Shown here: positions 1-64,000 of the stretch, piece after piece
How the letters are laid out: each line of letters opens with the position of its first letter
Position numbering within the stretch: the stretch's first letter is position 1
NCBI GenBank assembly: GCA_965219095.1
Contig: OZ244719.1
Location: forward strand, 459,071 to 523,070
Direction of reading: 5' to 3'
DNA: 64,000 nt
From: Bdellovibrionales bacterium
Lineage (GTDB): Bacteria > Bdellovibrionota > Bdellovibrionia > Bdellovibrionales > UBA1609
Notes under the pieces: model-generated
Databases searched by the model: none
Seen by the model: only the letters and a program-made list of their open reading frames with translations
What the model was told of the DNA's origin: nothing
Made by a program: the position numbers and the translations under genes

Positions 1-373
1 CTGTACTTAATTTTTGAGAAGTTGAACCTGAACGAATATAAAAACCTGCAGAACATCTATGGGGCTTATTTTTACTTTCTTTTACAACTATAAGTAATAC
101 CTTTTCTTTTGCCATTTCTTTAATAGAGATAGAAACTTTAGGATCGCAGTTTCTTGCAATAGTCTCTATTTGACCTTTTAGACGATTGGTGATGTTGATT
201 CCCTTAACCTTTCCTTTGTCAGTTATGCCAATATAAATCTCACCTCCAGAAGAGTTAGCAAAGGCTACTATTGTCCTATCTAAACCAGATCTGACACTTT
301 CTTTGAGCTCGACTTTAGAGTTTTCACCTTTTTCTAGAATGGATTTGAGTTTAGGAGAGATTGAGTTTTTCAT
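1..373 (-). CDS. AlbA_2/Schlafen-like ATP-binding protein, N-terminal part (gene runs out of the window)
   Basis: Hand translation of the minus strand from ATG 373-371 gives MKNSISPKLKSILEKGENSKVELKESVRSGLDRTIVAFANSSGGEIYIGITDKGKVKGI... This carries the E-x-K...AFAN-x-x-GG-x-I-x-IG-x-x-D signature of AlbA_2 (divergent AAA-4) domains. ATGA start/stop overlap with the helicase gene. Confidence 0.6.
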   Translation of the reverse strand, partial: MKNSISPKLKSILEKGENSKVELKESVRSGLDRTIVAFANSSGGEIYIGITDKGKVKGINITNRLKGQIETIARNCDPKVSISIKEMAKEKVLLIVVKESKNKPHRCSAGFYIRSGSTSQKLST

Positions 374-3300
374 TTTTTCACTAACCCCATTGAGCAGACT
401 ATTCTTGGTTTCTCATCCATTCGCTTTTCTTCTTTTTTATTTAAGAGAGTTTCATTTTTATCTTTTTCAACTATGTAAGAAATAATCTCACTTTCAGAAA
501 CCTTTCTCCTAAACATCCTTTTAAGGGTGTTTTCGGAATCATTAGATAAAGAATATTTAAAAATATCATCCTGAAGTTGAAGTAGGATATCATCTTTATT
601 TTCTTTTTTTTCTAAAAGCTCAGACACTTTTCTTCTTGGATTTCTAGTCCCTCCAAGTCTTCCAATCATATCTATAGATTTTATAGATTCTTCTATACTC
701 TTTAAACCATTTCTAACAACTTCGTAATGGTTTTCTCGTTTTTCAAGTGGCTTTGTCTCTGGCTGGCACTTTGCTGTTTCTAAAATTTTAAATTGGTTTT
801 CTGTAAGAACTTCTCCTTTTTCATTAATCTGCATTAAGTAGTTTGTAATATGAGATTTAGCAAACAGTAAGACATCGCTAAGGCTTGAGTGCTCTTTTGT
901 AGAATGAATAACATCTGGCATATTCTTAATCTTCTCTTCTAAGGCAGGGTCTTTTTTTATTGCCTCTTCCCATACGCTAAGGGCTTGAGAAGGAAGATCA
1001 ATGTCACTAAAGACCTCTTTTTCTAAAACTTCCGACTTTTCATTATACAAATCTATTATAATCTTCCTGTCTCCTCCAAAAAAGCTCTCATCTGTACCTA
1101 TAACCTCTGCATTTTCTTTCAATCTTCTTTGTACACGAGCTTGTAAGTTAATAATCTTTTCTAGCTCTTGGTCTGGCATAAAAGAATAGCATAAAATCTT
1201 ATCGGATTTTTGCCCTATTCTATCCACTCTCCCAACTCTTTGAATAAGTTTAATAATTGCCCATGGAAGATCATAGTTAACCACTACATGGCAGTCTTGG
1301 AGATTCTGTCCCTCGCTTAGAATGTCTGTTGCTATTAAAATATCAATTTCTTCTTCGTTTTCATTTTTGATCCCATAGTCATTACTCTTAGGGCTAAATC
1401 TATGAATTGAGTCTTGTATATTGCTCATACCTCCGGTAACAAGATTTAATTTTTCTATTCCTCGGTTTTTAAGTTCATTTTCAAGATATTTTGCTGTGTC
1501 TTTATATTGAGTGAAGATAAGTGCTTTTTTTTCTTTACATTCATTTCTTAAAAGACTTTCAAGCTTTTTAAGCTTGAAATCTTTTTTAGGATTCCATTTC
1601 TGAGATTTCTTTAACAAATCAATAAGCTTTTCTGTATCTTGTCTGAGATTTTTTCTTAACTCTTCAGTAAAATAAGAAGATGAGATCCACCTGATGCTTT
1701 TACTTCCTTTCCTTTTATATTCATCGTAAGCTTTTTTCCCTTTTTTGTAAAAATTGTCAAATTCAGTAAAAAAGTATGTCCTTTCATTGTCTTCTTGAGA
1801 AAAGCCTGTAATATCACCTTCATTCTCATCAAAAGCATTTGTGATGATATCACTTCCTGAGTCTTTCACTATAAGATTATCTTTACTGTCAATGGCATAA
1901 ATAAAGATACAATTTCTTAAAATATGCCTTTGTATGGCTTGAAGAAAAGAATAGCCACTGCTTTCTAAGGTTTTAAATAGGTTTATACGACAAAACCCTC
2001 TTGGTTGGGATCGAGCTTGTTCTAAATCTTTAAATAATTTCTTTTCTTTATCTGTTAAATTCTTAAGATCAGGCCTTTTGTATTTTGAAAGAGCGTATCT
2101 TGGAAGTTCTAGATCATTGATCATATCTACAACTTCATCAGAAAAAAATCTCCTATACTGCTTATCAATGGAATATTTAACTGTCTTAGCTATCCTATTG
2201 GGGAAATAATTTTTTTTGCCCTTTATTTCAAGGTAATATCCAGTATCATCTTTATTTCCATAGTATTCTTTTATAAATGTCCTTGTCCTTCTAATAAGAA
2301 ATAAAGACATAAGTTGTTGCCAATCTTCAGAGTGAGAAGACTGCTCAAAAGCTTTCAATGAACTAGGGTTACCTTGAAATGAATCCTCTTTTTCTTTTAG
2401 AAACTTTTCTGGCCTTATTCCTATATTTTGATCAGAATCAAGAAAAAGTCCAAGCTGGCTTGATAGATCAGAATAGGTTTTATTATAAGGAGTTGCTGAC
2501 AGTAAAACACATTTACTATCATTATTTGCAATATAATCCTTTATTATCTTATATCTCTTACCTTGAGGATTTCTTAAATTATGACTCTCATCTATAATAA
2601 CTAGATGATGTCTTCTTAGCTCCTGTAGATCATACATAACTTTACTTATAGACATAATACGCCCTCTTAAACCATATTTATCTCTATAATCTTCCCACAT
2701 TCTTTCAAGATTCTTTGGGCATAGAATAAGGGTTTGCCAACCATTTTCTTCTTCTAAAATTTTAGCAATAGCTACCGCTTGAAGAGTTTTTCCAAGTCCC
2801 ACGACATCTCCAATAAGAACACCGCCTTTATTCATTACATGGTGAGTGGCTATACGAATAGCCGCTGACTGAAAAGGAAATAAAATATCTTTTAACTCTT
2901 TTGGAATAAAAAAATCACTCAAGCCTTTCCTTGCATCTTCTGAAAGATGATACGCCATTTTAATATAGATATGATAGGGCATATAAAGAGTTTCTCCGGC
3001 CCAACTCTCTTCAATAATTTTTTCTATTTCTTCTGATATATCTAAAGAAAACTGATCTTGCCATTTATCTTCAAACCACTTGCAAAGATAGTCACAAGAA
3101 CTCTGATCAAGAACATCTATATTGAGTTCTCCTTGTTTTTCTAATCCTGAAAGAGTTAAATTACTGCTTCCAAGAAAACCTATTTTCTCTGCAAATTCTT
3201 TGTGATTAAAAGTGAGGTATAATTTTGCATGAAGTGGATGGCGAGTGAAGCACTTTACAATAACTTTCTTCTCTCTAATTTGCTTAGCCAAAAGTCTTAA

Positions 3301-3645
3301 ACCATTTTCATCTTCATTAGAAGGCACTCCCAACATTAACTGCTTTTTAAAATTTTCTACTGCTTGATTCTTTAGTTTTCGAGCTAATTTATTATCTGGC
3401 TCTCTTAATTTAGATTCATCTTCTAAAAGCTCTTTTTTTAGCTGATAATTCGCACTATACATTCCAAGCAAAAGACGGCATTGGTTTTCTTCACCCCCCT
3501 TATACTCATTAATTGCTCTAGCAATTTTTTTCCAGCCTCTAAGGTTAAAGTAGCCTACAGAAATATCTGATCGGTAAGAGCGATTAAGAGCATTCTCTAG
3601 GCCAGATAAAAAAGAAACTTCTTTGTTGTCATAAATTTTTGACAT
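370..3645 (-). CDS. PLD-family nuclease domain fused to SNF2/SF2 helicase
   Basis: N-terminal HKD-type motif HPLHAKLYL...GSSNLTLSGL. Helicase motifs GDVVGLGKT (I), DESHNLRN (II), LLSATP (III), QRVGRVDRIGQ (VI). 1091-aa ORF. Confidence 0.85.
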   Translation of the reverse strand: MSKIYDNKEVSFLSGLENALNRSYRSDISVGYFNLRGWKKIARAINEYKGGEENQCRLLLGMYSANYQLKKELLEDESKLREPDNKLARKLKNQAVENFKKQLMLGVPSNEDENGLRLLAKQIREKKVIVKCFTRHPLHAKLYLTFNHKEFAEKIGFLGSSNLTLSGLEKQGELNIDVLDQSSCDYLCKWFEDKWQDQFSLDISEEIEKIIEESWAGETLYMPYHIYIKMAYHLSEDARKGLSDFFIPKELKDILFPFQSAAIRIATHHVMNKGGVLIGDVVGLGKTLQAVAIAKILEEENGWQTLILCPKNLERMWEDYRDKYGLRGRIMSISKVMYDLQELRRHHLVIIDESHNLRNPQGKRYKIIKDYIANNDSKCVLLSATPYNKTYSDLSSQLGLFLDSDQNIGIRPEKFLKEKEDSFQGNPSSLKAFEQSSHSEDWQQLMSLFLIRRTRTFIKEYYGNKDDTGYYLEIKGKKNYFPNRIAKTVKYSIDKQYRRFFSDEVVDMINDLELPRYALSKYKRPDLKNLTDKEKKLFKDLEQARSQPRGFCRINLFKTLESSGYSFLQAIQRHILRNCIFIYAIDSKDNLIVKDSGSDIITNAFDENEGDITGFSQEDNERTYFFTEFDNFYKKGKKAYDEYKRKGSKSIRWISSSYFTEELRKNLRQDTEKLIDLLKKSQKWNPKKDFKLKKLESLLRNECKEKKALIFTQYKDTAKYLENELKNRGIEKLNLVTGGMSNIQDSIHRFSPKSNDYGIKNENEEEIDILIATDILSEGQNLQDCHVVVNYDLPWAIIKLIQRVGRVDRIGQKSDKILCYSFMPDQELEKIINLQARVQRRLKENAEVIGTDESFFGGDRKIIIDLYNEKSEVLEKEVFSDIDLPSQALSVWEEAIKKDPALEEKIKNMPDVIHSTKEHSSLSDVLLFAKSHITNYLMQINEKGEVLTENQFKILETAKCQPETKPLEKRENHYEVVRNGLKSIEESIKSIDMIGRLGGTRNPRRKVSELLEKKENKDDILLQLQDDIFKYSLSNDSENTLKRMFRRKVSESEIISYIVEKDKNETLLNKKEEKRMDEKPRIVCSMGLVKK

Positions 3646-3647
3646 TT

Positions 3648-6600
3648 TTAAGAGGCCTTTTTAATGAACTTATCTTTTTGATAAGCATTAAGGGCAGATT
3701 CCTTTAATTTTTCTAATCTTTCTCTATTTTTTCCTGTCTTAAAGGTACTTAAAATGTATTCAAATTCTTTAAGGCTAAATCCATAAGTGTAGGTGACCAT
3801 AGCATCAATTTCTCCCTGGAGTTTTAAACGCTCGTTTTTATCTTTTACCCCGCCTCTTTTTACTCTTATCTCATCTGCTAGATCATCAAACTTTTTTCCT
3901 ATGCAGGTTAAAAGAGCTGATCGTTTTACAATTTCTTTAAAGTAAGGGTCCTTTTCAGTAAGTCTGGGAATTCTTAAAGGGGTAATGTACTTCTTGTTTA
4001 TATTAGAAGAGACTTTTTGCCTAATAAAGTAGTCCACAATAAAGCTATTGAAAAAAGCTTGTAGAAAAAGCATATAGTGATTGTTTTTCTTGGGATTTTC
4101 TGAATTTATATACACTCCATAAAGACTATTTGAGATAAAGTGATTTTTTGGAATCACCGCTGAAATAAGACTTCTTTCATTGGTATTGCTTGCTATCGTT
4201 CGAATGACAAGACGATGGTTTTCATAGCATTTGTTTTTGAAAGCAAAGCCTGTTCTATTTTGCACTTTATGATCGTTTCTATCAATATAGCGATTGGCTT
4301 TTGAAAGATCAAAATTATATTGAAATTGATGAATAACACTTCCTTTGTAAAGAGGAAGGTAACTTGAGAATAATTTTTTATCTTTGAATAAATCAGCATC
4401 ATTTTTTTCATCAAATTCTCTGTAAAGCTCTACATTCCAAGAGTTTTTTAAATTTTCTCCTAGCATTGGAAAGCTAAGTATTTTTTTTAAAAGGTTTCTA
4501 TCCCTTAAGTTTTTGAATTCAATGATTTGACAATCACGAGGAGAAAGTTCTTTTATTTCCTTTATAGACTGCTTCATTGAATTCTCATTGGGGAATGAAT
4601 TTAAAATTCTAAGACTTCTTGTATGAAAATGGCAAGGAAACTTATCTTGAGGCTTTTCATTTTTTAAATTCAAAATAAGAAATTTAAACCTTGAATCAAC
4701 TCCCTCAAATATTTTTCCCTTTCTGCCTTCCATTTTATTTTGAAAATCAATGAGACTTTCTATTTTAAGATTATCAAAAATAAAACATCTTAAAGCTATG
4801 GCTCCGTCATCTTTTGAAAGACCGCTAGGAAGCACGGCTCCGATAACCCCATTTTTATTTAAAAGATTAAAGCACCTTTCTGTAAATAAAAGATAGGTGT
4901 TCATATCTGAACTTGCATTCTTTTCTGTACCGTCTGATTCGATAATTTTTCCCGTCTGCTTTTCATAAAATGAAGAAAAATAATTTCTTTGAAATTGGTA
5001 GAATTCTTCTGTTTTTAAGTAATCAGTTGCTATTTTGCCTTTGTTTAACAGTTCCTCTCTTTTTTCCTCAAACTCTTTCTTATCATTTTTTTTCTTTTTT
5101 ATAGATTTATCATACCTAGAAAAAAACTCTCTATCTTCAGTTTTAACCTTATCCCAAGGAGGGTTTGTTACAATAACATCAAAACCTCCTCTATCTATAA
5201 TATCATTAAAAGCAATGTCCCAATGAAAGGGATTTAAATTTTTAGAATCATCTTCACTTTCAAAATCTTTTGGAAATACACTTCGTTTCTTTATTGTTTT
5301 CTTTTTGCCTTTAATTTCTGTGATTTCAGGATATCTCAAGCCCTTTTCATTGCATTTATTAGCAAGAGTACGGCTTAGGTTAGAATTATTTTCTTCTAAA
5401 AATTTATGTATTTTTTCTTTTAGTTCTTTCAATTTATCAAAAGACAAGGGTTTCTTTTTATAGTTATTAACTAGCTTATTGTATTCATCTTTAATTTGAG
5501 GGTAAGATTTGTCTAAAAGAGATAGTTGCCCTTTATTAGGTTCTTTTAAAAAGCCTATGAGAGAGTTTCCATGCATAATATTAAAGTCCATATTAGGAAG
5601 AGGTTCTAACTCTTCCATGGTTAAAGCTGAGCTTACAAGGGATAAGAAAAGCCTCAGTTTACAAACTTCTGTGGCTTCTTTCATAATGTCAACACCGTAT
5701 AGGTTTTTAAGTATAATGTTCTTTTTTATACCGTAAGGTATGCTTTTATGGTCATTTCTAAAATTTTCATACCAATTTTTTAAATCTCTGTTATTTGATG
5801 TTTCTATTTTTCCAATAACAGGTGAGTATATGTTAAGTAGCTCTTTCATAGCAGAAACTAGAAAGGCTCCAGAACCTACAGCTGGATCTAAAATTGTTAG
5901 CGTATTTAAAATGCTATCTTCGTTTGTAAGTAAAACCTTACAAAGATTTGTGTCGAGATTTAGATTCATATCACTGATAGTCTTAAATGAGTGACCTTTT
6001 TTGCTTAGCTTATCTAGAATGCATTTTTCAATGGTATTTCTACTAAGATATGAAGTAATCTCATCTTTAGTGTAGTAGGCACCCATACTTTTTTGCTGAA
6101 TTTCAGTAATGTATTTTTCAAAAATATAGCCTAAAACATCTGGACTGATTTCTTTTCCCTCACCCTTACTATCTTCAATATGCCACTCGTATTTAGAAAA
6201 TATATCAAATGTTTTTTCAAAAGCTTTGTCTTTTATTTTTATATCAGGATACTTATTTTCTATAAGATGTGGGGTAAAAAGTCCACCGTTTAGGTACTTG
6301 ATTTCACCGAGCATTTTTTTTGCTTCTTTACTTCTTTCTTTTAGTTTTTTTGCAAACCCCTCAAAAAATAAAAGCTTTAGAAAATTGGAATAGTAGATAT
6401 CTTTTTTTGTTTTTTTTAGTTCCTCTAGCTTATCGTTCAAGTAGTTATAGTTATTATCTACAAACCCTTTTTTTTGTAAAAACCAAATAAACATTAGCCT
6501 ATTAAGGACAACGGAAGAGTACCAGTTTTTATCTTCTTTCTTATCAATTCCAGAGATATATTTTTGGAAATCGAAATGGTTGTTCTTGAAGTCTTCATAA

Positions 6601-7088
6601 AACTTCTTAGTAACTTTTTCTGTATCAAAAGCTTTTTCTAGCTTTTCTCCTATTTCAGATATTTTTGGCTCATCTTCAATGTTAAAATGTATATTTGCAA
6701 TTTTACTTATAAAGAAATCCCCGTTTTGATTTTTATAGAAGTCATGAACTCTAACTTTATTATTTTTTGAAAGATAAGACCATGAGCAATAGGTTTTATT
6801 ATCAGAAAAGATGAGAATATGTTTGTTATGAATTTTCTTTATTTCTTTATGAACTTTTTCCCTATTTAAATCAAAATTTTTAAGATTTTCTTCTCTAAAT
6901 TGTAATACTTTTGCTCCGCCAATCTCTGCTAGGGGAGAGTATTCTATTTTTTTAGAACTATCTATACGGATTGACCGATTCTTTTTATCTTCTGAGCAAT
7001 TCCAACCCAGACCCTCCGTGAACAATTCTCGTAGCTTAAAATCTCCAAGACATTCTCGTAGCTTCTTAGCATTGATAGGCGATGACAT
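3648..7088 (-). CDS. Large gamma-class N6-adenine DNA methyltransferase (Eco57I/type IIG-like architecture)
   Basis: Motif I LDPAVGSGAFL and motif IV VIVTNPPWDK. GAYYTKDEI and LNRLMFIWFLQKKGF resemble large type IIG/BREX-like MTases. Only 2 nt separate it from the helicase start. Confidence 0.8.
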   Translation of the reverse strand: MSSPINAKKLRECLGDFKLRELFTEGLGWNCSEDKKNRSIRIDSSKKIEYSPLAEIGGAKVLQFREENLKNFDLNREKVHKEIKKIHNKHILIFSDNKTYCSWSYLSKNNKVRVHDFYKNQNGDFFISKIANIHFNIEDEPKISEIGEKLEKAFDTEKVTKKFYEDFKNNHFDFQKYISGIDKKEDKNWYSSVVLNRLMFIWFLQKKGFVDNNYNYLNDKLEELKKTKKDIYYSNFLKLLFFEGFAKKLKERSKEAKKMLGEIKYLNGGLFTPHLIENKYPDIKIKDKAFEKTFDIFSKYEWHIEDSKGEGKEISPDVLGYIFEKYITEIQQKSMGAYYTKDEITSYLSRNTIEKCILDKLSKKGHSFKTISDMNLNLDTNLCKVLLTNEDSILNTLTILDPAVGSGAFLVSAMKELLNIYSPVIGKIETSNNRDLKNWYENFRNDHKSIPYGIKKNIILKNLYGVDIMKEATEVCKLRLFLSLVSSALTMEELEPLPNMDFNIMHGNSLIGFLKEPNKGQLSLLDKSYPQIKDEYNKLVNNYKKKPLSFDKLKELKEKIHKFLEENNSNLSRTLANKCNEKGLRYPEITEIKGKKKTIKKRSVFPKDFESEDDSKNLNPFHWDIAFNDIIDRGGFDVIVTNPPWDKVKTEDREFFSRYDKSIKKKKNDKKEFEEKREELLNKGKIATDYLKTEEFYQFQRNYFSSFYEKQTGKIIESDGTEKNASSDMNTYLLFTERCFNLLNKNGVIGAVLPSGLSKDDGAIALRCFIFDNLKIESLIDFQNKMEGRKGKIFEGVDSRFKFLILNLKNEKPQDKFPCHFHTRSLRILNSFPNENSMKQSIKEIKELSPRDCQIIEFKNLRDRNLLKKILSFPMLGENLKNSWNVELYREFDEKNDADLFKDKKLFSSYLPLYKGSVIHQFQYNFDLSKANRYIDRNDHKVQNRTGFAFKNKCYENHRLVIRTIASNTNERSLISAVIPKNHFISNSLYGVYINSENPKKNNHYMLFLQAFFNSFIVDYFIRQKVSSNINKKYITPLRIPRLTEKDPYFKEIVKRSALLTCIGKKFDDLADEIRVKRGGVKDKNERLKLQGEIDAMVTYTYGFSLKEFEYILSTFKTGKNRERLEKLKESALNAYQKDKFIKKAS

Positions 7089-7598
7089 AAAATTTCTCCT
7101 TTTTAATCTAAGTTTCTTAAAAAACTCGTGTTTTATGCAGTTGTATCGGTTGATTTATTTGACTAGCTTTAGGGAATTAAAGGGTTTCTGGACAAAAGTT
7201 TCTAATTTTGACTGAAAATGTCAACTTTGCTAAGACTTAAAATTAATGCTTTTGTCTTGATTCTGGTGGGTTTTGTTGAAATTGCTCTAACTGTAACTCG
7301 GTTTTTAAACCACCCCTAACTTATACTGACTACATTTCTTTCAAAAAACCCTTTAAAATCTAAGAAAAATCCCACTCGTAGGAGTCAAGGGCGGTCAGAT
7401 AACCGACTTATTACAGAATTTGGAAGAGATAGATGAGGTCTCCATCTCAGAGGGAAGAAGCTTGTTTCGCAGAGAGTAAAAAAAGCAAAATGGAAAAAAA
7501 GTTTTTTTCATATTTACTTCCAATTTCTATAAAAAGCCTTGAAAGGCTGGCTAGTAAATGGTAAAGGTGTAGTTGGTTTAACTTAAGGCGGGCACAGA

Positions 7599-8621
7599 GT
7601 GGCAAGAAGTCATCGAATTAATCTGATTAAAAAAATTCAGAAAAAAAGGAACTCAAAAGTGTTTTGTTACCTTACTTCTGATCGTCCAAATGCAAGTTCT
7701 GTTTTTGCCAAAGACACTTTCCCTATTTTTAGTGAACACTTAAAGGAAAATGAATATGATAGCATTGATGTGTTTCTCTTTACACTTGGTGGTGACACTT
7801 TGGCAGCTTTTGGCTTAAACAAATTATTGAGAGAATATACTACAAATTTAAACGTCCTTGTTCCTGATAAGTGCCACAGTGCTGGAACTTTATTTGCTTT
7901 AGGCTGTAATCAAGTATTGATGACAAAAACCTCTTCTCTTGGCCCAATTGATCCAAGCATTCATAGACCTCTAAATCCAGCGGTAAGAATCAATAATCAA
8001 GTTCAACAGCTTCCTTTAAGTGTTGAAAGCGTTGCTGGCTTTAAAGGATTGGTAAAAGATGAATGGGGCATAAAAAAACAGACGGAATTATCCGCACTTT
8101 TAAAACTTCTTTCAGAAAAAGTCCATCCCCTTGCTTTAGGTGATGTTTATAGAGCTAGACAACAAATAGAGCTTCTTGCAATAAATTTATTAAAACTGCA
8201 CAGACAAGACTCTAATAAAATTCACGATATTGTTCAAAAATTAACCAAAGAACTGGGTTCACATGATTACCTTATTTTTCGCAAAGAAGCAACAGAGCTT
8301 TTAGGACATCAAGTCGTAGATGATCTGGATTTGGAACGTCTAATAAGAGAACTCCACAAGGATTTTGCTAAAGATCTAGAACTGGGAAAACCATTTAGGC
8401 CAAATCTTATACTTTCTTCTTCCGGAGACTCTGGCAATAAAAGTACTCGAACAGCCACAGTTGAATTAAAACGAGTCGCTATAGAAAGTGAAGAACGAGG
8501 AGATCACTTTATTGAAAGAAAAACTCTTACTGAAGTCAAACTTCAACCACGACCTAACACTGTCCCTATAATGGGTGTACAGCAGGAAGATCAATTTAGC
8601 GGATGGGAAACTTATGATTGA
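7599..8621 (+). CDS. Clp-fold (SDH-family-like) serine proteinase
   Basis: GTG start. VFLFTLGGDTLAAF...CHSAGTLFALGCNQVLM resembles the ClpP/SppA-like SDH proteinase fold. Confidence 0.55.
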   Translation: MARSHRINLIKKIQKKRNSKVFCYLTSDRPNASSVFAKDTFPIFSEHLKENEYDSIDVFLFTLGGDTLAAFGLNKLLREYTTNLNVLVPDKCHSAGTLFALGCNQVLMTKTSSLGPIDPSIHRPLNPAVRINNQVQQLPLSVESVAGFKGLVKDEWGIKKQTELSALLKLLSEKVHPLALGDVYRARQQIELLAINLLKLHRQDSNKIHDIVQKLTKELGSHDYLIFRKEATELLGHQVVDDLDLERLIRELHKDFAKDLELGKPFRPNLILSSSGDSGNKSTRTATVELKRVAIESEERGDHFIERKTLTEVKLQPRPNTVPIMGVQQEDQFSGWETYD

Positions 8622-8684
8622 CACAGCATTGTATTCATGCTACTCTTAAATAGGTTATAGTGGAGTAATGGAGGTATAAGAGTT

Positions 8685-8882
8685 ATGAATGATGTAAAAA
8701 TAAGTTACCGCTTCAATGAGTCCCATAGCGGGGAAAATTTTTGGATACCTTCGGATAGTTCAAAAAAAATAAGTATATTTAATGAATTAGAGATTATCAG
8801 TTATTTAGAAAATGTTGAAATAGATACTCAAATTTCCCTTGAAGAAAACACAGAAAGCTTTCCAGAATTATCTAAAGGGTAG
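8685..8882 (+). CDS. Small acidic hypothetical protein
   Basis: 65-aa ORF 60 nt after the protease gene, preceded by GGAGG-like aatggaggt. No recognisable motif. Confidence 0.3.
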   Translation: MNDVKISYRFNESHSGENFWIPSDSSKKISIFNELEIISYLENVEIDTQISLEENTESFPELSKG

Positions 8883-9209
8883 AGCCGAATTCACTCTTTG
8901 GTAAGTTATCCATAGCTCTTTTCATAAAGAGATGGAGTCCAAAGACTTTGGTGTTGACACTATAGGATAAACATGTCCTTAGGAGTTCGTTAGTTAATAA
9001 ATGCTTGCGAACTAACGTATTCTTTTGAACTCTTTTCATCAAATTATTTTTATTTCCTCAATTTCATGTGTGATCTATAGGTGATCAATAATTAAAATGT
9101 GGGTACTATCGAGAAGTTTCAGGAAAATCAAGGTGCTTACAGTAATGGATAAGTTATTTATATTTATTTATTTTTTACTGATTCCAACAACATAGCAGAT
9201 CTCTTTTAG

Positions 9210-9635
9210 CCGATTATAGGAATTCTTGCAGCAGTTGCCATTCCTGCATTCGATGGGTTTAGAAAAAAAGCACGAAGCGGTGAAGCTAAAACTAACTTAG
9301 GCGCTCTTTATACAGCAGAAAAAGCTTTTAGTTATGAGCACTCAGGCTACTGTGCTAGTCTTGGAACAATAGGTTTTGAAGAACCCCAAGGAACACGCCA
9401 CTACGCTATTGGCTTTCATTCTACAGGTAACAAAGCTAACTCAGCAGTTACAAATTGTACTGTTACAGGAGAAAATTATGACTCTAATGGTGGAGGTACC
9501 CCTATTACTGCTATAACGGGTACATCATGTAAAGTAGACCCTGTAGACAAATTTATAGCTTGTGCTGAAGGAGAAATGGCTTCAACAAATTCCAACTGGA
9601 AAATTGATGATGAGAAAGTAATAGGTCAGCTATAA
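9210..9635 (+). pseudogene. Pilin cassette A: 5'-truncated PilA-type type IV pilin, no start codon
   Basis: Open frame begins right after in-frame TAG 9207-9209 and encodes PIIGILAAVAIPAFDGFRKKARSGEAKTNLGALYTAEKAF... up to TAA 9633-9635. It lacks the leader, the G|FTLIE site and an ATG. Confidence 0.8.
9216..9310 (+). repeat. Conserved pilin 5' core (candidate recombination site), copy A
   Basis: ATAGGAATTCTTGCAGCAGTTGCCATTCCTGCATTCGATGGGTTTAGAAAAAAAGCACGAAGCGGTGAAGCTAAAACTAACTTAGG. Similarity to the other five copies starts exactly at ATAGG. Confidence 0.85.
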
Positions 9636-9656
9636 AATACTTAAACTCCACTTTAA

Positions 9657-9690
9657 AACCCCTCTCTTAAAGAGGGGTTTTTCTTTTTTC
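9657..9690 (+). terminator. Rho-independent terminator after cassette A
   Basis: Stem CCCCTCT / AGAGGGG with loop CTTAA, followed by a T-run. Confidence 0.65.
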
Positions 9691-9785
9691 CTCACAAAAT
9701 CCAAGCTAAAAAAACCCACTCATTTTGCTTTTTGAAGTGATTTTAGGAGTGATTTTTAACTCCTATTTTTCCAGCTTGCTAGTAT

Positions 9786-10988
9786 TCATTTCACTTCCAA
9801 AATTTCTTTGCCTTTAAGTTTAAGAGGTGAAGCTTTGAAGCTTGTTTCTGAAAGTTGGTTTAAACTTTCTAATTCATACATCTGAGCTGTTTTTTCCGCC
9901 ATATCCGAGTTAATGAGAGCTACCACTTTCGCATACCTTTGAGTCATAGCTTGATCCTTATGTCCAAGACTTGCTTGGACAGCTGAGAGGCTCTTTGTGG
10001 CCATCAAAGCCATTGTGGCATAAGTATGACGGCAAATGTGAGTTCCTCTCCAAGGAAGTCCGCAAGCTCTAAAAGACTTATCAAAAGCCCAGCGAATGGT
10101 CGTATAAGGCACAATTCCACCTTCCATTGAATGAAAGACTAAGGGGTTTTTGGAATGTTTCTTTATGGCTTTTAACATCTCTATAAGTTTATCAGGAAGA
10201 GTAAGCACTCTAACCGAGGTCTTTGTCTTTGTTGATTCCCTAATCTGAGGAACATCTAAAGCCCAATCAGCTGTTCGAACCACTCTTGCAAACTTGTTTC
10301 TAAAATCAACTTCTTTCCACATAAGTCCACACGCTTCACTTACTCTCGCTCCTGTTAAAATCATAAACTGGGCTAAGTGGTAGTAAACAGGATTAGAGAT
10401 CTTTTCAAGCTCAGAAAGCCACTTTCTAATCTCTTCAGGTTTAGCAAAGTAATCAGGCCTTTTGATTTTTGAAGGCCTCTGATGTTGATAGCACCTGTTT
10501 CTATGTCCTTGGACAATGGGAAAGGTAAAGCTAGGATCAATGTTGTTCCTCCACCAATGAAGAACTGAGCCTAAACGTCTTAACTCCATTTTAAAAGAGT
10601 GACGTTGATTTTTGCACTTTTGCTTCTTAAAAAGCCATTCAATCCAATGATCTATACTGATGTGATGTAAGTTTGACATTCTAACTTTTGCTAAAGGACT
10701 GTTAAGTAAGAATTTTTGGCATATGTTTTGAATTTTCTTTTGACTGCTAGCTCTTAAAGAAACAACATACTCTTTAAGATATCTTTTTACACAATCTTCA
10801 AAGAAAATCTCCTCTCTTTCTTGTGGAAGAAAGTTAGTTCCATGAAAAAATCGTTGCTTTTGTTTTTCTTCCCATAGAATAGCTTCCGTCTTTGTTGGAA
10901 AAGACTTGGATTTGACACGAACTCCTCTAACATACACTTGAGCATAATAGACAGTTTTATTTTTTCCTTTTCTTTTTGTTATCGACAT
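9786..10988 (-). CDS. Tyrosine recombinase/integrase (module 1)
   Basis: GARVSEACGL (Arg), WRGTHICRHTYAT (HxxR) and TQRYAK (Tyr). Start chosen at MSITKRK behind a GGAG; the ORF track allows 11012. Confidence 0.9.
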   Translation of the reverse strand: MSITKRKGKNKTVYYAQVYVRGVRVKSKSFPTKTEAILWEEKQKQRFFHGTNFLPQEREEIFFEDCVKRYLKEYVVSLRASSQKKIQNICQKFLLNSPLAKVRMSNLHHISIDHWIEWLFKKQKCKNQRHSFKMELRRLGSVLHWWRNNIDPSFTFPIVQGHRNRCYQHQRPSKIKRPDYFAKPEEIRKWLSELEKISNPVYYHLAQFMILTGARVSEACGLMWKEVDFRNKFARVVRTADWALDVPQIRESTKTKTSVRVLTLPDKLIEMLKAIKKHSKNPLVFHSMEGGIVPYTTIRWAFDKSFRACGLPWRGTHICRHTYATMALMATKSLSAVQASLGHKDQAMTQRYAKVVALINSDMAEKTAQMYELESLNQLSETSFKASPLKLKGKEILEVK

Positions 10989-11236
10989 GATTTCTCCTTT
11001 TGTTGAAGCCATTTCTCTAACTTATCATTCGGGAAATAGACGTTTCGGCCTATTTTCAAGAAAGGGATTTTTCTCATAGACATCCAATTACGGATGGTCT
11101 TAGGAGAAATTTCCAAAAACTCCGAAAGCTCTCTAAGGTTTATTAAATTGTCAAAGAACAGGCCCTTTTTTTGAGGGCGAATAGTGTTCTCTAAGCTACT
11201 ATTTTTTTTGATTGGTTTCAATTCTTTTTTATCCAT
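10979..11236 (-). CDS. Excisionase-type HTH DNA-binding protein (module 1)
   Basis: MDKKELKPIKK...LRELSEFLEISPKTIRNWMSMRKIPFLKIGRNVYF is a MerR/excisionase-like HTH. It overlaps the integrase start. Confidence 0.7.
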   Translation of the reverse strand: MDKKELKPIKKNSSLENTIRPQKKGLFFDNLINLRELSEFLEISPKTIRNWMSMRKIPFLKIGRNVYFPNDKLEKWLQQKEKSCR

Positions 11237-11559
11237 TTTTATTTCTCCTTTTAAAATATGGCGAAGAAGCTTAAAAAGCTCCCTCATTTGGTTTCTTCTA
11301 AGAACTCTGACTTTTCCTCACTGAATATGGTGAATTTACGCACTCAAAAAAGTGTTGTAAATTTTACTTTTCTTGCTTTGCATTATGTAACTCCTTTCCT
11401 TTTCGATTTGTTATTTGTTTTTTGACCTTTTTTTTACTCCTTTCTGAGCCATTAAAAAAACTAAAGCTAAACTCAAAAAAACAAAAATTTTTTAACCTGA
11501 TAGAGAAAATTTTTAATTTAAAAGTTCTAAAAATTTTCTCTATTTTTTCCTCCTCCCAC

Positions 11560-11722
11560 ACCCCCCTTTCCTCTTCCCACATCTATACACCCAACTCTGT
11601 GGTACCGTGACCACCCTCTCCCATACTAAAAAAAGTATGAGCGGGAGAGGGTGGTCACGGTGAAAACCGAAGGTTTTAGCAGAGTTGGGTGTATAAAGAC
11701 AAAGGGAAAAGGAAAGGGGGGG
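11560..11722. repeat. Nested long palindrome (module 1 copy)
   Basis: Outer arms TATACACCCAACTCTG / CAGAGTTGGGTGTATA enclose arms CCGTGACCACCCTCTCCC / GGGAGAGGGTGGTCACGG. Inverted copy of 21367-21529. Confidence 0.8.
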
Positions 11723-11787
11723 CATGCAAGACATGTTTTCAGCACTATAAGAAAATTCCAGAATTTTTTTAAAACTACTCATAAAGC

Positions 11788-12057
11788 TCACTCCTTTAAG
11801 TTAAAAATTTGAAACAAATCTTGTGAAGTTTTGATCTTATCAATGAGTACAGCCTGACCTACTTTTAAGTTCTTAAAAACATCAGGTTCGCTCTTCATTT
11901 TTTTGGTCTCCAAAAGATTCCCTAAGCCTGTTTTTATAGCACTCCCTTGAAGAATTTGGCTTTGAGCTTTTAGGCTTACAAGGTCTTGAGATTCTTCTTC
12001 TATATTCATAAGAAGCCTTAAATTCTTTTTTTGTTTTTTGTACTGTTTAAATTTCAT
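11788..12057 (-). pseudogene. Remnant of T4CP (TraD/VirD4-like) gene, internally deleted
   Basis: DLVSLKAQSQIL and KMKSEPDVFKNLKVGQAVLIDKIKTSQDLFQIFNLKE match the middle and C-terminus of the intact 531-aa protein at 37447-39042. No ATPase motifs are left. Confidence 0.6.
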
Positions 12058-12307
12058 GTCTATATGATCTTGATTTGAAGGTGTTTTGCGTTTTTGAGTT
12101 CAAAAAATGTTCATCAGTGATAAGAGAAATGGATTTTTGAACAAAGTCTTTTGGGTTTATTTTCTTAGCATAAGAGCTTTGATGAGCTTTTTTTAAAAGA
12201 TCTTTTAGTTTTAAAAAAGTACGTTTTTCAAGAATAAGACGTGCTACTTTCTTCTTAACTTTTATGCCTTTTCTTTTTGTGTCTTTATTTAATTTATTTC
12301 TTTTCAC
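12047..12307 (-). CDS. Basic hypothetical protein (possibly a gene remnant)
   Basis: ORF only. Confidence 0.2.
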   Translation of the reverse strand: MKRNKLNKDTKRKGIKVKKKVARLILEKRTFLKLKDLLKKAHQSSYAKKINPKDFVQKSISLITDEHFLNSKTQNTFKSRSYRHEI

Positions 12308-13736
12308 AAATAAACCTTTCTTTTTTATTCTTTTAATTTCTAACTTAAGTGATAGTTTTTTATTTTTTTTTTAACCCTTTAGCTTAAGAGTTTTTAAAAA
12401 CCCTGAAATAGGGGTCAGGCAGGTTTTTTAAATTTGCAAAAGATAGCTAAAAAATAAATAATTTCAATAAGTTATAACGCTTAAAAATATTTTTTCACTG
12501 TGGAGTTCTCATCATCAATTCATCACTTGTTTTTACTCCCTTTTTTGTTTTTTAAAAGAGTCTTTTTCCTTTTTTTAAAAACTACAATCTCTCTTCTCTA
12601 AAATGGGCTAAGCTCATTAAATTTTTATCCATGAAATCCTCAAACAGGCTATAAAAATCTTAGAAGGGCTATTAAAAAAAAAGACTTTTTTCTTCATCCA
12701 TTAAGCTATTTCTTCTTCTTTTTTTAAAAAAAATGTATAAAACAGCTAAATTTCAGGTTTTGAAAGTAGCTTTTTAAAGCTCTTTGAAGACGATTTTTTG
12801 ACCTGTAGCTACATAGGATTTGAACCCTGTAAAAACTCTTTTTTATCTTTTAGAGATATAACATTTTCTGTCTATGGCCTCCTTTTCTTTTATGAAGCGG
12901 TTTTTTTAACTTCAAGGGTTTTGGCATGGATATTCTTTTTTTATTTCTTCGAACAAATAGAGCTGATCTTGACCGGACATGGAAAATTTCCCCCTCACTA
13001 TAGGGGAGGTGCTAACCCCCATGGGGGTTAAATTCCTTCTAAGTGATTGAATTTCTTGGTTTTTTTGTTTTTTAGCTTCTGAACTGGAAATGTTTAATTT
13101 TTTAGAAATCTTTCGTTCTGTCAAGCCTTCATAGAGACCATTTGAATCACACTTTTTTTTTACTTGAAAGTAACTGAGAGTAGATTTTTTTAAGAAGCTG
13201 ACTTAAAAAACTCATCTTTTAAAGCTGCTTTTGGATTTTCTTTTTGGCACTTCTTAAACCTCACATCGATACAATCCTGATTAGAAAGTGTTTCATCTCT
13301 TAAGCTCAAATAGGTGATCCTTTGGTATAGGAGAAAGGGCTTTTTTGAAAATATCTTTGGCTTTGATTTTTCTACTATAAGGGATTTTATGGGATTTTAC
13401 TAAAAGCTCTTTTAATTTAAAAAAGCTCCATTTAACTTCTCAAATTAGAGCCCCCTCTTTACGATCGGTCAGAAAGCTTATGGAGGCTTTAGTACAAGGT
13501 AAGCTAGAGGGTGAGAGTCAATTGATTTAATGTGCCTAACTTTTAGCCTAAGAAAGAAAATAAAAGTAGCTAAGAAGATAGGAAGTAACAACTTAAAATA
13601 TGGAAGAAGATAGAGTTTTTACTTAGCGATCGGAAAAAGACAGTAGAAGTTAGAAGCAAAAAACTTTCCAACAATTTGTTAACTTAAGCCTTTTGGAGAT
13701 ATCTTCCGTAACCTTATGCTATAAAAGAATGTCGAA

Positions 13737-14426
13737 TTATTTTTTGGAATTGGTATTACTAAAGTTTTTTGGTTTAAAGTGTTTGGCATTAATAATACTT
13801 GCACTACTTCCTAAAGCTTGAATCACAAAAAGACCTTCTTTCTCAGCCTTTCTAGCTGAACCTTGATTGGCCTTAAGATAAGCTACAGCACCATAAATTA
13901 TTTTATCTTTATACAAAGGAAGCATTTGTTTAAAGTTTTTTAATTTGTTTATAAAATGAGTCAAATCTTTTAGCCATAAGGTGGTCTTGACTTCTGTCAC
14001 AACCACTTCACTGCCATTAACTACAATAATGTCAAATTCAAAAGGCTCATCATTCCATACCCCGGAAGACTCTTGAGAAATACTCTGCACTTCAATGTTT
14101 CTTTCTTGAAGAAGTTTAACTAAATCACCTTTTACCAGAGCCTCCATAAGCTTTCCCCATTGACCTATGAAAAGTTCGTCTAACTTTGCCATACGTTTAT
14201 CAGACTTTTTAAACTGACGATCGGTCTCAAGTTTTGACTCTTTTAACAAACGCTCTGTTTCTTTGTGGGCTTTTGCGGTCTCTTGTTGAGCTTTAGAGGT
14301 TTCTTTGAGTTGGCGGTCAGTCTCTTTTTGAGCTTTTGCCAGCTCTTTAATTCCCTTAAAAGCTCCTTTAATAGATTCCTGAAGAGCTTTGGGAATCTGG
14401 TTGTTTTTTGTTACTTTTATAGCCAT
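13737..14426 (-). CDS. Coiled-coil protein with C-terminal PD-(D/E)XK (DUF3782-like) nuclease fold, paralogue 1
   Basis: KAQ(K/Q)ETDRQLKE repeats followed by GQWGKLMEALV...FEFDIIVVNGSEVVVTEVKTTL (D...E-x-K). Start taken at MAIKVTK. Confidence 0.6.
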   Translation of the reverse strand: MAIKVTKNNQIPKALQESIKGAFKGIKELAKAQKETDRQLKETSKAQQETAKAHKETERLLKESKLETDRQFKKSDKRMAKLDELFIGQWGKLMEALVKGDLVKLLQERNIEVQSISQESSGVWNDEPFEFDIIVVNGSEVVVTEVKTTLWLKDLTHFINKLKNFKQMLPLYKDKIIYGAVAYLKANQGSARKAEKEGLFVIQALGSSASIINAKHFKPKNFSNTNSKK

Positions 14427-14785
14427 ATTATTTATAGTAGTATAAAAAAACTTTCTTTTCAAGTGGTTTTAAAAAAAAAATTCTTTTAAATAGCCTCACT
14501 GCGACATCTCTCTCTAACCTACTGTAAAAACAAGAAAATAAGAAAGTGCCAGATAAAAAAGTGCCAGAAAGATGCCGCTAGAGATAATACAACAATTAAA
14601 TCCGCTTTCAAAAGTAATACAAAAGCTAAGCTCTTATAAAACTACAAGTAACTTATCACACACTTAGTTTTTTTAGAGTGAGTTCAGAGTAAAAAATTAA
14701 GGAACCTTAGAGAACTTTCAGGAAATTTTAAGATAGATAGTGACGGCTAAGTTGTTAATTTTATTATTTCCTTTTAAATTTTTTA

Positions 14786-15271
14786 ATGATTCTAAGAACT
14801 TACAAAAGTTCACAGACCATTTTTATAGGAATTCTTGCAGCATTTGCCATTCCTGCATTCGATGGGTTTAGAAAAAAAGCACGAAGCAGTGAAGCTAAAA
14901 CCAATTTAGGGGCTCTTTTTACTGCACAGAAAGCTTTTTTCTATGAACACTCAACTTATTGTGCTCATCTAGCTGATGTAGGTTTTTCTGTAACCGGAGC
15001 AGACACATATTACACCATTGGTTTTGGTGCGAACTCTGGTGGTAGTAATAGTGGTTGTACCGCAGGTACTGCACCTGACTGGAAATCAGATGGCAGTAAA
15101 GCAACTGCACAAGCTCCTGAAGCAGCTTGTGATGCTGACACAACAGATTTTACTGCTGGTGCAGTCGGTCCAAAGGATGGTACTGACCTTATAGACGTAG
15201 ATAGTAACTATCGTATGGACCAAACAAAGAAGCTTAACTCCAATAGTATTTTCGACAAAGCTGGTTGTTAA
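14786..15271 (+). CDS. Pilin cassette B: PilA-type pilin lacking the leader and processing site
   Basis: MILRTYKSSQTIF|IGILAAFAIPAFDGFRKKARSSEAKTNLGALFTAQKAFFYE... The fortuitous ATG lies upstream of the core (core starts 14825). No G|FTLIE. Confidence 0.7.
   Translation: MILRTYKSSQTIFIGILAAFAIPAFDGFRKKARSSEAKTNLGALFTAQKAFFYEHSTYCAHLADVGFSVTGADTYYTIGFGANSGGSNSGCTAGTAPDWKSDGSKATAQAPEAACDADTTDFTAGAVGPKDGTDLIDVDSNYRMDQTKKLNSNSIFDKAGC
14825..14920 (+). repeat. Conserved pilin 5' core, copy B
   Basis: Same core sequence, with one G->T change (GCAGCATTTGCC). Confidence 0.85.
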
Positions 15272-15309
15272 TAACAAAGCCTAATTCTTAGAAACACTTC
15301 TTAAGTTTT

Positions 15310-15336
15310 TCAAACCCCTCTCTTAAAGAGGGGTTT
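15310..15336. terminator. Bidirectional hairpin terminator between convergent cassettes B and C
   Basis: CAAACCCCTCT cttaa AGAGGGGTTTG, with A/T runs on both sides. Confidence 0.7.
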
Positions 15337-15358
15337 GAAATGAAGTTTAGATATTTTT

Positions 15359-15847
15359 TTATTGACTCGCAATTTTTTTGTTTTGATCAATTTGCCAGTT
15401 GGAATTTGTTGAAGCCGTTTCTCCTTCAGCACAAGCTATGAACTTCTCAGGAGTTGTTGGAGTTGCTTCTTCTGTTAAGCAAGCAGCATCCAGATCCGAT
15501 GCTGATTTTTTATTAGCAGTAGTAGCAGTAGAATCATAAGCTAGTGTTCCTGAGGAGGGACAAGCAGCAGAAGCAGCACTAGTTGTACCTGCAGCCTTAA
15601 ATCCAACAGCGTAGTGGCGTGTTCCATCAGGTTCATCAAAACCTACTGCTTTAAGATTAGAACAGAAGCCGTTTTGTTCATAGAAAAAAGCTTTCTGTGC
15701 AGTAAAAAGAGCCCCTAAGTTAGTTTTAGCTTCACCGCTTCGTGCTTTTTTTCTAAACCCATCGAATGCAGGAATGGCAACTGCTGCAAGAATTCCTATA
15801 AATTGATTTGTAAACTTTTGTAAGTTTGCAGAATCACTAAAAAACAA
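15359..15847 (-). CDS. Pilin cassette C: PilA-type pilin lacking the leader and processing site
   Basis: MFFSDSANLQKFTNQF|IGILAAVAIPAFDGFRKKARSGEAKTNLGALFTAQKAFFYE... The core starts at 15799 on the minus strand. Confidence 0.7.
   Translation of the reverse strand: MFFSDSANLQKFTNQFIGILAAVAIPAFDGFRKKARSGEAKTNLGALFTAQKAFFYEQNGFCSNLKAVGFDEPDGTRHYAVGFKAAGTTSAASAACPSSGTLAYDSTATTANKKSASDLDAACLTEEATPTTPEKFIACAEGETASTNSNWQIDQNKKIASQ
15704..15799 (-). repeat. Conserved pilin 5' core, copy C
   Basis: Reverse complement of the core sequence. Confidence 0.85.
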
Positions 15848-16178
15848 AAAGAAAATAATAAATTAACCTACCCATCTATTCCCGAATGTTAAGACTTTTC
15901 CCCTACATTGAACCTAGTTGATCACGACAAAACTCCGTACAAGAACGCATATGAGAATCACGATAGTTTTGATTAAAAACAAACTTTAATTTCTTTTGTA
16001 CTTACTTTTGAAAGCCAGGATTTAATTGTTGTATTATCTCTAGCGACATCTTTCTGGTACTTTCTTATTTTCCTGTTATATTACAGTAGGTTAGAGAGAG
16101 ATGTTGCAGTGAGGCTATTTGAAAGAAATTCTCTTAAAATCACTTGAAAAGAAAGTTTTTTTATATTATTATAACCGC

Positions 16179-16994
16179 ATGTCTTTAAAAAAAACCAATC
16201 ATTCAATTCCTAAAGCTGTATGGGCTTCGATTCAAGCTGTTGCTAAAGAAACTCAAGAACTGGCAAAGTCTCAAAAAGAGAATGCCAAAGCTCAAAAAGA
16301 GACTGACCGCCAACTCAAAGAATCTCAAAAAGAAATCGCTAAAGCTCAAAAAGAGAATGCCAAAGCTCAAAAAGAGACTGATCGCCAACTCAAAGAAACC
16401 TCTAAAGCTCAAAAAGAGACTGATCGCCAACTCAAAGAATCTCAAAAAGAAACCGCAAAAGCCCACAAAGAAACAGAGCGTTTGTTAAAAGACTCAAAAC
16501 TTGAGACCGATCGTCAGTTTATAAAGTCTGATAAACGTATAGCAAAGTTAGACGAACTTTTCACAGGTCAATGGGGAAAGCTTATGGAGGCTCTGGTAAA
16601 AGGTGATTTAGTTAAACTTCTTCAAGAAAGAAACATTGAAGTGCAGAGTATTTCTCGAGAGTCTTCCGGGATATGGAATGATGAGCCTTTTGAATTCGAC
16701 ATTATTGTAGTTAATGGCAGTGAAGTGGTTGTGACAGAAGTCAAGACTACCTTATGGCTAAAAGATTTAACTCATTTTATAAACAAATTAAAAAACTTTA
16801 AACAAATGCTTCCTTTGTATAAAGATAAAATAATTTATGGTGCTGTAGCTTATCTTAAGTTCAATCAAGGTTCAGCTAGAAAGGCTGAGAAAGAAGGTCT
16901 TTTTGTGATTCGAGCTTTAGGAAGTAGTGCAAGCATTATTAATGCCAAACACTTTAAACCAAAAGTTTTTAGTAATACCAATTCCAAAAAATAA
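16179..16994 (+). CDS. Coiled-coil protein with C-terminal PD-(D/E)XK (DUF3782-like) nuclease fold, paralogue 2
   Basis: Start taken at MSLKKTNHSIPKAVW. It has more KAQKETDRQLKES repeats than paralogue 1, and the C-terminal domain is nearly identical. Confidence 0.6.
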   Translation: MSLKKTNHSIPKAVWASIQAVAKETQELAKSQKENAKAQKETDRQLKESQKEIAKAQKENAKAQKETDRQLKETSKAQKETDRQLKESQKETAKAHKETERLLKDSKLETDRQFIKSDKRIAKLDELFTGQWGKLMEALVKGDLVKLLQERNIEVQSISRESSGIWNDEPFEFDIIVVNGSEVVVTEVKTTLWLKDLTHFINKLKNFKQMLPLYKDKIIYGAVAYLKFNQGSARKAEKEGLFVIRALGSSASIINAKHFKPKVFSNTNSKK

Positions 16995-17926
16995 TTCGAC
17001 ATTCTTTTGTAGCATAAGGTTCCAGAAGAGATCTCCAAAAGGCTTAAGTTCTCAAAATACATAGGACTTAAGTTAACAGTAAGTCGGTTTCTTAACTGAG
17101 TTACAATTTAGGGGTCAACATGGGGACACTGCCCCCATGTATAGGGGCAAAAGAAAATTTTTATGCTCCTTTCTCCAGTTATAACCCAAGTTTAGAATCA
17201 AAATGGAGGAAGAAAATCAACGTCACTCTGATAAACTTCCAAAGGGTTTTTATGGTTTGTTTGAAGATTTAAAACCAAGCTCTCATATCACTTTGACCGA
17301 TCGTAAAGAGGGGGGCTCCAATTTGAGAAGTTAAATGGAGCTTTTTTAAAAGATGTGAGCTCTGTCCACAATAAAGGAAAAAGTGTGTCTAGAATTGGAC
17401 AAAACAAAAGAGATGCCAAAGCTTAAAATCACTTAAGATCATTTCATTTTTTTTATTCAGAAAAAATGTTAAGAAAGTGTCTGACCCCTTAAAAGCTTAT
17501 TTTTCACTCTATCTTAAGATTTTCTTATTGGGGAGTATTTTCTGCTTTTCATTACTTATAAAAAACAAAGTCTATAGTTTCTTTCATTCTAAGAAAGCAG
17601 ATGAAACATCAAAGGAAGTTTGATGACAAAAGAAAATTTGTCTCAAAAAGACGAGAAGAAAAGGTGCAAAATGAAAAAACAAGAATTCCATTTGAGGGTT
17701 CCTAGAAAGACCTTTTTTTTATCCCAACTGCAATTCACTAGTGCAACCTTTTCTTTCATCATAACCTCATAAAATCCCTTATGGTAGAAAAATCAAAGCC
17801 AAAGATATTTTTGAAAAAGCCCTTTGTCTTATAACAGAGGATCATTTGTTTGAACTAAGAGATTCAAGTATAGATATAAAGGATTGATTAGCTCTTTTTG
17901 AAATAACAACTTTTATTACAGTCTTA

Positions 17927-18241
17927 TCATTCATCTTTGTAGTCCTCTGTTTTCTCTTTTTTTTTGAACTTTTTATAATAGTCTTTTGCAGTTAAACTAC
18001 TAAGCGACTGGAAAAACAGCCTATCTTCAAAGCTAGGCTTGAGATGCTTTAATAGCTGAACTACGTCTTTTCCTCCTAGCTTAAGGCCTAGGATTCCTTT
18101 TTCACATTTTTTTAAATCAGAAAGAGGAACGTTCAGAATAACAGCAATTTCTTCCTGTGATCTCCCTGACCTAATACGCATCTCTCGAATTTTACGCCCT
18201 AAGCAGTAGGTTATCATTGTCTTTAAAAGTTCTTTTTTCAT
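17927..18241 (-). CDS. XRE-family HTH regulator
   Basis: LGRKIREMRIRSGRSQEEIAVILNVPLSDLKKCEKG. Confidence 0.6.
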   Translation of the reverse strand: MKKELLKTMITYCLGRKIREMRIRSGRSQEEIAVILNVPLSDLKKCEKGILGLKLGGKDVVQLLKHLKPSFEDRLFFQSLSSLTAKDYYKKFKKKEKTEDYKDE

Positions 18242-18372
18242 AAGATGTACTGTCTTTGAGTCTTTTAGGGTTTTCTTTCAAATACATACGACCGTATGGT
18301 AACTAAAAGAAAATAGAAAGTCTAGAGTAATTACATATGTATATAACGATTTAATGCAGGGAGATGTAAACT

Positions 18373-18630
18373 TTGGCTTATAACCCTAAAGGCATTCAAA
18401 ACACTGTCAAGCGATCTGAATGGCAGAGCATTCAAAAAATTGGCTCTAATATAAAAAAGCTTAGAGAAAAAAGAAACTGGACTTTAGAATCAGTAGAAGA
18501 TCGTGGCTATCGTTCATGGAAGCACTGGCAAGCTATTGAGGCTGGGAAAAGAAACGTCAATGTGACAACCATTCTTAGAATCGCAAAAGTTTTGAAAGTA
18601 AAGCCTGAACAACTTTTTTCAAAACTTTAA
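18373..18630 (+). CDS. XRE-family HTH regulator (divergent partner)
   Basis: GSNIKKLREKRNWTLESVEDRG...NVNVTTILRIAKVLKVKPEQLF. Confidence 0.6.
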   Translation: MAYNPKGIQNTVKRSEWQSIQKIGSNIKKLREKRNWTLESVEDRGYRSWKHWQAIEAGKRNVNVTTILRIAKVLKVKPEQLFSKL

Positions 18631-18712
18631 TTCTTTAATAAGAAGACAGTTTTCAAATTCATAATATAAAGTAAAGACATTGATCTGTTTTCTTTAATTT
18701 CTCTAAAAAACC

Positions 18713-20245
18713 GTAACTGCTCACCTACATTGTTCAGTTATCCCTAACTTTAGACCTGTTTTAAGATAAAAGTCTTGCTCTTACAGATTTTCTTTTAAAT
18801 ACTTTTTTCAAATGACAATAAATAAGACCTCCATCAGAAATGAGATTAAAAATATAAGAAGTGACTTTGATAAGTTTGCAAAGAAAGGTTCTGTGCCTAC
18901 TGAGATTTCTGTGATTGTTGAATCTCTCTTTAAGGTTGTGAACATTCTGATTGTTGTGTTTTTAGAAAAACAGGTTCGAAAAAATTCCAGCAACAGCGGT
19001 CTTCCTCCTTCGCAAGATTTTAGTCGTCAAGGGAATCGTAATAAGAAAGCTAGTGGGAGTCAGAAAAAGGGCTCTAGACTTGATAACAGTAAAGATACAA
19101 ACAGTGAGGAGACTGTCTCTCCCTCAGAGTGTTCTCAGTGTGGGATGTGTTTAAAGACAGCAGAGGTAAAAAGCCTTGAGAAGCGTAAAAAGATTGATAT
19201 TTTTTATGAAATTCAGACCCATACTGTAACTTCTGAAGTTAAGGATTGTCCCTCATGTGGAGCTAGAAATAAAGGTCAATTCCCTAAAGGTATGAGTGGT
19301 CCTCTTCAGTATGGTGTAGGCATTAGAGCTTCCATCATCAATTTCATTATAGTTCAGATGCTGTCTTTTAGAGCGTGTTGGGGAACATTACATGGGGCTT
19401 ATAGGTCGAATGATTTCTCCTGCAGTTATGTTGAGATACATTGCTGAATTAGGAGAGTTTCTTAAAAGTTGGGAAGAGCAGATGAAAGAAAAGATACTTG
19501 AATCAGAGGTCATTCATGTTGATGAGACCTCTATGAGGGTTAAGGGTAAAAACTACTGGATTCATACTTATAGTTCAGGAGAATTAGTCTTGCAGTTTCT
19601 CCACCTTTCAGGTGGAAGGGAAGCCATAAAAGATATTGGTCTCTTGGATAGATATGCAGGAGTGCTTGTGCATGATTGTTGGAGTCCTTACTTTTGTTAT
19701 GATAAGATAACTCATGCTTTGTGTGTGGCTCACCTTTTGAGAGAGCTTAAATTTATAGAAGAAAGCAATGGATTCAAATGGGCTACAAATCTCAAAAAAC
19801 TTCTTAAAGAGACTGTGGAGTTAGTTCATAAAAAAGAGTCAAGAGTTCTGACTCAAAAAGAGTACGAAACTCTTCAGAGAAGGTATAGGAGTATTCTTAC
19901 AAAAGGCTTAAAAGAGCTTCCAGAATTTCCTAAGAAAAATGGCAAGAAAGGACGAATAAAGCATACACAAGCTCAAAACCTTTGGCTGCGATTTAAAAAG
20001 TATGAAGCAGAAATACTGTGTTTTGCTAAAAGAAAGAACGTAGATCCTACTAATAACAGAGCTGAAAGAGATCTAAGAATGACTAAAGTGAAAAAGAAAG
20101 TGTCAGGGTGTTTCAGAACAGAAGAAATGGCGAAATATTTTTGTCGTATTACCAGCTATGTTAAAACAATGAGAAATAGAGGGTATTCTTCTTTAGAAGC
20201 CATCTCTATGGCTTTAAATAAAAACTTACGAGAGTGAGCAGTTAC
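18713..20245 (+). mobile_element. IS66-family insertion sequence (single-ORF type) with 8-bp target duplication
   Basis: Terminal inverted repeats GTAACTGCTCAC (18713) and GTGAGCAGTTAC (ends 20245). Flanked by direct AAAAAACC at 18705-18712 and 20246-20253. The uninterrupted target is visible in the paralogous copy at about 44005. Confidence 0.85.
18812..20237 (+). pseudogene. IS66-family transposase, frameshifted
   Basis: CPSCG zinc-finger motif, DETSMRV, HDCWSPY, CVAHLLREL and TNNRAERDLR. Two overlapping frames (18812-19447 and 19392-20237). Confidence 0.8.
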
Positions 20246-20330
20246 AAAAAACCAAGCTATTGTTTTCATATATGCACATTTTTAAGAATCTGTTTGAAAG
20301 AAATACACACTTGAATGCTGTTTGAATGTT

Positions 20331-20460
20331 GCAGATCTGTTACAAATTTGCATATTTGTTACAAATGTAACAGATCTGTTACAAAATTGCATATTTGTTA
20401 CAAATGTAACAGATCTGTTACAAATGTATCGGATTCAGCAAATTTGTAACAAATATGCAA
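20331..20460. repeat. GTTACAAAT iteron/palindrome array (module 2 copy, one extra 41-bp unit)
   Basis: Repeated TTGCATATTTGTTACAAATGTAACAGATCTGTTACAAA units. AACAGATCTGTT is a perfect palindrome. The outer 19-bp inverted repeat is TTGCATATTTGTTACAAAT / ATTTGTAACAAATATGCAA. Confidence 0.8.
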
Positions 20461-20564
20461 CTTTTCAAAAAAAAACAAGAAAAACCTTTTTTTTCATTTA
20501 AAACTTTATTGTAGCAAAAGGTTTTATAAAAGAGTCCTTTTTATAAAACCAAAAAGAAAGGAGT

Positions 20565-21301
20565 ATGTATGAAGCAAAAAACAAAAAAAGAGTTCTTATG
20601 AAGATAGAAGCACCTCAAAACCTTGTAAGCTTAAAAGCTCAAATCCAGACCCTTACTTCTCCAGAATTTAGAAACTCCTCTATACATGAAGAAAAAGAAA
20701 TCGATCTCCTGGATGTTATGAAAAAAAATCAAATAGCCTATTTCCAGTTGAATTTAAACAGCTATGGTTTTTTAGGTAAGAAAATCGGTAAAATTCTAGT
20801 TCAAGATCTAAAGGTTATAAGCTCTCAGATTCAATCAGGACAAGTGGATTTTAAGCCTTTACTTTTAGGGGTCTTGATTGATGAATTTGGATCTTTTGCT
20901 ACACCTGATTTTTCAGATTTTTTAAAGCAAGTAAGATCTGCTGGTACAGGAGTTCACTTATTTTGCCAAGGCTTAGCTGATTTAAATGTTGTAAGTCAGA
21001 GTTTTAGCAATCAAGTGTTGGGAAGTGCGGCCACTAAAATCATACTTCGACAAGATGTGAAGAGGACTCTCGAAAAATGGGCTTTTACAGTTGTCACTAG
21101 GGGCACTGTAGGTAGGAGTTTTCAGGTCAGTGAACGCATTCTGGGGAACTTAAAAAAACAGGCTTAGGGAATCTTTTGGAGACCAAAAAAATGAAGATCG
21201 AACATGATGTTTTTAAGAGCTTAAAAGTAGGTCAGGCTGTACTCATTGATAAGATCAAAACCTCACAAGATTTGTTTCAAATTTTTAGCTTAAAGGAGTG
21301 A
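20565..21301 (+). pseudogene. T4CP (TraD/VirD4-like) gene lacking the N-terminal half, frameshifted near the 3' end
   Basis: Aligns to residues of about 290-531 of the 37447-39042 protein (QIAYFQLNLNSYG, LIDEFGSFAT, GVHLFCQGLADL). The Walker A part is absent. The C-terminal KMKIEHDVFKSLKVGQAVLIDK is in another frame (21171-21301). Confidence 0.75.
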
Positions 21302-21366
21302 GCTTTATGAGTAGTTTTAAAAAAATTCTGGAATTTTCTTATAGTGCTAAAAACATGTCTTGCATG

Positions 21367-21529
21367 CACCCCCTTTCCTTTTCCCTTTGTCTTTATACAC
21401 CCAACTCTGCTAAAACCTTCGGTTTTCACCGTGACCACCCTCTCCCGCTCATACTTTTTTTAGTATGGGAGAGGGTGGTCACGGTACCACAGAGTTGGGT
21501 GTATAGATGTGGGAAGAGGAAAGGGGGGT
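21367..21529. repeat. Nested long palindrome (module 2 copy), oriT-like
   Basis: Outer arms CCCCCTTTCCTTTTCCC..TATACACCCAACTCTG / CAGAGTTGGGTGTATA..GGGAAGAGGAAAGGGGGG. Inner arms CCGTGACCACCCTCTCCC(gctc)ATACT / AGTATGGGAGAGGGTGGTCACGG. Confidence 0.8.
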
Positions 21530-21851
21530 GTGAGAGGAGGAAAAAATAGAGAAAATTTTTAGAACTTTTAAATTAAAAATTTTCTCTATCAGGTTAAAAA
21601 ATTTTTGTTTTTTTAAGTTTAACTTGAGTTTTTTTAATGGCCGAGAAAGGAGTAAAAAAAAAGGTCAAAAAACAAATAACAAATCAATCATGAAAGGAGT
21701 AGCATAATGCAAAGCAAGAAAAGTAAAATTTACGACACTTTTTTGAGTGCGTAAATTCATCATATTCAGTGAGGAAAAGTCAGAGTTCTTAGAAGAAACC
21801 AAATGAGGAAGTTTTTTAAGCTTCTTCGCCATATTTTGAAAGGAGAAAAAA

Positions 21852-22109
21852 ATGGATAAAAAAGAATTGAAACCAATTAAAAAAGGTAGTAGTTTAGAGA
21901 ACACTATTCGCCCTCAAAAAAAGGGCCTGTTCTTTGACAATTTAATAACCGTAGAGGAATTAGCCTTAGCGTTTGGGCTGTCTCCTAGAACGATTAAAAA
22001 TTGGGTGAGTTTAAGACAAATCCCCTTTATTCAGTTCAGAAGAAGGACTTACTTTCTTAAAGACAGTATCCATAGATGGCTTCAACAAAAGGAGAAATCA
22101 TGTCAATAA
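21852..22109 (+). CDS. Excisionase-type HTH DNA-binding protein (module 2)
   Basis: MDKKELKPIKK...VEELALAFGLSPRTIKNWVSLRQIPFIQF. It overlaps the integrase start. Confidence 0.7.
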   Translation: MDKKELKPIKKGSSLENTIRPQKKGLFFDNLITVEELALAFGLSPRTIKNWVSLRQIPFIQFRRRTYFLKDSIHRWLQQKEKSCQ

Positions 22110-23275
22110 CCAAACGTAAAAGGAAAAATAAAATAACATATCAAGCAGAAATTTATGTAAGAGGAATTCGTCTGAAAGCAAAAAGCTTTCAAACAAAAAC
22201 AGAAGCCTGTATATGGCACGATAAGGAAAAAAAACGTCTTCAAGAAGGAAGAGTTTCTCTTCAAGAAGAGTTAAGAGAACTTTTCTTTGAAGACTGTGTG
22301 AGAAGGTATCTTAAAGAGTATGTTCCTACTTTAAGAGATTCCAGTCAAAAGAAGATTCAACTTCTTTGCGAGAGGTTTTTTCTACAAAGTCCTTTAGCAA
22401 AAACAAAAATGTCAGATATAGACCATGTCAGTATTGACACTTGGATTGACTGGCTTTTTAGAAGCTTTAAAAACACTGTCAACCGCCATTCTTTTAGAAT
22501 AGAGTTAAGGCGTCTTGGCTCTGTTCTTCACTGGTGGAGAAACTACCTTGATCCAAGCTTTAGCTTTCCTATTGTTCGTGGTCATAGAAATCGGTGTTAT
22601 GTGAAGAAGCGAGAATCTAAGGTGAAAAGGCCAGATTACTTTGCTAAACCTGAAGAGGTGAGGGCTTGGCTTAACGAACTTAAGAAGATTCAAAACCCTG
22701 TTTATTACCGTTTAGCTCAGTTTATGATTTTAACAGGAGCGAGAGTAAGTGAAGCTTGTGGACTTATGTGGAGTGAAATTGATTTTAAGAATCGTTTTGC
22801 AAGAGTTGTTAGAACAGCTGACTGGTCTTCTGAAAAACCTCAAATTCTAGAAACCACAAAGACTAAGACTTCTGTAAGAGTTTTAACTCTTCCTGAAAAG
22901 CTCATAGAGCTTTTGTATGAAATGAAAGAGGAATCTAATAATCCTCTTGTGTTTTACTCTTCAGAAGGAAAGGTCGTTCCTTACACTACCATTCGTTGGG
23001 CCTTTGATAAGTCTTTTAAGACCTGCAATCTTCCTTGGAGAGGAACTCATATTTGCCGTCATACTTATGCCACAATGGCTTTAATGGCGACAAAAAGCCT
23101 CTCAGCTGTCCAAGCAAGTCTTGGGCATAAGGATCAAGCTATGACTCAAAGGTATGCAAAAGTGGTGGCTCTCATTAACTCGGATATGGCAGAAAAAACA
23201 GCTCAGATGTATGAAATGAACTCTTTAGGTTCATCTCCATCACGACAGATCACGACGTCTTTACAGACAAAATGA
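22100..23275 (+). CDS. Tyrosine recombinase/integrase (module 2)
   Basis: Same catalytic motifs as module 1. ATG 22100 lies behind GGAGAAATC; the ORF track allows 22076. Confidence 0.9.
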   Translation: MSITKRKRKNKITYQAEIYVRGIRLKAKSFQTKTEACIWHDKEKKRLQEGRVSLQEELRELFFEDCVRRYLKEYVPTLRDSSQKKIQLLCERFFLQSPLAKTKMSDIDHVSIDTWIDWLFRSFKNTVNRHSFRIELRRLGSVLHWWRNYLDPSFSFPIVRGHRNRCYVKKRESKVKRPDYFAKPEEVRAWLNELKKIQNPVYYRLAQFMILTGARVSEACGLMWSEIDFKNRFARVVRTADWSSEKPQILETTKTKTSVRVLTLPEKLIELLYEMKEESNNPLVFYSSEGKVVPYTTIRWAFDKSFKTCNLPWRGTHICRHTYATMALMATKSLSAVQASLGHKDQAMTQRYAKVVALINSDMAEKTAQMYEMNSLGSSPSRQITTSLQTK

Positions 23276-23481
23276 ACTTTAGGATCAAAAGGATACTGGT
23301 AGTTGAATTTTAAAATTTTTTAAAATTTAAAAAAAGAATTCTAGCAGGAACACTTGGAATGAAAAACTCACGACGGAAATCACGACTTCTCACTAAAATA
23401 GCTAAGATATCACTCATAAAGTAGAGCGTGAAAGAAGTTCTAGCAGTGGAAAGTTTAAGGGATTTTTTGAAAGTAAAAATT

Positions 23482-23509
23482 AAAACCCTCTCTAAAAAAA
23501 GAGGGTTTT
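23482..23509. terminator. Hairpin terminator between int2 and cassette D
   Basis: AAAACCCTC tctaaaaaaa GAGGGTTTT. Confidence 0.6.
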
Positions 23510-23535
23510 AAGAAAAGTTTTTTAAACTTAGAAAG

Positions 23536-23970
23536 TTAATATGCTGTTAATATTTTGTCTTGCTTGATTTCCCATTTCTGAACACTGGTTTGGCCTGAGT
23601 TCCCCTCTGCACAAGCTGTAAATTTCTGGGGATTCACACTATTATCTATTTTACATGCTGCTCTTGCAATAGCTGAAGTTTTCGTGCCTACAGTATTTTC
23701 ATGTGCCAGATCACTTGCTCCACCTGTCACACACCCTGACGGTAGTGTTGTAAGTGCAGTATTAAAGCCAATTGTGTAATGGGTTGCTCCATCAGGTTTA
23801 TCAAAACCTATGATGTTAAGATTATGGCAATACCCTGTGCTTTCATACTGAAAAGCTTTTTCTGCTGTATAAAGAGCCCCTAAGTTAGTTTTAGCTTCAC
23901 CGCTTCGTGCTTTTTTTCTAAACCCATCGAATGCAGGAATGGCAACTGCTGCAAGAATTCCTATAATCGG
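23536..23970 (-). pseudogene. Pilin cassette D: 5'-truncated PilA-type pilin, no start codon
   Basis: The minus-strand frame opens after an in-frame TAG (23971-23973) and encodes PIIGILAAVAIPAFDGFRKKARSGEAKTNLGALYTAEKAFQYE...KWEIKQDKILTAY. Only the last 64 aa follow an ATG. Confidence 0.8.
23870..23964 (-). repeat. Conserved pilin 5' core, copy D
   Basis: Reverse complement of the core. The upstream 175 bp are also shared with copy A. Confidence 0.85.
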
Positions 23971-24343
23971 CTAAAAGAGATCTGCTATGTTGTTGGAATC
24001 AGTAAAAAATAAATGAATATAAATAACTTATCCATTACTGTAAGCACCTTGATTTTCCTGAAACTTCTCGATAGTACCCACATTTTAATTATTGATCACC
24101 TACAGATCACACATAAAATTAAGGAAATAATTTATACATACTCATATGAATTACCGCTCTATCCAAGCTTAAATTTCTCTTATAAGTTTTTCTTAGAGGG
24201 AAGATTTTATGGAAGAAAGAATTAATTTAAAAGAGAAAATACAGCTTTGTCGAGAGGAGAGTTTGAACAAAAAGCTTCATCTTTGCTTCCTCCAAACTTG
24301 AAGTCCTTCTTCTTTTGTAAATTCTTTGCTATACCTGTTGGCG

Positions 24344-24970
24344 TTAGGTTTTCTGATCATTTTTTACCTTGCCATTAAGACCGACTTGTTGAAGAAATTT
24401 TTTCCAAATCAAAATAGATCGATCTATAAACTCCTTATGCTCATAAGAGTATTGTTTTTTTTCTGAATAGAAAGTGACTTTAATTACGTGGCAATCACGA
24501 GTATAATCGTATGCACGATAAAACCCTATTTTTTCGCTAAGAGATGGTTTGTTTAATTTTAGATGCTTTAATCCATTTGCAATATCTCGACAAATTAAAA
24601 ACTCTGGGAAGCAAAAAAGCATACAAGAATCTTTATTCAAGTCTTCACTTATAGATAAGTCAACATAATCCTTTAAATGGAAGCAAACTAAGACAAAGGC
24701 ATGAAGATAGTCTATTATGTCTTCAATATTTTTATCATTAGCTATACCTAAATATTCAATTCGCCATTTCCATCTTAATAAAGCCTTCCACTGAATTTTC
24801 CAATTATCTTTATCCTTACCGAAAGCCAAACCAACGTTGTGAAAGCCTGCCTCACCAGGTATCCAAACATCATCTCTTGTATCAATTGATGTGATTGTAT
24901 ATGGTGGTTTATGACCTCCTTTTTCTAATTCTCTTACGATACTCTCAATATCTTTTTTGTTTTTTTCCAT
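24344..24970 (-). CDS. Hypothetical protein
   Basis: 208-aa ORF. It contains RDIANGLKH, only loosely HEPN-like because the R-to-H spacing is 7 rather than the canonical 4-6. That is not enough for a call. Confidence 0.4.
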   Translation of the reverse strand: MEKNKKDIESIVRELEKGGHKPPYTITSIDTRDDVWIPGEAGFHNVGLAFGKDKDNWKIQWKALLRWKWRIEYLGIANDKNIEDIIDYLHAFVLVCFHLKDYVDLSISEDLNKDSCMLFCFPEFLICRDIANGLKHLKLNKPSLSEKIGFYRAYDYTRDCHVIKVTFYSEKKQYSYEHKEFIDRSILIWKKFLQQVGLNGKVKNDQKT

Positions 24971-25122
24971 TTAAAAAATTCTCATTTAAATATCTCAGAA
25001 TTAACTTATTACTGCACTGGAATTTTAATTTTTTCTATTTTTTATTTAATTTTAGCTATTCTTTTTTCTGTATATTGTCAATACAAGGGGCATTATGTTT
25101 TGTCATGAGGATTTTTTTGGTT

Positions 25123-25226
25123 ATCTTTTTTATGAAAGAACGTTAAGTTAGTTTCTTAACAGCCCTTGACTTCTACGAGGAGGATGTTTCTTAGATGCTT
25201 TTGCCCACAGATTCTCGGGAGGAGCC
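25123..25226 (+). mobile_element. Solo chimeric IS end (IS66-type terminal motif plus ISL3 right inverted repeat)
   Basis: Near-identical to 27811-27919 and ends in CCACAGATTCTCGGGAGGAGCC. Confidence 0.6.
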
Positions 25227-25681
25227 AAATAAATAAATATAAATAACTTATGCATTTCTGAAAGCGCCTTGATTTTCCTGAAACTTCTTGATAGTACCTA
25301 AACTTTAATTATTGATTACCTACAGATCACACATAAAATTAAAGATATAATTTAATCCATATTTTCTTTCTTTTTACAACTTTGAGATAATAGTCCTGTT
25401 TTGTAGCCACTCTGTGTCACTATGTTTAGAATCTCTTATGATAATTAGGGTCATTTTAATCTTGTTGTACTTGGGGGGCAAGCAATCAATAAGGTAGCTT
25501 GTATGCAACGCAAAACAACCTTTTGGTAAATAAATGCTTAATTTTAGTATCACCTTAATTTTCATAGCTTGGATGTCATTGAAAATAACGCACATGAGAA
25601 TAGATTTTTATGAGCCAAAATTTTTACTTTTGAAATAAGCATTGAAACTTTTACATAGATCAACCTAAAATAAAAATAATT

Positions 25682-25930
25682 ATGCCTCAATTAAAATATA
25701 GAGATTTACCTTGGAATTTAAAGAGAAGAATAGATGCTTCAGGGCCTATGATGCAACCAAGGAAATCTGAAAATCCCACGGTAAATGGTATTTTAAAAAG
25801 ACTAAAAACCTCTGAAGAACGAGCCTTACAAGCAAAAGCATCTGCCACCGCAAAACAAAAAAGAGATGTTATTGATCTTATTGAAAGCTACTTAGGAGAA
25901 CACAGTACATCAAGGTCTGCTGAACTTTAA
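25682..25930 (+). CDS. Hypothetical protein
   Basis: 82-aa ORF immediately upstream of the methyltransferase-like fragment. Confidence 0.3.
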   Translation: MPQLKYRDLPWNLKRRIDASGPMMQPRKSENPTVNGILKRLKTSEERALQAKASATAKQKRDVIDLIESYLGEHSTSRSAEL

Positions 25931-25933
25931 AAA

Positions 25934-26347
25934 ATGGCGAAAAAGAAGAGAAAAAAGAAACCGGCTGTTTCAAAGCCAATTGAAATTTATAAACATAAGA
26001 GTAAAAGAAAAAACAATCCTCATGTTGGAGGAGTCACCTCTAAAAGAGAAAGTCCAAAAGTTAAAGCTAAAAAATATCAGTATGACTCTCATTTAGATCC
26101 GCTACTACAGTGGGCTGGTAAAGCTGAGCGGACTTCCTTTGAAGTGCCAAGTGTATCCCTTCATGTTCATGAAAAAATTGATCCAAGAAGCATTATTGAA
26201 ACTGTAAGAAATAGAAATTCTATAGATTACGAGCAACTTTCTCTTTTTCAGAGGATGTTCCATTTCTCGGTGGAATTATTAGAGGGCGATTTCATGTTTA
26301 AGCGACCTTTCTTTGTTTTGCAATCATTTTTTCTAAGTTTTCTTTAA
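25934..26347 (+). pseudogene. N-terminal fragment of a DNA methyltransferase-like gene (type III Mod-like), truncated
   Basis: YQYDSHLDPLLQWAGKAERTSFEVPSVSLHVHEKIDPRSIIE resembles, from memory, the N-terminus of large N6/N4 methylases. Similarity stops at about 26250, where a 91-bp repeat and then an ISL3 end begin. Confidence 0.4.
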
Positions 26348-26353
26348 AGTTTT

Positions 26354-27919
26354 GGCTCCTCCAGGGAATCTGTGGGTAAAAAGTAGCTAGAAATCCCCAA
26401 AAAAGCTCATATTAGCCAAAGCAAGAGTAAGATATCCTGTCTTGTATTTTTGAGTTCTTTAAGGCCTTACTGGCCTCTATCGCCGCTGGCGATTGAACTC
26501 AAAAACATTCATTTTATTTGCTGTATTACATTAAAATCTTAAAAAAGAAGCACCTACTTCCCAGATGCCTTAAAATGTTATTCAAAAAAAAAAAAACAAA
26601 GGAGGGAAGAGATGCTTTTGAAGACTATACTAAATGATTGTTTAAAATGGAAGTCTTTTGTGTATGGAGACATTTATTTTTCAAAAGATAGAAAGTCAAT
26701 TAATGTTCCTATTAAGGCTCGTAAAAATGGCCAAGTTCTTTGTAATGTTTGTAAGAAGCCCTAGTGTATGACACCAGTAAATCATCACGGGACTTTGAAT
26801 CCCTTCCTATTTTAAGTTACAGGGTGTTCTTTGTTTATACTGTAAGAAGAGTCAATTGTCCTTGCTGTGGGGTAAAAGTTGAACATTTACCTTGGGCTGA
26901 TGGTAAGAAGAGTTTAACGATCTTTTACATGAAGTACTTAGCTGACTGGTGTCGTCACCTATCTTGGAAAGAGGTTTCTTGTAAGTTTCAGGTCAGTTGG
27001 AATCAGGTCTATGCTTCAGTGGAGTGGGTTGTAGAGTATGGTTTAAAACAGAGGGTTTTAGAGGGGATATATGCTATAGGAGTCGACGAGATACAATGGA
27101 AAAAGAACCATAAGTATCTCACCTTAGTCTATGAAATAAGCAAAGAAAGTGTTCGTTTGCTATGGATAGGAGAAAAAAGAACAGAGGAGAGTTTCAACAA
27201 GTTTTTTGATTTGCTAGGAGAGAAGTCAAAAGATATACAGTTTGTGTGTTCTGATATGTGGAAGCCCTATTTAAAAGTTATAAAGGAAAGGGCAAGTCAA
27301 GCTTTGAATATATTAGATCGCTTTCATATTGTAGCAAAACTCAATAAAGCTTTAGATGAAGTGAGAGCCTCAGAACATAGAAAAATGAAAGAAGATGGCT
27401 GTCAACCACTTTTAACAAAAGCTAGATGGCCTTTGTTAAAAAATGCAGAAAATTTAAAATCTTATGAGAAAGTAAAATTAAGGCATTTAATACAGTACAA
27501 CTTAAAAAGTATCCGCTGTTATCTTTTAAAAGAAGACTTCCGACAGTTATGGACCTATGTTTCACCAACTTGGGCTGGGAAATTTATAGACAGTTGGACG
27601 AAACGAGTCATGCTTTCAAAAATTGAACCCTTAAAGAAAGAAGCAAAAACCATACGAAGACATAAAACTCTTATCCTTAATTACTTCAAAGCTAAAAAAA
27701 CCTTCTCCTCAGGGATTGTAGAGGGTTTAAATGTAATAGTCGCAACTTGATCTGACAGTTACCCTTTCTGGGTTGATAAAAAACTGTCTGTCAGTTTGCG
27801 TTCTGTTCAATCATCTTTTTTATGAAAGAAAGAACGTAAGTTGGTTTCTTAACAGCCCTTGACTCCTACGAGGAGGATGTTTCTTAGATGCTTTTAACCA
27901 CAGATTCTCGGGAGGAGCC
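26354..27919 (+). mobile_element. Degenerate ISL3-family element
   Basis: Left IR GGCTCCTCCAGGGAATCTGTGGG and right IR CCACAGATTCTCGGGAGGAGCC. The transposase frame is broken by TAG at about 26762 and diverges from intact copies after GIVEGLN (about 27732). Confidence 0.8.
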
Positions 27920-27926
27920 GATATTT

Positions 27927-29258
27927 TTATGAAGTTGAAGTTTCAGCCAAAGCATCAATCCAATTATTAATATATCTAGCTTTGCTTTGAATTACATGAG
28001 ATTCAGCCAAACCTTTGATTTCTTTAAGTTGATTCACAAGTTTGTCAATGTCTTTTTTACGAACTTCCTCTCTTTCCTTTAGCATACATAACAAAAAGTG
28101 AAAGCGTGCCTTTTTTGCTGCAGCAGGAGTTTGTACCTCTCTATTTGATTTCTTACTTTTACTAGAACGAGTCTCTCCAAAGTTTTTAAAGTTATTAAGA
28201 TCATCTTTGATTACACCCTTACATATTGCACAATCACAAATTTTTTGAAAAAAATCATGGTGAGTATTGATATGAAGATTTTCAAATAATAGCTCTATCT
28301 CAGGAATTCCAAATTTTCCATGCAATGGTGGAAAGTAATAATTTATAACTGGAGTCCCTCCCCCTAAAACAGGCATAATATTTTTTTTAGAACCATAGCC
28401 TACACCGTGAGAAACACTTGTCATGCCAAATTTAGATAGAAGGTAAGAGAAATACCCTCCATGCCTATTAAATACTTCAAGCCCGTTTTCCTTATATTTT
28501 TCAACTAGTCTGCGAAATGAAGAAAGATAGTTAGCACTTCTTTCGCTTTCATCAAAGTCATTTATCCATAGATAAACCCCTTTGAAACCATTTCCCAGCT
28601 TTAAAATGGCATTAATAAAATTAGAGTCTAATAAAAGATCATAATCGAAACAGAGACTTAGATATAAATCATTAGAGTATGAAAGAGAATCTTGACGGAT
28701 TTTTTGATATATATTAATCCAGAGATCTTTTCGCTTTTTATCTATAAAAAAATAAGGCGTGAAAATTATTTTTGGCATTGAGAGGTCATTTGCAAAAGAA
28801 GCTGTTTCTTCGTCTTCTCGTAAGATATTTTTAATTCGATTATTTTGATACTCAATTACAGATTTACAAATATCTTTTCGTTTTATATCGCCATCTAAGT
28901 CCTTCAAAGTAATGGCCTTACTATTTTCAACAGCATCACTAAAGCTATTACCTAATTTTAAAGCTAATTTTTTATATGAAGCTTTAATTTCAAATCCTTT
29001 TTTAGTTTTAGATTTTAACCATTGAAGATCAGAAATGAGTTGCCCATCATGCGAATAGTATTCGCCAAAAGAGTAGGTCATAGGATCAATAAGATAATCT
29101 CTATTATTTTCTTTGCAATGCTTTATTATTAAACTTGCAACGGCATTAGGAGTCATCTCTATTAAGTTTCCGCTAAAGGTAACCCCATCGAAAAATCGAA
29201 GAATCTTATCAAAATAATCTTTTTCTGAGTGACTACCATATCTTAAAAAAATATTCAT
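27927..29258 (-). CDS. Uncharacterised 443-aa protein with a TGT/DpdA-like CxCxxC...H motif
   Basis: C-terminal CDCAICKG...ARFHFLL resembles the zinc site and following R-x-(Y/H)-L-x-H-L helix of tRNA-guanine transglycosylase-type enzymes. Last gene of four overlapping genes. Confidence 0.35.
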   Translation of the reverse strand: MNIFLRYGSHSEKDYFDKILRFFDGVTFSGNLIEMTPNAVASLIIKHCKENNRDYLIDPMTYSFGEYYSHDGQLISDLQWLKSKTKKGFEIKASYKKLALKLGNSFSDAVENSKAITLKDLDGDIKRKDICKSVIEYQNNRIKNILREDEETASFANDLSMPKIIFTPYFFIDKKRKDLWINIYQKIRQDSLSYSNDLYLSLCFDYDLLLDSNFINAILKLGNGFKGVYLWINDFDESERSANYLSSFRRLVEKYKENGLEVFNRHGGYFSYLLSKFGMTSVSHGVGYGSKKNIMPVLGGGTPVINYYFPPLHGKFGIPEIELLFENLHINTHHDFFQKICDCAICKGVIKDDLNNFKNFGETRSSKSKKSNREVQTPAAAKKARFHFLLCMLKEREEVRKKDIDKLVNQLKEIKGLAESHVIQSKARYINNWIDALAETSTS

Positions 29259-29671
29259 TTTTTTCTTATTCCTTGAGCTTTCTTAATAGATTCAGTTTTA
29301 TATCTCATATTTATCACTTTAGATTTTGAAGGTTTCAATGTTATTCTGCAGTGTCCAGATGAATCAACAGCAATGACACCCACTCCAAATGGTTGAAGTT
29401 CTTGCAAAATTTTCTTGTTAATTTTCGTTTTAGGCATCGCTATGTAAACATAGTCAGAACAAAGCTGGTATATAAGTGCTTGTTGTAGAGCTTTTTTCCA
29501 TTTTATTAATTTTAATTCAACAGACACTGCTTCCATATCCTTAGAGTAAGTAAATAAATCTATATTATACCTATAGAAACTCAACTCTTTACAAGGAGGA
29601 TTAACATATTTGTTTTTTAAAAAACGAAAAACAGGTGTTAAAAGCTGAGCTTCCTTACTAAAATCCAACAT
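29255..29671 (-). CDS. Small PD-(D/E)XK (RecB-like) nuclease-fold protein
   Basis: NIDLFTY...AVSVELKLIKWKKALQQALIYQL carries D...E-x-K...QxxxY. It overlaps both neighbouring genes. Confidence 0.45.
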   Translation of the reverse strand: MLDFSKEAQLLTPVFRFLKNKYVNPPCKELSFYRYNIDLFTYSKDMEAVSVELKLIKWKKALQQALIYQLCSDYVYIAMPKTKINKKILQELQPFGVGVIAVDSSGHCRITLKPSKSKVINMRYKTESIKKAQGIRKK

Positions 29672-30245
29672 TTTTTTCCTCCATATCTCTTAATTTATTC
29701 TCTAAATAGAGTATGTAAACCATTGAACATATTCCGATCATAAAAAATACAGCACTAAAAATAAGAGGATAACATAATATATATCTATCCAGATTATTTA
29801 CATTTTTCTCGTAGAGTGCCATTAAACACAGAATAATGAATTCTAGACCAGCAAGAATTAAGGATAGATATTTTAGAAGGCGTGAATAAATCTTCCACTT
29901 CCAGTATGCAGTTTTTATTTCACTATACTGTTTAAAGAAAGTATTTTTTTTCTCTAAATAATCATCTAGCCAATTCTTAAAGGCTTCACTCTCAGCAGGA
30001 TTTTCCATGCCTTCTATGTACTTAAGACCCTCATCCTTTTCAACATATACATTAGGAATAGGTTTTAATAGCTTGGTAAGTTCTTCTGCTATTTCACCTG
30101 TTATTGAGTTTTTTATATTTAATATCGAACTATAAATGTATTCAAAAAAATCTTTTTTTCTTTCACTAAATTTAAAAAAATAGATAAGATAGGCTGTTAA
30201 AAGAAAACCATGAATCCATGTAATAGTTCCATAACTCAAAATCAA
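29658..30245 (-). CDS. Membrane protein with three predicted TM helices
   Basis: Hydrophobic stretches ITWIHGFLLTAYLIYFF, YLSLILAGLEFIILCLMAL and PLIFSAVFFMIGICSMVYILYL. Confidence 0.5.
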   Translation of the reverse strand: MILSYGTITWIHGFLLTAYLIYFFKFSERKKDFFEYIYSSILNIKNSITGEIAEELTKLLKPIPNVYVEKDEGLKYIEGMENPAESEAFKNWLDDYLEKKNTFFKQYSEIKTAYWKWKIYSRLLKYLSLILAGLEFIILCLMALYEKNVNNLDRYILCYPLIFSAVFFMIGICSMVYILYLENKLRDMEEKNVGF

Positions 30246-30799
30246 AACCCTCTTTTTAAAACTTGCTTTTTAACCTCAGATTCAGTTGTCATACCAGGGT
30301 ATTTCTTATAAACATAGTAAAGCAAATCACGAAGAGAATATTTACTAAAATTAGATTTAATTTTTCTAATCTTATTAAGAGTCGGTTGATGCTCTTCAGA
30401 GTTAAGCATGCTTTGAATTTTACTTCTGCCTTTTTCCGTAAGTTTAAATCTTTTTTCAACATAACTATCAGAGTAAGAACTATCATCTTCCTTTCCAATT
30501 AAATCTTCAAATTTTATTTCAACTGATTCAAACGAAGTACTTTCACCCACAACTTCACTCTTGATATAACCAAGGTTTTCTAAAAACTCTAAGGAATCAT
30601 AAATCTTTGATGAAAAAGGCCCTGCTTTATAGGGTTCAAACTTAAAGCCATCATCTAGGGCTTGAACTTCTTCTTCAGTTTCTAATAAATAGAGAAATTT
30701 TTGAAGACGAGTTGCCCCACCTAGTTTACCTTGAAGACTTGAACCCTCAGCATCTAATCCAATCATGCACAAAATTAAAGATTTTGTGTTCATACTCAT
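30242..30799 (-). CDS. Panacea/DUF4065 (SocA/GepA-like) domain protein
   Basis: ATRLQKFLYLL...FEPYKAGPFSSKIYDSLEFLENLGYI resembles the LQKLLY...W.YGPV...Y pattern. Start taken at MSMNTK; the ORF track allows 30853. Confidence 0.45.
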   Translation of the reverse strand: MSMNTKSLILCMIGLDAEGSSLQGKLGGATRLQKFLYLLETEEEVQALDDGFKFEPYKAGPFSSKIYDSLEFLENLGYIKSEVVGESTSFESVEIKFEDLIGKEDDSSYSDSYVEKRFKLTEKGRSKIQSMLNSEEHQPTLNKIRKIKSNFSKYSLRDLLYYVYKKYPGMTTESEVKKQVLKRGF

Positions 30800-31941
30800 A
30801 AGTTCAGACCCCTCATAACTAAACTGTATCCCATAATGCAGAATAGGCAACAAATTAAACCGGTGACTGATGATAGAAGCTATGCAAGTAGCCCAGCCAA
30901 ATCTAACAACAGTTAGTACACTGTAAAGCTATAAAATCAATATACTTTGAACTCCAAATCTAATGGCCGAACCTACAAATGTATAAATTATGTGTTGTTT
31001 TGCGTTAGGACTTCCTATGATAAAGCTAAAGGTTGCTATCACAAGACCAATCACCGAAATAAGGGGGCAAAATCACATTGTGAGCCTTGATTTGATATCG
31101 ATAAGGGAAGATTCAAGGCTTGCAAGCCGGCTTTTCAAAGAAGCCATAAAATAACTCCTGCTAGAAACACCGTAAAAAAAAGTCGGTTGTCTGCCCTATC
31201 CAAGCTTAAATTTCTCTTATAATTTTTCTTAGAGGGGGATTTTAGAAGAAATCCTAAAGGAGGCTCTGGGGACTTTAAGAGAAAATTGACTATCCGCAGA
31301 AACAGGAGAAGTCCACTTTTGCTACTGAGCAACGATTTGCGACGCTTATTGTTGATCTTGAGGTATGGATGGAATCAAAAGTTCTTTGGATTAGTGAGTT
31401 AAAGGCTTTATTAGAAAAATTCGGAAATCCTAGGCTGTAGCTAATTTTATTGGTGCTAGTGAAGCGTTTGTCCGGAAAAACGTCCGAATTTCGGACATTA
31501 AAAAGCAAAAAAAATAATTTCAAAAAAATATTAAAAAAATCCCTAATTATTGCTATGCTTTCCTAAAAAGAAGGAGACAAATTGCCAACACTTGATTTTA
31601 GAGGAAAGTCTATGCAAAAAATTATGAAGAAAAAAATTGTGGGAAAGCCATTGTTTTCGCATCAACTTGTTTTGAGAAGGCAAAAGAACTTTCTCAAGAA
31701 AGCATTACTTTATTGTCAACTTCCATTCGCTATCCATAGAATAGTAGGATCTTAATGCATTTAAAAGAATTTCAAGAATCTATTTTAGAAAAGCTAGATA
31801 ATTACTTAGATGCTCTTAAATATGAATATAGGGAAGAGTTAGACATAAAAGAGGTAAAAAAAGGCAAAAGCTACCAACTAGAGGAATACTTACAAAAAAT
31901 ATGGAGCAAGTTTTGAAAAGAGGGTTTTGATTTTGGAACGT

Positions 31942-32997
31942 ATGATAAAGCAATATTTTTTCTTATTCCTTATCCTAGTTTTTATTGTTTTAATTATTTT
32001 GCTTCCGTTTTGGTATGAGGATGTAATAAAAAGCTATTTTAAAATAGATGGCAACAATATCTCTAAGTGGGAAGTCATCAAGAGCTTAGGTTATGCTATT
32101 GGCGTAGTGGCTCTTCTTGCACAAATATCAATTTCTAGTCGCAGAACAGATGCCTCAGAAGAGTCAAATTTAAATCAACGTTACCATAACGCTATCGATC
32201 ACTTATCGAGAGAAAATACAACAGCTAGGATTGGTGCTATTTATAACTTATATAATATATCAAAATCTTCAAGAGCTTATTGCAGAGTAATTTTTGATAT
32301 ATTTTGCACACACCTAAAAGGAAAAGGCAATAACTTTGAAATCAGAAAGGAAGAAAAGCAATTGATTGTTGATAAGTTATTTCGAGCCAGAAAAGAAGAT
32401 AGAGTTTTGAGTAATCCTCAAAAAGTAGAACTTCAAAATATAGACTTTACAGATATAAATTTTGAAAAAGCATTTTTGAGAGAAGCAAAATTTATAGGAA
32501 CTAATTTAGAAAGTTGTTCTTTTAAAGAAGCAGACCTAACTGAGTCATGCTTGCCAGCAGAATTAAAAGGGGTTAAAAGCATGGAGAAAGCAATATTGAA
32601 TAAAACGGAGTTCAAATCTGGTAGTATTCTTAGAGGCCTTATCATGAATAACGGAAAGTGGAAAGATGCAAAGATTTTATATAGCGACTTGTCAAATGCA
32701 AAGTTAGAAAATGTGGATTTAACGAGAACAAAATTAACAGGAACAAAGTTAGAAAATGCAAATTTAAAAGGGGCAAATTTAAAAGGGGCAAATTTAAAAA
32801 AGGCTACCTTGGAAAATGTTGATTTAACAAAAGCAGATCTTTCGTATGCCAAGAACTTAACTTTTAATCAATTGGTTGAGGTGAGTAGCTTGCACGGTAT
32901 TATCGGATTAGATGAGAAAATTGAAAGGAAGTTAAAGACAGAAAAACCAGAGCTTTTTCAAAAAAAGCAAGAAAATATAAAGGAGGACGCAAAATGA
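31942..32997 (+). CDS. Membrane-anchored pentapeptide-repeat protein
   Basis: N-terminal TM segments (FFLFLILVFIVLIILLPFW, LGYAIGVVALLAQI). C-terminal repeats AKLENVDLTRTKLTGTKLENANLKGANLKGANLKKATLENVDLTKADLSYA. ATGA overlap with the next gene. Confidence 0.75.
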   Translation: MIKQYFFLFLILVFIVLIILLPFWYEDVIKSYFKIDGNNISKWEVIKSLGYAIGVVALLAQISISSRRTDASEESNLNQRYHNAIDHLSRENTTARIGAIYNLYNISKSSRAYCRVIFDIFCTHLKGKGNNFEIRKEEKQLIVDKLFRARKEDRVLSNPQKVELQNIDFTDINFEKAFLREAKFIGTNLESCSFKEADLTESCLPAELKGVKSMEKAILNKTEFKSGSILRGLIMNNGKWKDAKILYSDLSNAKLENVDLTRTKLTGTKLENANLKGANLKGANLKKATLENVDLTKADLSYAKNLTFNQLVEVSSLHGIIGLDEKIERKLKTEKPELFQKKQENIKEDAK

Positions 32998-33740
32998 GTA
33001 AAAATAAAATAAAAATCAATGGGAGAGAACAAGACATTCAGTGTGGTTTAATTAACGGGGAGAGTTTATATTCGCAACTTAATATGTCATGTGATGGAGA
33101 ACGGTTATTTTTAGATGTTCAAAGTGAAGTTGATATTCCAATTAACAAAGATGATTATATTGTTATATTAGGCAAAGAAAGCTTTGTAACTGGAAAATCT
33201 AAAATAGACGATAATCCTGCTTTAAAAAAGCAGATATCTATTAAAGTAGATGACAATCCTATCGAATTATCTAAACCCAAGATAACAGGAAAAGAAATTA
33301 AAGATAGTTGTAAAGATTCGCTACCCAATAGCAATCTTTACATAGACTTATTAAATATTCCTGATCAGCTAATCAAAGATGATTTTATGTTAATTATTAA
33401 CCCTGATCCTAAAAGCCCTGAGCATTGCTTTATAATAGTGCCTGTGTCAGATGATAATATTATTGATACTGAAGAATGTGCCAAACATAACAAAAAGCCT
33501 CCTAAAAAACAAGATAAGTATAAAATAAAAATAGATGGTCAAAAATATATTGCTCCTGCTTGGCAATTATCAGGTAAAGAAATATTAAAATTAGCAAATA
33601 AAGAATGGCAACAGTTTAGCTTGCAGCAAAAATTTAAAGGAGGAGAAAGAAAAGTTATAGGACCTGAGTCTAAAGTAGATTTTTCTACACCAGGTGTTGA
33701 ACGCTTTGAAACTGTTCCAAAAGAAGCACAACAAGGATAA
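32994..33740 (+). CDS. Multi-ubiquitin (three beta-grasp repeats) protein ending in Gly
   Basis: Repeats KIKINGREQDIQCGLINGESL, ISIKVDDNPIELSKPKITGKEI and KIKIDGQKYIAPAWQLSGKEIL. The C-terminus ...PKEAQQG lies directly before the stop codon. Confidence 0.65.
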   Translation: MSKNKIKINGREQDIQCGLINGESLYSQLNMSCDGERLFLDVQSEVDIPINKDDYIVILGKESFVTGKSKIDDNPALKKQISIKVDDNPIELSKPKITGKEIKDSCKDSLPNSNLYIDLLNIPDQLIKDDFMLIINPDPKSPEHCFIIVPVSDDNIIDTEECAKHNKKPPKKQDKYKIKIDGQKYIAPAWQLSGKEILKLANKEWQQFSLQQKFKGGERKVIGPESKVDFSTPGVERFETVPKEAQQG

Positions 33741-33742
33741 AT

Positions 33743-34123
33743 ATGGATTTTGAATTGCCAGAAGATGACGTAGGTTTTCTCAACAATTCGTTTGAAGGTA
33801 GATGGAGTACTATAATTAACTCTACAGAGCAGGGTATAATTATTAGGAACTATTCTTTACCAGAGGGTTATGATCCATCTGAGGTAAAAGTAATGATTTT
33901 AATTCCACAAAATTATCCTATGGCTGCCCTTGATATGTTTTATTTATGCCCTGGGACATTTAAAAAAAATGGTCATAACATAGAACAATTAAGTGATGAA
34001 TCTCATTTTGATAAGCAGTGGCAACGTTGGTCAAGACACTACGAATGGCAGGCTGGGACCAATAATATTGCAATACATTTGAAATTTGTTGAAAATGCTT
34101 TAATAGACGAGTTAAAAAAATGA
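33743..34123 (+). CDS. Prokaryotic E2-like (Prok-E2 family E-like) protein
   Basis: 126 aa with IPQNYPMAALDMFYLCPG, which holds the candidate catalytic Cys. Its position between the Ubl and E1 genes fits. Confidence 0.55.
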   Translation: MDFELPEDDVGFLNNSFEGRWSTIINSTEQGIIIRNYSLPEGYDPSEVKVMILIPQNYPMAALDMFYLCPGTFKKNGHNIEQLSDESHFDKQWQRWSRHYEWQAGTNNIAIHLKFVENALIDELKK

Positions 34124-35496
34124 AATACTCTCTCTCTTTAAACAACGAACAGCATCAGAAGCTAAAAAATCATCTGCTTATAGATCATTTGGAATCTGTT
34201 GCATTGATCCTTTGCCATCAATCTAAGAGTACAAGTCAGATAAAGCTAATTGCCTCTGAAATTATTTTAATTTCACATAGCTTATGCAAAAGAACAAAGG
34301 CCAATATTACTTGGCCAGTTGAAAAATATTTTACTCCATTGCAAATTGAGAGAATGGACAAAGAAAAATTATCTTTAATGACGATACATAGTCACCCCAA
34401 CGGATATAACAATTTTTCAAATTTAGATAACAATAACGATAATATCTTATTTAGATCAGTAAATAATTGGTTTAATGACGAGAGACCAAATGGTTCGCTT
34501 GTAATGTTGCCAAATGATCATCTCTTTGGAAGAGTTGTTAATAAGGCTGGGGATTTTACTCCATTATCACACATTAGTATTGCAGGAAGTAATATAAAGA
34601 TTTTAAAGCATAAAAAGGAAAATAGCAATGTACCGAAGTTTAGTAAACGAGTCGCTCAAACTTTTGGAAAACACACACTTTCTACTCTAAAGCAATTGAA
34701 TGTTGGTGTCGTTGGATGCTCTGGAACAGGAAGTATTATTATTGAGTTGTTAGCTCGTAACTGCATTGGAGAATTAGTTATTGTCGATCCTGATATAGTT
34801 GAAGAAAAAAACTTAAATAGGATATTAAATACTGCATCGAGTGATGCCAATAGGACAAACCCTAAAGTTAAAGTTCTAAAAAGAGCAATTCAAAAGTTAG
34901 ATATGGGAACGGAGGTATCTGCTTACCAATCTACTACATCTGATAGAAAAGTCATATCGGCATTAAAAAACTGTGATATTTTATTTGGTTGTGTTGATTC
35001 AGCTATTGGTAGATACCATCTTGATTGTGTGTCATCTGCTTATATAATTCCTTACTTTGATATTGGAGTTCGAATTGATGCAGATAAAAAGGGAAATATC
35101 TCTCAGGCAATTACAGTTGCCCATTATATTGAACCAGGACAATCGAATCTTTTGTCAAGGGGGGCCTATACTAGTGAACAAGTGAGGGTGGAGAGTTTAA
35201 AGATACACAACCCAACTCATTATGAACAACAAAAAAAAGAAGGCTATATTTCTGGAATAGATGAAGATCAACCTGCAGTAATATCAGTTAATATGCAAGC
35301 TGCGTGTATGTCATTTAATGACTTTATAGCACGTATTCATAATTATCGGCTAGATAGTAATTGTGATTTTGCTATTCAACAAATGAGTTTAACCCATGGA
35401 TACTATAGACATCAAAAAAACAAGCAAGGACTTCATCCACTCTTTGCTAAAAATTTTAGCAAAGCCGATCAATCTGATCTATTGAAATTGATATGA
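34120..35496 (+). CDS. JAB/JAMM deubiquitinase-like domain fused to ThiF/E1-like adenylation domain
   Basis: JAMM motif HSHPNGYNNFSNLD. Rossmann motif VGVVGCSGTGSIIIELLARNCIGELVIVDPDIVEEKNLNR. Confidence 0.75.
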   Translation: MKYSLSLNNEQHQKLKNHLLIDHLESVALILCHQSKSTSQIKLIASEIILISHSLCKRTKANITWPVEKYFTPLQIERMDKEKLSLMTIHSHPNGYNNFSNLDNNNDNILFRSVNNWFNDERPNGSLVMLPNDHLFGRVVNKAGDFTPLSHISIAGSNIKILKHKKENSNVPKFSKRVAQTFGKHTLSTLKQLNVGVVGCSGTGSIIIELLARNCIGELVIVDPDIVEEKNLNRILNTASSDANRTNPKVKVLKRAIQKLDMGTEVSAYQSTTSDRKVISALKNCDILFGCVDSAIGRYHLDCVSSAYIIPYFDIGVRIDADKKGNISQAITVAHYIEPGQSNLLSRGAYTSEQVRVESLKIHNPTHYEQQKKEGYISGIDEDQPAVISVNMQAACMSFNDFIARIHNYRLDSNCDFAIQQMSLTHGYYRHQKNKQGLHPLFAKNFSKADQSDLLKLI

Positions 35497-35837
35497 TAAG
35501 ATTATTTTTTGAAAAAATAAAAATATTTCTATATAACCTTTGGAAACCAAGCTATAGAACTGTCTGGACAGAAAATTTTCCAGAAAAACTCAAGAAAAGA
35601 ATAGTTTATATTATTGGAAATAAAAAACATCCGTTTCAAGTTGTATTTTTGTGTCCTAAAAATTGTAATAAAAAAATTTTTCTTAATATATCAAAACAAC
35701 ACAATAAATTTGAACGTTGGAAGCTTATTGAACATAAAGATGGAACAGTCTCACTTGTTCCATCTATTTACATGAAAACTCTTGATTGTGACTGTCATTA
35801 TTGGTTCAAAAGAGGACGCATCAATTGGATTCGATGA
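35493..35837 (+). CDS. DUF6527-like zinc-binding protein
   Basis: VFLCPKNCNKKIFLN...VPSIYMKTLDCDCHYWFKRGRINW, i.e. CPxxC...CxCH. It overlaps the E1 stop. Confidence 0.55.
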   Translation: MIRLFFEKIKIFLYNLWKPSYRTVWTENFPEKLKKRIVYIIGNKKHPFQVVFLCPKNCNKKIFLNISKQHNKFERWKLIEHKDGTVSLVPSIYMKTLDCDCHYWFKRGRINWIR

Positions 35838-36061
35838 AGTAAATTAACCAGCTCATATTTTTAATCAGTGTAGTAGTTGTAACTTATCCCTATCAATCTT
35901 TCCAGAAAGACTTTTTTCAGTAACTTAACTTTGTCTAACAGACCTCTTTAGTGACTTTTTTACGATGTGTTCGTGATTGGTTCATGATTTTTTAAAAACC
36001 AAGAGCAGCAAAAGTTTGCTTTTTTCCTCAGAACAAAGTAAGTAGTCGCACGAGAAACTCT

Positions 36062-36454
36062 TTACGACAAGTTAAAAAGAAAAAACTGATCAGCTATTTC
36101 TATATCATTTCCTTTTCTTTCGGGATCAGGAAAAAACTCAGGCACTCTATCTCTTACTTGATAATAAATATGTCTATGAGATTCTTGTTTTTTAAGCTCA
36201 CTTTTATAATAACCTTCATCAAAAAGTTCTTTAAGTTCATAAAATTCATTTTCTAAAACATTTGGCGTTTCATTTTCTTGAAACACTATAGAGTAAGACT
36301 CAAAAAACTCTAAAAGTTGAAGTTCAATAATCTTTGAATCAATTTCTTTTTTATCAGCAAAGCTAAAATCCACACCTGAGCCTCCTGCCCATATAAAACT
36401 TTTAAAAGAAAAAGTAAAGAATAAAACTGTTATTATGAATAGGTTTTTAGCCAT
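36062..36454 (-). CDS. Small secreted hypothetical protein
   Basis: N-terminal signal-like sequence MAKNLFIITVLFFTFSFKSFIWA. Confidence 0.4.
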   Translation of the reverse strand: MAKNLFIITVLFFTFSFKSFIWAGGSGVDFSFADKKEIDSKIIELQLLEFFESYSIVFQENETPNVLENEFYELKELFDEGYYKSELKKQESHRHIYYQVRDRVPEFFPDPERKGNDIEIADQFFLFNLS

Positions 36455-36995
36455 GATTTTCTCCTTTTGGTTTTATGTTAGACGTTTTTATTATGCCTAA
36501 ATTTATGTTATAAATAGATTTTTCAGATTTTTCTTCATTTTTTAAAGAGTTCTCTGAGCTTTCAAGAAGTTCAGAGATAATTCTGTCAAAATCCTGTTTA
36601 AATTTATTCATAGCTTCTTTGCTACAGGCCACTGTATAATTTGAGATTTTTTCTATAGTTTCGGGTTTTATTTGAGCTAAGAGGTATCTTGTTTTTAAAA
36701 TATGTTGATGTATGGCCTGATTTTTTGTGATTTCTTTTTTTGTGATGACAAAGTTTCTCTTCCCAGCTTTATAAAAACTCCCTTCTTTGACAAGAAAGCC
36801 TAACTCCTCTAATCCGTCAATAGCATCTGTAGCTTCTTCTAAGGTTACAGAGAAGGTTTCTGCTACGACTTGTGGTGAAGCGGGAAGGTTTTCTATTGTG
36901 AGGTGAGCATGAAGTTCTGGCCAAAAAGGATCACAAAGCCAATTTTCTAAAAGCATGTTATCTCTTTCTTGAATGCTTTGTTTTACTTTTAACAT
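36447..36995 (-). CDS. DUF4423/TIGR02147-like winged-helix protein (C-terminal part?)
   Basis: VTLEEATDAIDGLEELGFLVKEGSFYKAG pattern. It overlaps the upstream HTH ORF, so the two may be one split regulator. Confidence 0.35.
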   Translation of the reverse strand: MLKVKQSIQERDNMLLENWLCDPFWPELHAHLTIENLPASPQVVAETFSVTLEEATDAIDGLEELGFLVKEGSFYKAGKRNFVITKKEITKNQAIHQHILKTRYLLAQIKPETIEKISNYTVACSKEAMNKFKQDFDRIISELLESSENSLKNEEKSEKSIYNINLGIIKTSNIKPKGENHG

Positions 36996-37420
36996 AATTT
37001 AGCCTGCTTTCTTTTATACCTCATCTCTTGCAGGTGTTCTTTTAATCTTGTGCGTGAGTTTTCTATGGTTTTATTTTTATCAGCACAACGTTCACTAGAA
37101 GCTATAACATCTTTAAGAATCGATCTTTTATCATGTTTTGAAAGCCCCTTTAAAATAAGCTCCATGTCTTCTCCTATAGGGGTATCGCTTTGCTCTCTTC
37201 TTTCTAACTCATCTCTCACAATAGCTCTTAAGTTAATGCCTGCTAGTTTAAGGACTCTCATAAAATCATAAGAGTTTATATGACTTTTACCGTTTAGGAA
37301 AGTGCTTATAGTATTCTTATTGAGTTCTAAAAGACGAGCAGCTTCAAGAACTCCAATGCTATTATAAGTCAATAATGAATCTAAGTTATTTAAAAAAGCA
37401 AAATCTCTGTTGATCTTCAT
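36989..37420 (-). CDS. HTH DNA-binding protein
   Basis: LELNKNTISTFLNGKSHINSYDFMRVLKLAGINL. Divergent from the T4CP gene. Confidence 0.5.
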   Translation of the reverse strand: MKINRDFAFLNNLDSLLTYNSIGVLEAARLLELNKNTISTFLNGKSHINSYDFMRVLKLAGINLRAIVRDELERREQSDTPIGEDMELILKGLSKHDKRSILKDVIASSERCADKNKTIENSRTRLKEHLQEMRYKRKQAKLC

Positions 37421-37446
37421 AAGAAAAAAGTTTCAATATACTTTTT

Positions 37447-39042
37447 ATGATTTTCTTTTTAGGGGGAGTGATTGCACATAAAGAGATTAAAAAAGCTCCT
37501 TATGCTTCTAAAAGGCTTGCGAAAAACTATAAATTTATAATTTGTATTTTTATTGGCCTTGTCATTTTAGAGACTCTTTTTTATCTACTTGTTTTAGACC
37601 TCTTGTTTTTCTGGTTAGCACAGCTTTTTGTATTTTGGATCTTTCAGGCTTTTTTACTTTTTATAACTTGTAATTTTTGGCTTAAGGATGAGAACATAAA
37701 ATCCAAAAAACGCATTACAGTGGATCATTTGGAGGGAGAAGAAGTTGATTTCAAAACTTTTGAGAAGGCTCTTGAGTCTAAAGACTCAGCTCCTATAGGA
37801 GCCAATTTTGTCAAAAAAGAGCTTGTAAGTTTACCTGTCAGTTCTAGAACAGAGCATTTACTTGTTACAGGAGCGACAGGCACAGGAAAAACAACCTTGA
37901 TGATGAATTTACTGAGGCACAGTTTTTTGCATAAACACCCTCTTGTGATCCTTGATCCTAAGGGGGAAATAAAGGACATAGAGATGATAAAATTCCTTTT
38001 TTGTGAGTTAGGAAGAAAAGAGGAAGACTTTAAGCTTTTTTCTCTTGCACAGCCTGAAAAGAGCTTGTCCTACGATCCTTTGAAGTATGGAACAAGTGAA
38101 CAAGTGAGGTCGAAACTGATGCTTGGCCTTAGTTTTACTCATGATTATTATGCTTCACAAGCCAGTCAGTATCTTTCTATCTTGCTTTCTTGTTTTGAAG
38201 CTCTAAAAAAGAAAATGAATCTTAAAGAATTAAAACAAGCCCTCAACAACTCTCACAAAGAATTTATGGAGAAAAAAGAGCTGGAAGGGATGGAAGATGA
38301 TGTAGCTTCTTTATCTCAAATTAAAAAAGAAGACCTTGCAGGATTAAAAGCTCAGGTTGAGATTTTAAACTCTAGAGAGTTTTCTCATCTTCTTTCTTCT
38401 TCAAAGTGTCAAATTGATTTAGTTGAGATTTTGGAAAAAGGTCAGGTGGCTTATTTTCAACTGAACACAAACGGATATGGTGATTTTGCAAGACGTTTAG
38501 GCAAAATGATTGTGCAAGACTTGAAAGTTATAAGCAGTCAAATTCATGCAGGACAAATAGCACCTAAGTTTAACTTTGCAGGGATATTTATTGACGAATT
38601 TGGCTCTTTTGCAACAAGAGATTTTAGCGACCTTCTTAAAATGATCAGAAGCTCTAACATAGGGGTTCATCTTTTTTGTCAAGGCTTGGCTGATTTAAAA
38701 GCTGTATCTTCTGAGTTTTCGGATCAGATTTTAGGTAACACTGCTTATAAGCTGATCTTCCGTCAAGATGTCCCTCAAGACTGTGAAACATGGTCTTCTG
38801 TTTGTGGAACTATAGAAGATAAAGCTATGACCTTTCAAGTGTCATCACAAGAGATGTTAAGCGAGTTTGAAAAAACAGGCTTAGGTTCACTTTTTAACAC
38901 CAAAAAGATGAAAGTGGATTTTGATGTTTTTAAGTCTTTAAAAAGAGGTCAAGCTCTTCTTATTGATAAACTTCAAAACAAGCAAATTTTACTTCAAGTT
39001 TACAATGCTAAAGAAAAAAAGAAGAAAGGCTTGGAGAAATGA
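37447..39042 (+). CDS. Type IV coupling protein-like ATPase (TraD/VirD4/TrwB family), the only intact copy
   Basis: N-terminal TM helices, Walker A VTGATGTGKT and Walker B-like FIDEFGSFAT. 531 aa. Confidence 0.75.
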   Translation: MIFFLGGVIAHKEIKKAPYASKRLAKNYKFIICIFIGLVILETLFYLLVLDLLFFWLAQLFVFWIFQAFLLFITCNFWLKDENIKSKKRITVDHLEGEEVDFKTFEKALESKDSAPIGANFVKKELVSLPVSSRTEHLLVTGATGTGKTTLMMNLLRHSFLHKHPLVILDPKGEIKDIEMIKFLFCELGRKEEDFKLFSLAQPEKSLSYDPLKYGTSEQVRSKLMLGLSFTHDYYASQASQYLSILLSCFEALKKKMNLKELKQALNNSHKEFMEKKELEGMEDDVASLSQIKKEDLAGLKAQVEILNSREFSHLLSSSKCQIDLVEILEKGQVAYFQLNTNGYGDFARRLGKMIVQDLKVISSQIHAGQIAPKFNFAGIFIDEFGSFATRDFSDLLKMIRSSNIGVHLFCQGLADLKAVSSEFSDQILGNTAYKLIFRQDVPQDCETWSSVCGTIEDKAMTFQVSSQEMLSEFEKTGLGSLFNTKKMKVDFDVFKSLKRGQALLIDKLQNKQILLQVYNAKEKKKKGLEK

Positions 39043-39047
39043 GAAGA

Positions 39048-39282
39048 CACCCAACCCAACCACTCTTTTATAACCTATCACTACTGTGTACCTGTGGTGA
39101 CGAAAGTGAGTTAGGGTGGTCAAATCTTAAACCCTTTCAACAAGTCGTAAGAATGGGCGTAATAAGGCCCTTTGATAAGGTCTTGTTTTCATTGGGTTTA
39201 GGATTTGACCACCCTAACTCACTTTCTAATCTCTCTGGTAGATGTGGTGTGTGATGTGTGGTGTGAGTGGTTGGGTTGGGTA
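39048..39282. repeat. Nested long palindrome (module 3 version), oriT-like
   Basis: Outer arms CACCCAACCCAACCACTC (39048-39065) / GAGTGGTTGGGTTGGGT (39265-39281). Perfect 25-bp inner arms GAAAGTGAGTTAGGGTGGTCAAATC (39102-39126) / GATTTGACCACCCTAACTCACTTTC (39202-39226). Confidence 0.8.
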
Positions 39283-39441
39283 GTAGGTTGGTGGAAAAGG
39301 AAAGGAAAGAAAATTTTTTTAAAGCTAGTCTTAAAAAAATTTTCTGTTTGTTAAATCTGCGGACGAACTTTTATAAGCTCTCCGCACTATCCTCTCTTGA
39401 AGCTCAAGAAAGGATGTAAATCAATAAGGAAAGGAGTAGAA

Positions 39442-39669
39442 ATGAAACTAAAAACTACAATTTATGACGCACTCTCAGTCAGAGCTTATAAAGACTCTCA
39501 GGGAAACGAAAAAGTGGACTACCAAAGAATAGGTGTAGCCTTTGGTTTAAAGAACAAAAACGGTTTTTCTTTGAAGCTCACAAGCTTGCCTGTCTCAGGG
39601 GAGCTTGTGGTTATAGAAAGAATACCAAAAAAAGAGCAGAAAAATGATACAGAAGAAATGCCCTTTTAA
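39442..39669 (+). CDS. Small hypothetical protein (module 3 only)
   Basis: ATG behind AAGGAAAGGAG. Encodes MKLKTTIYDALSVRAYKDSQGNEKVDYQRIGVAFGLKNKNGFSLKL... Confidence 0.4.
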   Translation: MKLKTTIYDALSVRAYKDSQGNEKVDYQRIGVAFGLKNKNGFSLKLTSLPVSGELVVIERIPKKEQKNDTEEMPF

Positions 39670-39734
39670 AGGCTTAGAATACCAAATGAGGGAGCTTTAA
39701 GCTCCCTCGTTATATTTTGAAAGGAGAAATAAAA

Positions 39735-39995
39735 ATGAATAAAAAAGAATTGAAACCAATCAAGAAAAGTAGTAGTTTAGAGAACACTATTCGCCCTCAA
39801 AAAAAGGGCCTGTTCTTTGACAATTTAATAACTATTGAGGAGCTTTCAGAAAATTTAGGTTTATCTAAGAAGACTTTACAAAATTGGGTTTCTTTAAGGA
39901 AAATCCCTTATGTAAAAATAGGCCGAAAGGTTTATTTTAGGTCTTCTCGCTTACAGCAGTGGATTGAACGAAAGGAGTTCAAATCATGTCTGTAA
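39735..39995 (+). CDS. Excisionase-type HTH DNA-binding protein (module 3)
   Basis: MNKKELKPIKK...IEELSENLGLSKKTLQNWVSLRKIPYVKIGRKVYF. Confidence 0.7.
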   Translation: MNKKELKPIKKSSSLENTIRPQKKGLFFDNLITIEELSENLGLSKKTLQNWVSLRKIPYVKIGRKVYFRSSRLQQWIERKEFKSCL

Positions 39996-41188
39996 CTAAA
40001 ATTAAAAGAAAAAAAAAGAACGTCTATCAAGCTCAAGTGTATGTCAGAGGAGTGAGGCTTTCGAGTAAAGTTTTTGAAAACAAAACTCAAGCTTACATTT
40101 GGCATGATAGAGAAAAAGATCGCCTTGAAAAAGGTGAAACTATAGAAGAAAAAGAACTTAAAGAATTGCTTTTTTGCGATTGTGTAGAAAAGTACATCAA
40201 AGAGTATCTGCCTAAACTGAGAGCTTCCAGCCAGAGAAAAATCTTATTGAATCTGAAAAATCTTTCAGTTAACAGCCCCTTAAATAAAGTCAAGATGTTA
40301 GACTTAAAGGCAAAGGAGATAAGCCTTTGGATTTCTTGGTTTCAAAAGAAAACTAAGAAGTGTAGGCAAAGACAGAGTTTTAAAACAGAGTTTAGGCGAC
40401 TTGTAGCTGTTCTAAACTGGTGGAGAAATTATGTTGACCCAAATTTTGTTGTTCCTGTAGTGAAAATGCATAGAGATATTTGCTATGAGACAACTCAAAA
40501 ACTAAGACGACCTGACTACTTTGCTAGACCAGAAGAAATACAGCTTTGGCTTCAAAAGCTTCAGAAAATATCTAACCCTGTTTATTATAGACTGGCAAAG
40601 TTTATGATTTTAACAGGAGCTAGAGTGAGTGAAGCTTGTGGGCTTTTATGGAAAGAAGTTGTCTTTGAAGAAAAATTTGTACGTGTGGTAAGGACAGCTG
40701 ATTGGGGAGGTAACAAAATAACTCTCTGTGAAGACACTAAAACGAAAGCATCTAACAGGCTTTTGGTTCTTCCAGAGAGACTTGTGGAGTTGTTAAGGGT
40801 TATGAAAAGTGAGTCTCCCGAAAATCCCTTAGTCTTTCATTCAAGAGAAGGTGAAATGGTGTCTTATACAAGCATTCGCTGGGCTTTTGATAAGTCCTTT
40901 AAGGCCTGCAATCTTCCTTGGAGAGGGACTCATATTTGCCGTCATACTTATGCCACAATGGCACTTATGGCGACAAAAAGTCTTTCCGCTGTGCAAGCAA
41001 GTCTTGGGCATACAGATCAAGCTATGACTCAAAGGTATGCTAAAGCGGTAGCTTTAATAAATTCTGATATGGCAGAAAGAACGGCTAGCATGTACGAATC
41101 GAAATCACTTACAAAATCACTTACGCACCCTCAAAAGACCCTAAATGAGTCCTCATTAAGGATAAGGGAAAGTGATTCTAGCAGTTGA
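39986..41188 (+). CDS. Tyrosine recombinase/integrase (module 3)
   Basis: GARVSEACGL, WRGTHICRHTYAT and TQRYAK. More diverged in the N-terminal half than int1, int2 and int4. Confidence 0.9.
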   Translation: MSVTKIKRKKKNVYQAQVYVRGVRLSSKVFENKTQAYIWHDREKDRLEKGETIEEKELKELLFCDCVEKYIKEYLPKLRASSQRKILLNLKNLSVNSPLNKVKMLDLKAKEISLWISWFQKKTKKCRQRQSFKTEFRRLVAVLNWWRNYVDPNFVVPVVKMHRDICYETTQKLRRPDYFARPEEIQLWLQKLQKISNPVYYRLAKFMILTGARVSEACGLLWKEVVFEEKFVRVVRTADWGGNKITLCEDTKTKASNRLLVLPERLVELLRVMKSESPENPLVFHSREGEMVSYTSIRWAFDKSFKACNLPWRGTHICRHTYATMALMATKSLSAVQASLGHTDQAMTQRYAKAVALINSDMAERTASMYESKSLTKSLTHPQKTLNESSLRIRESDSSS

Positions 41189-41265
41189 ATTGTAAAGATT
41201 TAAAACCACTTCAAAAAGCAAAATGAATGGGTTTTTTTAGCTTGGATTTTGTGAGTTAAGAAAAG

Positions 41266-41295
41266 AAAAACCCCTCCAAAAAAGGGAGGGGTTTT
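41266..41295. terminator. Hairpin terminator between int3 and cassette E
   Basis: AAAAACCCCTCC aaaaaa GGGAGGGGTTTT. Confidence 0.65.
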
Positions 41296-41314
41296 AAAGT
41301 AGAGTTTAAGTATT

Positions 41315-41752
41315 TTATGGTAGTACACTCAAACTTTTCTCATGATTAATTTGCCAGTTGGAATTTGTCGAATCCCCGTTTCCTTCAGCACAAGCTATGA
41401 ATTCATCACCTGCAGAGTTTAGCACACAGGTTGCCCCTATAATCTTAGCAACTACCGTAGCGGCAGTTGATGGGTGACATTTATCCGTACAAGCAGTTTC
41501 TTTAAATCCAACAGCGTAGTGGCGTGTTCCAGAAGGTTCCTCAAATCCTATATTAGCTAGGACGTCTGAATATTTATCACCTTCATAAAGGTAGGCTTTT
41601 TCTGCTGTATAAAGAGCCCCTAAGTTAGTTTTAGCTTCACTACTTCGTGCTTTTTTTCTAAACCCATCGAATGCAGGAATGGCAACTGCTGCAAGAATTC
41701 CTATAAATTGATTTGTAAACTTTTGTAAGTTTGCAGAATCACTAAAAAACAA
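41315..41752 (-). CDS. Pilin cassette E: PilA-type pilin lacking the leader and processing site
   Basis: MFFSDSANLQKFTNQF|IGILAAVAIPAFDGFRKKARSSEAKTNLGALYTAEKAYLYE... The core starts at 41704 (minus). The upstream 48 nt are identical to cassette C. Confidence 0.7.
   Translation of the reverse strand: MFFSDSANLQKFTNQFIGILAAVAIPAFDGFRKKARSSEAKTNLGALYTAEKAYLYEGDKYSDVLANIGFEEPSGTRHYAVGFKETACTDKCHPSTAATVVAKIIGATCVLNSAGDEFIACAEGNGDSTNSNWQINHEKSLSVLP
41610..41704 (-). repeat. Conserved pilin 5' core, copy E
   Basis: Reverse complement of the core sequence. Confidence 0.85.
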
Positions 41753-42094
41753 AAAGAAAATAATAAATTAACCTACCCATCTATTCCCGAATGTTAAGAC
41801 TTTTCCCCTACATTGAACCTAGTTGATCACGACAAAATTCCGTACACGGACGCATATAAAAATCACGATAGTTCTAAAACAAACTTTAATTTCTTTTGTA
41901 CTTACTTTTGAAAGCCAGGATTTAATTGTTGTATTATCTCTAGCGACATCCTTTCTGGTGCTTTTTTATCTGGTACTTTCTTATTTTCCTGTTACGTTAC
42001 AGTAGGTTAGTGAGGGATATCGCAGTGAGGCCATTTGAAAGAAATTCTCTTAAAATCACTTGAAAAGAAAGTTTTTTTATATTATTATAATTGT

Positions 42095-42847
42095 ATGTCT
42101 TTAAAAAAACTCAATCATTCAATTCCTAAAGCTGTATGGGCTTCGATTCAAGCTGTTGCTAAAGAAACTCAAGAACTAGTAAAGTCTCAAAAAGAGAATG
42201 CCAAAGCTCAAAAAGAGACTGATCGCCAACTCAAAGAATCTCAAAAAGAAATCGCTAAAGCTCAAAAAGAGACTGATCGCCAACTCAAAGAATCTCAAAA
42301 AGAAATCGCTAAAGCTCAAAAAGAAATCGCTAAAGCTCAAAAAGAGACTGATCGCCAACTCAAAGAATCTCAAAAAGATACTAATCAACGTATAGCACAA
42401 CTCAACGAACTTTTCACAGGTCAATGGGGGAAGCTTATGGAAGCCTTTGTAAAAGGTGATTTAGTTAAACTTCTTCAAGAAAGGAACATCGATGTTAATG
42501 ATATATGCTCTAATAGAGAGAAGACCTTTGAAGGTCAAAAATATGAGTTTGATATCATAGCCATTAATGGAAAAGAAACAGTAGCTGTGGAAGTAAAGAC
42601 TACTTTACGGCTGAAAGACTTAACTTATTTTTTAAAAAAGTTAAAAACCTTTAAAAAGATGTTTCCTGAATATGAAGATAAGAAAATATACGGAGCTATG
42701 GCTTTTATAAAAGTGAATGAAGGAGCTGATAGGAGAGCTGAAAAAGATGGTTTATTTGTGATTCAAGCTGTAGGAGATAGTGGAAGCATTATTAATGCCA
42801 AACACTTTAAACCAAAGATCTTTTGTAATAACAATTCCAAAAAATAA
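42095..42847 (+). CDS. Coiled-coil protein with C-terminal PD-(D/E)XK (DUF3782-like) nuclease fold, paralogue 3
   Basis: KAQKETDRQLKESQKEIA repeats followed by YEFDIIAINGKETVAVEVKTTL. The C-terminal domain is more diverged than in paralogues 1 and 2. Confidence 0.6.
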   Translation: MSLKKLNHSIPKAVWASIQAVAKETQELVKSQKENAKAQKETDRQLKESQKEIAKAQKETDRQLKESQKEIAKAQKEIAKAQKETDRQLKESQKDTNQRIAQLNELFTGQWGKLMEAFVKGDLVKLLQERNIDVNDICSNREKTFEGQKYEFDIIAINGKETVAVEVKTTLRLKDLTYFLKKLKTFKKMFPEYEDKKIYGAMAFIKVNEGADRRAEKDGLFVIQAVGDSGSIINAKHFKPKIFCNNNSKK

Positions 42848-43683
42848 TTCGATATTCTTTTGTAGCATAAGGTTCTGGAAGAGATCTCCAAAAGGCTTAA
42901 GTTAACAGTAAATCAGTTTCTTAACTGAGTTACAGCTTTCTAAGCTAACGTAAGGTGGCAGAAGGGGGTTAAGCTTATTACAAACGTCAAATTAAAAAAA
43001 CAAATTCTTTTCTATGGAAAAAGCCTCAAAAGGTACAAACTCAGTTTCTTTTTGCTCCACTTAAATAAAACTCTTAAAAGGCTTATTTCAAAGCAAAGAA
43101 AAGTCCTCAAAATGTTCTTTTAGGATGGTTTCACTGAAGAACAAATAGGACGAAAGCTCAGCCACTCTTGAAGCACAATTAAAAACATAAAAGCTCAAGC
43201 ATTCAAGTCACTTAGGAAGAATTTAGAGGTCAACATGGGGACACTGTCCCCATGTATAGGGGCAAAAGAAAATTTTTATGCTCCTTTTTCCAGTTATAAA
43301 CCCAAGTTTAGAATCAAGATGGAAGAAGAAAATCAACGTCACTCTGATAAACCTCCAAAGGGTTTTTATAGTTTGTTTGAAGATTTAAAACAAGCTTTCA
43401 CATCACTTTGACCGATCGTAAAGAGGGGAAGCTCCAATTTGAAAAGTTAAATGGAGCTTTTTTAAAAGATGTGAGTTGTGTCTAATCAAAGGGGTAAAAG
43501 TGTGTCTAGAATTGGACAAAACCAAAGAGATGCCAAAGCTTAAAAGCACTTAAGATCATTTCATTTTTTCTTATTCAGAAAAAATGTTAAGAAAGTGTCT
43601 GACCTCCCTAAAAGCTTTTTTTCATTCTATCTTAAGATTTTCTTATTGGGGACTATTTTCTGCTTTTAACTACTTATAAAAAA

Positions 43684-43878
43684 TGGCTCCTCCAGGGAAT
43701 CTGTGGGTAAAAAGTAGTAGAAATCCCCCAAAAGAGCTCATATTAATCAAAGCAAGAGTAAGACATCCTGTCTTGTATTTTTGAGTTCTTTGAGGCCTTA
43801 CTGACCTCTATCACCTCCGGTGATTGAACTCAAAAACATTCATTTTATTTGCTGTATTACATTAAAATCTTAAAGAAA
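43684..43878 (+). mobile_element. Solo ISL3 left-end fragment
   Basis: GGCTCCTCCAGGGAATCTGTGGGTAAAAAGTAG... matches the first ~195 bp of the ISL3 copies (26354-, 57781-). No transposase follows. Confidence 0.75.
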
Positions 43879-44088
43879 GAGAAGAAAAGGTGCGGAATGA
43901 AAAAATAAGAATCCTGAGGGTTCCTAGAAAGACCTTTTTTAAATTAAAAGAGCAGTTAGGTAATATAAAGTAAAGATATTGATCTGTTTTCTTTAAATTT
44001 CTCTAAAAACCAAGCTATTGTTTTCATATATGCACATTTTTAAGAATCTGTTTGAAAGAAATACACACTTGAATGCTGTTTGAATGTT

Positions 44089-44180
44089 GCAGATCTGTTA
44101 CAAATTTGCATATTTGTTACAAATGTAACAGATCTGTTACAAATGTATCGGATTCAGCAAATTTGTAACAAATATGCAAC
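44089..44180. repeat. GTTACAAAT iteron/palindrome array (module 4 copy)
   Basis: Same as 20331-20460 but one 41-bp unit shorter. Confidence 0.8.
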
Positions 44181-44283
44181 TTTTCAAAAAAAAACAAGAA
44201 AAACCTTTTTTTTCATTTAAAACTTTATTGTAGCAAAAGGTTTTATAAAAGAGTCCTTTTTATAAAACCAAAAAGAAAGGAGT

Positions 44284-45020
44284 ATGTATGAAGCAAAAAA
44301 CAAAAAAAGAGTTCTTATGAAGATAGAAGCACCTCAAAACCTTGTAAGCTTAAAAGCTCAAATCCAGACCCTTACTTCTCCAGAATTTAGAAACTCCTCT
44401 ATACATGAAGAAAAAGAAATCGATCTCCTGGATGTTATGAAAAAAAATCAAATAGCCTATTTCCAGTTGAATTTAAACAGCTATGGTTTTTTAGGTAAGA
44501 AAATCGGTAAAATTCTAGTTCAAGATCTAAAGGTTATAAGCTCTCAGATTCAATCAGGACAAGTGGATTTTAAGCCTTTACTTTTAGGGGTCTTGATTGA
44601 TGAATTTGGATCTTTTGCTACACCTGATTTTTCAGATTTTTTAAAGCAAGTAAGATCTGCTGGTACAGGAGTTCACTTATTTTGCCAAGGCTTAGCTGAT
44701 TTAAATGTTGTAAGTCAGAGTTTTAGCAATCAAGTGTTGGGAAGTGCGGCCACTAAAATCATACTTCGACAAGATGTGAAGAGGACTCTCGAAAAATGGG
44801 CTTTTACAGCTGTCACTAGGGGCACTGTAGGTAGGAGTTTTCAGGTCAGTGAACGCATTCTGGGGAACTTAAAAAAACAGGCTTAGGGAATCTTTTGGAG
44901 ACCAAAAAAATGAAGATCGAACATGATGTTTTTAAGAGCTTAAAAGTAGGTCAGGCTGTACTCATTGATAAGATCAAAACCTCACAAGATTTGTTTCAAA
45001 TTTTTAGCTTAAAGGAGTGA
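44284..45020 (+). pseudogene. Truncated/frameshifted T4CP gene (module 4, duplicate of 20565-21301)
   Basis: The 200-aa ORF is identical except for one residue (TVVTRG versus TAVTRG). Confidence 0.75.
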
Positions 45021-45085
45021 GCTTTATGAGTAGTTTTAAAAAAATTCTGGAATTTTCTTATAGTGCTAAAAACATGTCTTGCATG

Positions 45086-45248
45086 CACCCCCTTTCCTTT
45101 TCCCTTTGTCTTTATACACCCAACTCTGCTAAAACCTTCGGTTTTCACCGTGACCACCCTCTCCCGCTCATACTTTTTTTAGTATGGGAGAGGGTGGTCA
45201 CGGTACCACAGAGTTGGGTGTATAGATGTGGGAAGAGGAAAGGGGGGT
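45086..45248. repeat. Nested long palindrome (module 4 copy)
   Basis: Identical to 21367-21529. Confidence 0.8.
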
Positions 45249-45570
45249 GTGAGAGGAGGAAAAAATAGAGAAAATTTTTAGAACTTTTAAATTAAAAATT
45301 TTCTCTATCAGGTTAAAAAATTTTTGTTTTTTTAAGTTTAACTTGAGTTTTTTTAATGGCCGAGAAAGGAGTAAAAAAAAAGGTCAAAAAACAAATAACA
45401 AATCAATCATGAAAGGAGTAGCATAATGCAAAGCAAGAAAAGTAAAATTTACGACACTTTTTTGAGTGCGTAAATTCATCATATTCAGTGAGGAAAAGTC
45501 AGAGTTCTTAGAAGAAACCAAATGAGGAAGTTTTTTAAGCTTCTTCGCCATATTTTGAAAGGAGAAAAAA

Positions 45571-45828
45571 ATGGATAAAAAAGAATTGAAACCAATTAAA
45601 AAAGGTAGTAGTTTAGAGAACACTATTCGCCCTCAAAAAAAGGGCCTGTTCTTTGACAATTTAATAACCGTAGAGGAATTAGCCTTAGCGTTTGGGCTGT
45701 CTCCTAGAACGATTAAAAATTGGGTGAGTTTAAGACAAATCCCCTTTATTCAGTTCAGAAGAAGGACTTACTTTCTTAAAGACAGTATCCATAGATGGCT
45801 TCAACAAAAGGAGAAATCATGTCAATAA
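45571..45828 (+). CDS. Excisionase-type HTH DNA-binding protein (module 4)
   Basis: Identical to 21852-22109. Confidence 0.7.
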   Translation: MDKKELKPIKKGSSLENTIRPQKKGLFFDNLITVEELALAFGLSPRTIKNWVSLRQIPFIQFRRRTYFLKDSIHRWLQQKEKSCQ

Positions 45829-46994
45829 CCAAACGTAAAAGGAAAAATAAAATAACATATCAAGCAGAAATTTATGTAAGAGGAATTCGTCTGAAAGCAA
45901 AAAGCTTTCAAACAAAAACAGAAGCCTGTATATGGCACGATAAGGAAAAAAAACGTCTTCAAGAAGGAAGAGTTTCTCTTCAAGAAGAGTTAAGAGAACT
46001 TTTCTTTGAAGACTGTGTGAGAAGGTATCTTAAAGAGTATGTTCCTACTTTAAGAGATTCCAGTCAAAAGAAGATTCAACTTCTTTGCGAGAGGTTTTTT
46101 CTACAAAGTCCTTTAGCAAAAACAAAAATGTCAGATATAGACCATGTCAGTATTGACACTTGGATTGACTGGCTTTTTAGAAGCTTTAAAAACACTGTCA
46201 ACCGCCATTCTTTTAGAATAGAGTTAAGGCGTCTTGGCTCTGTTCTTCACTGGTGGAGAAACTACCTTGATCCAAGCTTTAGCTTTCCTATTGTTCGTGG
46301 TCATAGAAATCGGTGTTATGTGAAGAAGCGAGAATCTAAGGTGAAAAGGCCAGATTACTTTGCTAAACCTGAAGAGGTGAGGGCTTGGCTTAACGAACTT
46401 AAGAAGATTCAAAACCCTGTTTATTACCGTTTAGCTCAGTTTATGATTTTAACAGGAGCGAGAGTAAGTGAAGCTTGTGGACTTATGTGGAGTGAAATTG
46501 ATTTTAAGAATCGTTTTGCAAGAGTTGTTAGAACAGCTGACTGGTCTTCTGAAAAACCTCAAATTCTAGAAACCACAAAGACTAAGACTTCTGTAAGAGT
46601 TTTAACTCTTCCTGAAAAGCTCATAGAGCTTTTGTATGAAATGAAAGAGGAATCTAATAATCCTCTTGTGTTTTACTCTTCAGAAGGAAAAGTCGTTCCT
46701 TACACTACCATTCGTTGGGCCTTTGATAAGTCTTTTAAGACCTGCAATCTTCCTTGGAGAGGAACTCATATTTGTCGTCATACTTATGCCACAATGGCTT
46801 TAATGGCGACAAAAAGCCTCTCAGCTGTCCAAGCAAGTCTTGGGCATAAGGATCAAGCTATGACTCAAAGGTATGCAAAAGTGGTGGCTCTCATTAACTC
46901 GGATATGGCAGAAAAAACAGCTCAGATGTATGAAATGAACTCTTTAGGTTCATCTCCATCACGACAGATCACGACGTCTTTACAGACAAAATGA
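45819..46994 (+). CDS. Tyrosine recombinase/integrase (module 4)
   Basis: Protein identical to int2, with a few silent nucleotide differences. Confidence 0.9.
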   Translation: MSITKRKRKNKITYQAEIYVRGIRLKAKSFQTKTEACIWHDKEKKRLQEGRVSLQEELRELFFEDCVRRYLKEYVPTLRDSSQKKIQLLCERFFLQSPLAKTKMSDIDHVSIDTWIDWLFRSFKNTVNRHSFRIELRRLGSVLHWWRNYLDPSFSFPIVRGHRNRCYVKKRESKVKRPDYFAKPEEVRAWLNELKKIQNPVYYRLAQFMILTGARVSEACGLMWSEIDFKNRFARVVRTADWSSEKPQILETTKTKTSVRVLTLPEKLIELLYEMKEESNNPLVFYSSEGKVVPYTTIRWAFDKSFKTCNLPWRGTHICRHTYATMALMATKSLSAVQASLGHKDQAMTQRYAKVVALINSDMAEKTAQMYEMNSLGSSPSRQITTSLQTK

Positions 46995-47212
46995 ACTTTA
47001 GGATCAAAAGGATACTGGTAGTTGAATTTTAAAATTTTTTAAAATTTAAAAAAAAGAATTCTAGCAGGAACACTTGGAATGAAAAACTCACGACGGAAAT
47101 CACGACTTCTCACTAAAATAGCTAAGATATCACTCATAAAGTAGAGCGTGAAAGAAGTTCTAGCAGTGGAAAGTTTAAGAGTTTTGAAGTAAAAAAAGAC
47201 CTACTATAAATA

Positions 47213-47239
47213 AACCCCCCTTTTTCTAAAAAGGGGGTT
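47213..47239. terminator. Hairpin terminator between int4 and cassette F
   Basis: AACCCCCC tttttctaaaaa GGGGGTT. Confidence 0.6.
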
Positions 47240-47256
47240 CTAGAAAGGTTTTCAGA

Positions 47257-47700
47257 TTAAGTACAGTCAGCTCCTGCGCCATTTGATTTTAAAATTTTAA
47301 GATTATCCATCTGCCAATTTGTTCCAACACTATCAAGCTTATTGCTTGTGTGATTTCCAAAAGCTCCAGCTTTGAAGGTTGTAGTTGTGTGTTCACATGC
47401 AGGTCCAGGAGCCCTTTTAGTGCCGGTAGCATGAGTAGAGTCGTGTTTTGCAGCAGCAGCCGCTGTTGCTGGGCATGTTCCCACTACAGCACTCGCCTTA
47501 AATCCGATAGAAAAATATTGCGTTCCCTCGGGTTTTCCAAAACCTATCAAATCCAAGTTATTACAATAATCGCCTTGTTCATAAAAGTACGCTTTTTCTG
47601 CTGTATAAAGAGCCCCTAAGTTAGTTTTAGCTTCACCGTCTCGTGCTTTTTTTCTAAACCCATCGAATGCAGGAATGGCAACTGCTGCAAGAATTCCTAT
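47257..47700 (-). pseudogene. Pilin cassette F: 5'-truncated PilA-type pilin, no start codon
   Basis: The minus frame reads ...LF|IGILAAVAIPAFDGFRKKARDGEAKTNLGALYTAEKAYFYEQGDYCNNLDLIGFGKPEGTQYF... An in-frame TGA lies 8 codons upstream of the core and no ATG precedes it. Confidence 0.8.
47606..47700 (-). repeat. Conserved pilin 5' core, copy F
   Basis: Reverse complement of the core. The sequence beyond 47700 is an unrelated IS fragment. Confidence 0.85.
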
Positions 47701-47738
47701 AAAAAGAAAGAGATGAAGTTTTCCTCAAAGAGGCAGTT

Positions 47739-48275
47739 ATGAAAATGGGAAAGTTTATTTTTATTACAAATGAAAGGGGCTTAGATCGGAAGGATGTGTT
47801 ATCGCTTTATCGCAGTAGAGATGGGATAGAAAGATTATTTAGATCTTTTAAGCACAATATTCTTGAAAAAAGGAGTAGGGTAAAATCAGAGGATGTCCCA
47901 TTTCTCGGTGGAATTAGTTAGAGGGCGATTTCATGTTTAAGCGACCTTTCTTTGTTTTGCAACCATTTTTTCTAAGTTGTAATAGTCGCAACTTAATCTC
48001 TCACATAAACAATGTGATGAAAGAAAAGAATCTGTACAAGAAATTTTCAAAAACAGAGGTCTATAAAATTTTAGATAAATTAAAGTTCTATAAATTGGCC
48101 ACAGGACAAACAAGATTAGGAGAGTTGTCCGGTAAGCAAAAGAGCCTTTATAAAGCTTTTAATGTGACTCGGGAAATCCCACACAGCTTTAAGTTGTAAA
48201 ATCCCCTCTGACTAATGCGACGCATTACGAGGGCCGAATAAAAACCTAGTACCAAAATCCACAGAATTCAGGAAG
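47739..48275 (+). pseudogene. C-terminal fragment of an IS4/IS1634-family transposase and IS end, interrupted by a 91-bp repeat
   Basis: DVLSLYRSRDGIERLFRSFKHNI parallels DMLKLYFDKDIIEKAFKTLKGI of the 57782-58825 ORF. The frame is broken at about 47887-47995. Confidence 0.5.
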
Positions 48276-48792
48276 TTACAGTATGGGTCTGAATTTCATA
48301 AAAAATATCAATCTTTTTACGCTTCTCAAGGCTTTTTACCTCTGCTGTCTTTAAAAACATCCCACACTGAGAACACTCTGAGGGAGAGACAGTCTCCTCA
48401 CTGTTTGTGTCTTTACTGTTATCAAGTCTAGAGCCCTTTTTTTGACTCCCACTAGCTTTCTTATTACGATTCCCTTGACGACTAAAATCTTGCGAAGGAG
48501 GAAGACCGCTGTTGCTGGAATTTTTTCAAACCTGTTTTTCTAAAAACACAACAATCAGAATGTTCACAACCTTAAAGAGAGATTCAACAATCACAGAAAT
48601 TTCAGTAGGCACAGAACCTTTCTTTGCAAACTTATCAAAGTCACTTCTTATATTTTCAATCTCATTTCTGATGGAGGTCTTATTTATTGTCATTTGAAAA
48701 AAGTATTTAAAAGAAAATCTGTAAGAACAAGACTTTTATCTTAAAACAGGTCTAAAGTTAGGGATAACTGAACAATGTAGGTGAGCAGTTAC
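48274..48792 (-). mobile_element. Partial inverted copy (first ~519 bp) of the IS66-family element
   Basis: Reverse complement of 18713-19231 and ends with GTGAGCAGTTAC at 48781-48792. Confidence 0.8.
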
Positions 48793-48949
48793 GAATCGGT
48801 ATGCTGTTTTAATACATCTCCTCCCAATAAAGGTGCCTTTGGACCTCTTGATTCTCTTAAAGGCCTCACCTCCCAAGCACTTTTATTGCTGTTTCCTTGA
48901 AAGTAGGGAAACTTTCCTGAAACCTAGTACCAAAATTAACAGATTTCAG

Positions 48950-49721
48950 GATACAATGGAAAAAGAACCATAAGTATCTCACCTTAGTCTATGAAATAAG
49001 CAAAGAAAGTGTTCGTTTGCTATGGATAGGAGAAAAAAGAACAGAAAAGAGTTTTAGGAAATTCTTTGATTTACTAGGAGAGAAGTCAAAAGAGATACGG
49101 TTTGTGTGCTCTGACATGTGGAAGCCTTATTTAAAAGTCATAAAGGAAAGGGCAAGTCAAGCTTTGAATATATTAGATCGGTTTCATATCGTAGCAAGAC
49201 TCAATAAGGCTTTAGACGAAGTGAGAGCTTCAGAACACAAAAAAATGAAAGAAGATGGGTATGAACCCCTTTTAACAAAATCTAGATGGCCCTTGTTAAA
49301 AAATGCAGAAAATTTAAAATCTTATGAAAAAGTAAAATTAAGGCATTTAATACAGTACAATTTAAAAAGTATCCGCTGTTATTTTTTAAAAGAAGACTTC
49401 CGACAGTTATGGACCTATGTTTCACCAACTTGGACTGGTAAATTTATAGACAGTTGGACGAGACGAGTCATGCTTTCAAAAATTGAACCTATGAAAAGAG
49501 AAGCAAAAACCATACGAAGACATAAGCTACTTATTCTTAATTACTTCAAGGCTAAAAAAGCCTTCTCCTCAGGGATTGTAGAGGGTTTAAACAACAAAGT
49601 AAAACTCACTATGAGAAAATCTTACGGCTTTAGAACCTCTAAAGCTATAAAAATCGCCTTATATCATAACCTTGGAAAACTGCCAGAACCTCCGGAACCC
49701 ACAGATTCTTTTGAGGAGGCA
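48950..49721 (+). mobile_element. 5'-truncated ISL3 copy (3' half of the transposase plus right IR)
   Basis: ORF 49017-49748 matches residues of about 220-458 of the intact ISL3 transposase. It ends in CCACAGATTCTTTTGAGGAGGC. Confidence 0.8.
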
Positions 49722-49744
49722 ATTATTTTAACTTTAGTGAAATT

Positions 49745-49981
49745 ATGACAGCTCAAGATAGGGATACCTCTTTAGCTGTCATGTCGGCTGTGATGAGTGA
49801 GTTCTCTCACCAGCTCTTAGAAAAAGAAGATCATGACAAGCTCATTTTTATTGTGGATGAAACACCTTTTTTCATTCAACACTCTTTTGAGACTTTTAAA
49901 CTTTTGAGTAAAAACGTAAGAAAGCTTGAAAAGGATAAAAATCTGGAGGAAAACATGGAATCTATTTTTAAAAACAAATGA
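49745..49981 (+). pseudogene. Possible fragment of a conjugative/secretion ATPase
   Basis: LIFIVDETPFFIQ is Walker-B-like. The ORF is short and isolated. Confidence 0.2.
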
Positions 49982-50116
49982 CTTTTTATCAAGACCTTAG
50001 AATAAAAACTAGACCTCAACTCAAAAAAACGGAAAACTTAAACGGAAGCACTATATGTGAAAATAATTGCAAAGAAATAAAAAGTGTTTAAAAACCTTAT
50101 TTTTCACAAATCATAG

Positions 50117-51253
50117 CTAAAATTTAAGGTTAAAGACGTTACCTCTTTTAGAAAGAAAGAAGATTTTTTTTGAATCCAAAATCACTGGAGGAGAGACAAG
50201 CCCCTCTCCTGGATTCATAAAAGCTTTTAGTTTTCCGTCTTTTAAACTGAGAGCTTTGAGAGCACCTTGAAACTCCCCCACCCAAAGGTGCTTTTTTCCT
50301 ATAACAGGAGCTAAAGCAATACCTTTTGTTTTGTAAGACCAGATAAGATCTCCTGATAGATTTAAAGCCACAACTTCTCCTCTAGAAGTCGAATGATAAA
50401 TGAGTCCTTTTTGAGAGTCTAAGGTGACAGAAAAAGCACTCCCGTAAGGTTTTTTCCATAAAACTCTACCTGTTGAAATATTTAAACAGTATAAATAGCT
50501 GTCAAAATTAGATACAAAGACCTTAGAGCGAAATACTACAGGTGTTGCATCTACATCTAAAAGGGGAAGGGATTGATTTTCAGACTTTAAACTTTGAGAC
50601 CATAACAAAATTCCATCAACAGCTCGATAAGCATTAATGATACCATTTTGAAAGCCCACAAGAAGTTTTCCCTTATAAAAAAAAGGTCTTCCTATACCTT
50701 TAACAGAAAGGTTATTTTCAATCCTCTCTGATCTTTCCCATACTTTTTTTCCTGTTTTTTTATCAAGAGAGTATACTTCTCCTAAAGAAGTTTGAAAATA
50801 AACCCGTTTTTTAGTCACCCAAGGAGAACTTACAGAAGTACTTTTTGTTTTATAAGACCAGATCTTTTCTCCTGTATCTAAAGAAATTACATAAAAAACA
50901 CCATCTCTTCCTCCTAAAAATACTCTTTTTTCACTAATAACAGGCTCTCCTTCAACCCCCCCTGAAATAGCAAATTCCCATACTTTTCTCCCTGTCTTTA
51001 CTTCAAAGGCTAATAGCTTATTTGAACCATTACTTACAACGAAGGTTTCTTTTTGAGGAGAAAAGCTAAGATAGGAAGAACCCACAATAATATGATACTT
51101 ATCTATAGAGTTTATGTTTTGAACCCAGAGGGTTTGGAATTCAATTTCTTGAAATTCGAGAGCTTCGTATCCAGAAACTTTAAAGAAGTTTTTAAAAGAA
51201 GAACAACTTGTTAACAAGAAAGAACTCAAAAAGAAAAAAAAGATGAATTTCAT
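50117..51253 (-). CDS. bamB: Outer-membrane assembly lipoprotein BamB-like (PQQ-type beta-propeller)
   Basis: Lipobox LLTSCSS. Repeated G-x-V/I-x-A-x-D-x-x-T-G-x-x-x-W blades. Sits directly downstream of the yfgM-like gene, as in enterobacteria. Confidence 0.75.
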   Translation of the reverse strand: MKFIFFFFLSSFLLTSCSSFKNFFKVSGYEALEFQEIEFQTLWVQNINSIDKYHIIVGSSYLSFSPQKETFVVSNGSNKLLAFEVKTGRKVWEFAISGGVEGEPVISEKRVFLGGRDGVFYVISLDTGEKIWSYKTKSTSVSSPWVTKKRVYFQTSLGEVYSLDKKTGKKVWERSERIENNLSVKGIGRPFFYKGKLLVGFQNGIINAYRAVDGILLWSQSLKSENQSLPLLDVDATPVVFRSKVFVSNFDSYLYCLNISTGRVLWKKPYGSAFSVTLDSQKGLIYHSTSRGEVVALNLSGDLIWSYKTKGIALAPVIGKKHLWVGEFQGALKALSLKDGKLKAFMNPGEGLVSPPVILDSKKIFFLSKRGNVFNLKF

Positions 51254-51966
51254 AAGGGTTTTTTAGATTTTAATAAAAACATTTTTAAATAAGCTTCTGC
51301 GTAAGATGACCAAGGGGCGTATTGTTTGTCTGTTTTAGAGAGCTTCAAAAGCTTTCTTAAAATTTGTTCTGATTTTTTTGTATCCCCTAGCTTCCAGTAC
51401 AGGAACCCTTTCCTTAATAAAGCTTCGGGGTGAGAAAAAAAGAGTTGTTTTCTATTTAAAATGTGTTCGTATTGTAAAAGGGCTTTTTTGGTTTCCTTTC
51501 TATCTTCAAAAAGGCTTGCTTTAAAGAGATAGAAAAGACTGTAAAGAAAGTTTTCTTCTGGAATATGTTTTATGGTTTTATCAATAAGCTCTAAGGCTTT
51601 TTGTTCTTGTTTGTAACGTCTTAGCATGGAAGCTAGATGCAAAACTCCTTGAAAGGTAGCATTTTGATCGGGGTAAGTTTCAAAAAGACGTTCCAGATTA
51701 GAGATATAGCTTTGGGATTCCTTTAACCACTCTTTATCTGTAGGAGTTTTTTGAAAGGTTTTCTTTATATGATCTTTATGAGCTTTTTGGAGAAAATAAA
51801 CTTTTTCGAAAACGTTTTTCTGAGCCTCTGTCTCTTTATACTGAAGACCATAAAAAAGAACACAAGACAATAAGATAAGAACAAAGATAATCACAATGTG
51901 AGTTCTATTTTGTTGTAAAAAATGAACTAGTTTATCTTCTAAAAGAACGTGTTTTTTTTCCGACAT
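51250..51966 (-). CDS. YfgM-like TPR membrane protein
   Basis: Single N-terminal TM helix (HIVIIFVLILLSCVLFYGL) plus a TPR-like helical region. Overlaps the bamB start. Confidence 0.55.
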   Translation of the reverse strand: MSEKKHVLLEDKLVHFLQQNRTHIVIIFVLILLSCVLFYGLQYKETEAQKNVFEKVYFLQKAHKDHIKKTFQKTPTDKEWLKESQSYISNLERLFETYPDQNATFQGVLHLASMLRRYKQEQKALELIDKTIKHIPEENFLYSLFYLFKASLFEDRKETKKALLQYEHILNRKQLFFSHPEALLRKGFLYWKLGDTKKSEQILRKLLKLSKTDKQYAPWSSYAEAYLKMFLLKSKKPL

Positions 51967-53087
51967 TACTTTAACCTCTGCTTCATTTCCTTTAAGTTAG
52001 CAAAGGAGCGTGAAATACGTCCTTGATGATGAGTTCTCAGGTTTGCTATGTATTTCACTCTTTGCTCTGCTACATCAAAGGCTGCTTGGTGAGAGGTGAT
52101 GTTTTTCTTTTTCGCTAAATCATAGACTTTCATTAAGTTATCATAAACTCTCAAAGTCTTTTCATTAGCTCTCACAGTAGAATAACCTTCAAGTTCAGCA
52201 AAAACATTCATAAGACCTCCAGCATTGATTACAAAATCAGGAGCATAAAGGATTCCTAACTCTTCAAGAGCTTTAGAGTGGTTTTTTTCATCAGCTAATT
52301 GGTTGTTTGCTCCTCCTGCCACAATTGAGGCCTTTAATTGTGTTATGGTTCTGTCGTTAATGACGGAACCTAAAGCACAGGGAGCAAAAACATCACATTC
52401 TGCGGAAATAATATGCTCAGGTTTTGTAGCCTCTAATCCATACTTTTCTGCTATATCTTGTGTTCTGTTCTCGTTGATGTCACTGATAATTACCTTAGCC
52501 TTTTTTTCCACTAAATATTGAACTAAAAAACTTCCCACCTGCCCTAAGCCCTGAACTGCTACACGTACTCCTTCTAGAGAATCGGTCTTAAGTTTTCTTT
52601 TCACAGAGGCTTTGATGCCCATAAGAACCCCATGAGCTGTATGGGGACTGGGATTTCCAGAACCTCCAAAAACTTCAGGGATTCCCGTAACATAAGGGGT
52701 TTCCATAAAGATATATTCCATATCCTTGACCGTAGTTCCCACATCTTCTGCTGTAATGTAAAGGCCATTTAAAGAATTTACAAAAGTTCCAAAACTTCGA
52801 AGTAAAGCCTCTGACTTAGCTTTAGGGTCTCCTATGATCACAGCTTTTCCTCCTCCTAAGTTAAGACCTGCTACAGCTGCTTTATAAGTCATGCTTTTAG
52901 AAAGACGTAATACATCAATAAGAGCTTCTTTTTCGTTCTCATAGTTCCATATACGAAGGCCACCTAAAGCAGGTCCTAAGGTGGTGTTATGGATCGCAAT
53001 AATACCCTTAAGTCCAATCTTCTTATCATTGATAAAAAGAACCTCCTCATGGCCACCACCTAACTCATCCATCGTATCAAATACCAT
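51966..53087 (-). CDS. Leucine (Glu/Leu/Phe/Val family) dehydrogenase
   Basis: GPALGGLRIW, NLGGGKAVI (catalytic Lys) and the Rossmann motif VAVQGLGQVGS. Confidence 0.85.
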   Translation of the reverse strand: MVFDTMDELGGGHEEVLFINDKKIGLKGIIAIHNTTLGPALGGLRIWNYENEKEALIDVLRLSKSMTYKAAVAGLNLGGGKAVIIGDPKAKSEALLRSFGTFVNSLNGLYITAEDVGTTVKDMEYIFMETPYVTGIPEVFGGSGNPSPHTAHGVLMGIKASVKRKLKTDSLEGVRVAVQGLGQVGSFLVQYLVEKKAKVIISDINENRTQDIAEKYGLEATKPEHIISAECDVFAPCALGSVINDRTITQLKASIVAGGANNQLADEKNHSKALEELGILYAPDFVINAGGLMNVFAELEGYSTVRANEKTLRVYDNLMKVYDLAKKKNITSHQAAFDVAEQRVKYIANLRTHHQGRISRSFANLKEMKQRLK

Positions 53088-53433
53088 ATGCTCTCCCTTA
53101 CTTTACAAAATCATAAAAAAAATTAGTCTTTAGAGCAAGTCTTTATAACAGGAAAAAGGAAGATAAAGGAGTTTATTTATTAAAAAAACTTCCAAAAGGC
53201 CTTTTTGATAACAGATGAGTCAAAAGATTTGGGGGGTATTATTTAAAAACCTAAGGATTCTTAAATCTTAGCGAAGAATCTTAAAAGTTTTTATGATTAA
53301 AAACCTTTTTAATAGCTTCACATCTCGTATGAGAAGTTTTTCCTAGTCTGTATAGTCTTTGAATTTTAGCGAAATTTTAGCTCAAACTCCCCTTTTTTTT
53401 GACTTTTTCCTACAAAGAGCTTAAAAAATAAGG

Positions 53434-53937
53434 ATGTCATCAAAACTGCCTTTTATCTTTCTCAATAGAATGTCTCAAAAGGAAGAAAGCTTTTGTTTTT
53501 CTTCAAAAAAAGTCTCCTTTCTCATTGACCCCTATATCAGAAAAGTTATTCCTTACCCTAAGGATTACGAAATCACCTTTACTATTAGTCCATTATCAAG
53601 GGTTTATGAGGTTTCAGGTGAGATAAAAACCTCTTTTCCTTTAGAATGTGTAGTCTGTTTGAGGGCTTATGAAGAGCCTTTAGAGAAAGTTTTTTGCGAA
53701 ATTTGGTCCCCTCCTTCTCAGAACTCCCATTTTTCAGAGCGTCATTTACTTGGTGATTGCAGGAAAAAAAAAGATCTGTCTTATTTTCAGCCTCTAAAAA
53801 GTTTTAAAGTGAATTTAGGGAAGTGGTTGGAGGAGCTTCTTTTAAGCCTTAAACCCTCTTACCCTAAACCTCTTGATTGTGATGACAATTGTATTTATAG
53901 AAGAGAGTTCATGTCTTATACCAATTACAGAAATTAA
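53434..53937 (+). CDS. yceD: DUF177/YceD-family protein, 3' end replaced by an IS630-type repeat
   Basis: The pattern EVSGEIKTSFPLECVVCLRAYEEPL is typical of YceD. The last codons and stop lie in ATACCAATTACAGAAATTAAT (53918-53938), a copy of the IS630-like IR. Confidence 0.55.
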   Translation: MSSKLPFIFLNRMSQKEESFCFSSKKVSFLIDPYIRKVIPYPKDYEITFTISPLSRVYEVSGEIKTSFPLECVVCLRAYEEPLEKVFCEIWSPPSQNSHFSERHLLGDCRKKKDLSYFQPLKSFKVNLGKWLEELLLSLKPSYPKPLDCDDNCIYRREFMSYTNYRN

Positions 53938-53938
53938 T

Positions 53939-54486
53939 CCAAGGTACAAGAAAAGATAAGCATTGGAATGCCCTTCTCAAGTGCTGTGTTCTTGCAAGGT
54001 TTTTAGAGCCTTCAAGTAAGTTAAGAGCTGTTGATTTAATTTTAAACCGCTTTCAGGAAAAGTTTACTCATGATCAAGTTTTAAAGATGATGGATCATCT
54101 TTCAAATTCGGAGGAGAGACTTAAGTCAAAGCTTTCTGGTGTGATGTTAAAACGAAGTCAAGGCATGGAGGTCTTACTTTTTGACGTAACCACCTTATTT
54201 TGAGAGCATCATAGAGAGTGATATAAAAACCTTTGGTTACAGTAAAGATGCTAAGTTTAAGGGGGTCCAGGTTGTTTTAGCCCTTATGACAGATACGGAT
54301 GGTCTTCCCATAAATTATGAGATTTACCCTGGAAATATGTCAGAAACAAAGACCTTCATACCTTGTCTTGAGAAGACCCAGAAAAAATACAATTTAAAAA
54401 AGATAAGAGTGACAGCAGATAAGGCAATGTTTTCAAAAAAAAATCTCTCTTATTTTGATAGCAGTTCCTTTTCCATGGAGTATATT
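53939..54486 (+). pseudogene. IS4/IS1634-family transposase fragment (part 1)
   Basis: LLFDVTTLF*ESI...GYSKDAKFKGVQVVLALMTDTDGLPINYEIYPGNMSETKTF...IRVTADKAMFSKKNL. It has an internal stop and is interrupted by the IS630-like element. Confidence 0.65.
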
Positions 54487-55896
54487 ATACCAATTACAGA
54501 AATTAATTCGACATTTTTATGTTCAAATTTAAAATTTTAAAATTGACTTAAGGAAAAGTTTCAATTAGGAGGCTTTAAAAAAGTTTTTTTTGAAGGGAGG
54601 TTGAGTTTTCATAAGATATGTTTATTTTATGTATATCTATTGTTGTGTGAATCGATTGATGGGTTAAAATAAGTGTAAAAAAGTGAGGTTAAGATGTAAA
54701 ATGAAAAAAATCAGTTACGCAATTTAATTTATAGGTTCAAATTAATTTACAAGCTTGATTCATCTTGTTGTTTTGCCCAAGATCGAGTGCATAATTTTTT
54801 AATCCTGCCCTCCTGATCGCAAAAAGTATTCCAGGCCTCACAACAAGTATTCAGTATATGGTCATAGTTTTTAAAACATGCATTCGATAATTTGATCCTT
54901 CGTAATTGTTGCCAGACTTGTTCCATGGGATTTAATTCTGGACTATAAGGAGGTAAAGGCATCAGGGATAAATTCTTAGGAACTATCAAAGTCTCTGTGG
55001 TATGCCAACTGGCTCTGTCCATTAAAACAATTCCATGATAGTTTTCTTGAATATTTTTAGATATCTTATCTAAGTGAATTTGCATCATCCCTGAATTACA
55101 TTCCGGTAAAACCCAAGCACAGCCTTTATCTTTATCCGGACAAACTGCTCCAAAAATATAAGTGGATAAAAATTGTCTTTGTCTCACAACTCTAGGTCGT
55201 GTGCCTTTTCTTGCCCAAATCCTGCTTAAAGAACCTTGCTGGCCTATTCTGCATTCATCCTGCCACCAAATCTCTATTTTATGAGTCTGAATCTTTTCCT
55301 TTATTTTCTCCACCTCTTCTGGAAAATGTTCCTTAAACTGTTCCATAGCTTCTTGTGAACTTTTAGGATGAAGAGAACGACCACTGATCCATACAATATT
55401 AAGACGGTCTAAAAGAGCATAAACCCCAGAAAGAGAATAGCAACAGTCAAATTCATTTGCTAAAAGTTCCTGTATTCCCTTTGCTCCTATGCTTCCTCCT
55501 TCTCTCTTGTCTTGAATTTCATCTAACTTGATTTTGAAGTTCTCTTCTTCTGTCACTGGTAAACGAGGCTTGCGCCCTCTGCCTTCTCGATCTATCAATC
55601 CCTCGTAATCAAAGTCTACAAAAAAAGACTGTAACCAAGATTTGATACTGTGACGGTGATACAAAACCATACCTGCTGTTTCTTGAATCGATTTTCCTTC
55701 TTGCATATGCTGCAAAGCTTGGAGTTTTATCTTGATGTTGGCACTTCTTTCTACTTTGTAAGTAGCTAGAAAATCATACCCTTGAATTTGTGTAACTAAA
55801 TCTTTTTTCGACACTCTAAAAATTTAACAGAGTTTGATCAAAAAGCCAGGACGCTATGCGTTAAAAGAATGTCGAATTAATTTTTGGAAATGGTAT
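54487..55896 (-). mobile_element. IS630-family insertion sequence
   Basis: Inverted repeats ATACCAATTACAGAAATTAATTCGACATT (54487-) and AATGTCGAATTAATTTTTGGAAATGGTAT (ends 55896). Inserted in TA-rich TATATTATATCC of the IS1634-like gene; the exact ends are +/-2 nt. Confidence 0.8.
54747..55814 (-). CDS. IS630-family (Tc1/mariner-like) DDE transposase
   Basis: WWQDECRIGQQG, VLMDRASWHTT and LPPYSPELNPMEQVW. Confidence 0.9.
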   Translation of the reverse strand: MSKKDLVTQIQGYDFLATYKVERSANIKIKLQALQHMQEGKSIQETAGMVLYHRHSIKSWLQSFFVDFDYEGLIDREGRGRKPRLPVTEEENFKIKLDEIQDKREGGSIGAKGIQELLANEFDCCYSLSGVYALLDRLNIVWISGRSLHPKSSQEAMEQFKEHFPEEVEKIKEKIQTHKIEIWWQDECRIGQQGSLSRIWARKGTRPRVVRQRQFLSTYIFGAVCPDKDKGCAWVLPECNSGMMQIHLDKISKNIQENYHGIVLMDRASWHTTETLIVPKNLSLMPLPPYSPELNPMEQVWQQLRRIKLSNACFKNYDHILNTCCEAWNTFCDQEGRIKKLCTRSWAKQQDESSL

Positions 55897-56262
55897 TATA
55901 TCCTGTCCCTTGAGGAAGATGTCTGAAAAGATAAAGAAAGAAATTTTAGACAAAAAAAATTATAGTACAATCAATGAAGATAAGAGGGTTTTTAAATTTT
56001 CTTATGAACAAAAAGATGTCTTTGTGATTCACTCTGAGAAAAGGTCAGCTCATGATAGAAAAAAAAGAGAAAAGATACTTGAAATGATCACAAAAGCGCA
56101 GAACTCAAAGGGAGACATTCAAACAGAGAAACTGATTAAAAACAGAGGAATGAGTAAATATTTAGAGAAAGTTAAAAGCTCTACTCGACTGAATAAGGAT
56201 AAAGTATTAGAGGATTGTCAGTGGTATGGAATTGTAGGAATTTGCACCAATATAAAAAACTT
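55897..56262 (+). pseudogene. IS4/IS1634-family transposase fragment (part 2)
   Basis: Continues the frame of 53939-54486 across the IS630 insertion (...YII|SCPLRKMSEK...) and ends at the ISL3 insertion. Confidence 0.55.
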
Positions 56263-57781
56263 GCCTCCTCAAAAGAATCTGTGGGTTCCCGGAGGTTCTG
56301 GCAGTTTTCCAAGGTTATGATATAAGGCGATTTTTATAGCTTTAGAGGTTCTAAAGCCGTAAGATTTTCTCATAGTGAGTTTTACTTTGTTGTTTAAACC
56401 CTCTACAATCCCTGAGGAGAAGGTTTTTTTAGCCTTGAAGTAATTAAGAATAAGTAGCTTATGTCTTCGTATGGTTTTTGCTTCTCTTTTCATAGGTTCA
56501 ATTTTTGAAAGCATGACTCGTCTCGTCCAACTGTCTATAAATTTACCAGCCCAAGTTGGTGAAACATAGGTCCATAACTGTCGGAAGTCTTCTTTTAAAA
56601 AATAACAGCGGATACTTTTTAAATTGTACTGTATTAAATGCCTTAATTTTACTTTTTCATAAGATTTTAAATTTTCTGCATTTTTTAACAAGGGCCATCT
56701 AGCTTTTGTTAAAAGGGGTTCATACCCGTCTTCTTTCATTTTTTTGTGTTCTGAAGCTCTCACTTCGTCTAAAGCCTTATTGAGTCTTGCTACGATATGA
56801 AACCGATCTAATATGTGTAAAGCTCCACTTGCCCTCTCCTTTATGACTTTTAAATAAGGCTTCCACATATCAGAACACACAAACCGTATATCTTTTGACT
56901 TCTCTCCTAGTAAATCAAAGAATTTTCTAAAACTCTTTTCTGTTCTTTTTTCTCCTATCCATAGCAAACGAACACTTTCTTTGCTTATTTCATAGACTAA
57001 GGTGAGATACTGATGGTTCTTTTTCCATTGTATTTCATCTACACCTATAGCTTGTATTCCCTTTAAAACCCTTTGTTTTAAACCATATTCTACGACCCAT
57101 TCTACCGAAGCATAGACCTGATTCCAACTGACATGAAACTTACAAGAAACCTCTTTCCAAGACAGGTGACGACACCAGTCAGCTAAGTACTTCATGTAAA
57201 AAATTGTTAGGTTTTTCTTCCCATCTGCCCAAGGTAAATACTCAACTTTTACTCCACAGCAAGAACAATTAACTCTTCTTACAAAATAAACAAAAAACAC
57301 CCTGTAACTTAAAATAGGAAGGGATTCAAAGTCCCGTGATGATTTACTGCTGTCATACACTGAACAGGGCTTCTTACAAACACTACAAAAAGCTTGGCCA
57401 TTTTTACGAGCCTTAATAGGAACATTAATTGACTTTCTATCTTTTGAAAAATAAATGTCTTCGTACACAAAAGACTTCCATCTTAAACAATCATTTAGTA
57501 TAGTCTTCAAAAGCATCTCTTCCCTCCTTTTTTTTTTTTTGAATAACATTTTAAGGCATCTGGGAAGTAGGTGCTTCTTTTTTAAAATTTTAATGTAATA
57601 CAGCAAATAAAAGCAAATAAAATGAATGTTTTTGAGTTCAATCACCGGAGGTGATAGAGGCCAGTAAGGGCCTCAAAGAACTCAAAAATACAAGATAGGA
57701 TGTCTTACTCTTACTTTGATTAATATGAGCCTTTTTGGGGGATTTCTACTACTTTTCACCCACAGATTCCCGGGAGGAGCC
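56263..57781 (-). mobile_element. Intact ISL3-family insertion sequence
   Basis: Inverted repeats GCCTCCTCAAAAGAATCTGTGGG (56263-) and CCACAGATTCCCGGGAGGAGCC (ends 57781). The 8-bp flanks differ (AAAAACTT versus AAAAATAT), so there is no clean target duplication. Confidence 0.85.
56269..57516 (-). CDS. ISL3-family transposase
   Basis: Start at MLLKTILNDCL behind GGAGGGA. Zinc-finger CSVCKK...CSCCG plus a DDE region. Paralogous to the degenerate copies at 26612-27750 and 49017-49748. Confidence 0.9.
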   Translation of the reverse strand: MLLKTILNDCLRWKSFVYEDIYFSKDRKSINVPIKARKNGQAFCSVCKKPCSVYDSSKSSRDFESLPILSYRVFFVYFVRRVNCSCCGVKVEYLPWADGKKNLTIFYMKYLADWCRHLSWKEVSCKFHVSWNQVYASVEWVVEYGLKQRVLKGIQAIGVDEIQWKKNHQYLTLVYEISKESVRLLWIGEKRTEKSFRKFFDLLGEKSKDIRFVCSDMWKPYLKVIKERASGALHILDRFHIVARLNKALDEVRASEHKKMKEDGYEPLLTKARWPLLKNAENLKSYEKVKLRHLIQYNLKSIRCYFLKEDFRQLWTYVSPTWAGKFIDSWTRRVMLSKIEPMKREAKTIRRHKLLILNYFKAKKTFSSGIVEGLNNKVKLTMRKSYGFRTSKAIKIALYHNLGKLPEPPGTHRFF

Positions 57782-58825
57782 AAAAATATATATGATCTGT
57801 CCACAAAGGGAATCGTTTATGATGTGACCAATACTTATTTGTATGGGACAAAATGCCAGCTTGCTAAGCTTGGAAAAAGCAAGGATGGGAAATCAAAGCC
57901 TCTTATTCAAATAGGCCTTGCAACAACTCAAAAGGAAGGCATCCCCGTTTTTCATAAAACCTTCAATGGAAACATACATGACAGTAAGGCTCTATTTTCT
58001 CTTATTAAAAGTTTTTCTAGCTATAATCTTCGCTCAGGTGTTTTTGTATCAGACAGAGGGGTAACATCTCGACAGAATATAGAGGGGATAAAAGGCTTGG
58101 GGTGGAATAGCTTATGTGGTCTTCCTTTAAAAGATCGAGAAAAAAAAGTGCTTAGAAAAGCCCTAAAGACAAAACCTATAAGTCATGTTTCTAACATGGC
58201 AAGGCTTGGTAAAAACACTTTTTATATCAAGAGCTTTCCTTATAAGCTAGGTAAGATAAAAGGGAAGTTGGCTATTTGTTTCAATGAGCGCAGAAAAGTA
58301 GAGATAAAAGAATCCCGTCACCATGAGATAGAACATGCTCAAAACCAAATTCTTCAAGGAAAGCCTATAAAGACGGGCTTAGAAAAATACTTGACGTCTC
58401 AAGGAAGAATTAGAAAACAAGAATTAGAAAAGGCAGAAGAATTTGACGGCTATTTTTGTTTATTTTCTACAAAAAATATCCCTGACAGAGACATGTTAAA
58501 ATTATATTTTGACAAAGATATTATAGAAAAAGCATTTAAGACTTTAAAAGGAATCACTCATCTGCGTCCGATTCGACATTGGTTGTATAACCGAGTTATC
58601 GCTCATGTTTTTATATGTTATTTATCCTATCTTTTGCTGTCCGTTCTAAAGTTAAGTTTAAACAATCTTAAGATATCTCCTGAAGAAGCACTAAAAGAAT
58701 TGGGAAGTGTGTACAAAGTTTATATGGAGGACAAGAAAAAACGCCATATGTTCTCTAAAATAGTCACATTGAGTAAATCTCAAGAAAAAATACTCAAAGC
58801 CGTGGATAAACACCTTGTAAAATGA
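57782..58825 (+). pseudogene. IS4/IS1634-family transposase, N-terminally truncated by the ISL3 insertion
   Basis: GIVYDVTNTYLYG...GKSKDGKSKPLIQIGLATTQKEGIPVFHKTFNGNIHDSK...VFVSDRGVTSRQNI and C-terminal YFDKDIIEKAFKTLKG. A different copy from 53939-56262. Confidence 0.7.
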
Positions 58826-58859
58826 CAACTGTAGTGTATATTTTTAACACCGAATTTAG

Positions 58860-60270
58860 GTAAATGAGCTTAAGAAGAAAAAGGCCAAAGAAGATCAATT
58901 AAAGCTTTTTAATGATGAGCTACTTAGTAAGTTCAAGAAAATAGTATTTGGAAAATCCAGTGAAAAAAGAAAACTATCTTTTCGTAGTAGAAAGAAGCTT
59001 AAAAAGACAATTCTTCTTGAATCTGAGAGTTTAGTTCCTGCTCCTAAAGAAGGGGAGGTGAAGGCCTTAAAAGAGATAAGAGTAGATCATAAGCTCACAG
59101 ACGAAGAACTTTCTGATATAGCACAGCAGTATGGTTATCCTAAGGACAGTGAGTGGGAGGAATTAAAGATTCAAGACGTGTCAGGAGAGGTTGATGTTCA
59201 TGTAAGAAGCTATGTTAGAAAGAAGTATCATCTTTAGAAGTACCGTCTGAAGGCAAGCAAAGTGGGAGAAAAAGAGATCATAGTATCAGCTCCTGTTCCT
59301 AAGAAAATTGTTCCAGGATCTAAGTACTCCCCAAAATTTGCGGTAGAAGTAGCGAGTCAAAAGTACTTGTATCACCTTCCTTTAGAGAGAGTAAGAAGAA
59401 TGATGGAATCAGATGGTTTGAAGGTGAATTGTAGAACTCTTTATAATCTTTGTTATTTTGTGAGTTGTTATTTAGAGCCTGTGAGAGAAAAGATCAAAGA
59501 GGAACTTCTTAAACTAGACAGAACGATTCATATTGATGAAACTCCATGGCCTATTAATAATTCACATCAAAAGGACGGCTACATGTTTGTTATAAGTCAT
59601 CAGGGAGGAAGTTTTTATTACTTTAGTAGAGCCCTGTTAAAGAACTCTTAGGCTCTTATAAGGGGCCTATTTTAACAGATGGCTACGCTAGTTATAAAAC
59701 ACATTTTAAGGGTGAAAAGGGAATTGATCTTGCTTTTTGCTGGTCTCAGTGATAAGAAAGTTTATTGACATAGAACAGAATTACCCTGAGGAGTGTGGAA
59801 AAGTATTAAAGCTTATGGGGAAGATTTTTAAAGTTGAATCAAAGGCAAAAACTTATGAAGAGCTCAAAAATTTAAGACAAACAGAATCAAAGGATTTAGT
59901 TCTTTCTCTGCAAGATCTGTATTATAAACTTTATGGAGAAGCTCGTCCTGAGAGTGGGTTAAAAAAGGCTATTGATTATAGCTTTAATCACTGGGATGGC
60001 TTAAATTTATTTTTAGAAAATGAGAAAATTCCTATGACAAACAATGAAGCAGAAAGAACGATTCGACATTCTGTGATGGGAAGAAAGAACTTTCATGGGT
60101 CAAGGACTCAGAGAGGAGCTGAAACAGCATCAGTACTTTACAGTATTGTGGAAAGTTGTAAGAAGGTGGAGTTAGATCCTAAGGACTATATTTTAATGGT
60201 TGTGGGAAACTCCCTCGATAAGATACCTATTAAAACGCCTTTTGAGTATACAAGTGAGCTTCGTTCTTAA
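58860..60270 (+). pseudogene. Second IS66-family transposase, with a stop and frameshifts
   Basis: FGKSSEKRK, an in-frame TAG at about 59236, HIDETPWPI and MTNNEAERTIRHSVMGRKNFHGS. Split over at least 3 frames. Confidence 0.75.
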
Positions 60271-60460
60271 AGAATAAAGCACAAAAAAAATCAAAATTAC
60301 GAAAAAAAACTAAGAATTATTCTTTTAAGAACTTCTCTAATACTTTTGTAACGGGGAAGGCCTTAGGAAAACGTCTTACAACGCCGTTTTACAACAAGAT
60401 CAATAAAAACTTCTCCTTTAAAATCTAAGAAATATCCTCCTCAGTAGAAGTCAAGGGCTG

Positions 60461-60874
60461 TTAAAAAACCGACTTACGATAAAGCTCGGCACAAACAGGA
60501 ACATGAAACTTTTTTGTTGCGAACTGCCAAGACACAAGAGTTTGGCAATTATCAACTTTTCCACTCGCTCCACAGTATTGTCTTCCAACACCAACAGAAT
60601 GTTTGCCTTTTTTAGGAAAAGTAGTGTCATCAAAAATAAGAACGCCCTTTTTTAACTTTAGGTCTTTAAGAGATTTTGCAAAAAGCTTTTTCATTACAGA
60701 ACGATGATCCCAAGGACTGTCTTTAACAAAATTTTGAAGAGAATCATAACTCACATTCTTTAAACGTTGAGATATGGGCTGAATGGACTTTCGTTCCCCA
60801 TCAAGTATCAAACCTGAAAGATAGTCATGGCAACAACGATGCCGATCAGAACGCCCCAGTTCCGAAGAAAACAC
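60461..60874 (-). pseudogene. IS701-family transposase N-terminal fragment
   Basis: CCHDYLSGLILDGERKSIQPISQRL...VLIFDDTTFPKKGKHSVGVGRQYCGASGKVDNCQ. Truncated where the GTAAGTCGGTTTTTTAACAGCCCTTGAC terminal motif begins. Confidence 0.7.
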
Positions 60875-60980
60875 GGAAACAAAAGATGAAAGACTCTTCT
60901 TTATTTTTTTAACTCTGAATATCTCATACTCAACCCCTCCTTAGGTATCTTTGAGCCTATTATAGCACAACTTAATTCAC

Positions 60981-61445
60981 TTACCAAAGTAGCACTAAAT
61001 AATCCATTGGGTTTATAACTTTTTTATCAATCATCAATTCAAAGTGAAGGTGCACTCCTTTTACTCGACCTGTACTCCCCATAAGACCGATAACTTCTGC
61101 TCTTTTCACTTTTTGTCCTGTTTTCACATAAATTTTATCCAAGTGAGCATATAAAGTCGCCCAAGGTTTTTTTTCTAAAATGATCATTTTTCCATAACCT
61201 CTATAACGTTTACCTGCAAAGATCACAACCCCCTTATGGGCCGCCAAAATAGGAGTTCCTCTTTGAGCAGCTAAATCAATACCTTCATGACGTTGTGAAC
61301 GGTAAATGCTTTTCTTGAATCCACGAATGAATTTTGCTCTTTTCACAGGCCATTGAAGTTTTAAATCATAAGGTAAATAACGATAGGGAGGTTGAGAAGA
61401 ACTGCAACCAAGAAAAATCAAGAATAAAAAGGAAAATTTCCACAT
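60981..61445 (-). CDS. M23-family (LytM-type) metallopeptidase lipoprotein
   Basis: Lipobox [14 protein letters not shown] and [15 protein letters not shown]. Confidence 0.85.
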
Positions 61446-62656
61446 AATTCTTTGACTTCATTTCTTATTTTTTCTAGAAGCTTTTCATTTTTAAAATCTT
61501 TTAAAATTAAAGCAAGCCATTTTGCAATTTGCTTCATCTCATTTTCTTTCATTCCCCTTGTGGTCAAAGCAGGGGTACCAACACGAATGCCACTTGTGAT
61601 AAAGGGGCTTCTTTTTTCATAAGGGACTGTATTTTTGTTTACAGTAATGCCGGCTTTATCCAAAGCCTCTTCAGCATTTTTTCCTGTTATCTTTTTAAGA
61701 TTCGTTAAATCAATAAGTATTAAATGGTTATCTGTCCCTTTTGTGACAAGATCGAAACCTTCTGAAAGAAGGTTTTTTGCTAAAACTTTTGCATTTTTTA
61801 AAACTTGTTTCATATAAACTGTAAATTCTGAGTTTAAAGCTTCTTTAAAACTTACTGCTTTAGCTGCAATCACATGTTCTAAAGGTCCTCCTTGAAGGCA
61901 GGGAAAGATTTTAGAGTTAATTTTTTTTGATTCACTTTCTTGACATAAAATAAGCCCTCCCCTAGGACCTCTTAACGTTTTATGAGTTGTGGATGTTACC
62001 ACATGAGCATAAGGAATTGGTGAAGGGTGAAGTTTTGTAGCTACAAGCCCTGCAAAATGAGCCATATCCACAAGTAAAAAAGCTCCTACTTCATCGCAAA
62101 TCTCTCTAAAGATTTTAAAGTTTAAAACTCTAGGATAAGCACTATAACCTGCTATAATCATTTTAGGCTTATGTTTTAAAGCTAAAGTGCGAATACGATC
62201 ATAATCTAAAAGCAAAGTTTCTGGATGAAGTTCGTAAGAAACAGCTTCATACAAACGACCACTAAAATTCACAGGACTTCCATGTGTTAAATGCCCTCCA
62301 TGAGAAAGAGACATCCCTAAAATCTTATCCCTGGGCTCTAAGTAAGCCATATAAGCTGCCATATTGGCTTGAGATCCTGAATGAGCCTGCACATTTGCAT
62401 GTTCGCACAAAAAAAGCTTTCTTGCTCTATCAATAGCAAGCTGCTCAATTTCATCAATAAATTCACAGCCTCCATAATACCTTTTACGAGGATAACCTTC
62501 AGCATACTTGTTAGTAAGCTCCGATCCCTGAGCCTCCATGACAGCTAAAGAAGTGTAATTTTCAGAAGCGATCATTTCTAGGCCTAAACTCTGCCTTTGT
62601 TTTTCTTTTTCAATGAAGTCAAAAACTTCTTTGTCTGTATTTTCTAAAAAACTCAA
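61418..62656 (-). CDS. glyA: Serine hydroxymethyltransferase
   Basis: [27 protein letters not shown] and [14 protein letters not shown] (PLP Lys). Confidence 0.97.
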
Positions 62657-63108
62657 ACCAAAAAATCCTCCCCCTTAATATTGATTTTTTTCATTTTCTT
62701 TACTCTTCTTTCATGACGACCTCCTTCAAAAGGAGTTTTCAAGAACTCTGTCAAAATAGTTTGAGCTTCTTTTAAGGACACAAATTGTGAACCTAAACAC
62801 AAAACATTGGCATTGTTATGCTGTCTTGCAAGGTGGGCTAAAGTTTTGTTAAAACAAAGGGCTGCTCTTATATGAGGGTAACGGTTAGCTGTCATAGCTA
62901 TACCCTGACCTGATTTACAGATAAGAACTCCTTGAGGGCTTTGTTGATCTGCTTTAATTCCTTCACAAAGCTTTTGAGCATAATCAGGATAATCTACAGA
63001 AGCTTCATCATAACAGCCTAAATCCTTCCATTGAATTTCATTTACAACTTCCATAAGCTTCTTTTTTAAAAGAAATCCTCCATGATCTGAGGCTATCAAT
63101 AATTTCAT
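62653..63108 (-). CDS. rpiB: Ribose-5-phosphate isomerase B
   Basis: [33 protein letters not shown] and NNANVLCLG. Confidence 0.9.
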
Positions 63109-64000
63109 ACTTCTCCCAACTTTTTAAAAATAAGACTTACATTGGTCCCTCCAAAACCAAAACTGTTTTTAAGAACATAATTAATTTTAACATCTCGAGC
63201 CTCTTTACCTATAAAATTTAAAACACAGTCGTCTAAAGGACTATCTAAGTTAACATTAGGATGAAGTTTTTGTTTTTTTAAAGACATAACACTCACAATA
63301 CTTTCTATAGCCCCTGCAGCTCCTAAAGTATGCCCTATCATACCTTTCGTACTGTTAACTAAAACTTTATGATCTTTAAACACCTTTTTTATAGCATAAG
63401 CTTCTGACAGATCACCTGAAGGGGTGCTGGTGCTGTGAGCATTAATAGAATCGATCTTGTCATAACAGATATGAGCATCTCTTAAAGCTCTTGTCATAGC
63501 TAAAACAGCACCTTCTTGTGAGGGATTTGTTATATGATAGCCATCAGAAGAGGATCCATAACCTACAATTTCAGCATAAATAGGAGCCTTTCTTTTTTTT
63601 GCTCTTTCGTATTCTTCTAAAATAAAAATCCCACTTCCTTCACTCATCACAAAACCATCTCTATTCTTATCCCAAGGTCTTGAAGCACTCTTAGGATCAG
63701 AATTGGTCGACAAAGCCCTCATAGAAGTGAAACCTGAAAAAGCCAGAGGAGATAGACAAGCTTCTGTTCCCCCTGAAATCATCATATCACATCTATTATT
63801 TTTAATCATAAGATAACTTTCTCCTAAGGAGTGGCTTCCTGAAGCACAAGCTGAGGTGATGGAGTAATTAGGTCCTTTAAGCTTGTAACGAATTGTGATC
63901 TGACCAGATGCTAAGTTAGCAATCATAGCAGGGATCAAAAAACTAGTGACTTGTCTAAAATTACCCTCTTGAACAAACTTTGTTTGAGCTTCCATCAAAG
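63105..64000 (-). CDS. fabF: Beta-ketoacyl-ACP synthase II, C-terminal ~297 aa (5' end outside the window)
   Basis: SACASGSH (active-site Cys), NAHSTSTPSGD, GHTLGAAGAIE and NSFGFGGTNVSLIF. Confidence 0.93.
   Translation of the reverse strand, partial: LMEAQTKFVQEGNFRQVTSFLIPAMIANLASGQITIRYKLKGPNYSITSACASGSHSLGESYLMIKNNRCDMMISGGTEACLSPLAFSGFTSMRALSTNSDPKSASRPWDKNRDGFVMSEGSGIFILEEYERAKKRKAPIYAEIVGYGSSSDGYHITNPSQEGAVLAMTRALRDAHICYDKIDSINAHSTSTPSGDLSEAYAIKKVFKDHKVLVNSTKGMIGHTLGAAGAIESIVSVMSLKKQKLHPNVNLDSPLDDCVLNFIGKEARDVKINYVLKNSFGFGGTNVSLIFKKLGEV

Follow-up and report, generated by a model that had tools for sequence, protein, structure and literature searches.

Islands and ICEs that carry tyrosine integrases and target tRNA or tmRNA genes are said to have been described by Williams in 2002/2003, and their tandem arrays reportedly leave several 3′ fragments of the target gene in the chromosome. 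A protein-coding target is known from prophage e14 and phage 21, whose integrases act on the icd gene of E. coli; the element carries a substitute icd 3′ end that keeps the gene intact, a displaced 3′ pseudogene fragment remains, and the exchange affects only the final ~50 codons and alters few amino acids. Recombination within pilin genes is represented by the R64-type shufflon, where the tyrosine recombinase Rci acts on pilV 3′ segments, and by the Piv-mediated pilin inversion of Moraxella. Both rely on one recombinase, short repeats and a compact cluster directly after the constant part of the gene, and to our knowledge neither contains mobility genes. In Neisseria, pilS copies are used at pilE through RecA-dependent gene conversion, and we know of no association of these copies with integrases. 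In streptococci and Lactococcus, prophages insert in comYC, the major competence pseudopilin gene, and abolish its function (PMC4774983; reviewed in PMC12378983).

Here we describe pilin cassettes in a Bdellovibrionales genome, within a window (the whole stretch of contig OZ244719.1 that was analysed) of 64,000 nt. A 41-nt core, ATAGGAATTCTTGCAGCA(G/T)TTGCCATTCCTGCATTCGATGG, occurs six times without mismatch, twice on the + strand (9216 and 14825) and four times on the − strand (15799, 23964, 41704 and 47700), and none of 100 dinucleotide-preserving shuffles contained a match, so that no copy is expected by chance. The core is shown to be identical to codons 13 to about 50 of Myxococcus-type pilA. 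Each of the six copies opens a leaderless pilin frame of 129–148 codons beginning IGILAA(V/F)AIPAFDGFRKKAR, giving cassettes c1 (9216..9635, +; core and leaderless pilin 3′ part, 139 codons plus stop), c2 (14825..15271, +; 148 codons), c3 (15359..15799, −; 146 codons), c4 (23536..23964, −; 142 codons), c5 (41315..41704, −; 129 codons) and c6 (47257..47700, −; 147 codons). At least two further cassettes, P0002 and P0004, lie outside the window on the 717,612-nt source contig and are known as called proteins only, with N-termini of the type encoded by the A-type arms described below. We consider it probable that each cassette is the attachment-site end of a genomic island. These islands would form a family of integrative elements, conjugative or mobilisable, that are stacked here and whose att site is the stretch of pilA from codon 13 to ~50.

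In a six-way alignment, the resemblance common to all copies starts at TT|ATAGGAATTC, and this agrees with the preliminary description, which had recognised six leaderless cassettes resembling each other from the same base onward. Further 5′, resemblance is confined to subsets (c1 with c4; c3 with c5 and c2). When aligned to M. xanthus PilA (8TJ2) and an intact relative, the cassettes start at mature residue 13 and therefore lack the leader and 12 mature residues, not the about 18 given earlier; the intact pilin GFSLIELMVVVAI|IGVLAAVAIPQFDGFRKKAR aligns with c3 over the full length of c3 at 55% identity. As had also been noted, three copies have no ATG and a stop upstream: the stop lies three codons before the core frame in c1 and c4 and nine codons before it in c6, with no start codon in between in any of the three. 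No in-frame ATG, GTG or TTG exists inside the core, and possible starts upstream of it are an ATG 13 codons before c2 and a TTG 16 codons before c3 and c5. These silent, promoterless and 5′-truncated pilin copies in the chromosome recall Neisseria pilS, but here the boundary always falls on the same codon, and tyrosine recombinases are associated with it.

The cassettes have been kept as coding sequence, though three are not translatable on their own. Their frames stay open despite a GC content of 33%, dN/dS among the window cassettes is 0.3–0.9, and the C-terminal parts, which had been called unrelated, are divergent yet related: amino-acid identity to c3 is 50–59% overall, Cys and GF positions are conserved, and c1, c3, c4 and c5 have the end ...ACAEG..STNSNWQI.. 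in common. Synonymous divergence is 0.04–0.32 in core codons 1–38 and 0.5–2.3 in the remainder, i.e. 5–20 times lower in the core, which is therefore conserved as DNA. The hairpin terminator said to follow every cassette was found after c1 (9655..9681, +), whereas c2 and c3, which form a 975-bp tail-to-tail unit between inverted cores, have a single bidirectional hairpin between them (15311..15337, CAAACCCCTCTCTTAAAGAGGGGTTTG).

The presence of terminators, and the fact that gene callers annotate c2, c3, c5, P0002 and P0004 as ORFs with short N-terminal extensions, would suit truncated pilins expressed by the islands in their own right, for example as inhibitors of host pilus assembly. We regard this as very improbable, together with the idea of ordinary pseudogenes truncated alike by coincidence: c1, c4 and c6 have no start codon and the core offers none, the frame of the A-arm extension is not conserved in L007b, and independent truncations would not give one boundary codon in 11 copies from four samples together with the low synonymous divergence of the core.

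Key to the interpretation are the integrase and xis genes adjoining four cassettes, which the preliminary description had overlooked. Downstream of c1, c4, c5 and c6, a convergent PF00589 integrase follows after 150–270 nt and then an HTH_17 Xis-like gene, and the R, HxxR, H and Y residues are intact in all four integrases; the innermost cassettes of the left-hand and right-hand arrays, c2 and c3, have neither gene directly downstream. Direct core repeats delimit four islands of 5.6, 8.2, 17.7 and 6.0 kb with a like gene order, namely arm, core, pilin 3′ part with terminator, convergent tyrosine integrase, Xis-like gene, cargo and next arm, the cargo comprising coupling-protein genes or remnants, defence genes and IS elements. 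The left stack holds E1 (9216–14824, + strand), and the element preceding it runs past the window start; the right stack holds E6, E5 and E4 (47700 down to 15800, − strand). The two stacks converge on c2 and c3, the tail-to-tail pair at which they meet.

E1 contains an integrase convergent with c1 (9786..11012, −; PF00589, E=1.6e-20), a putative excisionase gene of the Xis/AlpA HTH_17 type (10979..11287, −; PF12728, E=9e-11) and, as last gene before its A-type arm, a gene with KETDRQLKE repeats (13737..14462, −) that has no Pfam match in this copy. Paralogues of the latter are the last genes of E4 (16119..16994, +) and E6 (42035..42847, +), and a weak Hjc/AHJR-like nuclease match is confined to the E6 paralogue. 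E4 further carries an IS66-family insertion (18710..20246, +) that is absent from its twin E6, a TraG/TraD C-terminal fragment left from a conjugation coupling protein (20565..21167, +; PF12696), a Xis-like open frame (21840..22109, +) 64% identical to the E1 Xis by tblastn, and an integrase convergent with c4 (22076..23275, +; PF00589) whose protein is identical to that of E6. The corresponding genes of E6 are a TraG/TraD C-terminal fragment (44284..44886, +), a Xis-like open frame (45559..45828, +) and the integrase convergent with c6 (45795..46994, +), and conjugation genes are thus present in E4 and E6 as fragments only. E5 has a coupling-protein-like ATPase with TrwB/TraG-D_C/HerA/FtsK domains (37447..39042, +), a Xis-like open frame 71% identical to that of E1 (39690..39995, +) and an integrase convergent with c5 (39986..41188, +; PF00589, catalytic residues intact).

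Two types of arm precede the cores. B-type arms lie upstream of c1 (9050..9215, +; an element-side flank and putative attP P-arm, with GTGATCAA at 9081) and of c4, at the right end of E5 (23965..24130, −; GTGATCAA at 24092–24099), the former being ~90% identical to 24130–23965 and having motifs that recur in arms from other samples. A-type arms lie upstream of c2 at the right end of E1 (14605..14824, +), of c3 at the right end of E4 (15800..16020, −; GTGATCAA at 15918–15925) and of c5 at the right end of E6 (41705..41925, −; GTGATCAA at 41823–41830). Arm motifs are common to both types and to several samples, and all four GTGATCAA sites in the window are located 126–135 nt upstream of a core on the cassette strand.

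Relatives of these integrases with 59–74% identity were found on four contigs from three other samples, again in the order xis, int and a convergent pilin gene or its start, beside cargo that includes VirB4/TraG, TrbI, a coupling protein and a relaxase. One contig (L009) stops before the pilin 5′ end, and the five cassette starts readable on L007, L008 and L010 are all leaderless, all open, and begin at the same residue (mature I13), I|IG(I/V)LAAVAIP. Within one sample, L007 14206–16514 and L008 9609–11915 are 97.8% identical over 2313 bp comprising xis, int, cassette and core, and the match breaks off 5 nt past the first base of the core, the left flanks being unrelated. The end of identity within 5 nt of the core edge marks a recombination breakpoint; the 5′ edge of the core is thereby shown to be such a breakpoint, and the cassette to travel with its integrase. 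The nucleotide at which all copies begin corresponds to where the att identity block, i.e. the crossover region, starts on its left side.

More distant integrases (46–47% identical) in the Bdellovibrionales MAGs L002 and L003 have the same xis-int layout with a convergent tRNA gene at the cassette position (tRNA-Ile and tRNA-Ala, 134 and 101 nt past the end of the int ORF, stop included), which confirms the geometry of tRNA islands in both; our integrases are homologous to these enzymes adjoining tRNA genes. The pilin islands resemble tRNA/tmRNA islands in the succession of target-gene 3′ part, convergent int, xis, cargo and repeated target 3′ part, in an identity block that starts at the crossover and extends as far as the target gene's 3′ end, and in the stacking of several islands at one site. 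They differ in that the target is protein-coding and is hit near its 5′ end, and in that the replacement, at ~90% of the mature protein, has a sequence different from the one it displaces; integration would therefore yield an altered gene product and not merely restore the old one.

The pairing of a conserved core with diverse cassettes that are all open also invites comparison with a large-scale shufflon, where a single expression site (promoter, leader, codons 1–12 and core) outside the window would be joined to one cassette after another as the integrases invert DNA to oppositely oriented cores. Like R64 and Moraxella Piv, this would be site-specific recombination in a pilin coding region with a constant 5′ part and alternative 3′ parts. 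The occurrence of cores in both orientations fits such a system, and so do the intact catalytic residues and the c2/c3 unit, which has the layout of a two-cassette invertible pilin segment; moreover, the internal arm-core-cassette-int junctions are attP-like, and recombination between inverted attB and attP sites would be mechanistically natural for a shufflon. However, each recombinase here is accompanied by a Xis of its own and by the body of a mobile island with remnants of conjugation genes, the cassettes are scattered over 38 kb at distances of up to 18 kb and not grouped beside a constant gene part, which is not present, the module changes context in other samples, the L007 and L010 arrays contain direct repeats only, and the more distant integrase relatives are ordinary tRNA-site integrases. 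Neither the window nor the protein hits to a core query revealed an expression site, and we consider such a shufflon unlikely. The preliminary description had offered two options, silent donor cassettes or displaced 3′ gene halves, and had taken them to point to a system that varies the exposed half of the major pilin. The second option was essentially right: the cassettes consist of pilin 3′ portions attached to a core for site-specific recombination, and successive events would leave them leaderless and silent. The purpose proposed for them does not fit the anatomy, given the integrases, the island cargo, the occurrence of the same module in other samples and the tRNA-site relatives.

The main weakness of the island reading is that a fusion to a pilin 5′ half, i.e. 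an attL junction with the core, is seen at none of 11 examined cassette starts, six of them within the window and five on L007, L008 and L010. As reported before, the window holds no complete pilin, and even permissive searches found no prepilin leader or G|F(S/T)LIE motif in any of its frames; likewise, no full-length pilin from the 717,612-nt or the 2,397,094-nt contig appeared among the hits to a core-containing protein query. Being outermost in the right-hand stack and 2.4 kb from housekeeping genes, c6 should carry the 5′ half. Its core is instead abutted, with no arm or pilin 5′ half, by a truncated IS4-type transposase C-terminal fragment (47703..47918, +; weak Pfam match below the curated cut-off), and this outer end is full of truncated IS copies; under the shufflon reading, the lack of a 5′ half at c6 fits a locus with a single expression end. 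On the whole, the evidence leans toward absence of a core-bearing pilin 5′ half from the genome. Together with the fragmentary conjugation genes of E4 and E6, these negative results would also suit a fossil, self-targeting array whose att site was inherited from a pilA-targeting ancestor, whose islands now enter only each other's cores, and whose coding capacity is a leftover with no functional pilin behind it. We doubt this reading as well, since stops arise quickly in AT-rich DNA and all 11 frames are open, dN/dS in the window is below 1, and Cys and GF positions are conserved across strongly diverged copies and samples, a combination that is difficult to account for unless the encoded protein has been under recurrent selection.

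Under the preferred reading of stacked islands, the integrase would recombine the island core with the matching stretch of the resident pilin gene, fusing the host promoter, leader and first 12 mature codons in frame to the globular domain brought by the island, and the old 3′ part would be displaced to the far end of the island, leaderless and silent. Later islands could insert into any cassette, because every cassette carries the core, and would build up stacks with silent cassettes between them. Two features call for more than this. Simple integration yields direct repeats only, and the opposed stacks thus require either two target genes in convergent orientation or a silent copy that lies inverted at the original locus. 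Moreover, the 3.1-kb int modules of E4 and E6 are 99.6% identical but their cassette variable regions are unrelated, so that an additional step of gene conversion or homologous exchange is needed.

With e14 and phage 21, the islands have in common a coding-sequence target, an element-borne alternative 3′ end and a displaced 3′ fragment, but ~130–150 codons of an exposed domain are swapped for a strongly divergent version and many islands stack. As with the comYC prophages, one integrase clade repeatedly targets, across species, the orthologous site within a gene of the type IV pilin kind; those insertions are disruptive, with no replacement half described, whereas the elements here carry a complete in-frame replacement. 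The islands appear to insert at codon 13 of the main pilus gene and to bring a new outer half with them, and the silent cassettes are best read as a by-product of stacked integrative elements. Variation of the pilin would arise as islands integrate, and would not be the task of a locus dedicated to it.

All six leaderless pilin 3′ cassettes (c1 to c6) open with the same 41-nt core, found without a mismatch at 9216(+), 14825(+), 15799(-), 23964(-), 41704(-) and 47700(-), and none of 100 shuffled sequences held a match. The preliminary description held that the copies begin to resemble each other at one and the same nucleotide, and a six-way alignment with 300-nt flanks bears this out: the resemblance of all six begins at TT|ATAGGAATTC, and upstream of this point likeness is found in subsets only (c1 with c4; c3 with c5 and partly c2), c6 being unique. 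Read in frame from the core, all copies are pilin-like and stay open over 129-148 codons. It is also correct that three copies lack a start codon before the core and meet an in-frame stop, three codons upstream in c1 and c4 and nine codons upstream in c6; the ATG or TTG that lies 13-16 codons before the core in c2, c3 and c5 is fortuitous. The reported lack of a complete pilin in the window was confirmed as well, since strict and loose patterns gave no leader, cleavage motif or start of the N-terminal helix in any frame, and permissive tblastn and blastn searches of the window with an intact relative as probe found no pilin 5′ part.

The extent of the missing part needs revision. The cassettes start at mature residue 13, not at about residue 19 as the earlier figure of some 18 lost residues implied, and their profile aligned with mature M. 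xanthus PilA (8TJ2) from residue 13 onward (E=2.7e-19); across this boundary the nearest intact pilin reads ...KRGFSLIELMVVVAI|IGVLAAVAIPQFDGFRKKAR. The class III signal peptide, the G|F cleavage site, E5 and helix residues 1-12 are missing from all cassettes, and the rest of alpha-1 and a PilA-homologous globular domain are present; against the Pfam families Pilin_PilA/Pilin_GH, c3 lies above the curated cut-off and c2 below it. The C-terminal parts, first taken as unrelated, are divergent yet homologous, with 50-59% identity to c3, which in turn is 55% identical over its full length to the intact pilin of a metagenomic contig, L001. Nor does each copy have its own terminator, as one bidirectional hairpin is common to c2 and c3.

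The pilin of L001 has a similar core in the same codon context, on a contig of odd repeated make-up (ENA ERZ25070844 ctg7083_1x_c, 1-15856). This closest intact pilin lies in a 5.28-kb unit present in three head-to-tail copies at 1x coverage, together with a DDE_3 transposase, a 2OG-Fe(II) oxygenase and two unknown genes, and the middle pilin is 145 aa long versus 178 aa. The repeat could reflect repeated reading of one small circular element, or it could be an artefact of the assembly or the read. Inside the core itself, an inverted repeat GGAAT-N16-ATTCC covers the Gly-Ile...Ile-Pro codons of the pilin helix (9218-9244, the other five copies likewise); the diverged cores of L007 and L008, two contigs carrying relatives of the window integrases, have it too, and it occurs in imperfect form in L001 and L010, the latter another contig of this kind. 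The repeat might contribute to recombinase recognition of the core.

Tyrosine integrase genes (Pfam Phage_integrase, PF00589) lie at 9786-11012(-), 22076-23275(+), 39986-41188(+) and 45795-46994(+), convergent with c1, c4, c5 and c6, respectively. The proteins are 399-408 aa long (E about 1e-20), each gene is placed 150-270 nt past the 3′ end of its cassette, and the catalytic R, HxxR, H and Y are kept in all four (TGAR, HICRH, LGH..RY). An HTH_17 (Xis/AlpA-type) frame lies ahead of every integrase gene and in E1, the island opened by c1, overlaps the int start; homologous Xis-like frames occur in the islands E4, E5 and E6 and in the integrase-bearing contigs L002, L003 and L007-L012, their putative role in directionality being taken from the family. 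BLAST between units revealed a repeated order of core, cassette, int, xis, TraG/TraD-type coupling-protein gene or fragment, cargo, repeat-rich protein, arm (the flank upstream of a core) and next core, and the cores therefore delimit four islands: E1 (9216-14824, +), bounded by the direct cores at 9216 and 14825, and E4 (23964-15800, -), E5 (41704-23965, -) and E6 (47700-41705, -), all bounded by direct cores too. This island anatomy and the integrase family are solid, and direct core repeats also bound elements in L007 and L010.

E4 and E6 share a 3.1-kb int-xis-TraG block with 99.6-100% identity (20247-23479 vs 44005-47195), whereas identity falls to 78-93% in the distal halves and the cassettes have unrelated variable regions. 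Such a mosaic points to recent gene conversion or homologous exchange between islands of one genome, and shows that homologous exchange also reshuffles these modules. An IS66-mediated inversion as the cause of the two island orientations was rejected because E4 is collinear with E6 save for a simple IS66 insertion.

Relatives of this arrangement are found both in the source genome and elsewhere. At least two more cassettes (proteins P0002 and P0004) lie outside the window on the 717,612-nt source contig, and integrase fragments of the same 90% cluster on the 2,397,094-nt companion contig. Among ENA contigs, a profile search with the four integrases as query gave a tight clade with 59-74% identity in three other samples, where the layout is xis, int and a convergent Pilin_PilA gene in every case, the contig of L009 ending just past int; L007 and L010 hold two cassettes each, in direct orientation. 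All five readable cassette starts in the other samples are leaderless and run from I|IG(I/V)LAAVAIP; immediately before this point come stops or unrelated sequence, and the core DNA of these cassettes differs from that of the window. The clade is hence tied to leaderless pilin cassettes with a fixed boundary at residue 13, and the same boundary is a breakpoint. Two loci of one sample, L007 14206-16514 and L008 9609-11915, are 97.8% identical over 2313 bp through xis, int, cassette and core, and this identity stops 5 nt past the first core base (AAATT|ATCGG...), the left flanks being unrelated; the cassette therefore travels with the integrase, and exchange occurs at the 5′ edge of the core. 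A crossover at the cassette 3′ hairpin was rejected, as the L007/L008 identity crosses the cassette to stop at the core 5′ edge and relatives integrated at tRNA sites share the geometry.

These relatives, integrases of 46-47% identity from Bdellovibrionales MAGs, have the same xis-int pair and a convergent tRNA-Ile or tRNA-Ala at 134 and 101 nt past the end of the int ORF (stop included). Theirs is the classical island geometry, and in the window the pilin cassette holds the place of the tRNA. There are no tRNA genes in the window, for which reason tRNA-site islands were rejected as the identity of the window elements. On L002, a tRNA-like fragment at 7510-7565(-), not called by ARAGORN, lies just upstream of the integrase-flanking tRNA-Ile; an earlier integration may have left it behind as a tRNA copy, either degenerate or displaced. 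The L004 integrase (42% identity) is situated at a contig end. The integrases of L011 and L012 (49-50% identity) adjoin neither a pilin nor a tRNA and gave no example of attL, that is, the 5′ half of the target joined to a core; with neither gene beside int in these two, the pilin-linked clade is therefore discrete. Further afield, the exact core pattern had no match in a collection of 185,579 species genomes, the cassette protein alignment none in JGI metagenome contigs or viral contigs, and the integrase alignment none in viral contigs and only one, at 26% identity, in metagenome contigs. A collection of annotated plasmids likewise held no counterpart, with no DNA match and best integrase matches at about 25% identity or less.

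Among the window copies, dS (Nei-Gojobori) is 0.04-0.32 in core codons 1-38 versus 0.5-2.3 in the remainder; the core is conserved or homogenised at the DNA level, to a degree beyond protein constraint, as would be expected of an att identity block. This low core dS, together with the common boundary and the missing start codons, speaks against stand-alone expression of the cassettes or their being chance pseudogenes, and we consider either very improbable. A fossil or self-targeting array from which no pilin is expressed would fit the absent 5′ half, but it is difficult to reconcile with 11 open frames in AT-rich DNA and with dN/dS below 1 among the window copies, and we regard it as unlikely; open and diverging pilin frames have been maintained over the long term.

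The A-type arms (c2, c3, c5) and B-type arms (c1, c4) have motifs in common with each other and with the arms of other samples, namely GTGAT..GTGATCAA about 130 nt and TTTTTTAnTGATTC about 45 nt upstream of the core, and AAACTTACAAAAGTTT. In the window, GTGATCAA occurs four times, in each case 126-135 nt upstream of a core and on the cassette strand; this count is not significant alone, as at least four matches occurred in 12 of 100 shuffles, and it is the placement, not the count, that is suggestive. A search for an arm motif with fixed 7-nt spacing gave no matches. The shared motifs are plausible as putative arm-type Int binding sites.

Among the cargo of the other-sample islands are a relaxase, a TrwB-type coupling protein, TrbI and VirB4/TraG-type ATPases, and these islands are therefore conjugative or mobilisable. 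Transfer genes in the window amount to one coupling-protein-like ATPase (E5) and two TraG-D_C fragments, and the window elements look mobilisable or decayed, not self-transmissible. Their cargo includes a ubiquitin-like E1/E2/JAB operon, a pentapeptide-repeat protein and copies of IS66 and ISL3. In E5, the pentapeptide-repeat gene and the operon behind it (Multiubiquitin, prokaryotic E2, E1(ThiF)-JAB and DUF6527) together span 31927-35837(+); the operon encodes a ubiquitin-like conjugation system with weak PADLOC E1-E2 matches only, and a four-gene operon (27927-30853, -) encodes proteins of 443, 138, 195 and 203 aa with no Pfam match, one of them weakly matching PADLOC PDC-M19A, a candidate family. 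In the element left of c1, the genes of a 1091-aa HKD(PLD)-Snf2 helicase and a 1146-aa Type IIG restriction-modification enzyme form a pair at 370-7088(-), matched in PADLOC by C3a139 'HKD+Snf2' (E=4e-55) and REase_MTase_IIG (E=1e-93); next to this pair comes an SDH-type ClpP-like protease (7599-8621), and L007 has a homologous protease (1178-2017). Three repeat-protein paralogues (13737-14462, -; 16119-16994, +; 42035-42847, +) contain variable numbers of 21-, 54- and 75-nt coding repeats (KETDRQLKE/AKAQKE), and the last of them alone has a weak match to Hjc/AHJR-like nucleases. Each paralogue is the last gene ahead of an A-type arm, and 54-nt tandem repeats occupy the equivalent place in L007 (9791-10239).

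Truncated IS copies fill the 2.4 kb between c6 and the ordinary chromosomal genes on its right, which encode BamB, an amino-acid dehydrogenase, YceD, SHMT, RpiB and FabF; the right-hand stack therefore has its outer end at c6. The IS pile (47701-50000) consists of the tail of an IS4-like transposase (47703-47918), with a partial second copy at 26248-26339, the initial 522 nt of an IS66-family element (48272-48793), inverted and 99% identical to 18712-19233, and a 5′-truncated ISL3 at about 48951-49981. Exactly at the core edge, c6 abuts the 72-codon C-terminal fragment of the IS4-type transposase, and so precise a junction suggests either an integrase-mediated event with a secondary site or a right-hand end that never had a 5′ half.

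The best explanation of these observations is that the islands use pilA codons 13 to about 50 as their att site. A circular island made of arm, core, cassette, int and the rest would recombine with the matching stretch of the resident pilA; the island pilin domain would then be driven from the host side, by the promoter, the leader and the first 12 codons, and the earlier 3′ part would be shifted to the far end of the island. Because every cassette carries the core, later islands could enter any copy and thereby stack silent cassettes. The two stacks of the window would converge on c2 and c3, which with their common terminator look like the original 3′ ends of the locus. The scheme has its difficulties. 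None of the 11 cassette starts examined in the window and other samples is an attL, L007-L010 included, and c6, at which the model expects the junction with the 5′ half, has the IS fragment instead. A protein search with a core-containing query found no full-length pilin from the 717,612-nt or the 2,397,094-nt contig, and a chimeric query of leader plus core, which returned only proteins of at most 105 aa, was unfit to reveal a full-length pilin of the source genome. Opposed orientations, moreover, cannot arise through integration alone, and the E4/E6 mosaic is a further difficulty for the scheme.

In a giant shufflon, a single expression site would recombine with cores of the opposite orientation, the integrases inverting the intervening DNA; both the c2/c3 unit and the lack of a 5′ half at c6 would agree with such a system. 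We think it improbable given the int and xis pair of each island, the mobility genes, the direct-repeat arrays of other samples and the tRNA-site relatives, all of which stand against it. Applied to the present locus, the islands and the host pilin gene would together form a very large shufflon whose original two-cassette invertible unit, c2/c3, placed tail to tail with an inverted core on either side, had one expression end; islands would have entered both cores, and the integrases would join the 5′ site to opposed attP-like junctions, inverting tens of kilobases and switching the displayed pilin head, a course of events that we would not readily expect.

Comparison with known systems places the integrative islands apart from dedicated pilin switches. 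The R64 Rci shufflon has a single recombinase, a compact cluster and short inverted repeats, whereas the window has four int and xis pairs, cassettes 0.1-18 kb apart over 38 kb and neighbouring cores that are mostly direct repeats; in R64 the constant pilin 5′ part adjoins the invertible cluster, and none is present in the window. Moraxella Piv is a DEDD/IS110-like invertase, unlike the PF00589 tyrosine recombinases beside the window cassettes, and the other transposases of the window (IS66, ISL3, IS4, IS630-like and DDE_5) are ordinary IS copies. With regard to Neisseria pilE/pilS, silent 5′-truncated copies are present and no expressed locus was found; the fixed boundary and adjoining integrases argue for site-specific exchange, although cassettes also seem to swap variable regions by homologous exchange, as in the E4/E6 mosaic. 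The closest parallels are islands at tRNA or tmRNA sites and, in icd, e14 or phage 21, with a substitute 3′ end supplied by the incoming element; the window differs from them in the target, in the near-5′ position and in the size and divergence of the replaced part. In prophage insertion into comYC, integrases repeatedly target a pilin-like gene, which is disrupted with no replacement (PMC4774983, PMC12378983), and this is, in the literature searched, the one documented case of repeated integrase targeting of such a gene. The same searches gave no description of an integrase that has a major type IV pilin gene as its target and brings along a new head domain or replacement half.

If the integration step proposed here is right, an integrase clade has exchanged tRNA genes for codon 13 of the major type IV pilin gene as its target, and its islands, going beyond target repair, would put a version of their own in place of the entire exposed domain of the pilus subunit. 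Even if the pilin halves are never expressed, the locus is a clean, previously undescribed case of island stacking at a protein-coding att site, and a natural, well-defined att site inside a conserved coding sequence is of use to integrase prospectors. Should the very large shufflon hold true, surface-pilin variants of a Bdellovibrio-like bacterium would be brought in by mobile islands and shuffled by them as well. The pilus is reportedly required for prey invasion in Bdellovibrio-like predators. Island uptake by pilA integration would instantly alter this major surface structure, a phage receptor and adhesin, with old pilin versions archived as silent cassettes, and archives of this kind would become explicable without a dedicated variation system. 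One mechanism would thus tie together island traffic, defence-gene cargo and surface variation.

Follow-up and report, generated by a model that had tools for sequence, protein, structure and literature searches.

Truncated type IV pilin genes at the putative attachment sites of candidate integrative elements in a Bdellovibrionales genome

Results

Six truncated pilin cassettes share a core

The 64,000-nucleotide stretch of Bdellovibrionales DNA analysed here (the window; contig OZ244719.1, positions 459,071 to 523,070) contains six 5′-truncated type IV pilin cassettes, designated A to F. All six have in common a near-invariant core of ~130 bp.

9214–9636, plus strand: cassette A; core (from 9214) and C-terminal half, open frame of 140 codons without a leader
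14823–15271, plus strand: cassette B, terminal (attR-like); core from 14823, upstream arm present, no integrase gene downstream
15359–15801, minus strand: cassette C, terminal (attR-like); core from 15801, upstream (P) arm, no integrase gene
23536–23966, minus strand: cassette D, internal junction; core from 23966
41315–41706, minus strand: cassette E, internal junction; core from 41706
47257–47702, minus strand: cassette F, head of the minus-strand array; core from 47702, upstream flank of interior IS sequence with no P arm and no pilin 5′ end

Alignment of the cassettes revealed a sharp 5′ boundary at TTATAGGAATTC in 6/6, followed by ~130 near-invariant bases. A 38-nt core probe has exactly six matches in the window with at most one mismatch, where none is expected by chance. 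Pfam profile tests covered cassettes B, C, and E, the integrases int1 and int3, xis1, and a 531-amino acid coupling protein; the three cassettes matched Pilin_PilA/Pilin_GH. The cassette profile alignment to a solved PilA begins at residue 12. None of the six window cassettes has a prepilin leader, and no full-length pilin was found in the window. The coding frame of the cassettes is under purifying selection, with no in-frame stops (vs 6–18 in the other frames) and a dN/dS between contigs of 0.1–0.2 over the first 45 codons, where dS is saturated. Within the genome, dS is 0.11–0.45 in the first 45 codons, which span the core, versus 0.5–2.5 in the remainder. The tails are mosaic in that the coding end of A resembles C and its post-stop region resembles E. 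Cassettes A and D share arm and core but not tails, and the same holds for C and E. Cassettes B and C form a tail-to-tail pair with inverted cores that are 97% identical.

Each integrase gene faces a cassette

The window encodes four xis/int pairs, every one of which converges on a cassette. These pairs and the genes that accompany them are as follows.

9786–11236, minus strand: int1 (408-amino acid tyrosine recombinase) and xis1 (HTH_17), facing A
11540–12057, minus strand: coupling protein (T4CP) gene remnant of module 1, with homology to 21151–21671 and 38871–38979
13737–14462, minus strand: distal end of module 1, divergent gene for a coiled-coil protein with weak PD-(D/E)XK likeness
16119–16994, plus strand: distal end of module 2, divergent gene for a nuclease-like coiled-coil protein
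18712–20237, plus strand: putative IS66-type insertion inside module 2 with transposase-like ORFs; inverted partial copy at 48267–48793
20325–20427: palindromic 20-nt unit (AATGTTGCAGATCTGTTACA) repeated about five times; second array at 44083–44146
20565–21167, plus strand: truncated T4CP gene of module 2 (200 amino acids); twin at 44284–44886
21852–23275, plus strand: xis2 and int2 (399 amino acids), facing D
27927–35837: module 3 cargo, comprising unknown genes, a pentapeptide-repeat protein, and a multiubiquitin/E2/JAB-E1/DUF6527 cluster
37447–39042, plus strand: full-length T4CP of module 3 (531 amino acids)
39102–39226: imperfect palindrome between the T4CP gene and xis3, conserved in contig L007 too
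39735–41188, plus strand: xis3 and int3 (400 amino acids), facing E
42035–42847, plus strand: distal end of module 4, divergent gene for a nuclease-like coiled-coil protein
45571–46994, plus strand: xis4 and int4, facing F; the amino acid sequence of int4 equals that of int2

An earlier, sequence-only reading had the four pairs end 126–262 bp from the 3′ ends of A, D, E, and F. The ORF coordinates agree, giving gaps from int stop to cassette stop of 149 bp (A), 260 bp (D), 126 bp (E), and 262 bp (F). Int1 and int3 matched Phage_integrase and xis1 matched HTH_17, while int2, int4, and xis2–4 were identified by alignment to these proteins. The 531-amino acid coupling protein matched TraG-D_C/TrwB. 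IS66-family Pfam matches came only from separate ORFs at 59262–60270, not from the copy at 18712–20237. The same reading had placed a ~0.4-kb spacer and a divergent DUF3782-like nuclease gene 5′ of B, C, and E. The spacer (316–360 bp) and the divergent gene are present; DUF3782 was not detected by Pfam in this gene, which is weakly nuclease-like (Hjc, E = 0.011; NERD, E = 0.16). That the 39102–39226 palindrome might serve as oriT is only a guess. Neither a relaxase nor VirB4 is present in the window elements and the T4CP gene is truncated in three of the four, so their current mobility is doubtful.

Arm-type repeats on both sides of the cassettes

Paired GTGAT repeats of arm type, as well as terminator-like hairpins, were located around the cassettes.

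9050–9213, plus strand: alpha-type upstream (P) arm of A, ~90% identical to that of D; paired GTGAT at 9070–9085
9655–9681, plus strand: terminator-like hairpin after A; int-side paired GTGAT 55 nt on, at 9737–9753
15315–15333: single hairpin common to the tail-to-tail B and C
23338–23446, minus strand: int-side arm of module 2; paired GTGAT/GTGAG at 23367–23383, CTGCTAGAAY at 23338–23347 and 23437–23446
23480–23511, minus strand: terminator-like hairpin after D
23967–24134, minus strand: alpha-type upstream arm of D; paired GTGAT at 24095–24110
25227–25354, minus strand: relic third alpha arm, ending ~40 nt short of the expected core position
41267–41295, minus strand: terminator-like hairpin after E
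47058–47166, minus strand: int-side arm of module 4; paired repeat at 47087–47103, CTGCTAGAAY at 47058–47067 and 47157–47166
47212–47240, minus strand: terminator-like hairpin after F

Upstream of the core, paired repeats lie at a distance of 116–128 nt in the arms of A, D, L007a, L007b, and L009a; in A, GTGAT-N6-GTGAT lies 128 nt ahead. On the int side, GTGAT-type pairs are found in all pilin-type integrase arms examined except L007b, for which the 116-nt spacer alone was scanned. They lie 55–146 nt from the terminator, and the 3′ end of int3 itself contains such a pair (41104–41120). Paired-repeat counts in the window were 8 and 10 versus ~2 expected by chance, with some matches outside att regions. 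Because the repeats occur upstream of the core and again beside int, the pilin fragment lies inside an attP-like site. The alpha-type P arm upstream of A implies a further element to its left.

The same integrase clade faces pilin cassettes on unrelated contigs

We compared the window with four unrelated metagenome contigs (L002, L007, L008, and L009). Integrases of the same clade on these contigs converge on a pilin cassette in 5/5 cases, and the pilin-facing integrases of window and contigs form one monophyletic clade of 58–99% identity. In the five cassettes that are fully visible on the metagenome contigs, the truncation point falls at most a few bases from one shared codon (I-I-G-I/V-L-A-A). 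Across window and contigs, 11 fully visible cassettes start within a few bases of that codon, and their upstream sequences differ. Contigs L002 and L008 also carry type IV secretion genes. The outgroup integrases (44–53% identity) converge on tRNA-Ile, tRNA-Ala, and tRNA-Ser in the same orientation and with the same paired GTGAT-type arm repeats, which lie 57–58 nt from the tRNA 3′ end. Since the clade always sits beside a headless but intact pilin fragment and its nearest relatives insert into tRNA genes, these arrangements suggest a pilin gene as the insertion target of its elements, with replacement of the gene's tail.

Junction types and homology breaks

The junctions are of three types: heads without a P arm (F and L009b), internal junctions with P arm and int (A, D, E, L007b, and L009a), and termini with a P arm and no int (B and C, served by a common terminator in the manner of a convergent pair of chromosomal genes). 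These types fit those expected from tandem integration at the core. No pilin 5′ end is present at either clear head, F abutting interior IS sequence; the L008 flank also lacks one and might represent an element arm, not a head. These absences and the ambiguous L008 flank leave the re-tailing of expressed pilins as an inference. The protein database yielded no full-length pilin of the source genome that has this core. The contig that carries L009 (611 kb) also encodes a full-length prepilin, P0152, whose core differs from that of L009a at 3 of the first 41 residues, making it a possible target.

In our alignment of window and contigs, homology between elements breaks at the core 5′ edge; L008 and L009b, for example, share 97.8% identity from xis across the whole cassette up to that edge, where homology ends. 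A break elsewhere remains a caveat. Modules 2 and 4, described earlier as near-identical with different cassettes, are indeed 98.3% identical over 20247–23500/44005–47214, yet tails D and F are unrelated. The break, previously put near 23458/47178, is located at ~23459/47178, ~30 nt beyond the terminator and at a distance of 13 nt from a CTGCTAGAAC motif; the CTGCWAGAAY motif adjoins it. The transition is graded, with ~15 nt of partial similarity, and the position fits a second recombination site. A T-rich ...CAAAA..CC motif is loosely conserved 3′ of the terminators.

Discussion

Our best reading is that the window represents integrative conjugative or mobilizable elements in tandem arrays that have decayed and are riddled with ISs. 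That such elements recombine at the pilin core, each bringing its own pilin C-terminal half, is in our judgment somewhat probable. The region would consist of two converging tandem arrays in a Bdellovibrionota-like genome, with the attachment site of each element centred on a type IV pilin fragment that is in frame but has neither promoter nor leader. In circular form, an element would run from a distal arm with paired GTGAT integrase arm sites through a 116–128-nt spacer to the core (codons I-I-G-I-L-A-A-V-A-I-P..., from about residue 12 of the mature pilin), followed by the variable C-terminal half, a terminator, further paired GTGAT arm sites, int, and xis. The tyrosine integrase would recombine the core 5′ edge (around TTAT[A/C]GG) with that conserved segment in either a pilin gene or a cassette remaining from a previous integration. 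The incoming tail would be placed behind the resident 5′ end and the previous tail pushed to the far end of the element, so that repeated integration would yield arrays of the form core-tail-int...arm-core-tail.

Repeated site-specific integration into a pilin core had been proposed in the earlier reading. It gains from the clade-wide pairing, the tRNA-facing outgroups, the arm repeats, the core-edge breaks, and the junction types; its re-tailing step lacks the pilin 5′ end at heads F and L009b. We place the crossover, tentatively, within the core. Against this placement, it puts the int-side arm repeats at least ~500 nt away, compared with at most ~135 nt in the tRNA relatives. Also against it, the 130-bp identity of the window cores goes far beyond the requirement of a tyrosine recombinase and would serve homologous recombination as well.

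Alternatively, the att site could lie just 3′ of the cassette terminator, at the 23459/47178 break beside CTGCTAGAAC; an element would then bear a whole truncated cassette at its distal end, and the cassette next to int would belong to the target. The exact position of the break between 98%-identical modules, the two motifs found there and after terminators, and int-side GTGAT pairs that lie much nearer the terminator than the core, much as in the tRNA relatives, speak for this unlikely arrangement. However, an element crossing over there needs no pilin fragment, the upstream repeats are spaced from the core edge, away from the terminator, and L008 and L009b share int and cassette up to that edge and diverge beyond it. 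This arrangement would also require heads F and L009b to be chromosomal genes coincidentally cut within a few bases of where element-borne cassettes are cut. Moreover, the single hairpin of B and C means that they cannot both be element ends with separate att sites, and homologous exchange can explain a D/F break that grades over ~15 nt.

Exchange of that kind is central to a pilS-like silent reservoir, in which RecA-dependent gene conversion would feed an expression locus, with homology supplied by the 130-bp core together with the conserved 3′ end and terminator, and with the integrases merely neighbours in an island-rich region. Promoterless, truncated cassettes that are open in frame, a core homogenised within the genome, mosaic tails, and the D/F swap are all compatible with this account, which we nevertheless regard as quite improbable: it leaves aside the one-to-one convergent pairing with integrases across the clade (five sequences), the arm-type repeats that bracket each cassette, and sister integrases that target tRNA genes. 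No expression locus was found in the window or among source-genome proteins in the database, and the two cores of L007, like those of L009, are only 78–80% identical and a poor substrate for homologous exchange. Very unlikely, in our view, is shufflon-like switching in one replicon, whereby the integrases would invert or delete DNA between cores and swap tails behind a fixed 5′ pilin segment outside the window. Cassettes in both orientations, the B/C pair with its inverted cores, and adjacent tyrosine recombinases recall such a system, but no constant 5′ segment appears in the window or among source-genome protein matches. An HTH_17 excisionase-type gene with each int, a T4CP gene, and the type IV secretion genes of L002 and L008 are mobile-element anatomy, and the same module recurs in different genomic contexts.

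Elements recombining at the pilin core would share features with several known systems. In the R64 shufflon, the tyrosine recombinase Rci rearranges pilV C-terminal segments. Like the proposed elements, the shufflon combines a tyrosine recombinase with alternative C-terminal segments of a pilin, sites of recombination in conserved coding sequence, and tail-to-tail segment pairs (compare B/C); it differs in being a fixed cluster that inverts behind a single constant 5′ part of pilV, with no known excisionase and no one-to-one match of segments to separate integrases on separate mobile elements. Pilin variation also arises by Piv inversion in Moraxella and pilE/pilS antigenic variation in Neisseria, Piv being a DEDD-type invertase and pilS conversion RecA-dependent. 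These systems likewise use promoterless 5′-truncated copies whose 5′ segment matches the expressed gene and whose C-terminal parts vary, but they are not known to be carried on integrative conjugative elements or bracketed by integrase arm sites.

Phage 21 and e14 in icd and SXT in prfC integrate in coding genes and replace the cut end. Islands specific for dusA do the same in another protein-coding gene (PMC4482086). Other genomic islands and ICEs integrate into the 3′ part of tRNA or tmRNA genes, for which they bring a substitute 3′ end (Islander, PMC4383910). The present elements resemble these islands in having a tyrosine integrase and arm-type repeats at the end facing the target's 3′ end, a carried 3′ fragment of the target, ends marked by displaced fragments, tandem arrays, and nearest outgroup integrases that face tRNA-Ile, tRNA-Ala, and tRNA-Ser. 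They differ in that the fragment is protein-coding and ~420–450 bp long (as much as ~500 bp on the metagenome contigs) rather than at most 76 nt of tRNA, that copies match over only the first 36–130 bp and are highly variable thereafter, and that no regenerated full-length target was seen. As with dusA, icd, and prfC, integration would occur inside a coding gene and supply an in-frame substitute for the displaced end. Those substitutes keep the protein essentially the same, whereas here each would provide a different surface-exposed C-terminal domain, with alternatives accumulating in arrays. The natural target would be an expressed full-length pilin, and integration would alter the pilus.

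The cassettes are headless but intact pilin gene fragments

Alignment of the six 5'-truncated pilin cassettes in the window (A and B on the plus strand; C, D, E, and F on the minus strand) together with their flanks revealed a common start of match at TTATAGGAATTC. This start is followed by ~130 bp of almost invariant sequence, designated the core, and then by strong divergence. A 38-nt repeat probe (≤1 mismatch) detected six copies in the window, which has a G+C content of ~33%, compared with none expected by chance. Read in frame, each cassette begins (I/F)IGILAAVAIPAFDGFRKKAR... and reaches a stop codon 130–149 codons on. Internal in-frame stops are absent from all six, and the other two frames contain 6–9 and 16–18 stops. 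Pfam places the cassettes tested (B, C, and E) in Pilin_PilA/Pilin_GH, and a cassette profile matches the solved type IV major pilin PilA (8tj2) from residue 12 with an E value of 4e-21. The encoded sequence has the body of a type IVa pilin, in which a hydrophobic α1 helix precedes a globular domain with a C-terminal cysteine pair; cysteine pairs are seen in the cassette alignment. A prepilin leader with the G(-1), F(+1), E(+5) N_methyl motif was found neither in any cassette nor anywhere else in the window, and the 5' side of every copy consists of stop codons or unrelated sequence. The full-length relatives P0005 and P0152, both database proteins, carry the leader. Because their frames are open and match pilins, with no leader in the window, the cassettes are pilin gene fragments that are headless yet intact.

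Comparison of cassettes between contigs showed that dS is saturated and dN/dS is 0.1–0.2 over the first 45 codons, versus 0.3–0.8 over the remainder. Evolution of the fragments has been that of coding sequence. Inside the window, these 45 codons, which span the core, are homogenised (dS of 0.11–0.45 versus 0.5–2.5 in the rest). Terminator-like hairpins are located 3' of A, D, E, and F, whereas B and C lie tail to tail with one common hairpin at 15315–15333. The cassette family is rare in the protein database. One cassette-like protein, P0154 from a 43,300-bp contig, starts with MVVVAIIGVLAA, five codons upstream of the usual boundary; either the truncation point is not absolutely fixed, or P0154 is a full-length gene with a damaged start. 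In A and D, the antisense strand of the core contains a consensus match, and only that, to a sigma-70-like promoter (ATGGCA-17-TATAAT) pointing into the upstream arm.

Sigma-70-like consensus matches
9213–9241, minus strand, cassette A
23939–23967, plus strand, cassette D

Each integrase in the window faces a cassette

Each of the four modules contains an integrase gene (int1 to int4) preceded by an overlapping excisionase-type gene (xis1 to xis4). Pfam identifies int1 and int3 as PF00589 tyrosine recombinases (E ~1e-20), and int2 and int4 align with them with the catalytic residues invariant. R213, H316, R319, H342, and Y351 are conserved without exception across six aligned integrases, int2 included, and the PDB profile matches are Tn1549 Int, XerD, and HP1 integrase. 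HTH_17 was detected in xis1, with which the other three xis genes align closely. The sequence-only reading had proposed that every integrase converges on a cassette. This is borne out: int1, int2, int3, and int4 face A, D, E, and F, respectively, and each ends 126–262 bp from the stop codon of the opposite-strand cassette. The spacer and divergent gene that it placed 5' of cassettes B, C, and E are also present, with a spacer of 316–360 bp. Its name for that gene, DUF3782-like nuclease, fared less well, since Pfam did not detect DUF3782 and the C-terminal domain gives just weak hints of a nuclease (Hjc, E = 0.011). The divergent genes encode a coiled-coil repeat region in addition to this C-terminal domain. 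Those at 16183–16514 and 42099–42442 contain 21-nt and multiple-of-21-nt repeats (KETDRQLKESQKEIAKAQ...) in variable number between modules; these are coding repeats, not iterons.

Genes for the coupling protein (T4CP) are full-length in module 3, reduced to 200-aa fragments in modules 2 and 4, and present as smaller remnants in module 1. Testing of window ORFs turned up neither a relaxase nor VirB4. The truncated T4CP genes are preceded by tandem arrays of a 20-nt self-palindromic unit, TGTAACAGATCTGTTACA, at 20325–20427 and 44083–44146, which could be a binding site for a regulator or relaxosome. Modules 2 and 4 had been described as near-identical despite their different cassettes, and we measured 98.3% identity up to ~23459/47178. 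The identity ends ~30 nt past the cassette terminators, beyond which the 3' halves of D and F are unrelated. The break passes through ~15 nt of partial similarity and is 13 nt from a CTGCTAGAAC motif.

Several units are broken up or bordered by IS copies, and housekeeping genes start ~2.4 kb right of F. Several IS fragments right of F are inverted copies of ISs in the array. The cluster at 32994–35837 is a ubiquitin-like conjugation module of a kind linked to phage defence.

Cargo and surroundings
370–8621, left of A: SNF2-helicase/PLD nuclease (1091 aa), Eco57I/MmeI-type methylase (1146 aa), and ClpP-like SDH protease
31927–32997: pentapeptide-repeat protein, ahead of the ubiquitin-like cluster
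32994–35837: multiubiquitin, prokaryotic E2, JAB-E1 (ThiF) fusion, and DUF6527
26350–27731 and 56393–57785: example of an array IS and its inverted copy
47739–50000 and 54747–60874, between F and the housekeeping genes: dense ISL3-, IS66-, DDE_3-, DDE_Tnp_1-, and DDE_5-type fragments

The same arrangement occurs on other contigs

A search with the integrases identified close relatives on four ENA metagenome contigs.

Loci with close integrase relatives
L002: integrase 99% identical to int3; pilin 3' half downstream, within which the contig ends
L007: integrase 78% identical to int3; two cassettes (L007a and L007b) either side of a 5.5-kb integrase element
L008: integrase 63% identical to int3; one cassette downstream
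L009: two integrases, 58% and 63% identical to int3, each with its own cassette (L009a and L009b)

All fully visible cassettes on these contigs (5/5) are cut within a few bases of the codon used in the window and are open to the stop. The eight distinct integrases of the window and the four contigs form one clade, and every integrase copy (9/9) adjoins and faces the 3' end of a carried pilin fragment. The source genome contains further cassettes (P0002 and P0004) and int3-like copies (P0029 and P0030). Among these loci, L002 has xis, type IV secretion genes, a VirB4-like P-loop_TraG gene, and a T4CP gene; L008 has TrbI and T4CP; and L009b has Replic_Relax. The element on L009 also encodes an SDH protease near a reverse transcriptase (1178–4470).

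Scans of viral and JGI metagenome contigs with the pilin and integrase alignments found nothing. A scan of GTDB genomes returned four loci, namely L003 and L005, which have distant integrases, L004, and an unrelated Pseudomonas match. The contigs of L004 and L012 end at the integrase, and L010 (integrase 52% identical) has neither a tRNA gene nor a pilin downstream. A full-length pilin of the same subfamily, P0005, is encoded on L001 (ena:ERZ25070844:ctg7083_1x_c), a 15,985-bp contig with 1x coverage that is flagged circular and comprises three tandem 5.28-kb units. Each unit contains P0005, a DDE_3 transposase, a 2OG-Fe(II) oxygenase, and two unknown genes; the contig may stem from a small circle that was read as a concatemer.

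Cassettes are flanked by repeats shared with tRNA-targeting integrases

Outgroup integrases with 44–53% identity converge on tRNA genes.

tRNA genes faced by outgroup integrases
L003: tRNA-Ile, 134 bp downstream of the integrase
L005: tRNA-Ala, 101 bp downstream of the integrase
L011: tRNA-Ser, faced by the integrase

An integrase facing a tRNA gene is the textbook layout of islands that regenerate their tRNA target (PMC4383910). In these tRNA relatives, two GTGAT-type repeats spaced by one helical turn form a pair located 57–58 nt from the 3' end of the tRNA. A search of 10 kb of L003 for a distal tRNA fragment, which would calibrate the distance between P arm and crossover, found none. On the chromosomal side of the L003 tRNA-Ile, two partial copies of the tRNA 5' part flank a HigB/HigA-like toxin-antitoxin pair (features at 11313–11338, 11482–11500, and 12198–12223).

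The same paired GTGAT repeat is located in the integrase-side arms of A, D, F, E/L002, L008, L009a, and L009b; it was not found in the short spacer of L007b. The distance from this pair to the terminator is 55 nt in A and 88–146 nt in the others. A, D, L007a, L007b, and L009a have a second GTGAT pair in the arm that precedes the core, 116–128 nt from the core edge, and the arms of C, E, and B contain degenerate versions of it. By homology, the arms upstream of the core are of type alpha (A and D) or beta (C and E, with B related), and they are ~70% conserved on L007 and L009. We interpret the GTGAT pairs that flank cassettes as putative arm-type integrase repeats like those of lambda/P4-like heterobivalent integrases. 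With GTGAT pairs on both sides, the pilin fragment lies between two arm regions, where the tRNA relatives have the tRNA 3' fragment. In int3 and its twin in L002, a paired GTGAT repeat falls inside the 3' end of the integrase frame, which has a C-terminal extension (window 41104–41120; L002 11119–11135). The spacer between int3 and its cassette is shorter in the window than in L002.

The motif near the D/F break, the 10-mer CTGCWAGAAY, has 11 exact matches in the window versus 0.65 expected. Every match falls either within one of the six cores, where it is antisense to the pilin, or within the integrase-side arm of D, E, or F, where it is in the sense orientation. The arms of L002, L007, L008, and L009 contain variants.

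CTGCWAGAAY matches in the window
9222–9231
14831–14840
15784–15793
23338–23347
23437–23446
23949–23958
41175–41184
41689–41698
47058–47067
47157–47166
47685–47694

The 10-mer may be a protein-binding site at both ends of the cassette, and its restriction to cores and integrase-side arms suggests that both cassette ends may be recombinogenic. In the upstream flank of L008, three oppositely oriented arm-type repeats are located between -265 and -290 nt, and this flank may be an element arm instead of a target flank. A relic alpha arm at 25227–25354 shows that module 3 contains further decayed units. The region at 30.8–31.3 kb was considered as a further att arm and dropped, having just a 63-bp piece in common; inverted core-type half-sites around the boundary, read by eye, were not convincing.

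Homology breaks at the 5' edge of the core

L008 and L009b are 97.8% identical from 140 bp upstream of xis through the integrase, the arm, and the whole cassette, and they diverge at the 5' edge of the core. Arm and core are common to A and D, whereas their tails differ; the same holds for C and E. P0002 and P0004 have beta-type upstream sequence together with still further tails, and the sequence that meets F at this boundary comes from inside an IS transposase gene. The crossover could not be positioned from core polymorphisms in the window, since B alone varies within the first 57 bp. On L007 and L009, the two cores of each array are just 78–80% identical over 130 bp and match best over approximately the first 36 bp; the stretch that has to be shared is therefore short and located at the core's 5' end.

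Direct core repeats bound each module (F/E, E/D, D/C, A/B, L007b/a, and L009b/a). The junctions sort into three types, as predicted by tandem integration.

Junction types
Head (F, L009b): no upstream P arm; integrase downstream
Internal (A, D, E, L007b, L009a): upstream P arm; integrase downstream
Terminal (B, C): upstream P arm; no integrase downstream

B and C resemble tails displaced from a convergent pair of chromosomal pilin genes with a common terminator. A and L007b are preceded by the arm of another element. An alpha arm precedes A, which implies that another element lies to the left of A; the cargo of that element would include the restriction and protease genes at 370–8621.

Proposed integration at the pilin core and its alternatives

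The simplest account, which makes the sequence-only reading more specific, is that integrative conjugative or mobilizable elements recombine at the pilin core; we judge this somewhat likelier to be right than wrong. The attP of such elements would contain the truncated pilin gene, crossover would take place at or near the 5' edge of the core, with TTAT[A/C]GG as the predicted overlap, and repeated integration would build the arrays. That integration gives an expressed pilin a new tail, the functional claim, is more tentative, and we lean slightly against it. A regenerated expressed gene was not seen here, since the heads F and L009b and the ambiguous flank of L008 have no pilin 5' end at the integrase-proximal junction. 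The protein database contains no full-length pilin with this core from the source genome. P0152, the sole full-length gene linked to cassettes, shares a 611-kb contig (ena:ERZ25070786:ctg150159l) with L009; compared with the L009a core, the core of P0152 has 3 differences in its first 41 residues.

For D and F to have been swapped on identical backbones, a further exchange is required immediately beyond the terminator, and an attachment site at that position would account both for the swap and for the short distance to the integrase-side arm repeats. Crossover in the core places those repeats at least ~500 nt away, far more than in the tRNA relatives. However, a post-terminator site leaves unexplained why the elements carry a truncated pilin, why L008 and L009b break where they do, why head cassettes have a common truncation point, and why B and C have a single hairpin. 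The open frames and mosaicism would also fit a pilS-like reservoir, truncated open copies are present in the window, and the 130-bp core identity there would equally permit homologous exchange. Such a reservoir gives no account of the arm repeats or of the one-to-one pairing with integrases across the clade. An expression locus was not found for the source genome in the protein database, and one full-length gene is present on the L009 contig. Inverted cores flank B/C, as in a shufflon-like switch, but the constant 5' part was found neither in the window nor among the proteins of the source genome, and this explanation disregards the mobile-element genes.

Discussion

Phage 21 and e14 integrate into the coding gene icd and replace its cut end. 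The mechanism proposed for the pilin-associated elements would be similar, as it would be to that of tRNA-targeting islands (PMC4383910) and of dusA islands, which replace the cut end of a coding gene (PMC4482086). The target differs from those of the tRNA, dusA, and icd systems, and the replacement here is a long, highly variable, surface-exposed domain. Likeness to the R64 shufflon, Moraxella Piv inversion, and Neisseria pilS is confined to the outcome. No description of pilin-targeting integrative elements was found in the searchable literature.

On a more far-reaching reading, one integrase lineage gave up tRNA genes for the best-conserved part of the major type IV pilin gene. Each conjugative or mobilizable element would bring a different in-frame pilin C-terminal domain, and the arrays would be reusable archives of displaced pilin tails. 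We regard this switch of lineage, with conversion of the host's pilus type on acquisition of an element, as possible but rather less than an even prospect. It would be a natural case in which the target of an integrase clade has shifted from tRNA genes to a coding sequence, which is relevant to integrase bioprospecting. If correct, the model would extend the strategy of integrating into a gene and restoring it to one in which the repair is not neutral but rewrites a major surface structure. Phages use type IV pili as receptors, and Bdellovibrio-like predators need these pili to enter their prey. Uptake of an element would then amount to pilus serotype conversion by integration, and phage receptors, predation, or adhesion could be affected. 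Elements that swap the exposed half of a pilin could drive pilus diversity and the horizontal spread of pilin alleles, and could also account for arrays of silent pilin copies.

Follow-up and report, generated by a model that had tools for sequence, protein, structure and literature searches.

In the shufflon of IncI plasmids (R64-type), the Rci recombinase acts on sfx sites in pilV, and such a system requires that the invertible DNA adjoin an expressed, constant 5' part of the gene. The Piv recombinase of Moraxella bovis and Moraxella lacunata (tfpQ/tfpI) is of the IS110/IS492-type DEDD kind, and its invertible segment adjoins an expressed constant region. The pilE/pilS system of Neisseria proceeds by RecA-dependent gene conversion, with no integrase attached to each copy. 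Phage 21 and e14 integrate in icd, supplying a replacement gene end, and tandem arrays of ICEs or genomic islands accrete at one att site. Structurally, in a shufflon a gene of the type IV pilin family has alternative C-terminal segments that lie between inverted repeats (PMC5430464). The dusA-specific integrase islands insert within a protein-coding gene, for which they provide a substitute end (PMC4482086).

The window considered here, a 64-kb stretch of DNA analysed as a whole, contains a mirror-image unit which an earlier note had read as a shufflon segment. A self-contained shufflon switch is less favoured than a junction of opposed element arrays, which is the most likely identity of the unit. 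It is probably the meeting point of two opposed arrays of ICE-derived, mostly decayed elements inserting into the start of a pilin gene, and its two cassettes, B and C, are best read as displaced silent pilin bodies at element junctions (att sites).

Structure of the mirror-image unit

The features of the unit and of its further copies are as follows.

13723-13758, minus strand: solo terminal inverted repeat of the IS630 family, which overlaps the final codons of nuclease copy 1
13737-14426/14462, minus strand: nuclease-like gene copy 1, an open reading frame at the far end of element E1
14427-14822: spacer, far-end arm of E1, partly homologous to 15802-16178
14796-14811: palindromic motif GAACTTACAAAAGTTC, about 12 nt upstream of the core edge of cassette B
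14823-14949, plus strand: core of cassette B, with the 62-nt pattern
14823-15271, plus strand: cassette B, 148 open codons from IGILAAF; Pfam Pilin_GH/PilA/ComP
15310-15336: single GC-rich hairpin common to the convergent cassettes B and C
15359-15801, minus strand: cassette C, 146 open codons from IGILAAV
15675-15801, minus strand: core of cassette C, with the 62-nt pattern
15802-16178: spacer, far-end arm of element E2, 88-95% identical to a third copy at 41707-42034
15812-15827, minus strand: motif AAACTTACAAAAGTTT in the E2 spacer
16179(16119)-16994, plus strand: nuclease-like gene copy 2, an open reading frame at the far end of E2
16973-17008, plus strand: solo terminal inverted repeat of the IS630 family, where nuclease copy 2 ends
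to 42847: third copy of the arm (core, spacer and nuclease), next to cassette E
42826-42861: third solo IS630-type end, 36 nt
about 54.50-55.90 kb: full IS630-family copy, with a right end (55863-55898) matching the 36-nt pattern

All elements that had been named for the unit were found, with repeats far above chance expectation. The nuclease-like genes are in inverted orientation and about 97% identical over some 600 nt, as seen in a 619-nt inverted repeat (13675-14293 and 16438-17056, 96% complementary) and in a gapped alignment of 13679-14277 with 17053-16454 (~97% identity). Beyond this block the copies differ by indels of coiled-coil repeats and a diverged N-terminus, copy 2 being longer by additional 21/42-nt coiled-coil repeats. 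Copy 1 has coiled-coil repeats in its N-terminal part and an Hjc-like PD-(D/E)XK domain in its C-terminal part (family DUF8196); its homologues reach the Pfam Hjc threshold, with PF26618/DUF8196 present, and D174, E187 and K189 are invariant across 19 of them.

The spacers had likewise been described as inverted copies, which holds for 14412-14636 and 16190-15972 (~80-85% identical, with indels) but not for 14637-14734, which is essentially unrelated, with identity at ~75% in 14735-14822. The palindromic spacer motif is kept, with paired changes, in the flanks of cassettes C and E and of a related contig, L001. As for the supposed IS630-like ends, their sequence matches a real IS630 terminal inverted repeat (four matches to the 36-nt pattern in the window against none expected), but they are not termini of the unit. 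Their interior sides face leftward at 13723-13758 and rightward at 16973-17008, in both cases away from the unit, which identifies them as solo end remnants, one at the 3' end of each copy of the nuclease gene.

The single bidirectional hairpin at the centre folds strongly on both strands (stem of 13-15 bp, centroid -21 to -22.5 kcal/mol, z about -3.4), and no good U-tract lies beside it on either side. Its loop is oriented as in cassettes A and B, and the 3' UTR of cassette C is homologous to that of cassette A. The symmetry itself, previously placed between 13727 and 17006, extends as a patchy mirror from 9050 to 24130, as would be expected of related mosaic elements. Because the arms are non-identical and the centre is asymmetric, an assembly foldback is excluded.

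Such a geometry could also be a fossil, in which a segment of an array (flank X, cassette, integrase ... nuclease, spacer, core, cassette) gave rise to an inverted duplicate, for instance through template switching or recombination at the palindromic terminator hairpin; patchy gene conversion and cassette replacement would later have diversified this duplicate. The whole palindrome is centred on the hairpin, B and C have in common a private 128-nt core variant (LFTAQKAFFYE), and the loop of cassette A/B type together with the A-like 3' UTR of cassette C is consistent with a breakpoint inside the stem. Nonetheless, arm identity ranges from 73% to 97%, large stretches are unrelated (12308-13675 against 17057-17926), B and C show no relationship in their variable parts, and several independent later events are needed. 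This history, which differs from that of accreted elements in the course of events only, the components being the same, is considered unlikely.

Leaderless pilin cassettes and their cores

Six leaderless cassettes occur in the window, all with an identical start nucleotide. Those outside the unit, and the hairpin of the first, are as follows.

9214-9635, plus strand: cassette A, 139 codons, the body carried by E1
9657-9683: terminator hairpin after cassette A, with the same stem and loop as 15310-15336
23536-23966, minus strand: cassette D, 142 codons, carried by E2
41315-41706, minus strand: cassette E, downstream of the E3 integrase (39986-41188)
47257-47702, minus strand: cassette F, downstream of the E4 integrase (45795-46994)

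The cassettes are bodies of type IV pilins (PilA-like), as comparison with a full-length relative (P0125/L004), which reads ...KRGFSLIELMVVVAI and, past the cut, IGVLAAVAIPQFDGFRKKAR, shows them to be a pilin minus its leader and minus about the first 13 mature residues; no prepilin leader was found anywhere in the 64 kb. The suggestion that B and C are alternative C-terminal (body) segments is upheld by their both belonging to the type IV pilin family, with Pfam Pilin_GH and PilA above threshold and an NCBIfam match to Myxococcus-type PilA for cassette C. Open frames are intact in six of six cassettes (129-148 codons), and a hairpin stands 3' of each, ahead of the integrase, with B and C meeting at one, a design that would give a complete gene after fusion. 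The flank upstream of cassette D (23967-24130) mirrors 9050-9213, and upstream of cassette F lies IS debris (48.3-49.7 kb), followed by housekeeping genes.

The first ~100-128 nt of each cassette constitute the core, encoding IGILAAVAIPAFDGFRKKAR... of the conserved pilin N-terminal helix. Six perfect copies of its 62-nt pattern occur in the window against none expected, two on the plus and four on the minus strand, within 39 kb. The inverted cores of the unit (14822-14949 and 15675-15802) are 97% complementary over 128 nt, and past them B and C are unrelated (variable parts dS 1.4), the cassettes in the middle having been described as different. Synonymous divergence among the cassettes stays at 0-0.23 over codons 1 to 36 but runs from 0.5 to saturation outside the core, a contrast which marks the core as a recombination site homogenised at the nucleotide level. 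The 5' edge of core homology is sharp, adjoining TTATAGG. The cores are very probably recombination sites.

To this extent the shufflon reading stands: there are tyrosine recombinase genes nearby, and the unit, with its tail-to-tail cassettes between inverted repeats, does look like one shufflon segment. An active switch would have a tyrosine recombinase invert the DNA between opposed cores, whether 14823-15801 itself or longer stretches reaching from the minus-strand cores to an expression site outside the window, bringing different bodies behind one expressed 5' end. The near-identical inverted cores, the perfect copies on both strands alongside four intact integrase genes, the open frames kept in all cassettes and the homogenised core would suit such a switch, and the left array may run past the window start. 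The reading is not supported, however, as regards the constant expressed 5' part. No promoter, leader or constant region lies beside either core of the unit; upstream of each there is a spacer and then a divergent nuclease-like gene. The rest of the window has no leader or constant region either, so that inversion of 14823-15801 would not switch expression and would only swap two silent bodies. Same-orientation cores are spaced by 5609, 8165, 17740 and 5996 nt, that is, by whole elements, and direct repeats so spaced are the signature of tandem integration rather than of an inversion cluster.

Integrases and element arrays

The two elements that flank the unit are composed as follows.

9.2-14.8 kb: element E1, in the plus-strand array (A, E1, B)
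9786-11012, minus strand: E1 integrase
10979-11287, minus strand: E1 HTH_17 excisionase-like gene
15.8-24.0 kb: element E2, in the minus-strand array (F, E4, E, E3, D, E2, C)
21852-22109, plus strand: E2 excisionase-like gene (Pfam HTH_17)
22076-23275, plus strand: E2 integrase (Pfam Phage_integrase)

Repeat comparison bears out that module 1 (9-15.3 kb) is oriented opposite to modules 2-4. Four cassettes (A, D, E and F) are directly followed by a convergent tyrosine integrase gene, intact in each case, and an HTH_17 excisionase-like gene, and the same four elements also carry TraD/TraG remnants. The integrase matches PHROG phrog_1 over residues 12-380 and its partner matches excisionase-type HTH proteins, which indicates an integration/excision module and not an invertase module. 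Among plasmids (PLSDB), only generic site-specific integrases were matched, at no more than 25% identity. An Rci-like recombinase was considered and rejected, the enzyme being an integrase of phage/ICE type that is paired with an excisionase-like protein and stands at the end of each multi-kb element. Both the placement of these pairs and the plasmid matches speak against a switch.

The integrase and excisionase block of E2 (21852-23275) is 98.3% identical to that of E4 (45571-46994); it was evidently overwritten by or duplicated with the latter, which under an inverted duplication could explain the low identity between the E1 and E2 integrases. Sister elements are placed symmetrically in pairs, the nuclease type (E1/E2) and then the flank-X type, an arrangement that an inverted duplication fits at least as well as independent insertions.

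Relatives in other assemblies

The architecture of excisionase, integrase and convergent leaderless pilin is found again on four contigs (L001 and L085, with two modules each, L002 and L084) belonging to three other assemblies, with integrases 58-98% identical to those of the window. In five of five related cassettes readable to the 5' edge the pilin is cut at the same codons; the L084 cassette, which ends at the contig end, was left out of this count. Conjugation (type IV secretion) genes, namely VirB4/TraG-like, TrbI and TraD, are carried by L084 and L002. The arrays of L001 and L085 are in direct orientation only, and protein searches found the B and C proteins only with their present flanks, in a single arrangement on record. 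Both observations count against an active switch, which is regarded as improbable. A protein search of the window's own 717-kb contig with the core yielded no full-length pilin with this core, only more leaderless copies (P0122 and P0124).

It is also conceivable that the cassettes form a pilS-like archive from which an expressed pilin gene at another locus is altered by RecA-dependent gene conversion; the conserved core and the conserved 3' ends would then act as homology arms, and the mobile elements would be no more than carriers. The copies are promoterless, 5'-truncated and open-frame, their 5' block is homogenised, 3' blocks (FIACAEG...NSNWQI) are common to A, C and E, and cassettes have been exchanged relative to integrase modules. 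In this last respect, the integrase modules of L084 and E3 are 97.5% identical within a 70% backbone, yet their cassettes differ; this pair and E2/E4 call for extra homologous exchange beyond simple site-specific integration. Nevertheless, the cassettes of different species are truncated at exactly the same nucleotide, and this cut is tied to an integrase, which argues for site-specific and not homologous recombination. No expression locus is known, and the cassettes are set 5-18 kb apart by element DNA rather than clustered. Little weight is given to an archive, although it is compatible with integrative elements, the two not being mutually exclusive.

Proposed origin of the unit

The favoured reading, arrays of pilin-targeting integrative elements, would operate as follows. 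In the pilin direction each element comprises a core, a promoterless pilin body, a terminator hairpin, a convergent tyrosine integrase, an excisionase-like gene, TraD/TraG remnants with cargo and a far end, often with a nuclease-like gene and spacer. The integrase would act on the core of the element and on the identical stretch of a resident pilin gene, with crossover at or beside TTATAGG, at the sharp 5' homology edge. The element's pilin body would thereby be fused behind the promoter, leader and first ~13 mature residues of the host gene, and the former body would be moved to the element's other end, silent and leaderless. Repeated integrations would build the arrays, with B and C as the bodies that were displaced first and lie deepest in the arrays, tail to tail around a single hairpin, and the mirror flanks would be sister elements E1 and E2, each ending next to B or C with the same nuclease-spacer module. 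The opposed orientations may stem from two convergent target genes, or from inversion or inverted duplication, in which the switch point could move between palindromic hairpins.

The sequences show the make-up of the elements, their repeats, the sharp boundary, the homogenised core and the retention in other organisms of an integrase beside a leaderless pilin. We infer integration into an expressed pilin gene, since the leader-core junction (attL) was absent in 11 of 11 cassettes read to the 5' edge (six in the window, five on related contigs), and likewise the effect on the pilus and the origin of the two orientations. The right-hand array ends in IS debris and not in a pilin 5' end, and neither an empty target site nor an excised form was seen; both count against this reading. 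If it is true, integration would change the pilin product of the expressed gene, leaving silent variants in arrays.

Comparison with known systems

The locus resembles the R64 shufflon in its tail-to-tail C-terminal segments between inverted repeats, its tyrosine recombinase and its conjugative-element setting. It differs in having no adjoining constant 5' gene part, in repeats that cover more than 100 nt of the pilin coding region and begin abruptly on the 5' side, in place of the 19-bp sfx, in a phage/ICE-type integrase with an excisionase-like partner for each multi-kb element, in cores that are mostly direct repeats, and in a PilA-like major pilin (T4a, Myxococcus type) instead of PilV. 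With Moraxella Piv it has in common two opposed pilin bodies and a common N-terminal coding repeat as the place of recombination, but neither a DEDD recombinase nor an adjoining expressed constant region. As in Neisseria pilE/pilS, the locus has several silent pilin copies that lack a promoter and the 5' end and combine conserved with variable blocks, although here every copy lies at an element junction with the same nucleotide-sharp edge.

In elements of the dusA and icd kind, a tyrosine integrase likewise lies beside an att site formed by part of the target gene, and the element brings the gene part that keeps the target intact, a displaced partial copy remaining at the other junction. Here, however, the replaced part is nearly the whole gene body (~140 of ~170 codons) and hypervariable, so that integration would change the product and not restore it; the target is a surface-filament subunit, and repeated accretion leaves silent variants in arrays, where no junction with an intact 5' end was found. 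With tandem ICE arrays, the locus shares direct att repeats between whole, related, mosaic elements, each with its own integrase, as well as decay and IS insertions. It departs from them in that the att site lies in a pilin coding region, with a variable gene body beside each copy, and in that two arrays stand in opposite orientation.

The mirror-image unit

The region at 13727-17006 had been described in an earlier note as a mirror-image unit, and this description is borne out, with inverted nuclease-like open reading frames (ORFs), inverted cores, two different cassettes and a central hairpin all present. The nuclease-like ORFs, at 13737-14426 (-) and 16179-16994 (+), are divergent and are held by a 619-nt inverted repeat (13675-14293 versus 16438-17056, 96% complementary). 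When the left half is aligned, with gaps, to the reverse complement of the right half, 13679-14277 and 17053-16454 are about 97% identical, inward of which the copy number of a 21/42-nt coiled-coil repeat differs and the nuclease N-terminus has diverged. The spacers between nuclease-like gene and core had also been taken for inverted copies of each other; in the same alignment this holds near the nuclease (about 80-85%) and beside the core (about 75%), but their middle parts are unrelated. The inverted cores, the core being the conserved first ~100-128 nt of each cassette, lie at 14823-14949 and 15801-15675 and are 97% identical over 128 nt. Between them cassettes B (casB, +) and C (casC, -) are placed tail to tail, with unrelated coding segments, on either side of a hairpin at 15310-15336 with a 13-15 bp stem (centroid -21 to -22.5 kcal/mol, z about -3.4 on either strand).

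The IS630-like ends assigned to the edges of the unit are true sequence matches, but they are not its boundaries, as their interior sides face outward. A 36-nt IS630-end pattern has four matches against none expected (13723-13758, 16973-17008, 42826-42861 and 55863-55898), the last of which is the right end of a full IS630-family copy. The orientation of the end repeats indicates that the former IS interior lay outside the unit and, judging from the sequence, the remnants are inherited solo ends, the same remnant ending the third nuclease copy. A composite IS630 transposon bounded by both ends was rejected on account of the outward-facing interiors and of this third copy. An assembly foldback artefact was likewise dismissed, since the centre lacks symmetry and the arms show indels as well as about 3-4% sequence difference. 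The symmetry runs outward to 9050 and 24130 with uneven identity (90% for flank X, core and cassette start, flank X being the sequence upstream of cassettes A and D; 73-83% for the integrase; 97% for a 521-nt block; 95-97% for the nuclease) and is interrupted by long unrelated stretches.

Pilin cassettes and their common core

Both casB and casC are type IV pilin bodies, matching Pfam Pilin_GH and Pilin_PilA and positions 24-124 of the NCBIfam model for Myxococcus-type PilA. A six-frame motif scan of the 64-kb window detected six such leaderless pilin segments:

9214, + strand, leaderless pilin segment, cassette A
14823, + strand, leaderless pilin segment, cassette B
15801, - strand, leaderless pilin segment, cassette C
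23966, - strand, leaderless pilin segment, cassette D
41706, - strand, leaderless pilin segment, cassette E
47702, - strand, leaderless pilin segment, cassette F

No prepilin leader or GFxLIE motif occurs in any frame of the window. When aligned, the homology of the six cassettes starts at one nucleotide, TTATAGGAATTCTTGCAGCA (codons I-G-I-L-A-A), the common 5' edge of the cores being TTATAGG; about 100 nt are then nearly invariant, the sequences diverge beyond, and a GC-rich hairpin of its own closes each cassette. The window has six perfect matches to a 62-nt core pattern, with none expected. In a full-length relative pilin from another sample, P0125, the corresponding region reads MTNICDKIRLFKTIKNKRGFSLIELMVVVAI followed by IGVLAAVAIPQFDGFRKKAR..., and the core aligns to codons ~13-50 of this mature pilin (contig L004), homology beginning between AI and IG. 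This comparison indicates that a cassette is a pilin minus its leader and approximately the first 13 mature residues. All six cassettes retain open reading frames (129-148 codons). Their synonymous divergence, 0-0.23 over the first 36 codons, rises to between 0.5 and saturation in what follows. The core is kept uniform at the DNA level, more so than protein-level constraint alone would give. A core variant, LFTAQKAFFYE, is private to casB and casC, cassettes A, D, E and F having LYTAEKA.

Local expression of casB and casC was considered and rejected, as their short in-frame extensions (MILRTYKSSQTIF- and MFFSDSANLQKFTNQF-) are without any prepilin signal. These extensions are not kept in the cassettes with flank X, and in other species stop codons lie directly upstream.

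In flanks of the nuclease type, a palindromic motif, (A/G)AACTTACAAAAGTT(T/C), precedes the core edge by some 12-30 nt:

14796-14811, palindromic motif beside casB
15812-15827, palindromic motif beside casC
41717-41732 region, palindromic motif beside cassette E
about 9540 in L001 (a contig of another assembly with a related integrase), palindromic motif

In the casB copy, paired changes preserve the palindrome (GAACTT...AAGTTC versus AAACTT...AAGTTT), and the RNA fold of the motif is not significant. It may be a candidate protein-binding site, of either arm or regulatory type. As a separate observation, contig L004 (ERZ25070844 ctg7083, 15,985 bp) consists of three tandem copies of a 5.28-kb unit that encodes a 2OG-Fe(II) oxygenase, an IS630-type transposase and a full-length pilin; the repeat is either genuine or the product of a small circle assembled as a concatemer.

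Integrases and the layout of the arrays

Beyond their hairpins, cassettes A, D, E and F each face a convergent gene for a tyrosine integrase (399-408 aa), one in each of the integrase-carrying elements E1-E4:

9786-11012, integrase convergent with cassette A (element E1)
22076-23275, integrase convergent with cassette D (element E2)
39986-41188, integrase convergent with cassette E (element E3)
45795-46994, integrase convergent with cassette F (element E4)

Each of the four genes is overlapped by an HTH_17 excisionase-like gene (xis), and upstream of these xis/int pairs there are genes or fragments for TraD/TraG-type coupling proteins, of 531 aa in E3 and present as fragments only in E1, E2 and E4. 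No relaxase was identified in the window. Same-strand cores are spaced by 5609, 8165, 17740 and 5996 nt, and in the direction of the pilin each interval follows the order core, pilin body, hairpin, integrase, xis, cargo and far end, the last being either a nuclease-spacer module (beside B, C and E) or flank X (9050-9213 beside A, 23967-24130 beside D). The + strand array (A, E1, B) and the - strand array (F, E4, E, E3, D, E2, C) meet tail to tail at the hairpin. On the right, the array runs into IS66/ISL3 fragments (48.3-49.7 kb), beyond which lie housekeeping genes, and its 5' end has therefore been lost; on the left, flank X, a protease of SDH type and a restriction/helicase pair come before the array, which may extend past the window.

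The best matches of the integrases are phage and ICE integrases (PHROG phrog_1), Xer-type matches being weak, and among 72,556 plasmids searched by tblastn the matches, which include 8 Escherichia and 25 Salmonella records, are all generic integrases of no more than 25% identity. No tRNA that could serve as target is present in the window or in contigs L001-L003, and no known RNA family was detected at gathering score. Between E2 (20247-23500) and E4 (44005-47214), a 3.25-kb block comprising the TraD fragment, a small ORF, xis and int is 98.3% identical. The identity stops at or near the cassette hairpins and cassettes D and F differ, so that pilin bodies must have been exchanged relative to the integrase modules.

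Two further features of the arrays were recorded. The best conserved block of E1, E2 and E4 (97%; 11418-11938, 21151-21671 and 44870-45390) lies between the TraD remnant and xis; its sole ORF, of 83 aa, is doubtful and there is no Rfam match, and the block may have a non-coding function, for instance as an origin of transfer. Inverted IS66-like and ISL3-like pairs of 91-98% identity are found at 18712-19237/48267-48793, 26350-27731/56393-57785 and 48951-49730/56253-57033, and by recombining homologously such pairs could invert segments of tens of kb that contain several pilin cores.

Cargo and the nuclease-like gene

At 370-7088 (-), a 1146-aa type IIG restriction-methyltransferase (PADLOC E 1e-93) and a 1091-aa HKD(PLD)+Snf2 helicase (E 4e-55) are encoded, a defence-type pair which is probably the cargo of a further element with flank X at 9050-9213 as its far end. 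Within E3, an operon at 32994-35837 (+) includes a JAB/ThiF-like E1 protein at 34120-35496 (PADLOC 'E1-E2', best E 5e-11) with adjoining small ORFs, and looks like a ubiquitin-like conjugation or defence cluster carried as cargo.

The nuclease copy of the window scores below the Pfam Hjc threshold (16.5 bits), a 72%-identical homologue scores above it (24.9 versus 21.1 bits), and PF26618/DUF8196 is recorded for homologues. Residues D174, E187 and K189 do not vary among 19 homologues, which agrees with PD-(D/E)XK enzymes. With a D...(D/E)xK motif and a family HMM match, the product is a predicted enzyme of the PD-(D/E)XK type (Hjc-like, DUF8196). Its family has more than 2000 members, multicopy within genomes and in unrelated neighbourhoods; in the L166 and L167 contexts, where the gene is also multicopy with unrelated neighbours, no intrinsic link to pilin cores was found, which indicates that the nuclease is not intrinsically tied to them. 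That it lies beside three cores reflects how these particular elements are made up, and not a general connection with pilin recombination. Tandem 21/42/75-nt units (KETDRQLKESQKE...) make up the coiled-coil part of the gene (16183-16514, 42099-42442), and their copy number is different in each of the three gene copies.

Relatives in other assemblies

The integrase family is large in Bdellovibrionota. The combination of xis, int and a convergent leaderless pilin was present in all members located at 58-98% integrase identity, namely L001 (two tandem modules), L002, L084 and L085 (two modules), from three other assemblies. The five related cassettes with the 5' edge inside the contig are cut at the same codons, (I)IG(I/V)LAAVAIP; the L084 cassette ends at the contig end, its 5' edge not being included. 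Genes for VirB4/TraG-like, TrbI and TraD/TrwB proteins occur in L084 and L002, from which intact members look like ICEs, and no inverted array was seen among the related arrays. At 47% identity or less (79 GTDB loci and 80 metagenome loci), a leaderless pilin beside the integrase is absent, except possibly in L094, where the arrangement is another one, which limits the pilin association to the clade at 58% identity or more.

Two of these more distant loci deserve separate mention. Just downstream of the L051 integrase there are translated stretches resembling tRNA, and on this basis some integrase loci at or below 47% identity may adjoin tRNA genes. In L094 (VSKW01013477.1, 1-1449), the gene for a 41%-identical integrase lies next to, and is transcribed away from, a pilin fragment starting ...LFSLIELMVVVVIIGILAAIAIP, which has neither start codon nor leader glycine; a further pilin-associated att, cut at another point and oriented differently, may be present here.

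The xis-int module of E3 (39784-41201) is 97.5% identical to that of the ICE-like L084 (ERZ25072076, 9799-11216) from another sample, against a backbone identity of about 70%, which points to recent exchange of the module between elements from different hosts or samples. The exact core pattern had no matches in genome contigs, degenerate core patterns had none in viral and metagenome contigs, and close relatives of the locus were not found in the genome or metagenome collections searched. The contig of the window itself carries at least two more leaderless cassettes with a nuclease-type flank (P0122 and P0124).

A proposed model of integration into a pilin gene

The reading of the locus with the best support is that elements integrate site-specifically into the conserved coding sequence at the 5' end of a pilin gene and replace the gene body. 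Its anatomy is att-like, as an integrase and an excisionase-like gene lie beside a gene fragment with a sharp common edge, direct repeats at element spacing, a homogenised core and conservation across organisms. Three traits of an integrative element inserted in a protein-coding gene are also present, with the integrase adjoining the att, sharp-edged direct repeats of the core and a core that matches part of the target gene. The cassette design, an open frame reading away from the edge with its own terminator before the integrase, is what a fusion would need, and fusion to a resident promoter, leader and N-terminus would complete a pilin gene. Integration into an expressed pilin gene is the key step that we propose, and the integration event, the fusion junction and any phenotypic effect are what we infer.

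The junction of pilin leader and 5' part with the core (attL) was looked for in the 11 cassettes readable to the 5' edge, six in the window and five in related contigs, none of which carries a leader, and the protein database records no full-length pilin with the core on the contig of the window. Since the array ends lie outside the window or were lost to IS insertions, this is an absence in the data examined rather than proof.

Under integration with body replacement, casB and casC would be the innermost displaced bodies. For the two arrays to face opposite ways a further event is required: sister elements may have hit each of two convergent target genes, or an inversion or inverted duplication may have taken place. 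The hairpin loop is oriented as after casA and casB, and the casC 3' UTR is homologous to the casA UTR, a combination compatible with recombination that broke within the palindromic stem. Inversions between such hairpins can shift the switch point from one cassette to another, though not create it. The unit is best understood as the place where two arrays of pilin-targeting integrative elements, inverted relative to each other, adjoin.

Possible significance

Type IV pili are the organ by which Bdellovibrio-like bacteria contact surfaces and prey, and are a common phage receptor. Tentatively, and with rather more doubt than confidence, these elements may be taken as a Bdellovibrionota clade of integrative (conjugative or mobilisable) elements whose att is the conserved N-terminal coding segment of the host's major pilin, each integration re-tipping the pili with a promoterless replacement body while displaced bodies are archived, from which integrase-mediated deletion or inversion could re-express them. 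If so, re-expression would proceed by deletion through same-strand cores or by inversion through opposite-strand cores (as at ~14.8-15.8 kb), and adhesion, recognition of prey or partners, or susceptibility to pilus-specific phages could change. Were the pilin body routinely swapped, horizontal transfer would rewrite surface specificity in one step and the genome would store the earlier versions. For annotation, the model would account for the arrays of 'partial pilin' ORFs beside integrases in these metagenome-assembled genomes, and for the assembly breaks there.

Comparison with known systems

The earlier note had read the unit as a shufflon segment, an interpretation that is supported only in part. 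The layout agrees, with alternative 3' segments between inverted sites, but the constant region, the Rci-type recombinase and the sfx sites all fail. An R64-type shufflon needs a constant expressed 5' part, whereas here a spacer and then a nuclease-like gene of divergent orientation lie in front of either core; it has a dedicated Rci, whereas the present integrases are of phage/ICE type, as judged from PHROG and plasmid matches; and its sfx sites are short (~19 bp) and asymmetric, unlike a 100-128 nt pilin coding repeat with one sharp edge. A single arrangement of the unit is on record, and the unit itself is probably not a working switch; the most interesting possibility is that opposite-strand cores are used for inversion. 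An integron, which would have a single IntI with attI beside an array of attC-bounded cassettes, was rejected, with IntI similarity that is generic and C-terminal only (residues 323-365), one integrase per 6-18 kb element, and hairpins that are terminator-like and differ among cassettes. Piv-type inversion was also set aside, no IS110/Piv-like gene being found among the ORFs of the window.

A full-text search of the literature returned no description of integrative elements targeting pilin genes. The closest parallels are partial. Islands at dusA integrate into a protein-coding gene and supply a replacement end (PMC4482086); the present elements are alike in both respects, except that here the variable bulk of the gene would be replaced. 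The silent pilS copies of Neisseria, which pass into an expression locus by non-reciprocal, RecA-dependent transfer, are similarly promoterless and 5'-truncated, whereas the copies described here are tied to integrases. If the model is correct, the integrase would be unusual in having a target chosen to change a gene product rather than to restore it, and the system would be a hybrid of gene replacement in the style of lysogenic conversion and a shufflon. It would then constitute a new route to pilin variation, beside gene conversion in Neisseria, Piv inversion in Moraxella and the Rci shufflons of IncI plasmids.

Follow-up and report, generated by a model that had tools for sequence, protein, structure and literature searches.

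The DNA analysed here, called the window throughout, is a stretch of 64,000 nucleotides from a Bdellovibrionales bacterium (GCA_965219095.1, OZ244719.1:459071-523070), and coordinates are counted from its first letter unless a contig is named. In the central locus an array of GTTACAAAT iterons (20331..20460, +) adjoins the 3' remnant of a TraD/VirD4-like coupling protein (T4CP) gene (20565..21167, +, 200 aa). The remnant matched Pfam TraG-D_C and is 47% identical to residues 294-499 of an intact 531-aa T4CP. It is followed by a nested palindrome of ~160 bp at 21367-21529 (+, arms spanning 21369..21527), the candidate large inverted repeat of an origin of transfer (oriT), by a purine-rich tract of short GGAA/GAGG repeats that partly forms the 3' outermost arm of the palindrome (21507..21546, +), and by a second, AT-rich hairpin, ATAGAGAAAATTTTTA / TAAAAATTTTCTCTAT (21546..21589, +). 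Downstream lie an excisionase gene, xis (HTH_17, 21852-22109, +), and a tyrosine integrase gene, int (22076-23275, +). The AT-rich hairpin could be a terminator or an operator; its sequence is kept (GACAAAATTTTTAGAGC...) in L117, the closest relative of this palindrome type (type A below), and an analogous hairpin is present in the related loci L064 and L065.

The central locus was termed module 2 in a preliminary description made from the sequence alone. Copies of its palindrome that are 99-100% identical to it were found in module 1 (11560..11722, -) and module 4 (45086..45248, +), and are referred to together with it as type A. Module 3 carries a nested palindrome of 235 bp, type B (39048..39282, +), lying 3' of an intact T4CP gene (37447..39042, +, 531 aa; Pfam TrwB_AAD_bind and TraG-D_C, with a partial match to NCBIfam SXT_TraD) and followed by its own xis (39717-39995, +) and integrase gene (39986-41188, +). 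Each palindrome in the window is preceded by a T4CP gene or remnant and followed by an HTH_17 xis and a tyrosine integrase gene, which bears out the placement between T4CP and xis given in the preliminary description; of the preceding T4CP genes the one at 37447-39042 alone is intact, and remnants precede the other palindromes. Across the whole 3.1-Mb genome, which consists of two contigs, six type A copies (91-100% identical) and three type B copies were counted, plus fragments.

The type A palindrome consists of three nested arm pairs and a side hairpin. The outermost arms (21369-21385 / 21511-21527) are 17 nt long and 94% complementary, the outer arms (21394-21409 / 21490-21505) 16 nt and 100%, and the inner arms (21428-21446 / 21467-21485) 19 nt and 100%; the side hairpin, AAAACCTTCGGTTTT, occupies 21412-21426. 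Within the inner arms the 7-nt core reads TGACCAC at 21432-21438, with the complementary GTGGTCA at 21475-21481, and it is followed on the same strand by CTCA at 21448-21451. The segment 21432..21451 (+, the T4CP-sense strand) is regarded as the candidate core recognition sequence and nick region. In type B the arms differ in sequence and the design is alike, with outer arms at 39048-39065 / 39265-39281, perfect inner arms of 25 nt at 39102-39126 / 39202-39226, and TGACCACCCTAACTCAC in the 3' arm at 39206-39222. All arms quoted in the preliminary description were recovered at their coordinates, and so were its two further observations, that modules 1, 2 and 4 share one palindrome and that module 3 has the same design in another sequence with perfect 25-nt inner arms. 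It had also held that TGACCACCC is kept in the inner arms of both versions. The sharing stands; the position does not correspond, since TGACCACCC lies in the 5' arm of type A, reading towards the loop, and in the 3' arm of type B, reading away from it.

Modules 1, 2 and 4 were compared with a more complete type A element of the same genome, located on contig C2. There the GTTACAAAT iterons lie at the distal upstream end of the element, separated from the palindrome by ~10 kb (clusters C2:1809926-1810029). Because they directly adjoin the T4CP remnant in modules 1, 2 and 4, these modules were interpreted as internal-deletion derivatives. Retained are the iterons, the 3' end of the T4CP gene, the palindrome and the xis and int genes, whereas the relaxase gene, the type IV secretion system (T4SS) genes and the greater part of the T4CP gene are gone. 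Any mobilisation of these relaxase-less window copies would therefore have to take place in trans, an inference from their gene content. The palindrome has remained perfect in the deletion derivatives, alongside xis and int. Survival of this kind is expected of a cis-acting site, and a perfect palindrome in otherwise decayed modules would be explained if a cis-acting transfer site had been retained with xis and int. The T4CP gene of the fullest type A element of this genome contains an in-frame TGA, so the copies of this genome may all be inactive.

Folding was predicted for both single-stranded DNA and RNA, as the preliminary description had proposed, and was far beyond chance in both. As RNA the type A palindrome folded at -114.5 kcal/mol, compared with -52.5 +/- 4.5 kcal/mol for shuffled sequences (z -13.9); the z score was -14.1 for type A as DNA and -11.6 for type B. 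None of the 200 shuffles folded as well in any case.

Relatives were collected through homologues of the T4CP, which are 34-50% identical and occur in Bdellovibrionales/Oligoflexia MAGs. Most hosts of these relatives are uncultured MAGs. In 11/22 homologous loci of other genomes a TGACCAC...GTGGTCA hairpin was found 100-400 nt 3' of the T4CP stop codon, enclosed by pairing outer arms CCACCACCAACC / GGTTGGTGGTGG and accompanied by a small upstream hairpin and a GT-rich 3' tract. Nine relatives, all from other genomes, were the sole basis of a covariance model, R1, which matched all three type A copies of the window on the correct strand (21393-21509, +, at 29.5 bits, E 3.9e-4); on type B the match was weak (15.4 bits). 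R1 matches were present in 17 of the 109 family genomes, as many as seven copies occurring in one genome, and in 28 of 301 genomes of the order. Among 22 strong matches the order T4CP, hairpin, xis, int was seen in 11, and others showed hairpin, xis and int without a T4CP gene. The arms are thus conserved in homologous modules of other genomes, one of the points on which the preliminary description had let its reading stand or fall. For type B, BLAST across the 109 family genomes returned no relatives.

Covariation was analysed on 22 homologues, in an alignment fitted to the model. Stem cells were paired in 91.4% of cases, against 72.6% in shuffles and 34-47% when the partners were slid; double changes were observed in 16/21 pairs, and the covariation score of 0.489 (0.159 in shuffles) was reached by 0/500 shuffles. 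An independent alignment of nine sequences with MAFFT, evaluated by RNAalifold, gave compensatory pairs at 10/21 positions. The core itself is compensated, as TAACCAC/GTGGTTA, TAATCAC/GTGATTA and TAACTAC/GTAGTTA, and in L117 it reads TTAACTC/GAGTTAA, with the side hairpin compensated as well. Covariation analysis with more homologues, suggested in the preliminary description, thus revealed compensatory change in most pairs.

These changes bear on another reading, in which the palindrome would be a duplex protein-binding or recombination site without nicking, such as a regulator operator, a Xis/Int accessory site, or a resolution or partition site. Inverted repeats with a conserved 7-bp core, and xis and int close by, are what such a site might present. 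A dimer operator, however, conserves sequence and needs neither some 20 covarying flanking pairs nor nested outer arms, and since the core varies in a compensatory manner, a conserved structure fits better than a fixed duplex sequence. The duplex reading is regarded as highly improbable.

The same alignment was used to weigh DNA against RNA. Among 456 stem cells, 8 were G-T and 12 A-C, pairing being almost purely Watson-Crick; the difference in folding energy between the + and - strands averaged -3.3 kcal/mol, which was not significant (p 0.08). Since pairing is of the Watson-Crick kind on both strands, a DNA site fits better than an RNA made from one strand, and the data fit a structure under selection as a DNA palindrome. 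A structured RNA had been named as the alternative in the preliminary description; it might be a cis-regulator in the T4CP-xis transcript (for example of xis/int), a processed small RNA, or a strong terminator or insulator. The co-directional intergenic position between T4CP and xis, the extreme RNA fold, the slightly better average folding of the + strand, and a Shine-Dalgarno (SD)-ATG with an open frame entering the palindrome in type A and in L117 would all suit it. Against it, there is no excess of G-U pairs and no significant strand asymmetry, and no Rfam family reached its gathering score anywhere in the window, the E-value scan below threshold returning only generic eukaryotic miRNA-hairpin matches. 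A promoter scan gave two promoter-like matches (21316-21345, +), no more than in shuffles, and no terminator-like site adjoining the palindrome was returned by the scan. An enterococcal plasmid palindrome of the same design is, moreover, said to be an experimentally defined DNA site, which also counts against the RNA reading, and we consider that reading very unlikely. The ORF running through the palindrome (21298-21549) was treated as non-coding, its peptide being unlike the L117 equivalent and only the SD-ATG region being kept, as judged by eye and from the DNA alignment.

A candidate for the protein acting on the palindrome was found upstream of the T4CP gene. A gene of 225-246 aa overlaps the T4CP start in all fuller elements, including two loci on C2 of this genome (C2:1801341-1802024 and C2:1045514-1046209), and is absent from the window copies. 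The 16 tblastn matches comprised 14 of 24 loci and the two places on C2, that is, every fuller relative reaching that far. The protein (233 aa) is predicted to have a winged helix followed by a restriction-endonuclease-like domain, with weak MarR/winged-helix-turn-helix (wHTH) matches at its N-terminus. Its invariant block, D140 ... E153-x-E155-xxx-K159-xxx-R163-Y164, corresponds to the D..ExE...K...RY motif of the MOBC (PF13814) relaxases, PF13814 being the MobC relaxase superfamily in CONJscan (PMC5357655). A profile search collected 59 relatives, among which two, P0057 and P0059, score above the threshold that Pfam sets for PF13814 Replic_Relax; the homologue from this genome scored 16.8 bits, against a threshold of 25.3. 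In a comparison by hhalign with the relaxase of the enterococcal plasmid pAM373, the D..ExE...K...RY block was aligned at E 9.5e-4 and a probability of 22%, and in a joint alignment with that relaxase D, ExE, K and Y were invariant and R was present in at least 90% of rows. When the protein encoded by this genome was modelled with AlphaFold (pLDDT 78.8), a Foldseek search retrieved the restriction endonucleases and nickases PaqCI, EcoT38I, N.BspD6I, HincII and OkrAI, together with MarR proteins, none with an E value better than 0.01.

Taken singly, the statistics behind the relaxase assignment are all below threshold or marginal. With an hhalign probability of 22% and Foldseek E values of at least 0.01, the assignment is therefore founded on the motif, the bridging sequences and the fold class. 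Residues D152, E170, E172, K176, R180 and Y181 of TraX, the relaxase of plasmid pAD1, have reportedly been shown to be essential, and their spacing is presumably that of the D140-Y164 block described here. Direct scans of the neighbouring ORFs against Pfam and NCBIfam returned no relaxase at threshold, and the relaxase and oriT of the Bdellovibrionota element family likewise went unrecognised at threshold when the neighbouring ORFs and the genome's own homologue were scanned. An HxH motif scan of ORFs without assignment gave nothing convincing. Searching plasmids by tblastn with the 233-aa protein produced only two weak matches, to a 'replication-relaxation' gene of small Yersinia plasmids, and a profile search against PDB sequences only weak wHTH matches.

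The palindrome was then compared with enterococcal MOBC oriTs. Plasmid pAM373 (NC_002630) was typed as MOBC by MOB-suite. Between its T4CP and relaxase genes lie five 12-nt direct repeats adjoining a nested palindrome of 142 bp, with outer arms of 18 nt and inner arms of 25 nt, TGCAAAATTCCTGACCATTTTAGCG / complement, which contain CCTGACCA. Three more enterococcal MOBC loci (L120-L122, of which L122 is pAD1-like), whose relaxases are 42-60% identical to that of pAM373, have palindromes nested in the same way, and TGACCA again lies in the inner arm. Read on the T4CP-sense strand, the enterococcal sites have TGACCA-N6-YTCAACGTGGG and the Bdellovibrionales sites TGACCA-N6-CTCATC, three of the latter reading ...TCAACG...; the motif TGACCA-N6-(C)TCA is common to 20 or more relatives and the enterococcal MOBC oriTs, and the type A copies of the window have a spacer of 10 nt in place of 6. 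When R1 was run over the whole of pAM373 with filters off, the top match was the inner repeat of the oriT, in register, at 20.6 bits and a marginal E of 0.022, a score to be read with the caveat that a hairpin model rewards every long and perfect hairpin. According to Francia and Clewell, in a 2002 study, the oriTs of pAD1 and pAM373 are reportedly homologous inverted repeats of ~140 bp adjoining short direct repeats, and the TraX nick is said to fall inside the inverted repeat, with specificity coming from the repeats.

Taken together, hairpin covariation across genera, a MOBC-type relaxase-like gene, and the match to enterococcal oriTs in both architecture and core support the suggestion of the preliminary description that the palindrome, lying beside a coupling protein gene, serves as an oriT or as some other element recognised in single-stranded DNA. 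Judged from these sequence comparisons, it is probably the large inverted repeat of a MOBC-type oriT belonging to a family of integrative conjugative elements (ICEs) of the Bdellovibrionales/Oligoflexia. An unlikely alternative, or addition, is a single-strand origin (sso) or other priming or maintenance site, whose single strand, either transferred or displaced during rolling-circle replication, would fold and recruit RNA polymerase or primase for synthesis of the complementary strand. Such a role would suit a long imperfect palindrome that folds strongly as single-stranded DNA on an element probably passing through a single-stranded stage, and the abstract of the 2002 study by Francia and Clewell is said to mention a possible maintenance role of the inverted repeat. 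However, an sso functions in a single orientation, and G-T pairs are usually tolerated on its functional strand, whereas pairing here is symmetric. The sequence match is to the inverted repeat of an oriT near relaxase and T4CP genes, and on informal inspection no motif resembling RS_B or CS-6 was noticed.

If the palindrome is an oriT, transfer might proceed as follows. The element would be excised by means of xis and int, the genes for which are seen here. The wHTH domain of the relaxase would dock on flanking short repeats, for which the GGAA-type purine tract lying 70-120 nt 3' of the core is the candidate, and the palindrome would melt or be extruded. The relaxase would then cut one strand in or beside the inner-arm core TGACCA-N6-(C)TCA, and the adjacent VirD4/TraD-like coupling protein would pass that strand to a type IV secretion system containing VirB4. 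Nicking, a nick position near TGACCA-N6-C/TCA, the binding site and the transferred strand are all inferred here.

The proposed docking site is modelled on TraX, a wHTH protein that, according to a 2025 review (PMC12857230), binds to five direct repeats situated 70-120 bp away from nic. A purine-rich GGAA/GAGGAA tract starts 73-124 nt 3' of the +-strand core in 14/22 relatives, at +73 in type A and +83 in type B. Clear tandem units were seen only in some, as (GAGGAA)x4 in L090 and L103 and as GGAAAR x3 in type B (~39293-39310); the flanks of type A contained no clear direct-repeat array. The tract is accordingly described as a candidate, and we would place the putative relaxase binding site there. 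In type B the core lies in the other arm and yet at the usual distance from the tract, so this distance may explain the arrangement of type B.

Two separated half-copies of type B were found in the genome, with breakpoints at the window equivalents 39109/39110 and 39219. The breakpoints face each other across the stem, exactly at the junction of TGACCACCCTAAC and TCAC, and the halves are ordered 3' half-xis... ...T4CP-5' half. This order would be produced if a circular element were linearised at oriT and then inserted. A bolder model, to which we give little credence, is that the MOBC relaxase acts on an extruded hairpin or cruciform and cuts the inner stem at C/TCA on both arms, rather than making a classical single nick with a covalent intermediate. 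Were it true, cutting of both arms of the stem would help explain the missing covalent MOBC relaxase-DNA intermediate, and the type B half-copies would be a natural map of the cut site.

MOBC is the least understood relaxase class. Its relaxases are described in the literature as resembling restriction enzymes, with no covalent intermediate seen and with binding far from nic, and its oriTs have been experimentally defined for only a few plasmids. Neither MOBC relaxases nor oriTs of the pAD1 type are new in themselves, and what is added is a distant probable member on ICEs of Bdellovibrionota. The putative oriTs described here would form a second, phylogenetically distant MOBC-type set with dozens of compensated natural variants, and these variants point to the features under selection, namely the nesting of the hairpin and, on the T4CP-sense strand, the core TGACCA-N6-YTCA. 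The enterococcal comparison yields a concrete prediction of the nick region, and a family of conjugative elements becomes annotated in Bdellovibrionota, small-genome MAGs included. A core shared across phyla, with natural compensatory variants, should be useful to specialists and implies no new mechanism.

Several known systems share parts of this arrangement. The enterobacterial MOBC prototype, MobC/MobB of CloDF13, belongs to the same relaxase superfamily according to the literature (PMC12857230, PMC6736028). In the CloDF13 record, whose mob genes are poorly annotated, no TGACCA/TGGTCA palindrome was found anywhere, so the core is not universal in MOBC. The oriTs of HUH relaxases, such as those of R388 and F, follow the same general logic, in which a hairpin recognised by the relaxase adjoins a single-stranded nick region; in R388 the hairpin is IR2 and nic lies 8 nt 3' of it. 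By comparison the palindrome described here is about five times longer and nested, and those ORFs of the elements that were checked showed no sign of an HUH relaxase. In the relatives, the GT-rich 3' tract contains GTGGGGTGTGGTG, which we take to resemble the nic region of F; an F-like nic at this sequence was rejected, the tract being of low complexity and an HUH relaxase lacking, and the likeness is probably due to chance. Single-strand origins, of the ssoA type or sso1 of ICEBs1, are likewise imperfect palindromes of some length, and the elements carrying them pass through a single-stranded phase; ssos are carried by both ICEBs1 and Tn916. For the palindrome described here no significant strand specificity was detected and no sso consensus motif was noticed, and its homology points to an oriT.

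The closest counterparts are oriT2 of pAD1 and the oriT of pAM373, with the relaxases TraX and Orf8 and the T4CP-like TraW. There, as here, a nested inverted repeat of ~140-160 bp comes right after the T4CP gene, and each of the four enterococcal comparators has its palindrome flanking the T4CP gene. The hosts belong to Bdellovibrionota here and to Bacillota for the enterococcal plasmids, and the site is carried here by an integrative element equipped with xis and int, in enterococci by a pheromone plasmid. In the literature, MOBC relaxases are found on plasmids and ICEs of both Gram-negative and Gram-positive bacteria. The gene order also differs, being relaxase, T4CP, oriT here and T4CP, repeats, oriT, relaxase in enterococci. 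Unlike the enterococcal oriTs, the arms are C-rich and G-rich with a GT-rich spacer; the repeats proposed for binding consist of purine-rich sequence, and the repeats of 12-nt period in pAM373 are on the opposite side of the palindrome from them. The relaxase-like protein is only ~20% identical to the pAM373 relaxase; it would have the same domain make-up as TraX of pAD1, with wHTH and PD-(D/E)XK domains (PMC6736028, PMC12857230), and like the enterococcal relaxases it would combine these domains with D..ExE...K...RY. Short repeats, which are candidates in the elements described here, lie tens of nucleotides away from the palindrome in both groups, and TGACCA-N6-YTCA is common to the Bdellovibrionales sites, pAM373 and the three further enterococcal loci in the same arm, strand and register, with a spacer of 10 nt in type A and a position in the other arm in type B.

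The type B palindrome (the 235-bp variant) was also found outside the window, on contig C2 of the same genome (G000), as two separated halves lying on the same strand 92 kb apart. The first half, at C2:1156976-1157046 (equivalent to window 39040-39110), comprises the 3' end of the coupling protein (T4CP) gene and the 5' half of the palindrome, ending at GAAAGTGA(G). The second, at C2:1249348-1249419 (equivalent to window 39219-39290), begins at TCACTTTC and is followed by a small gene and the xis module. Both breakpoints fall at TGACCACCCTAAC|TCAC, on facing sides of the inner stem, and they may mark a cut site, or else may reflect breakage of the palindrome. An altered copy of type A, the 160-bp palindrome, was located on the other contig (C1:534870-536090, minus strand), likewise outside the window. 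This copy lacks the TGACCAC inner hairpin, its side hairpin is inverted and lengthened to a perfect snap-back palindrome (CTAAAACCGAAGGTTTTAG), and it carries an insertion of approximately 1.1 kb at a TA immediately after GGGTGTATA, resembling an IS630/Tc1-type element.

Palindrome, xis and int were present in the relatives' loci L104, L096 and L106, and the 1.5 kb flanking them contained no upstream T4CP gene. Like the modules in the window, the elements at these loci may be mobilisable (IME-like) derivatives. A VirB4-like remnant at about 49724-49927 in the window (68 aa, sharing 57% identity by tblastn with VirB4 from the element of a relative) is further debris of the conjugation module. 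The VirB4 proteins of the elements (L059:2952-5078 in the relative G016, and C2:1805676-1807736) match Pfam P-loop_TraG, of the Bacteroides-type TraG/VirB4, and for most of the other T4SS genes of the elements (423, 218, 179, 173 and 161 aa) Pfam gave no match. Annotation is largely lacking for the conjugation machinery of these ICEs.

Many elements contain a small gene of approximately 70-90 codons between palindrome and xis (L117:8705-8929; L054, about 7300-7505, minus strand; C2, just below 1249348; window 39397-39669), with the product pattern MN..I.VYDA...GVAFP.K..KG..LKL... and no Pfam match; its product might act in the relaxosome, as an accessory factor or as one that binds single strands. 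Another open frame, 72-83 codons long and equipped with an ATG and a good Shine-Dalgarno sequence, crosses the palindrome itself, both in type A (window 21298-21549, 45017-45268 and, on the minus strand, 11540-11791) and in L117, its closest relative (8372-8590). The DNA of the Shine-Dalgarno–ATG region is kept between the two, but the peptides are dissimilar, and the frame is probably free of stops merely because the arms are A-poor.

Immediately 3' of the palindrome, an AT-rich second hairpin (GAGAAAATTTTTAGAAC...) was observed at window 21546-21589 and at L117:8572-8624, its sequence being kept between type A and L117. Analogous second hairpins lie 3' of the palindrome in the more distant relatives L064 and L065, and the AT-rich hairpin could serve as a terminator or operator for xis/int. 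Just 3' of the enterococcal nested palindrome, in the Enterococcus faecalis plasmid LR962631 (L121:2261-2310), there is a GT-rich hairpin (TGTGTGTTGTGTGTGGG and its complement), which is reminiscent of the GT-rich tract found 3' of the Bdellovibrionales hairpins.
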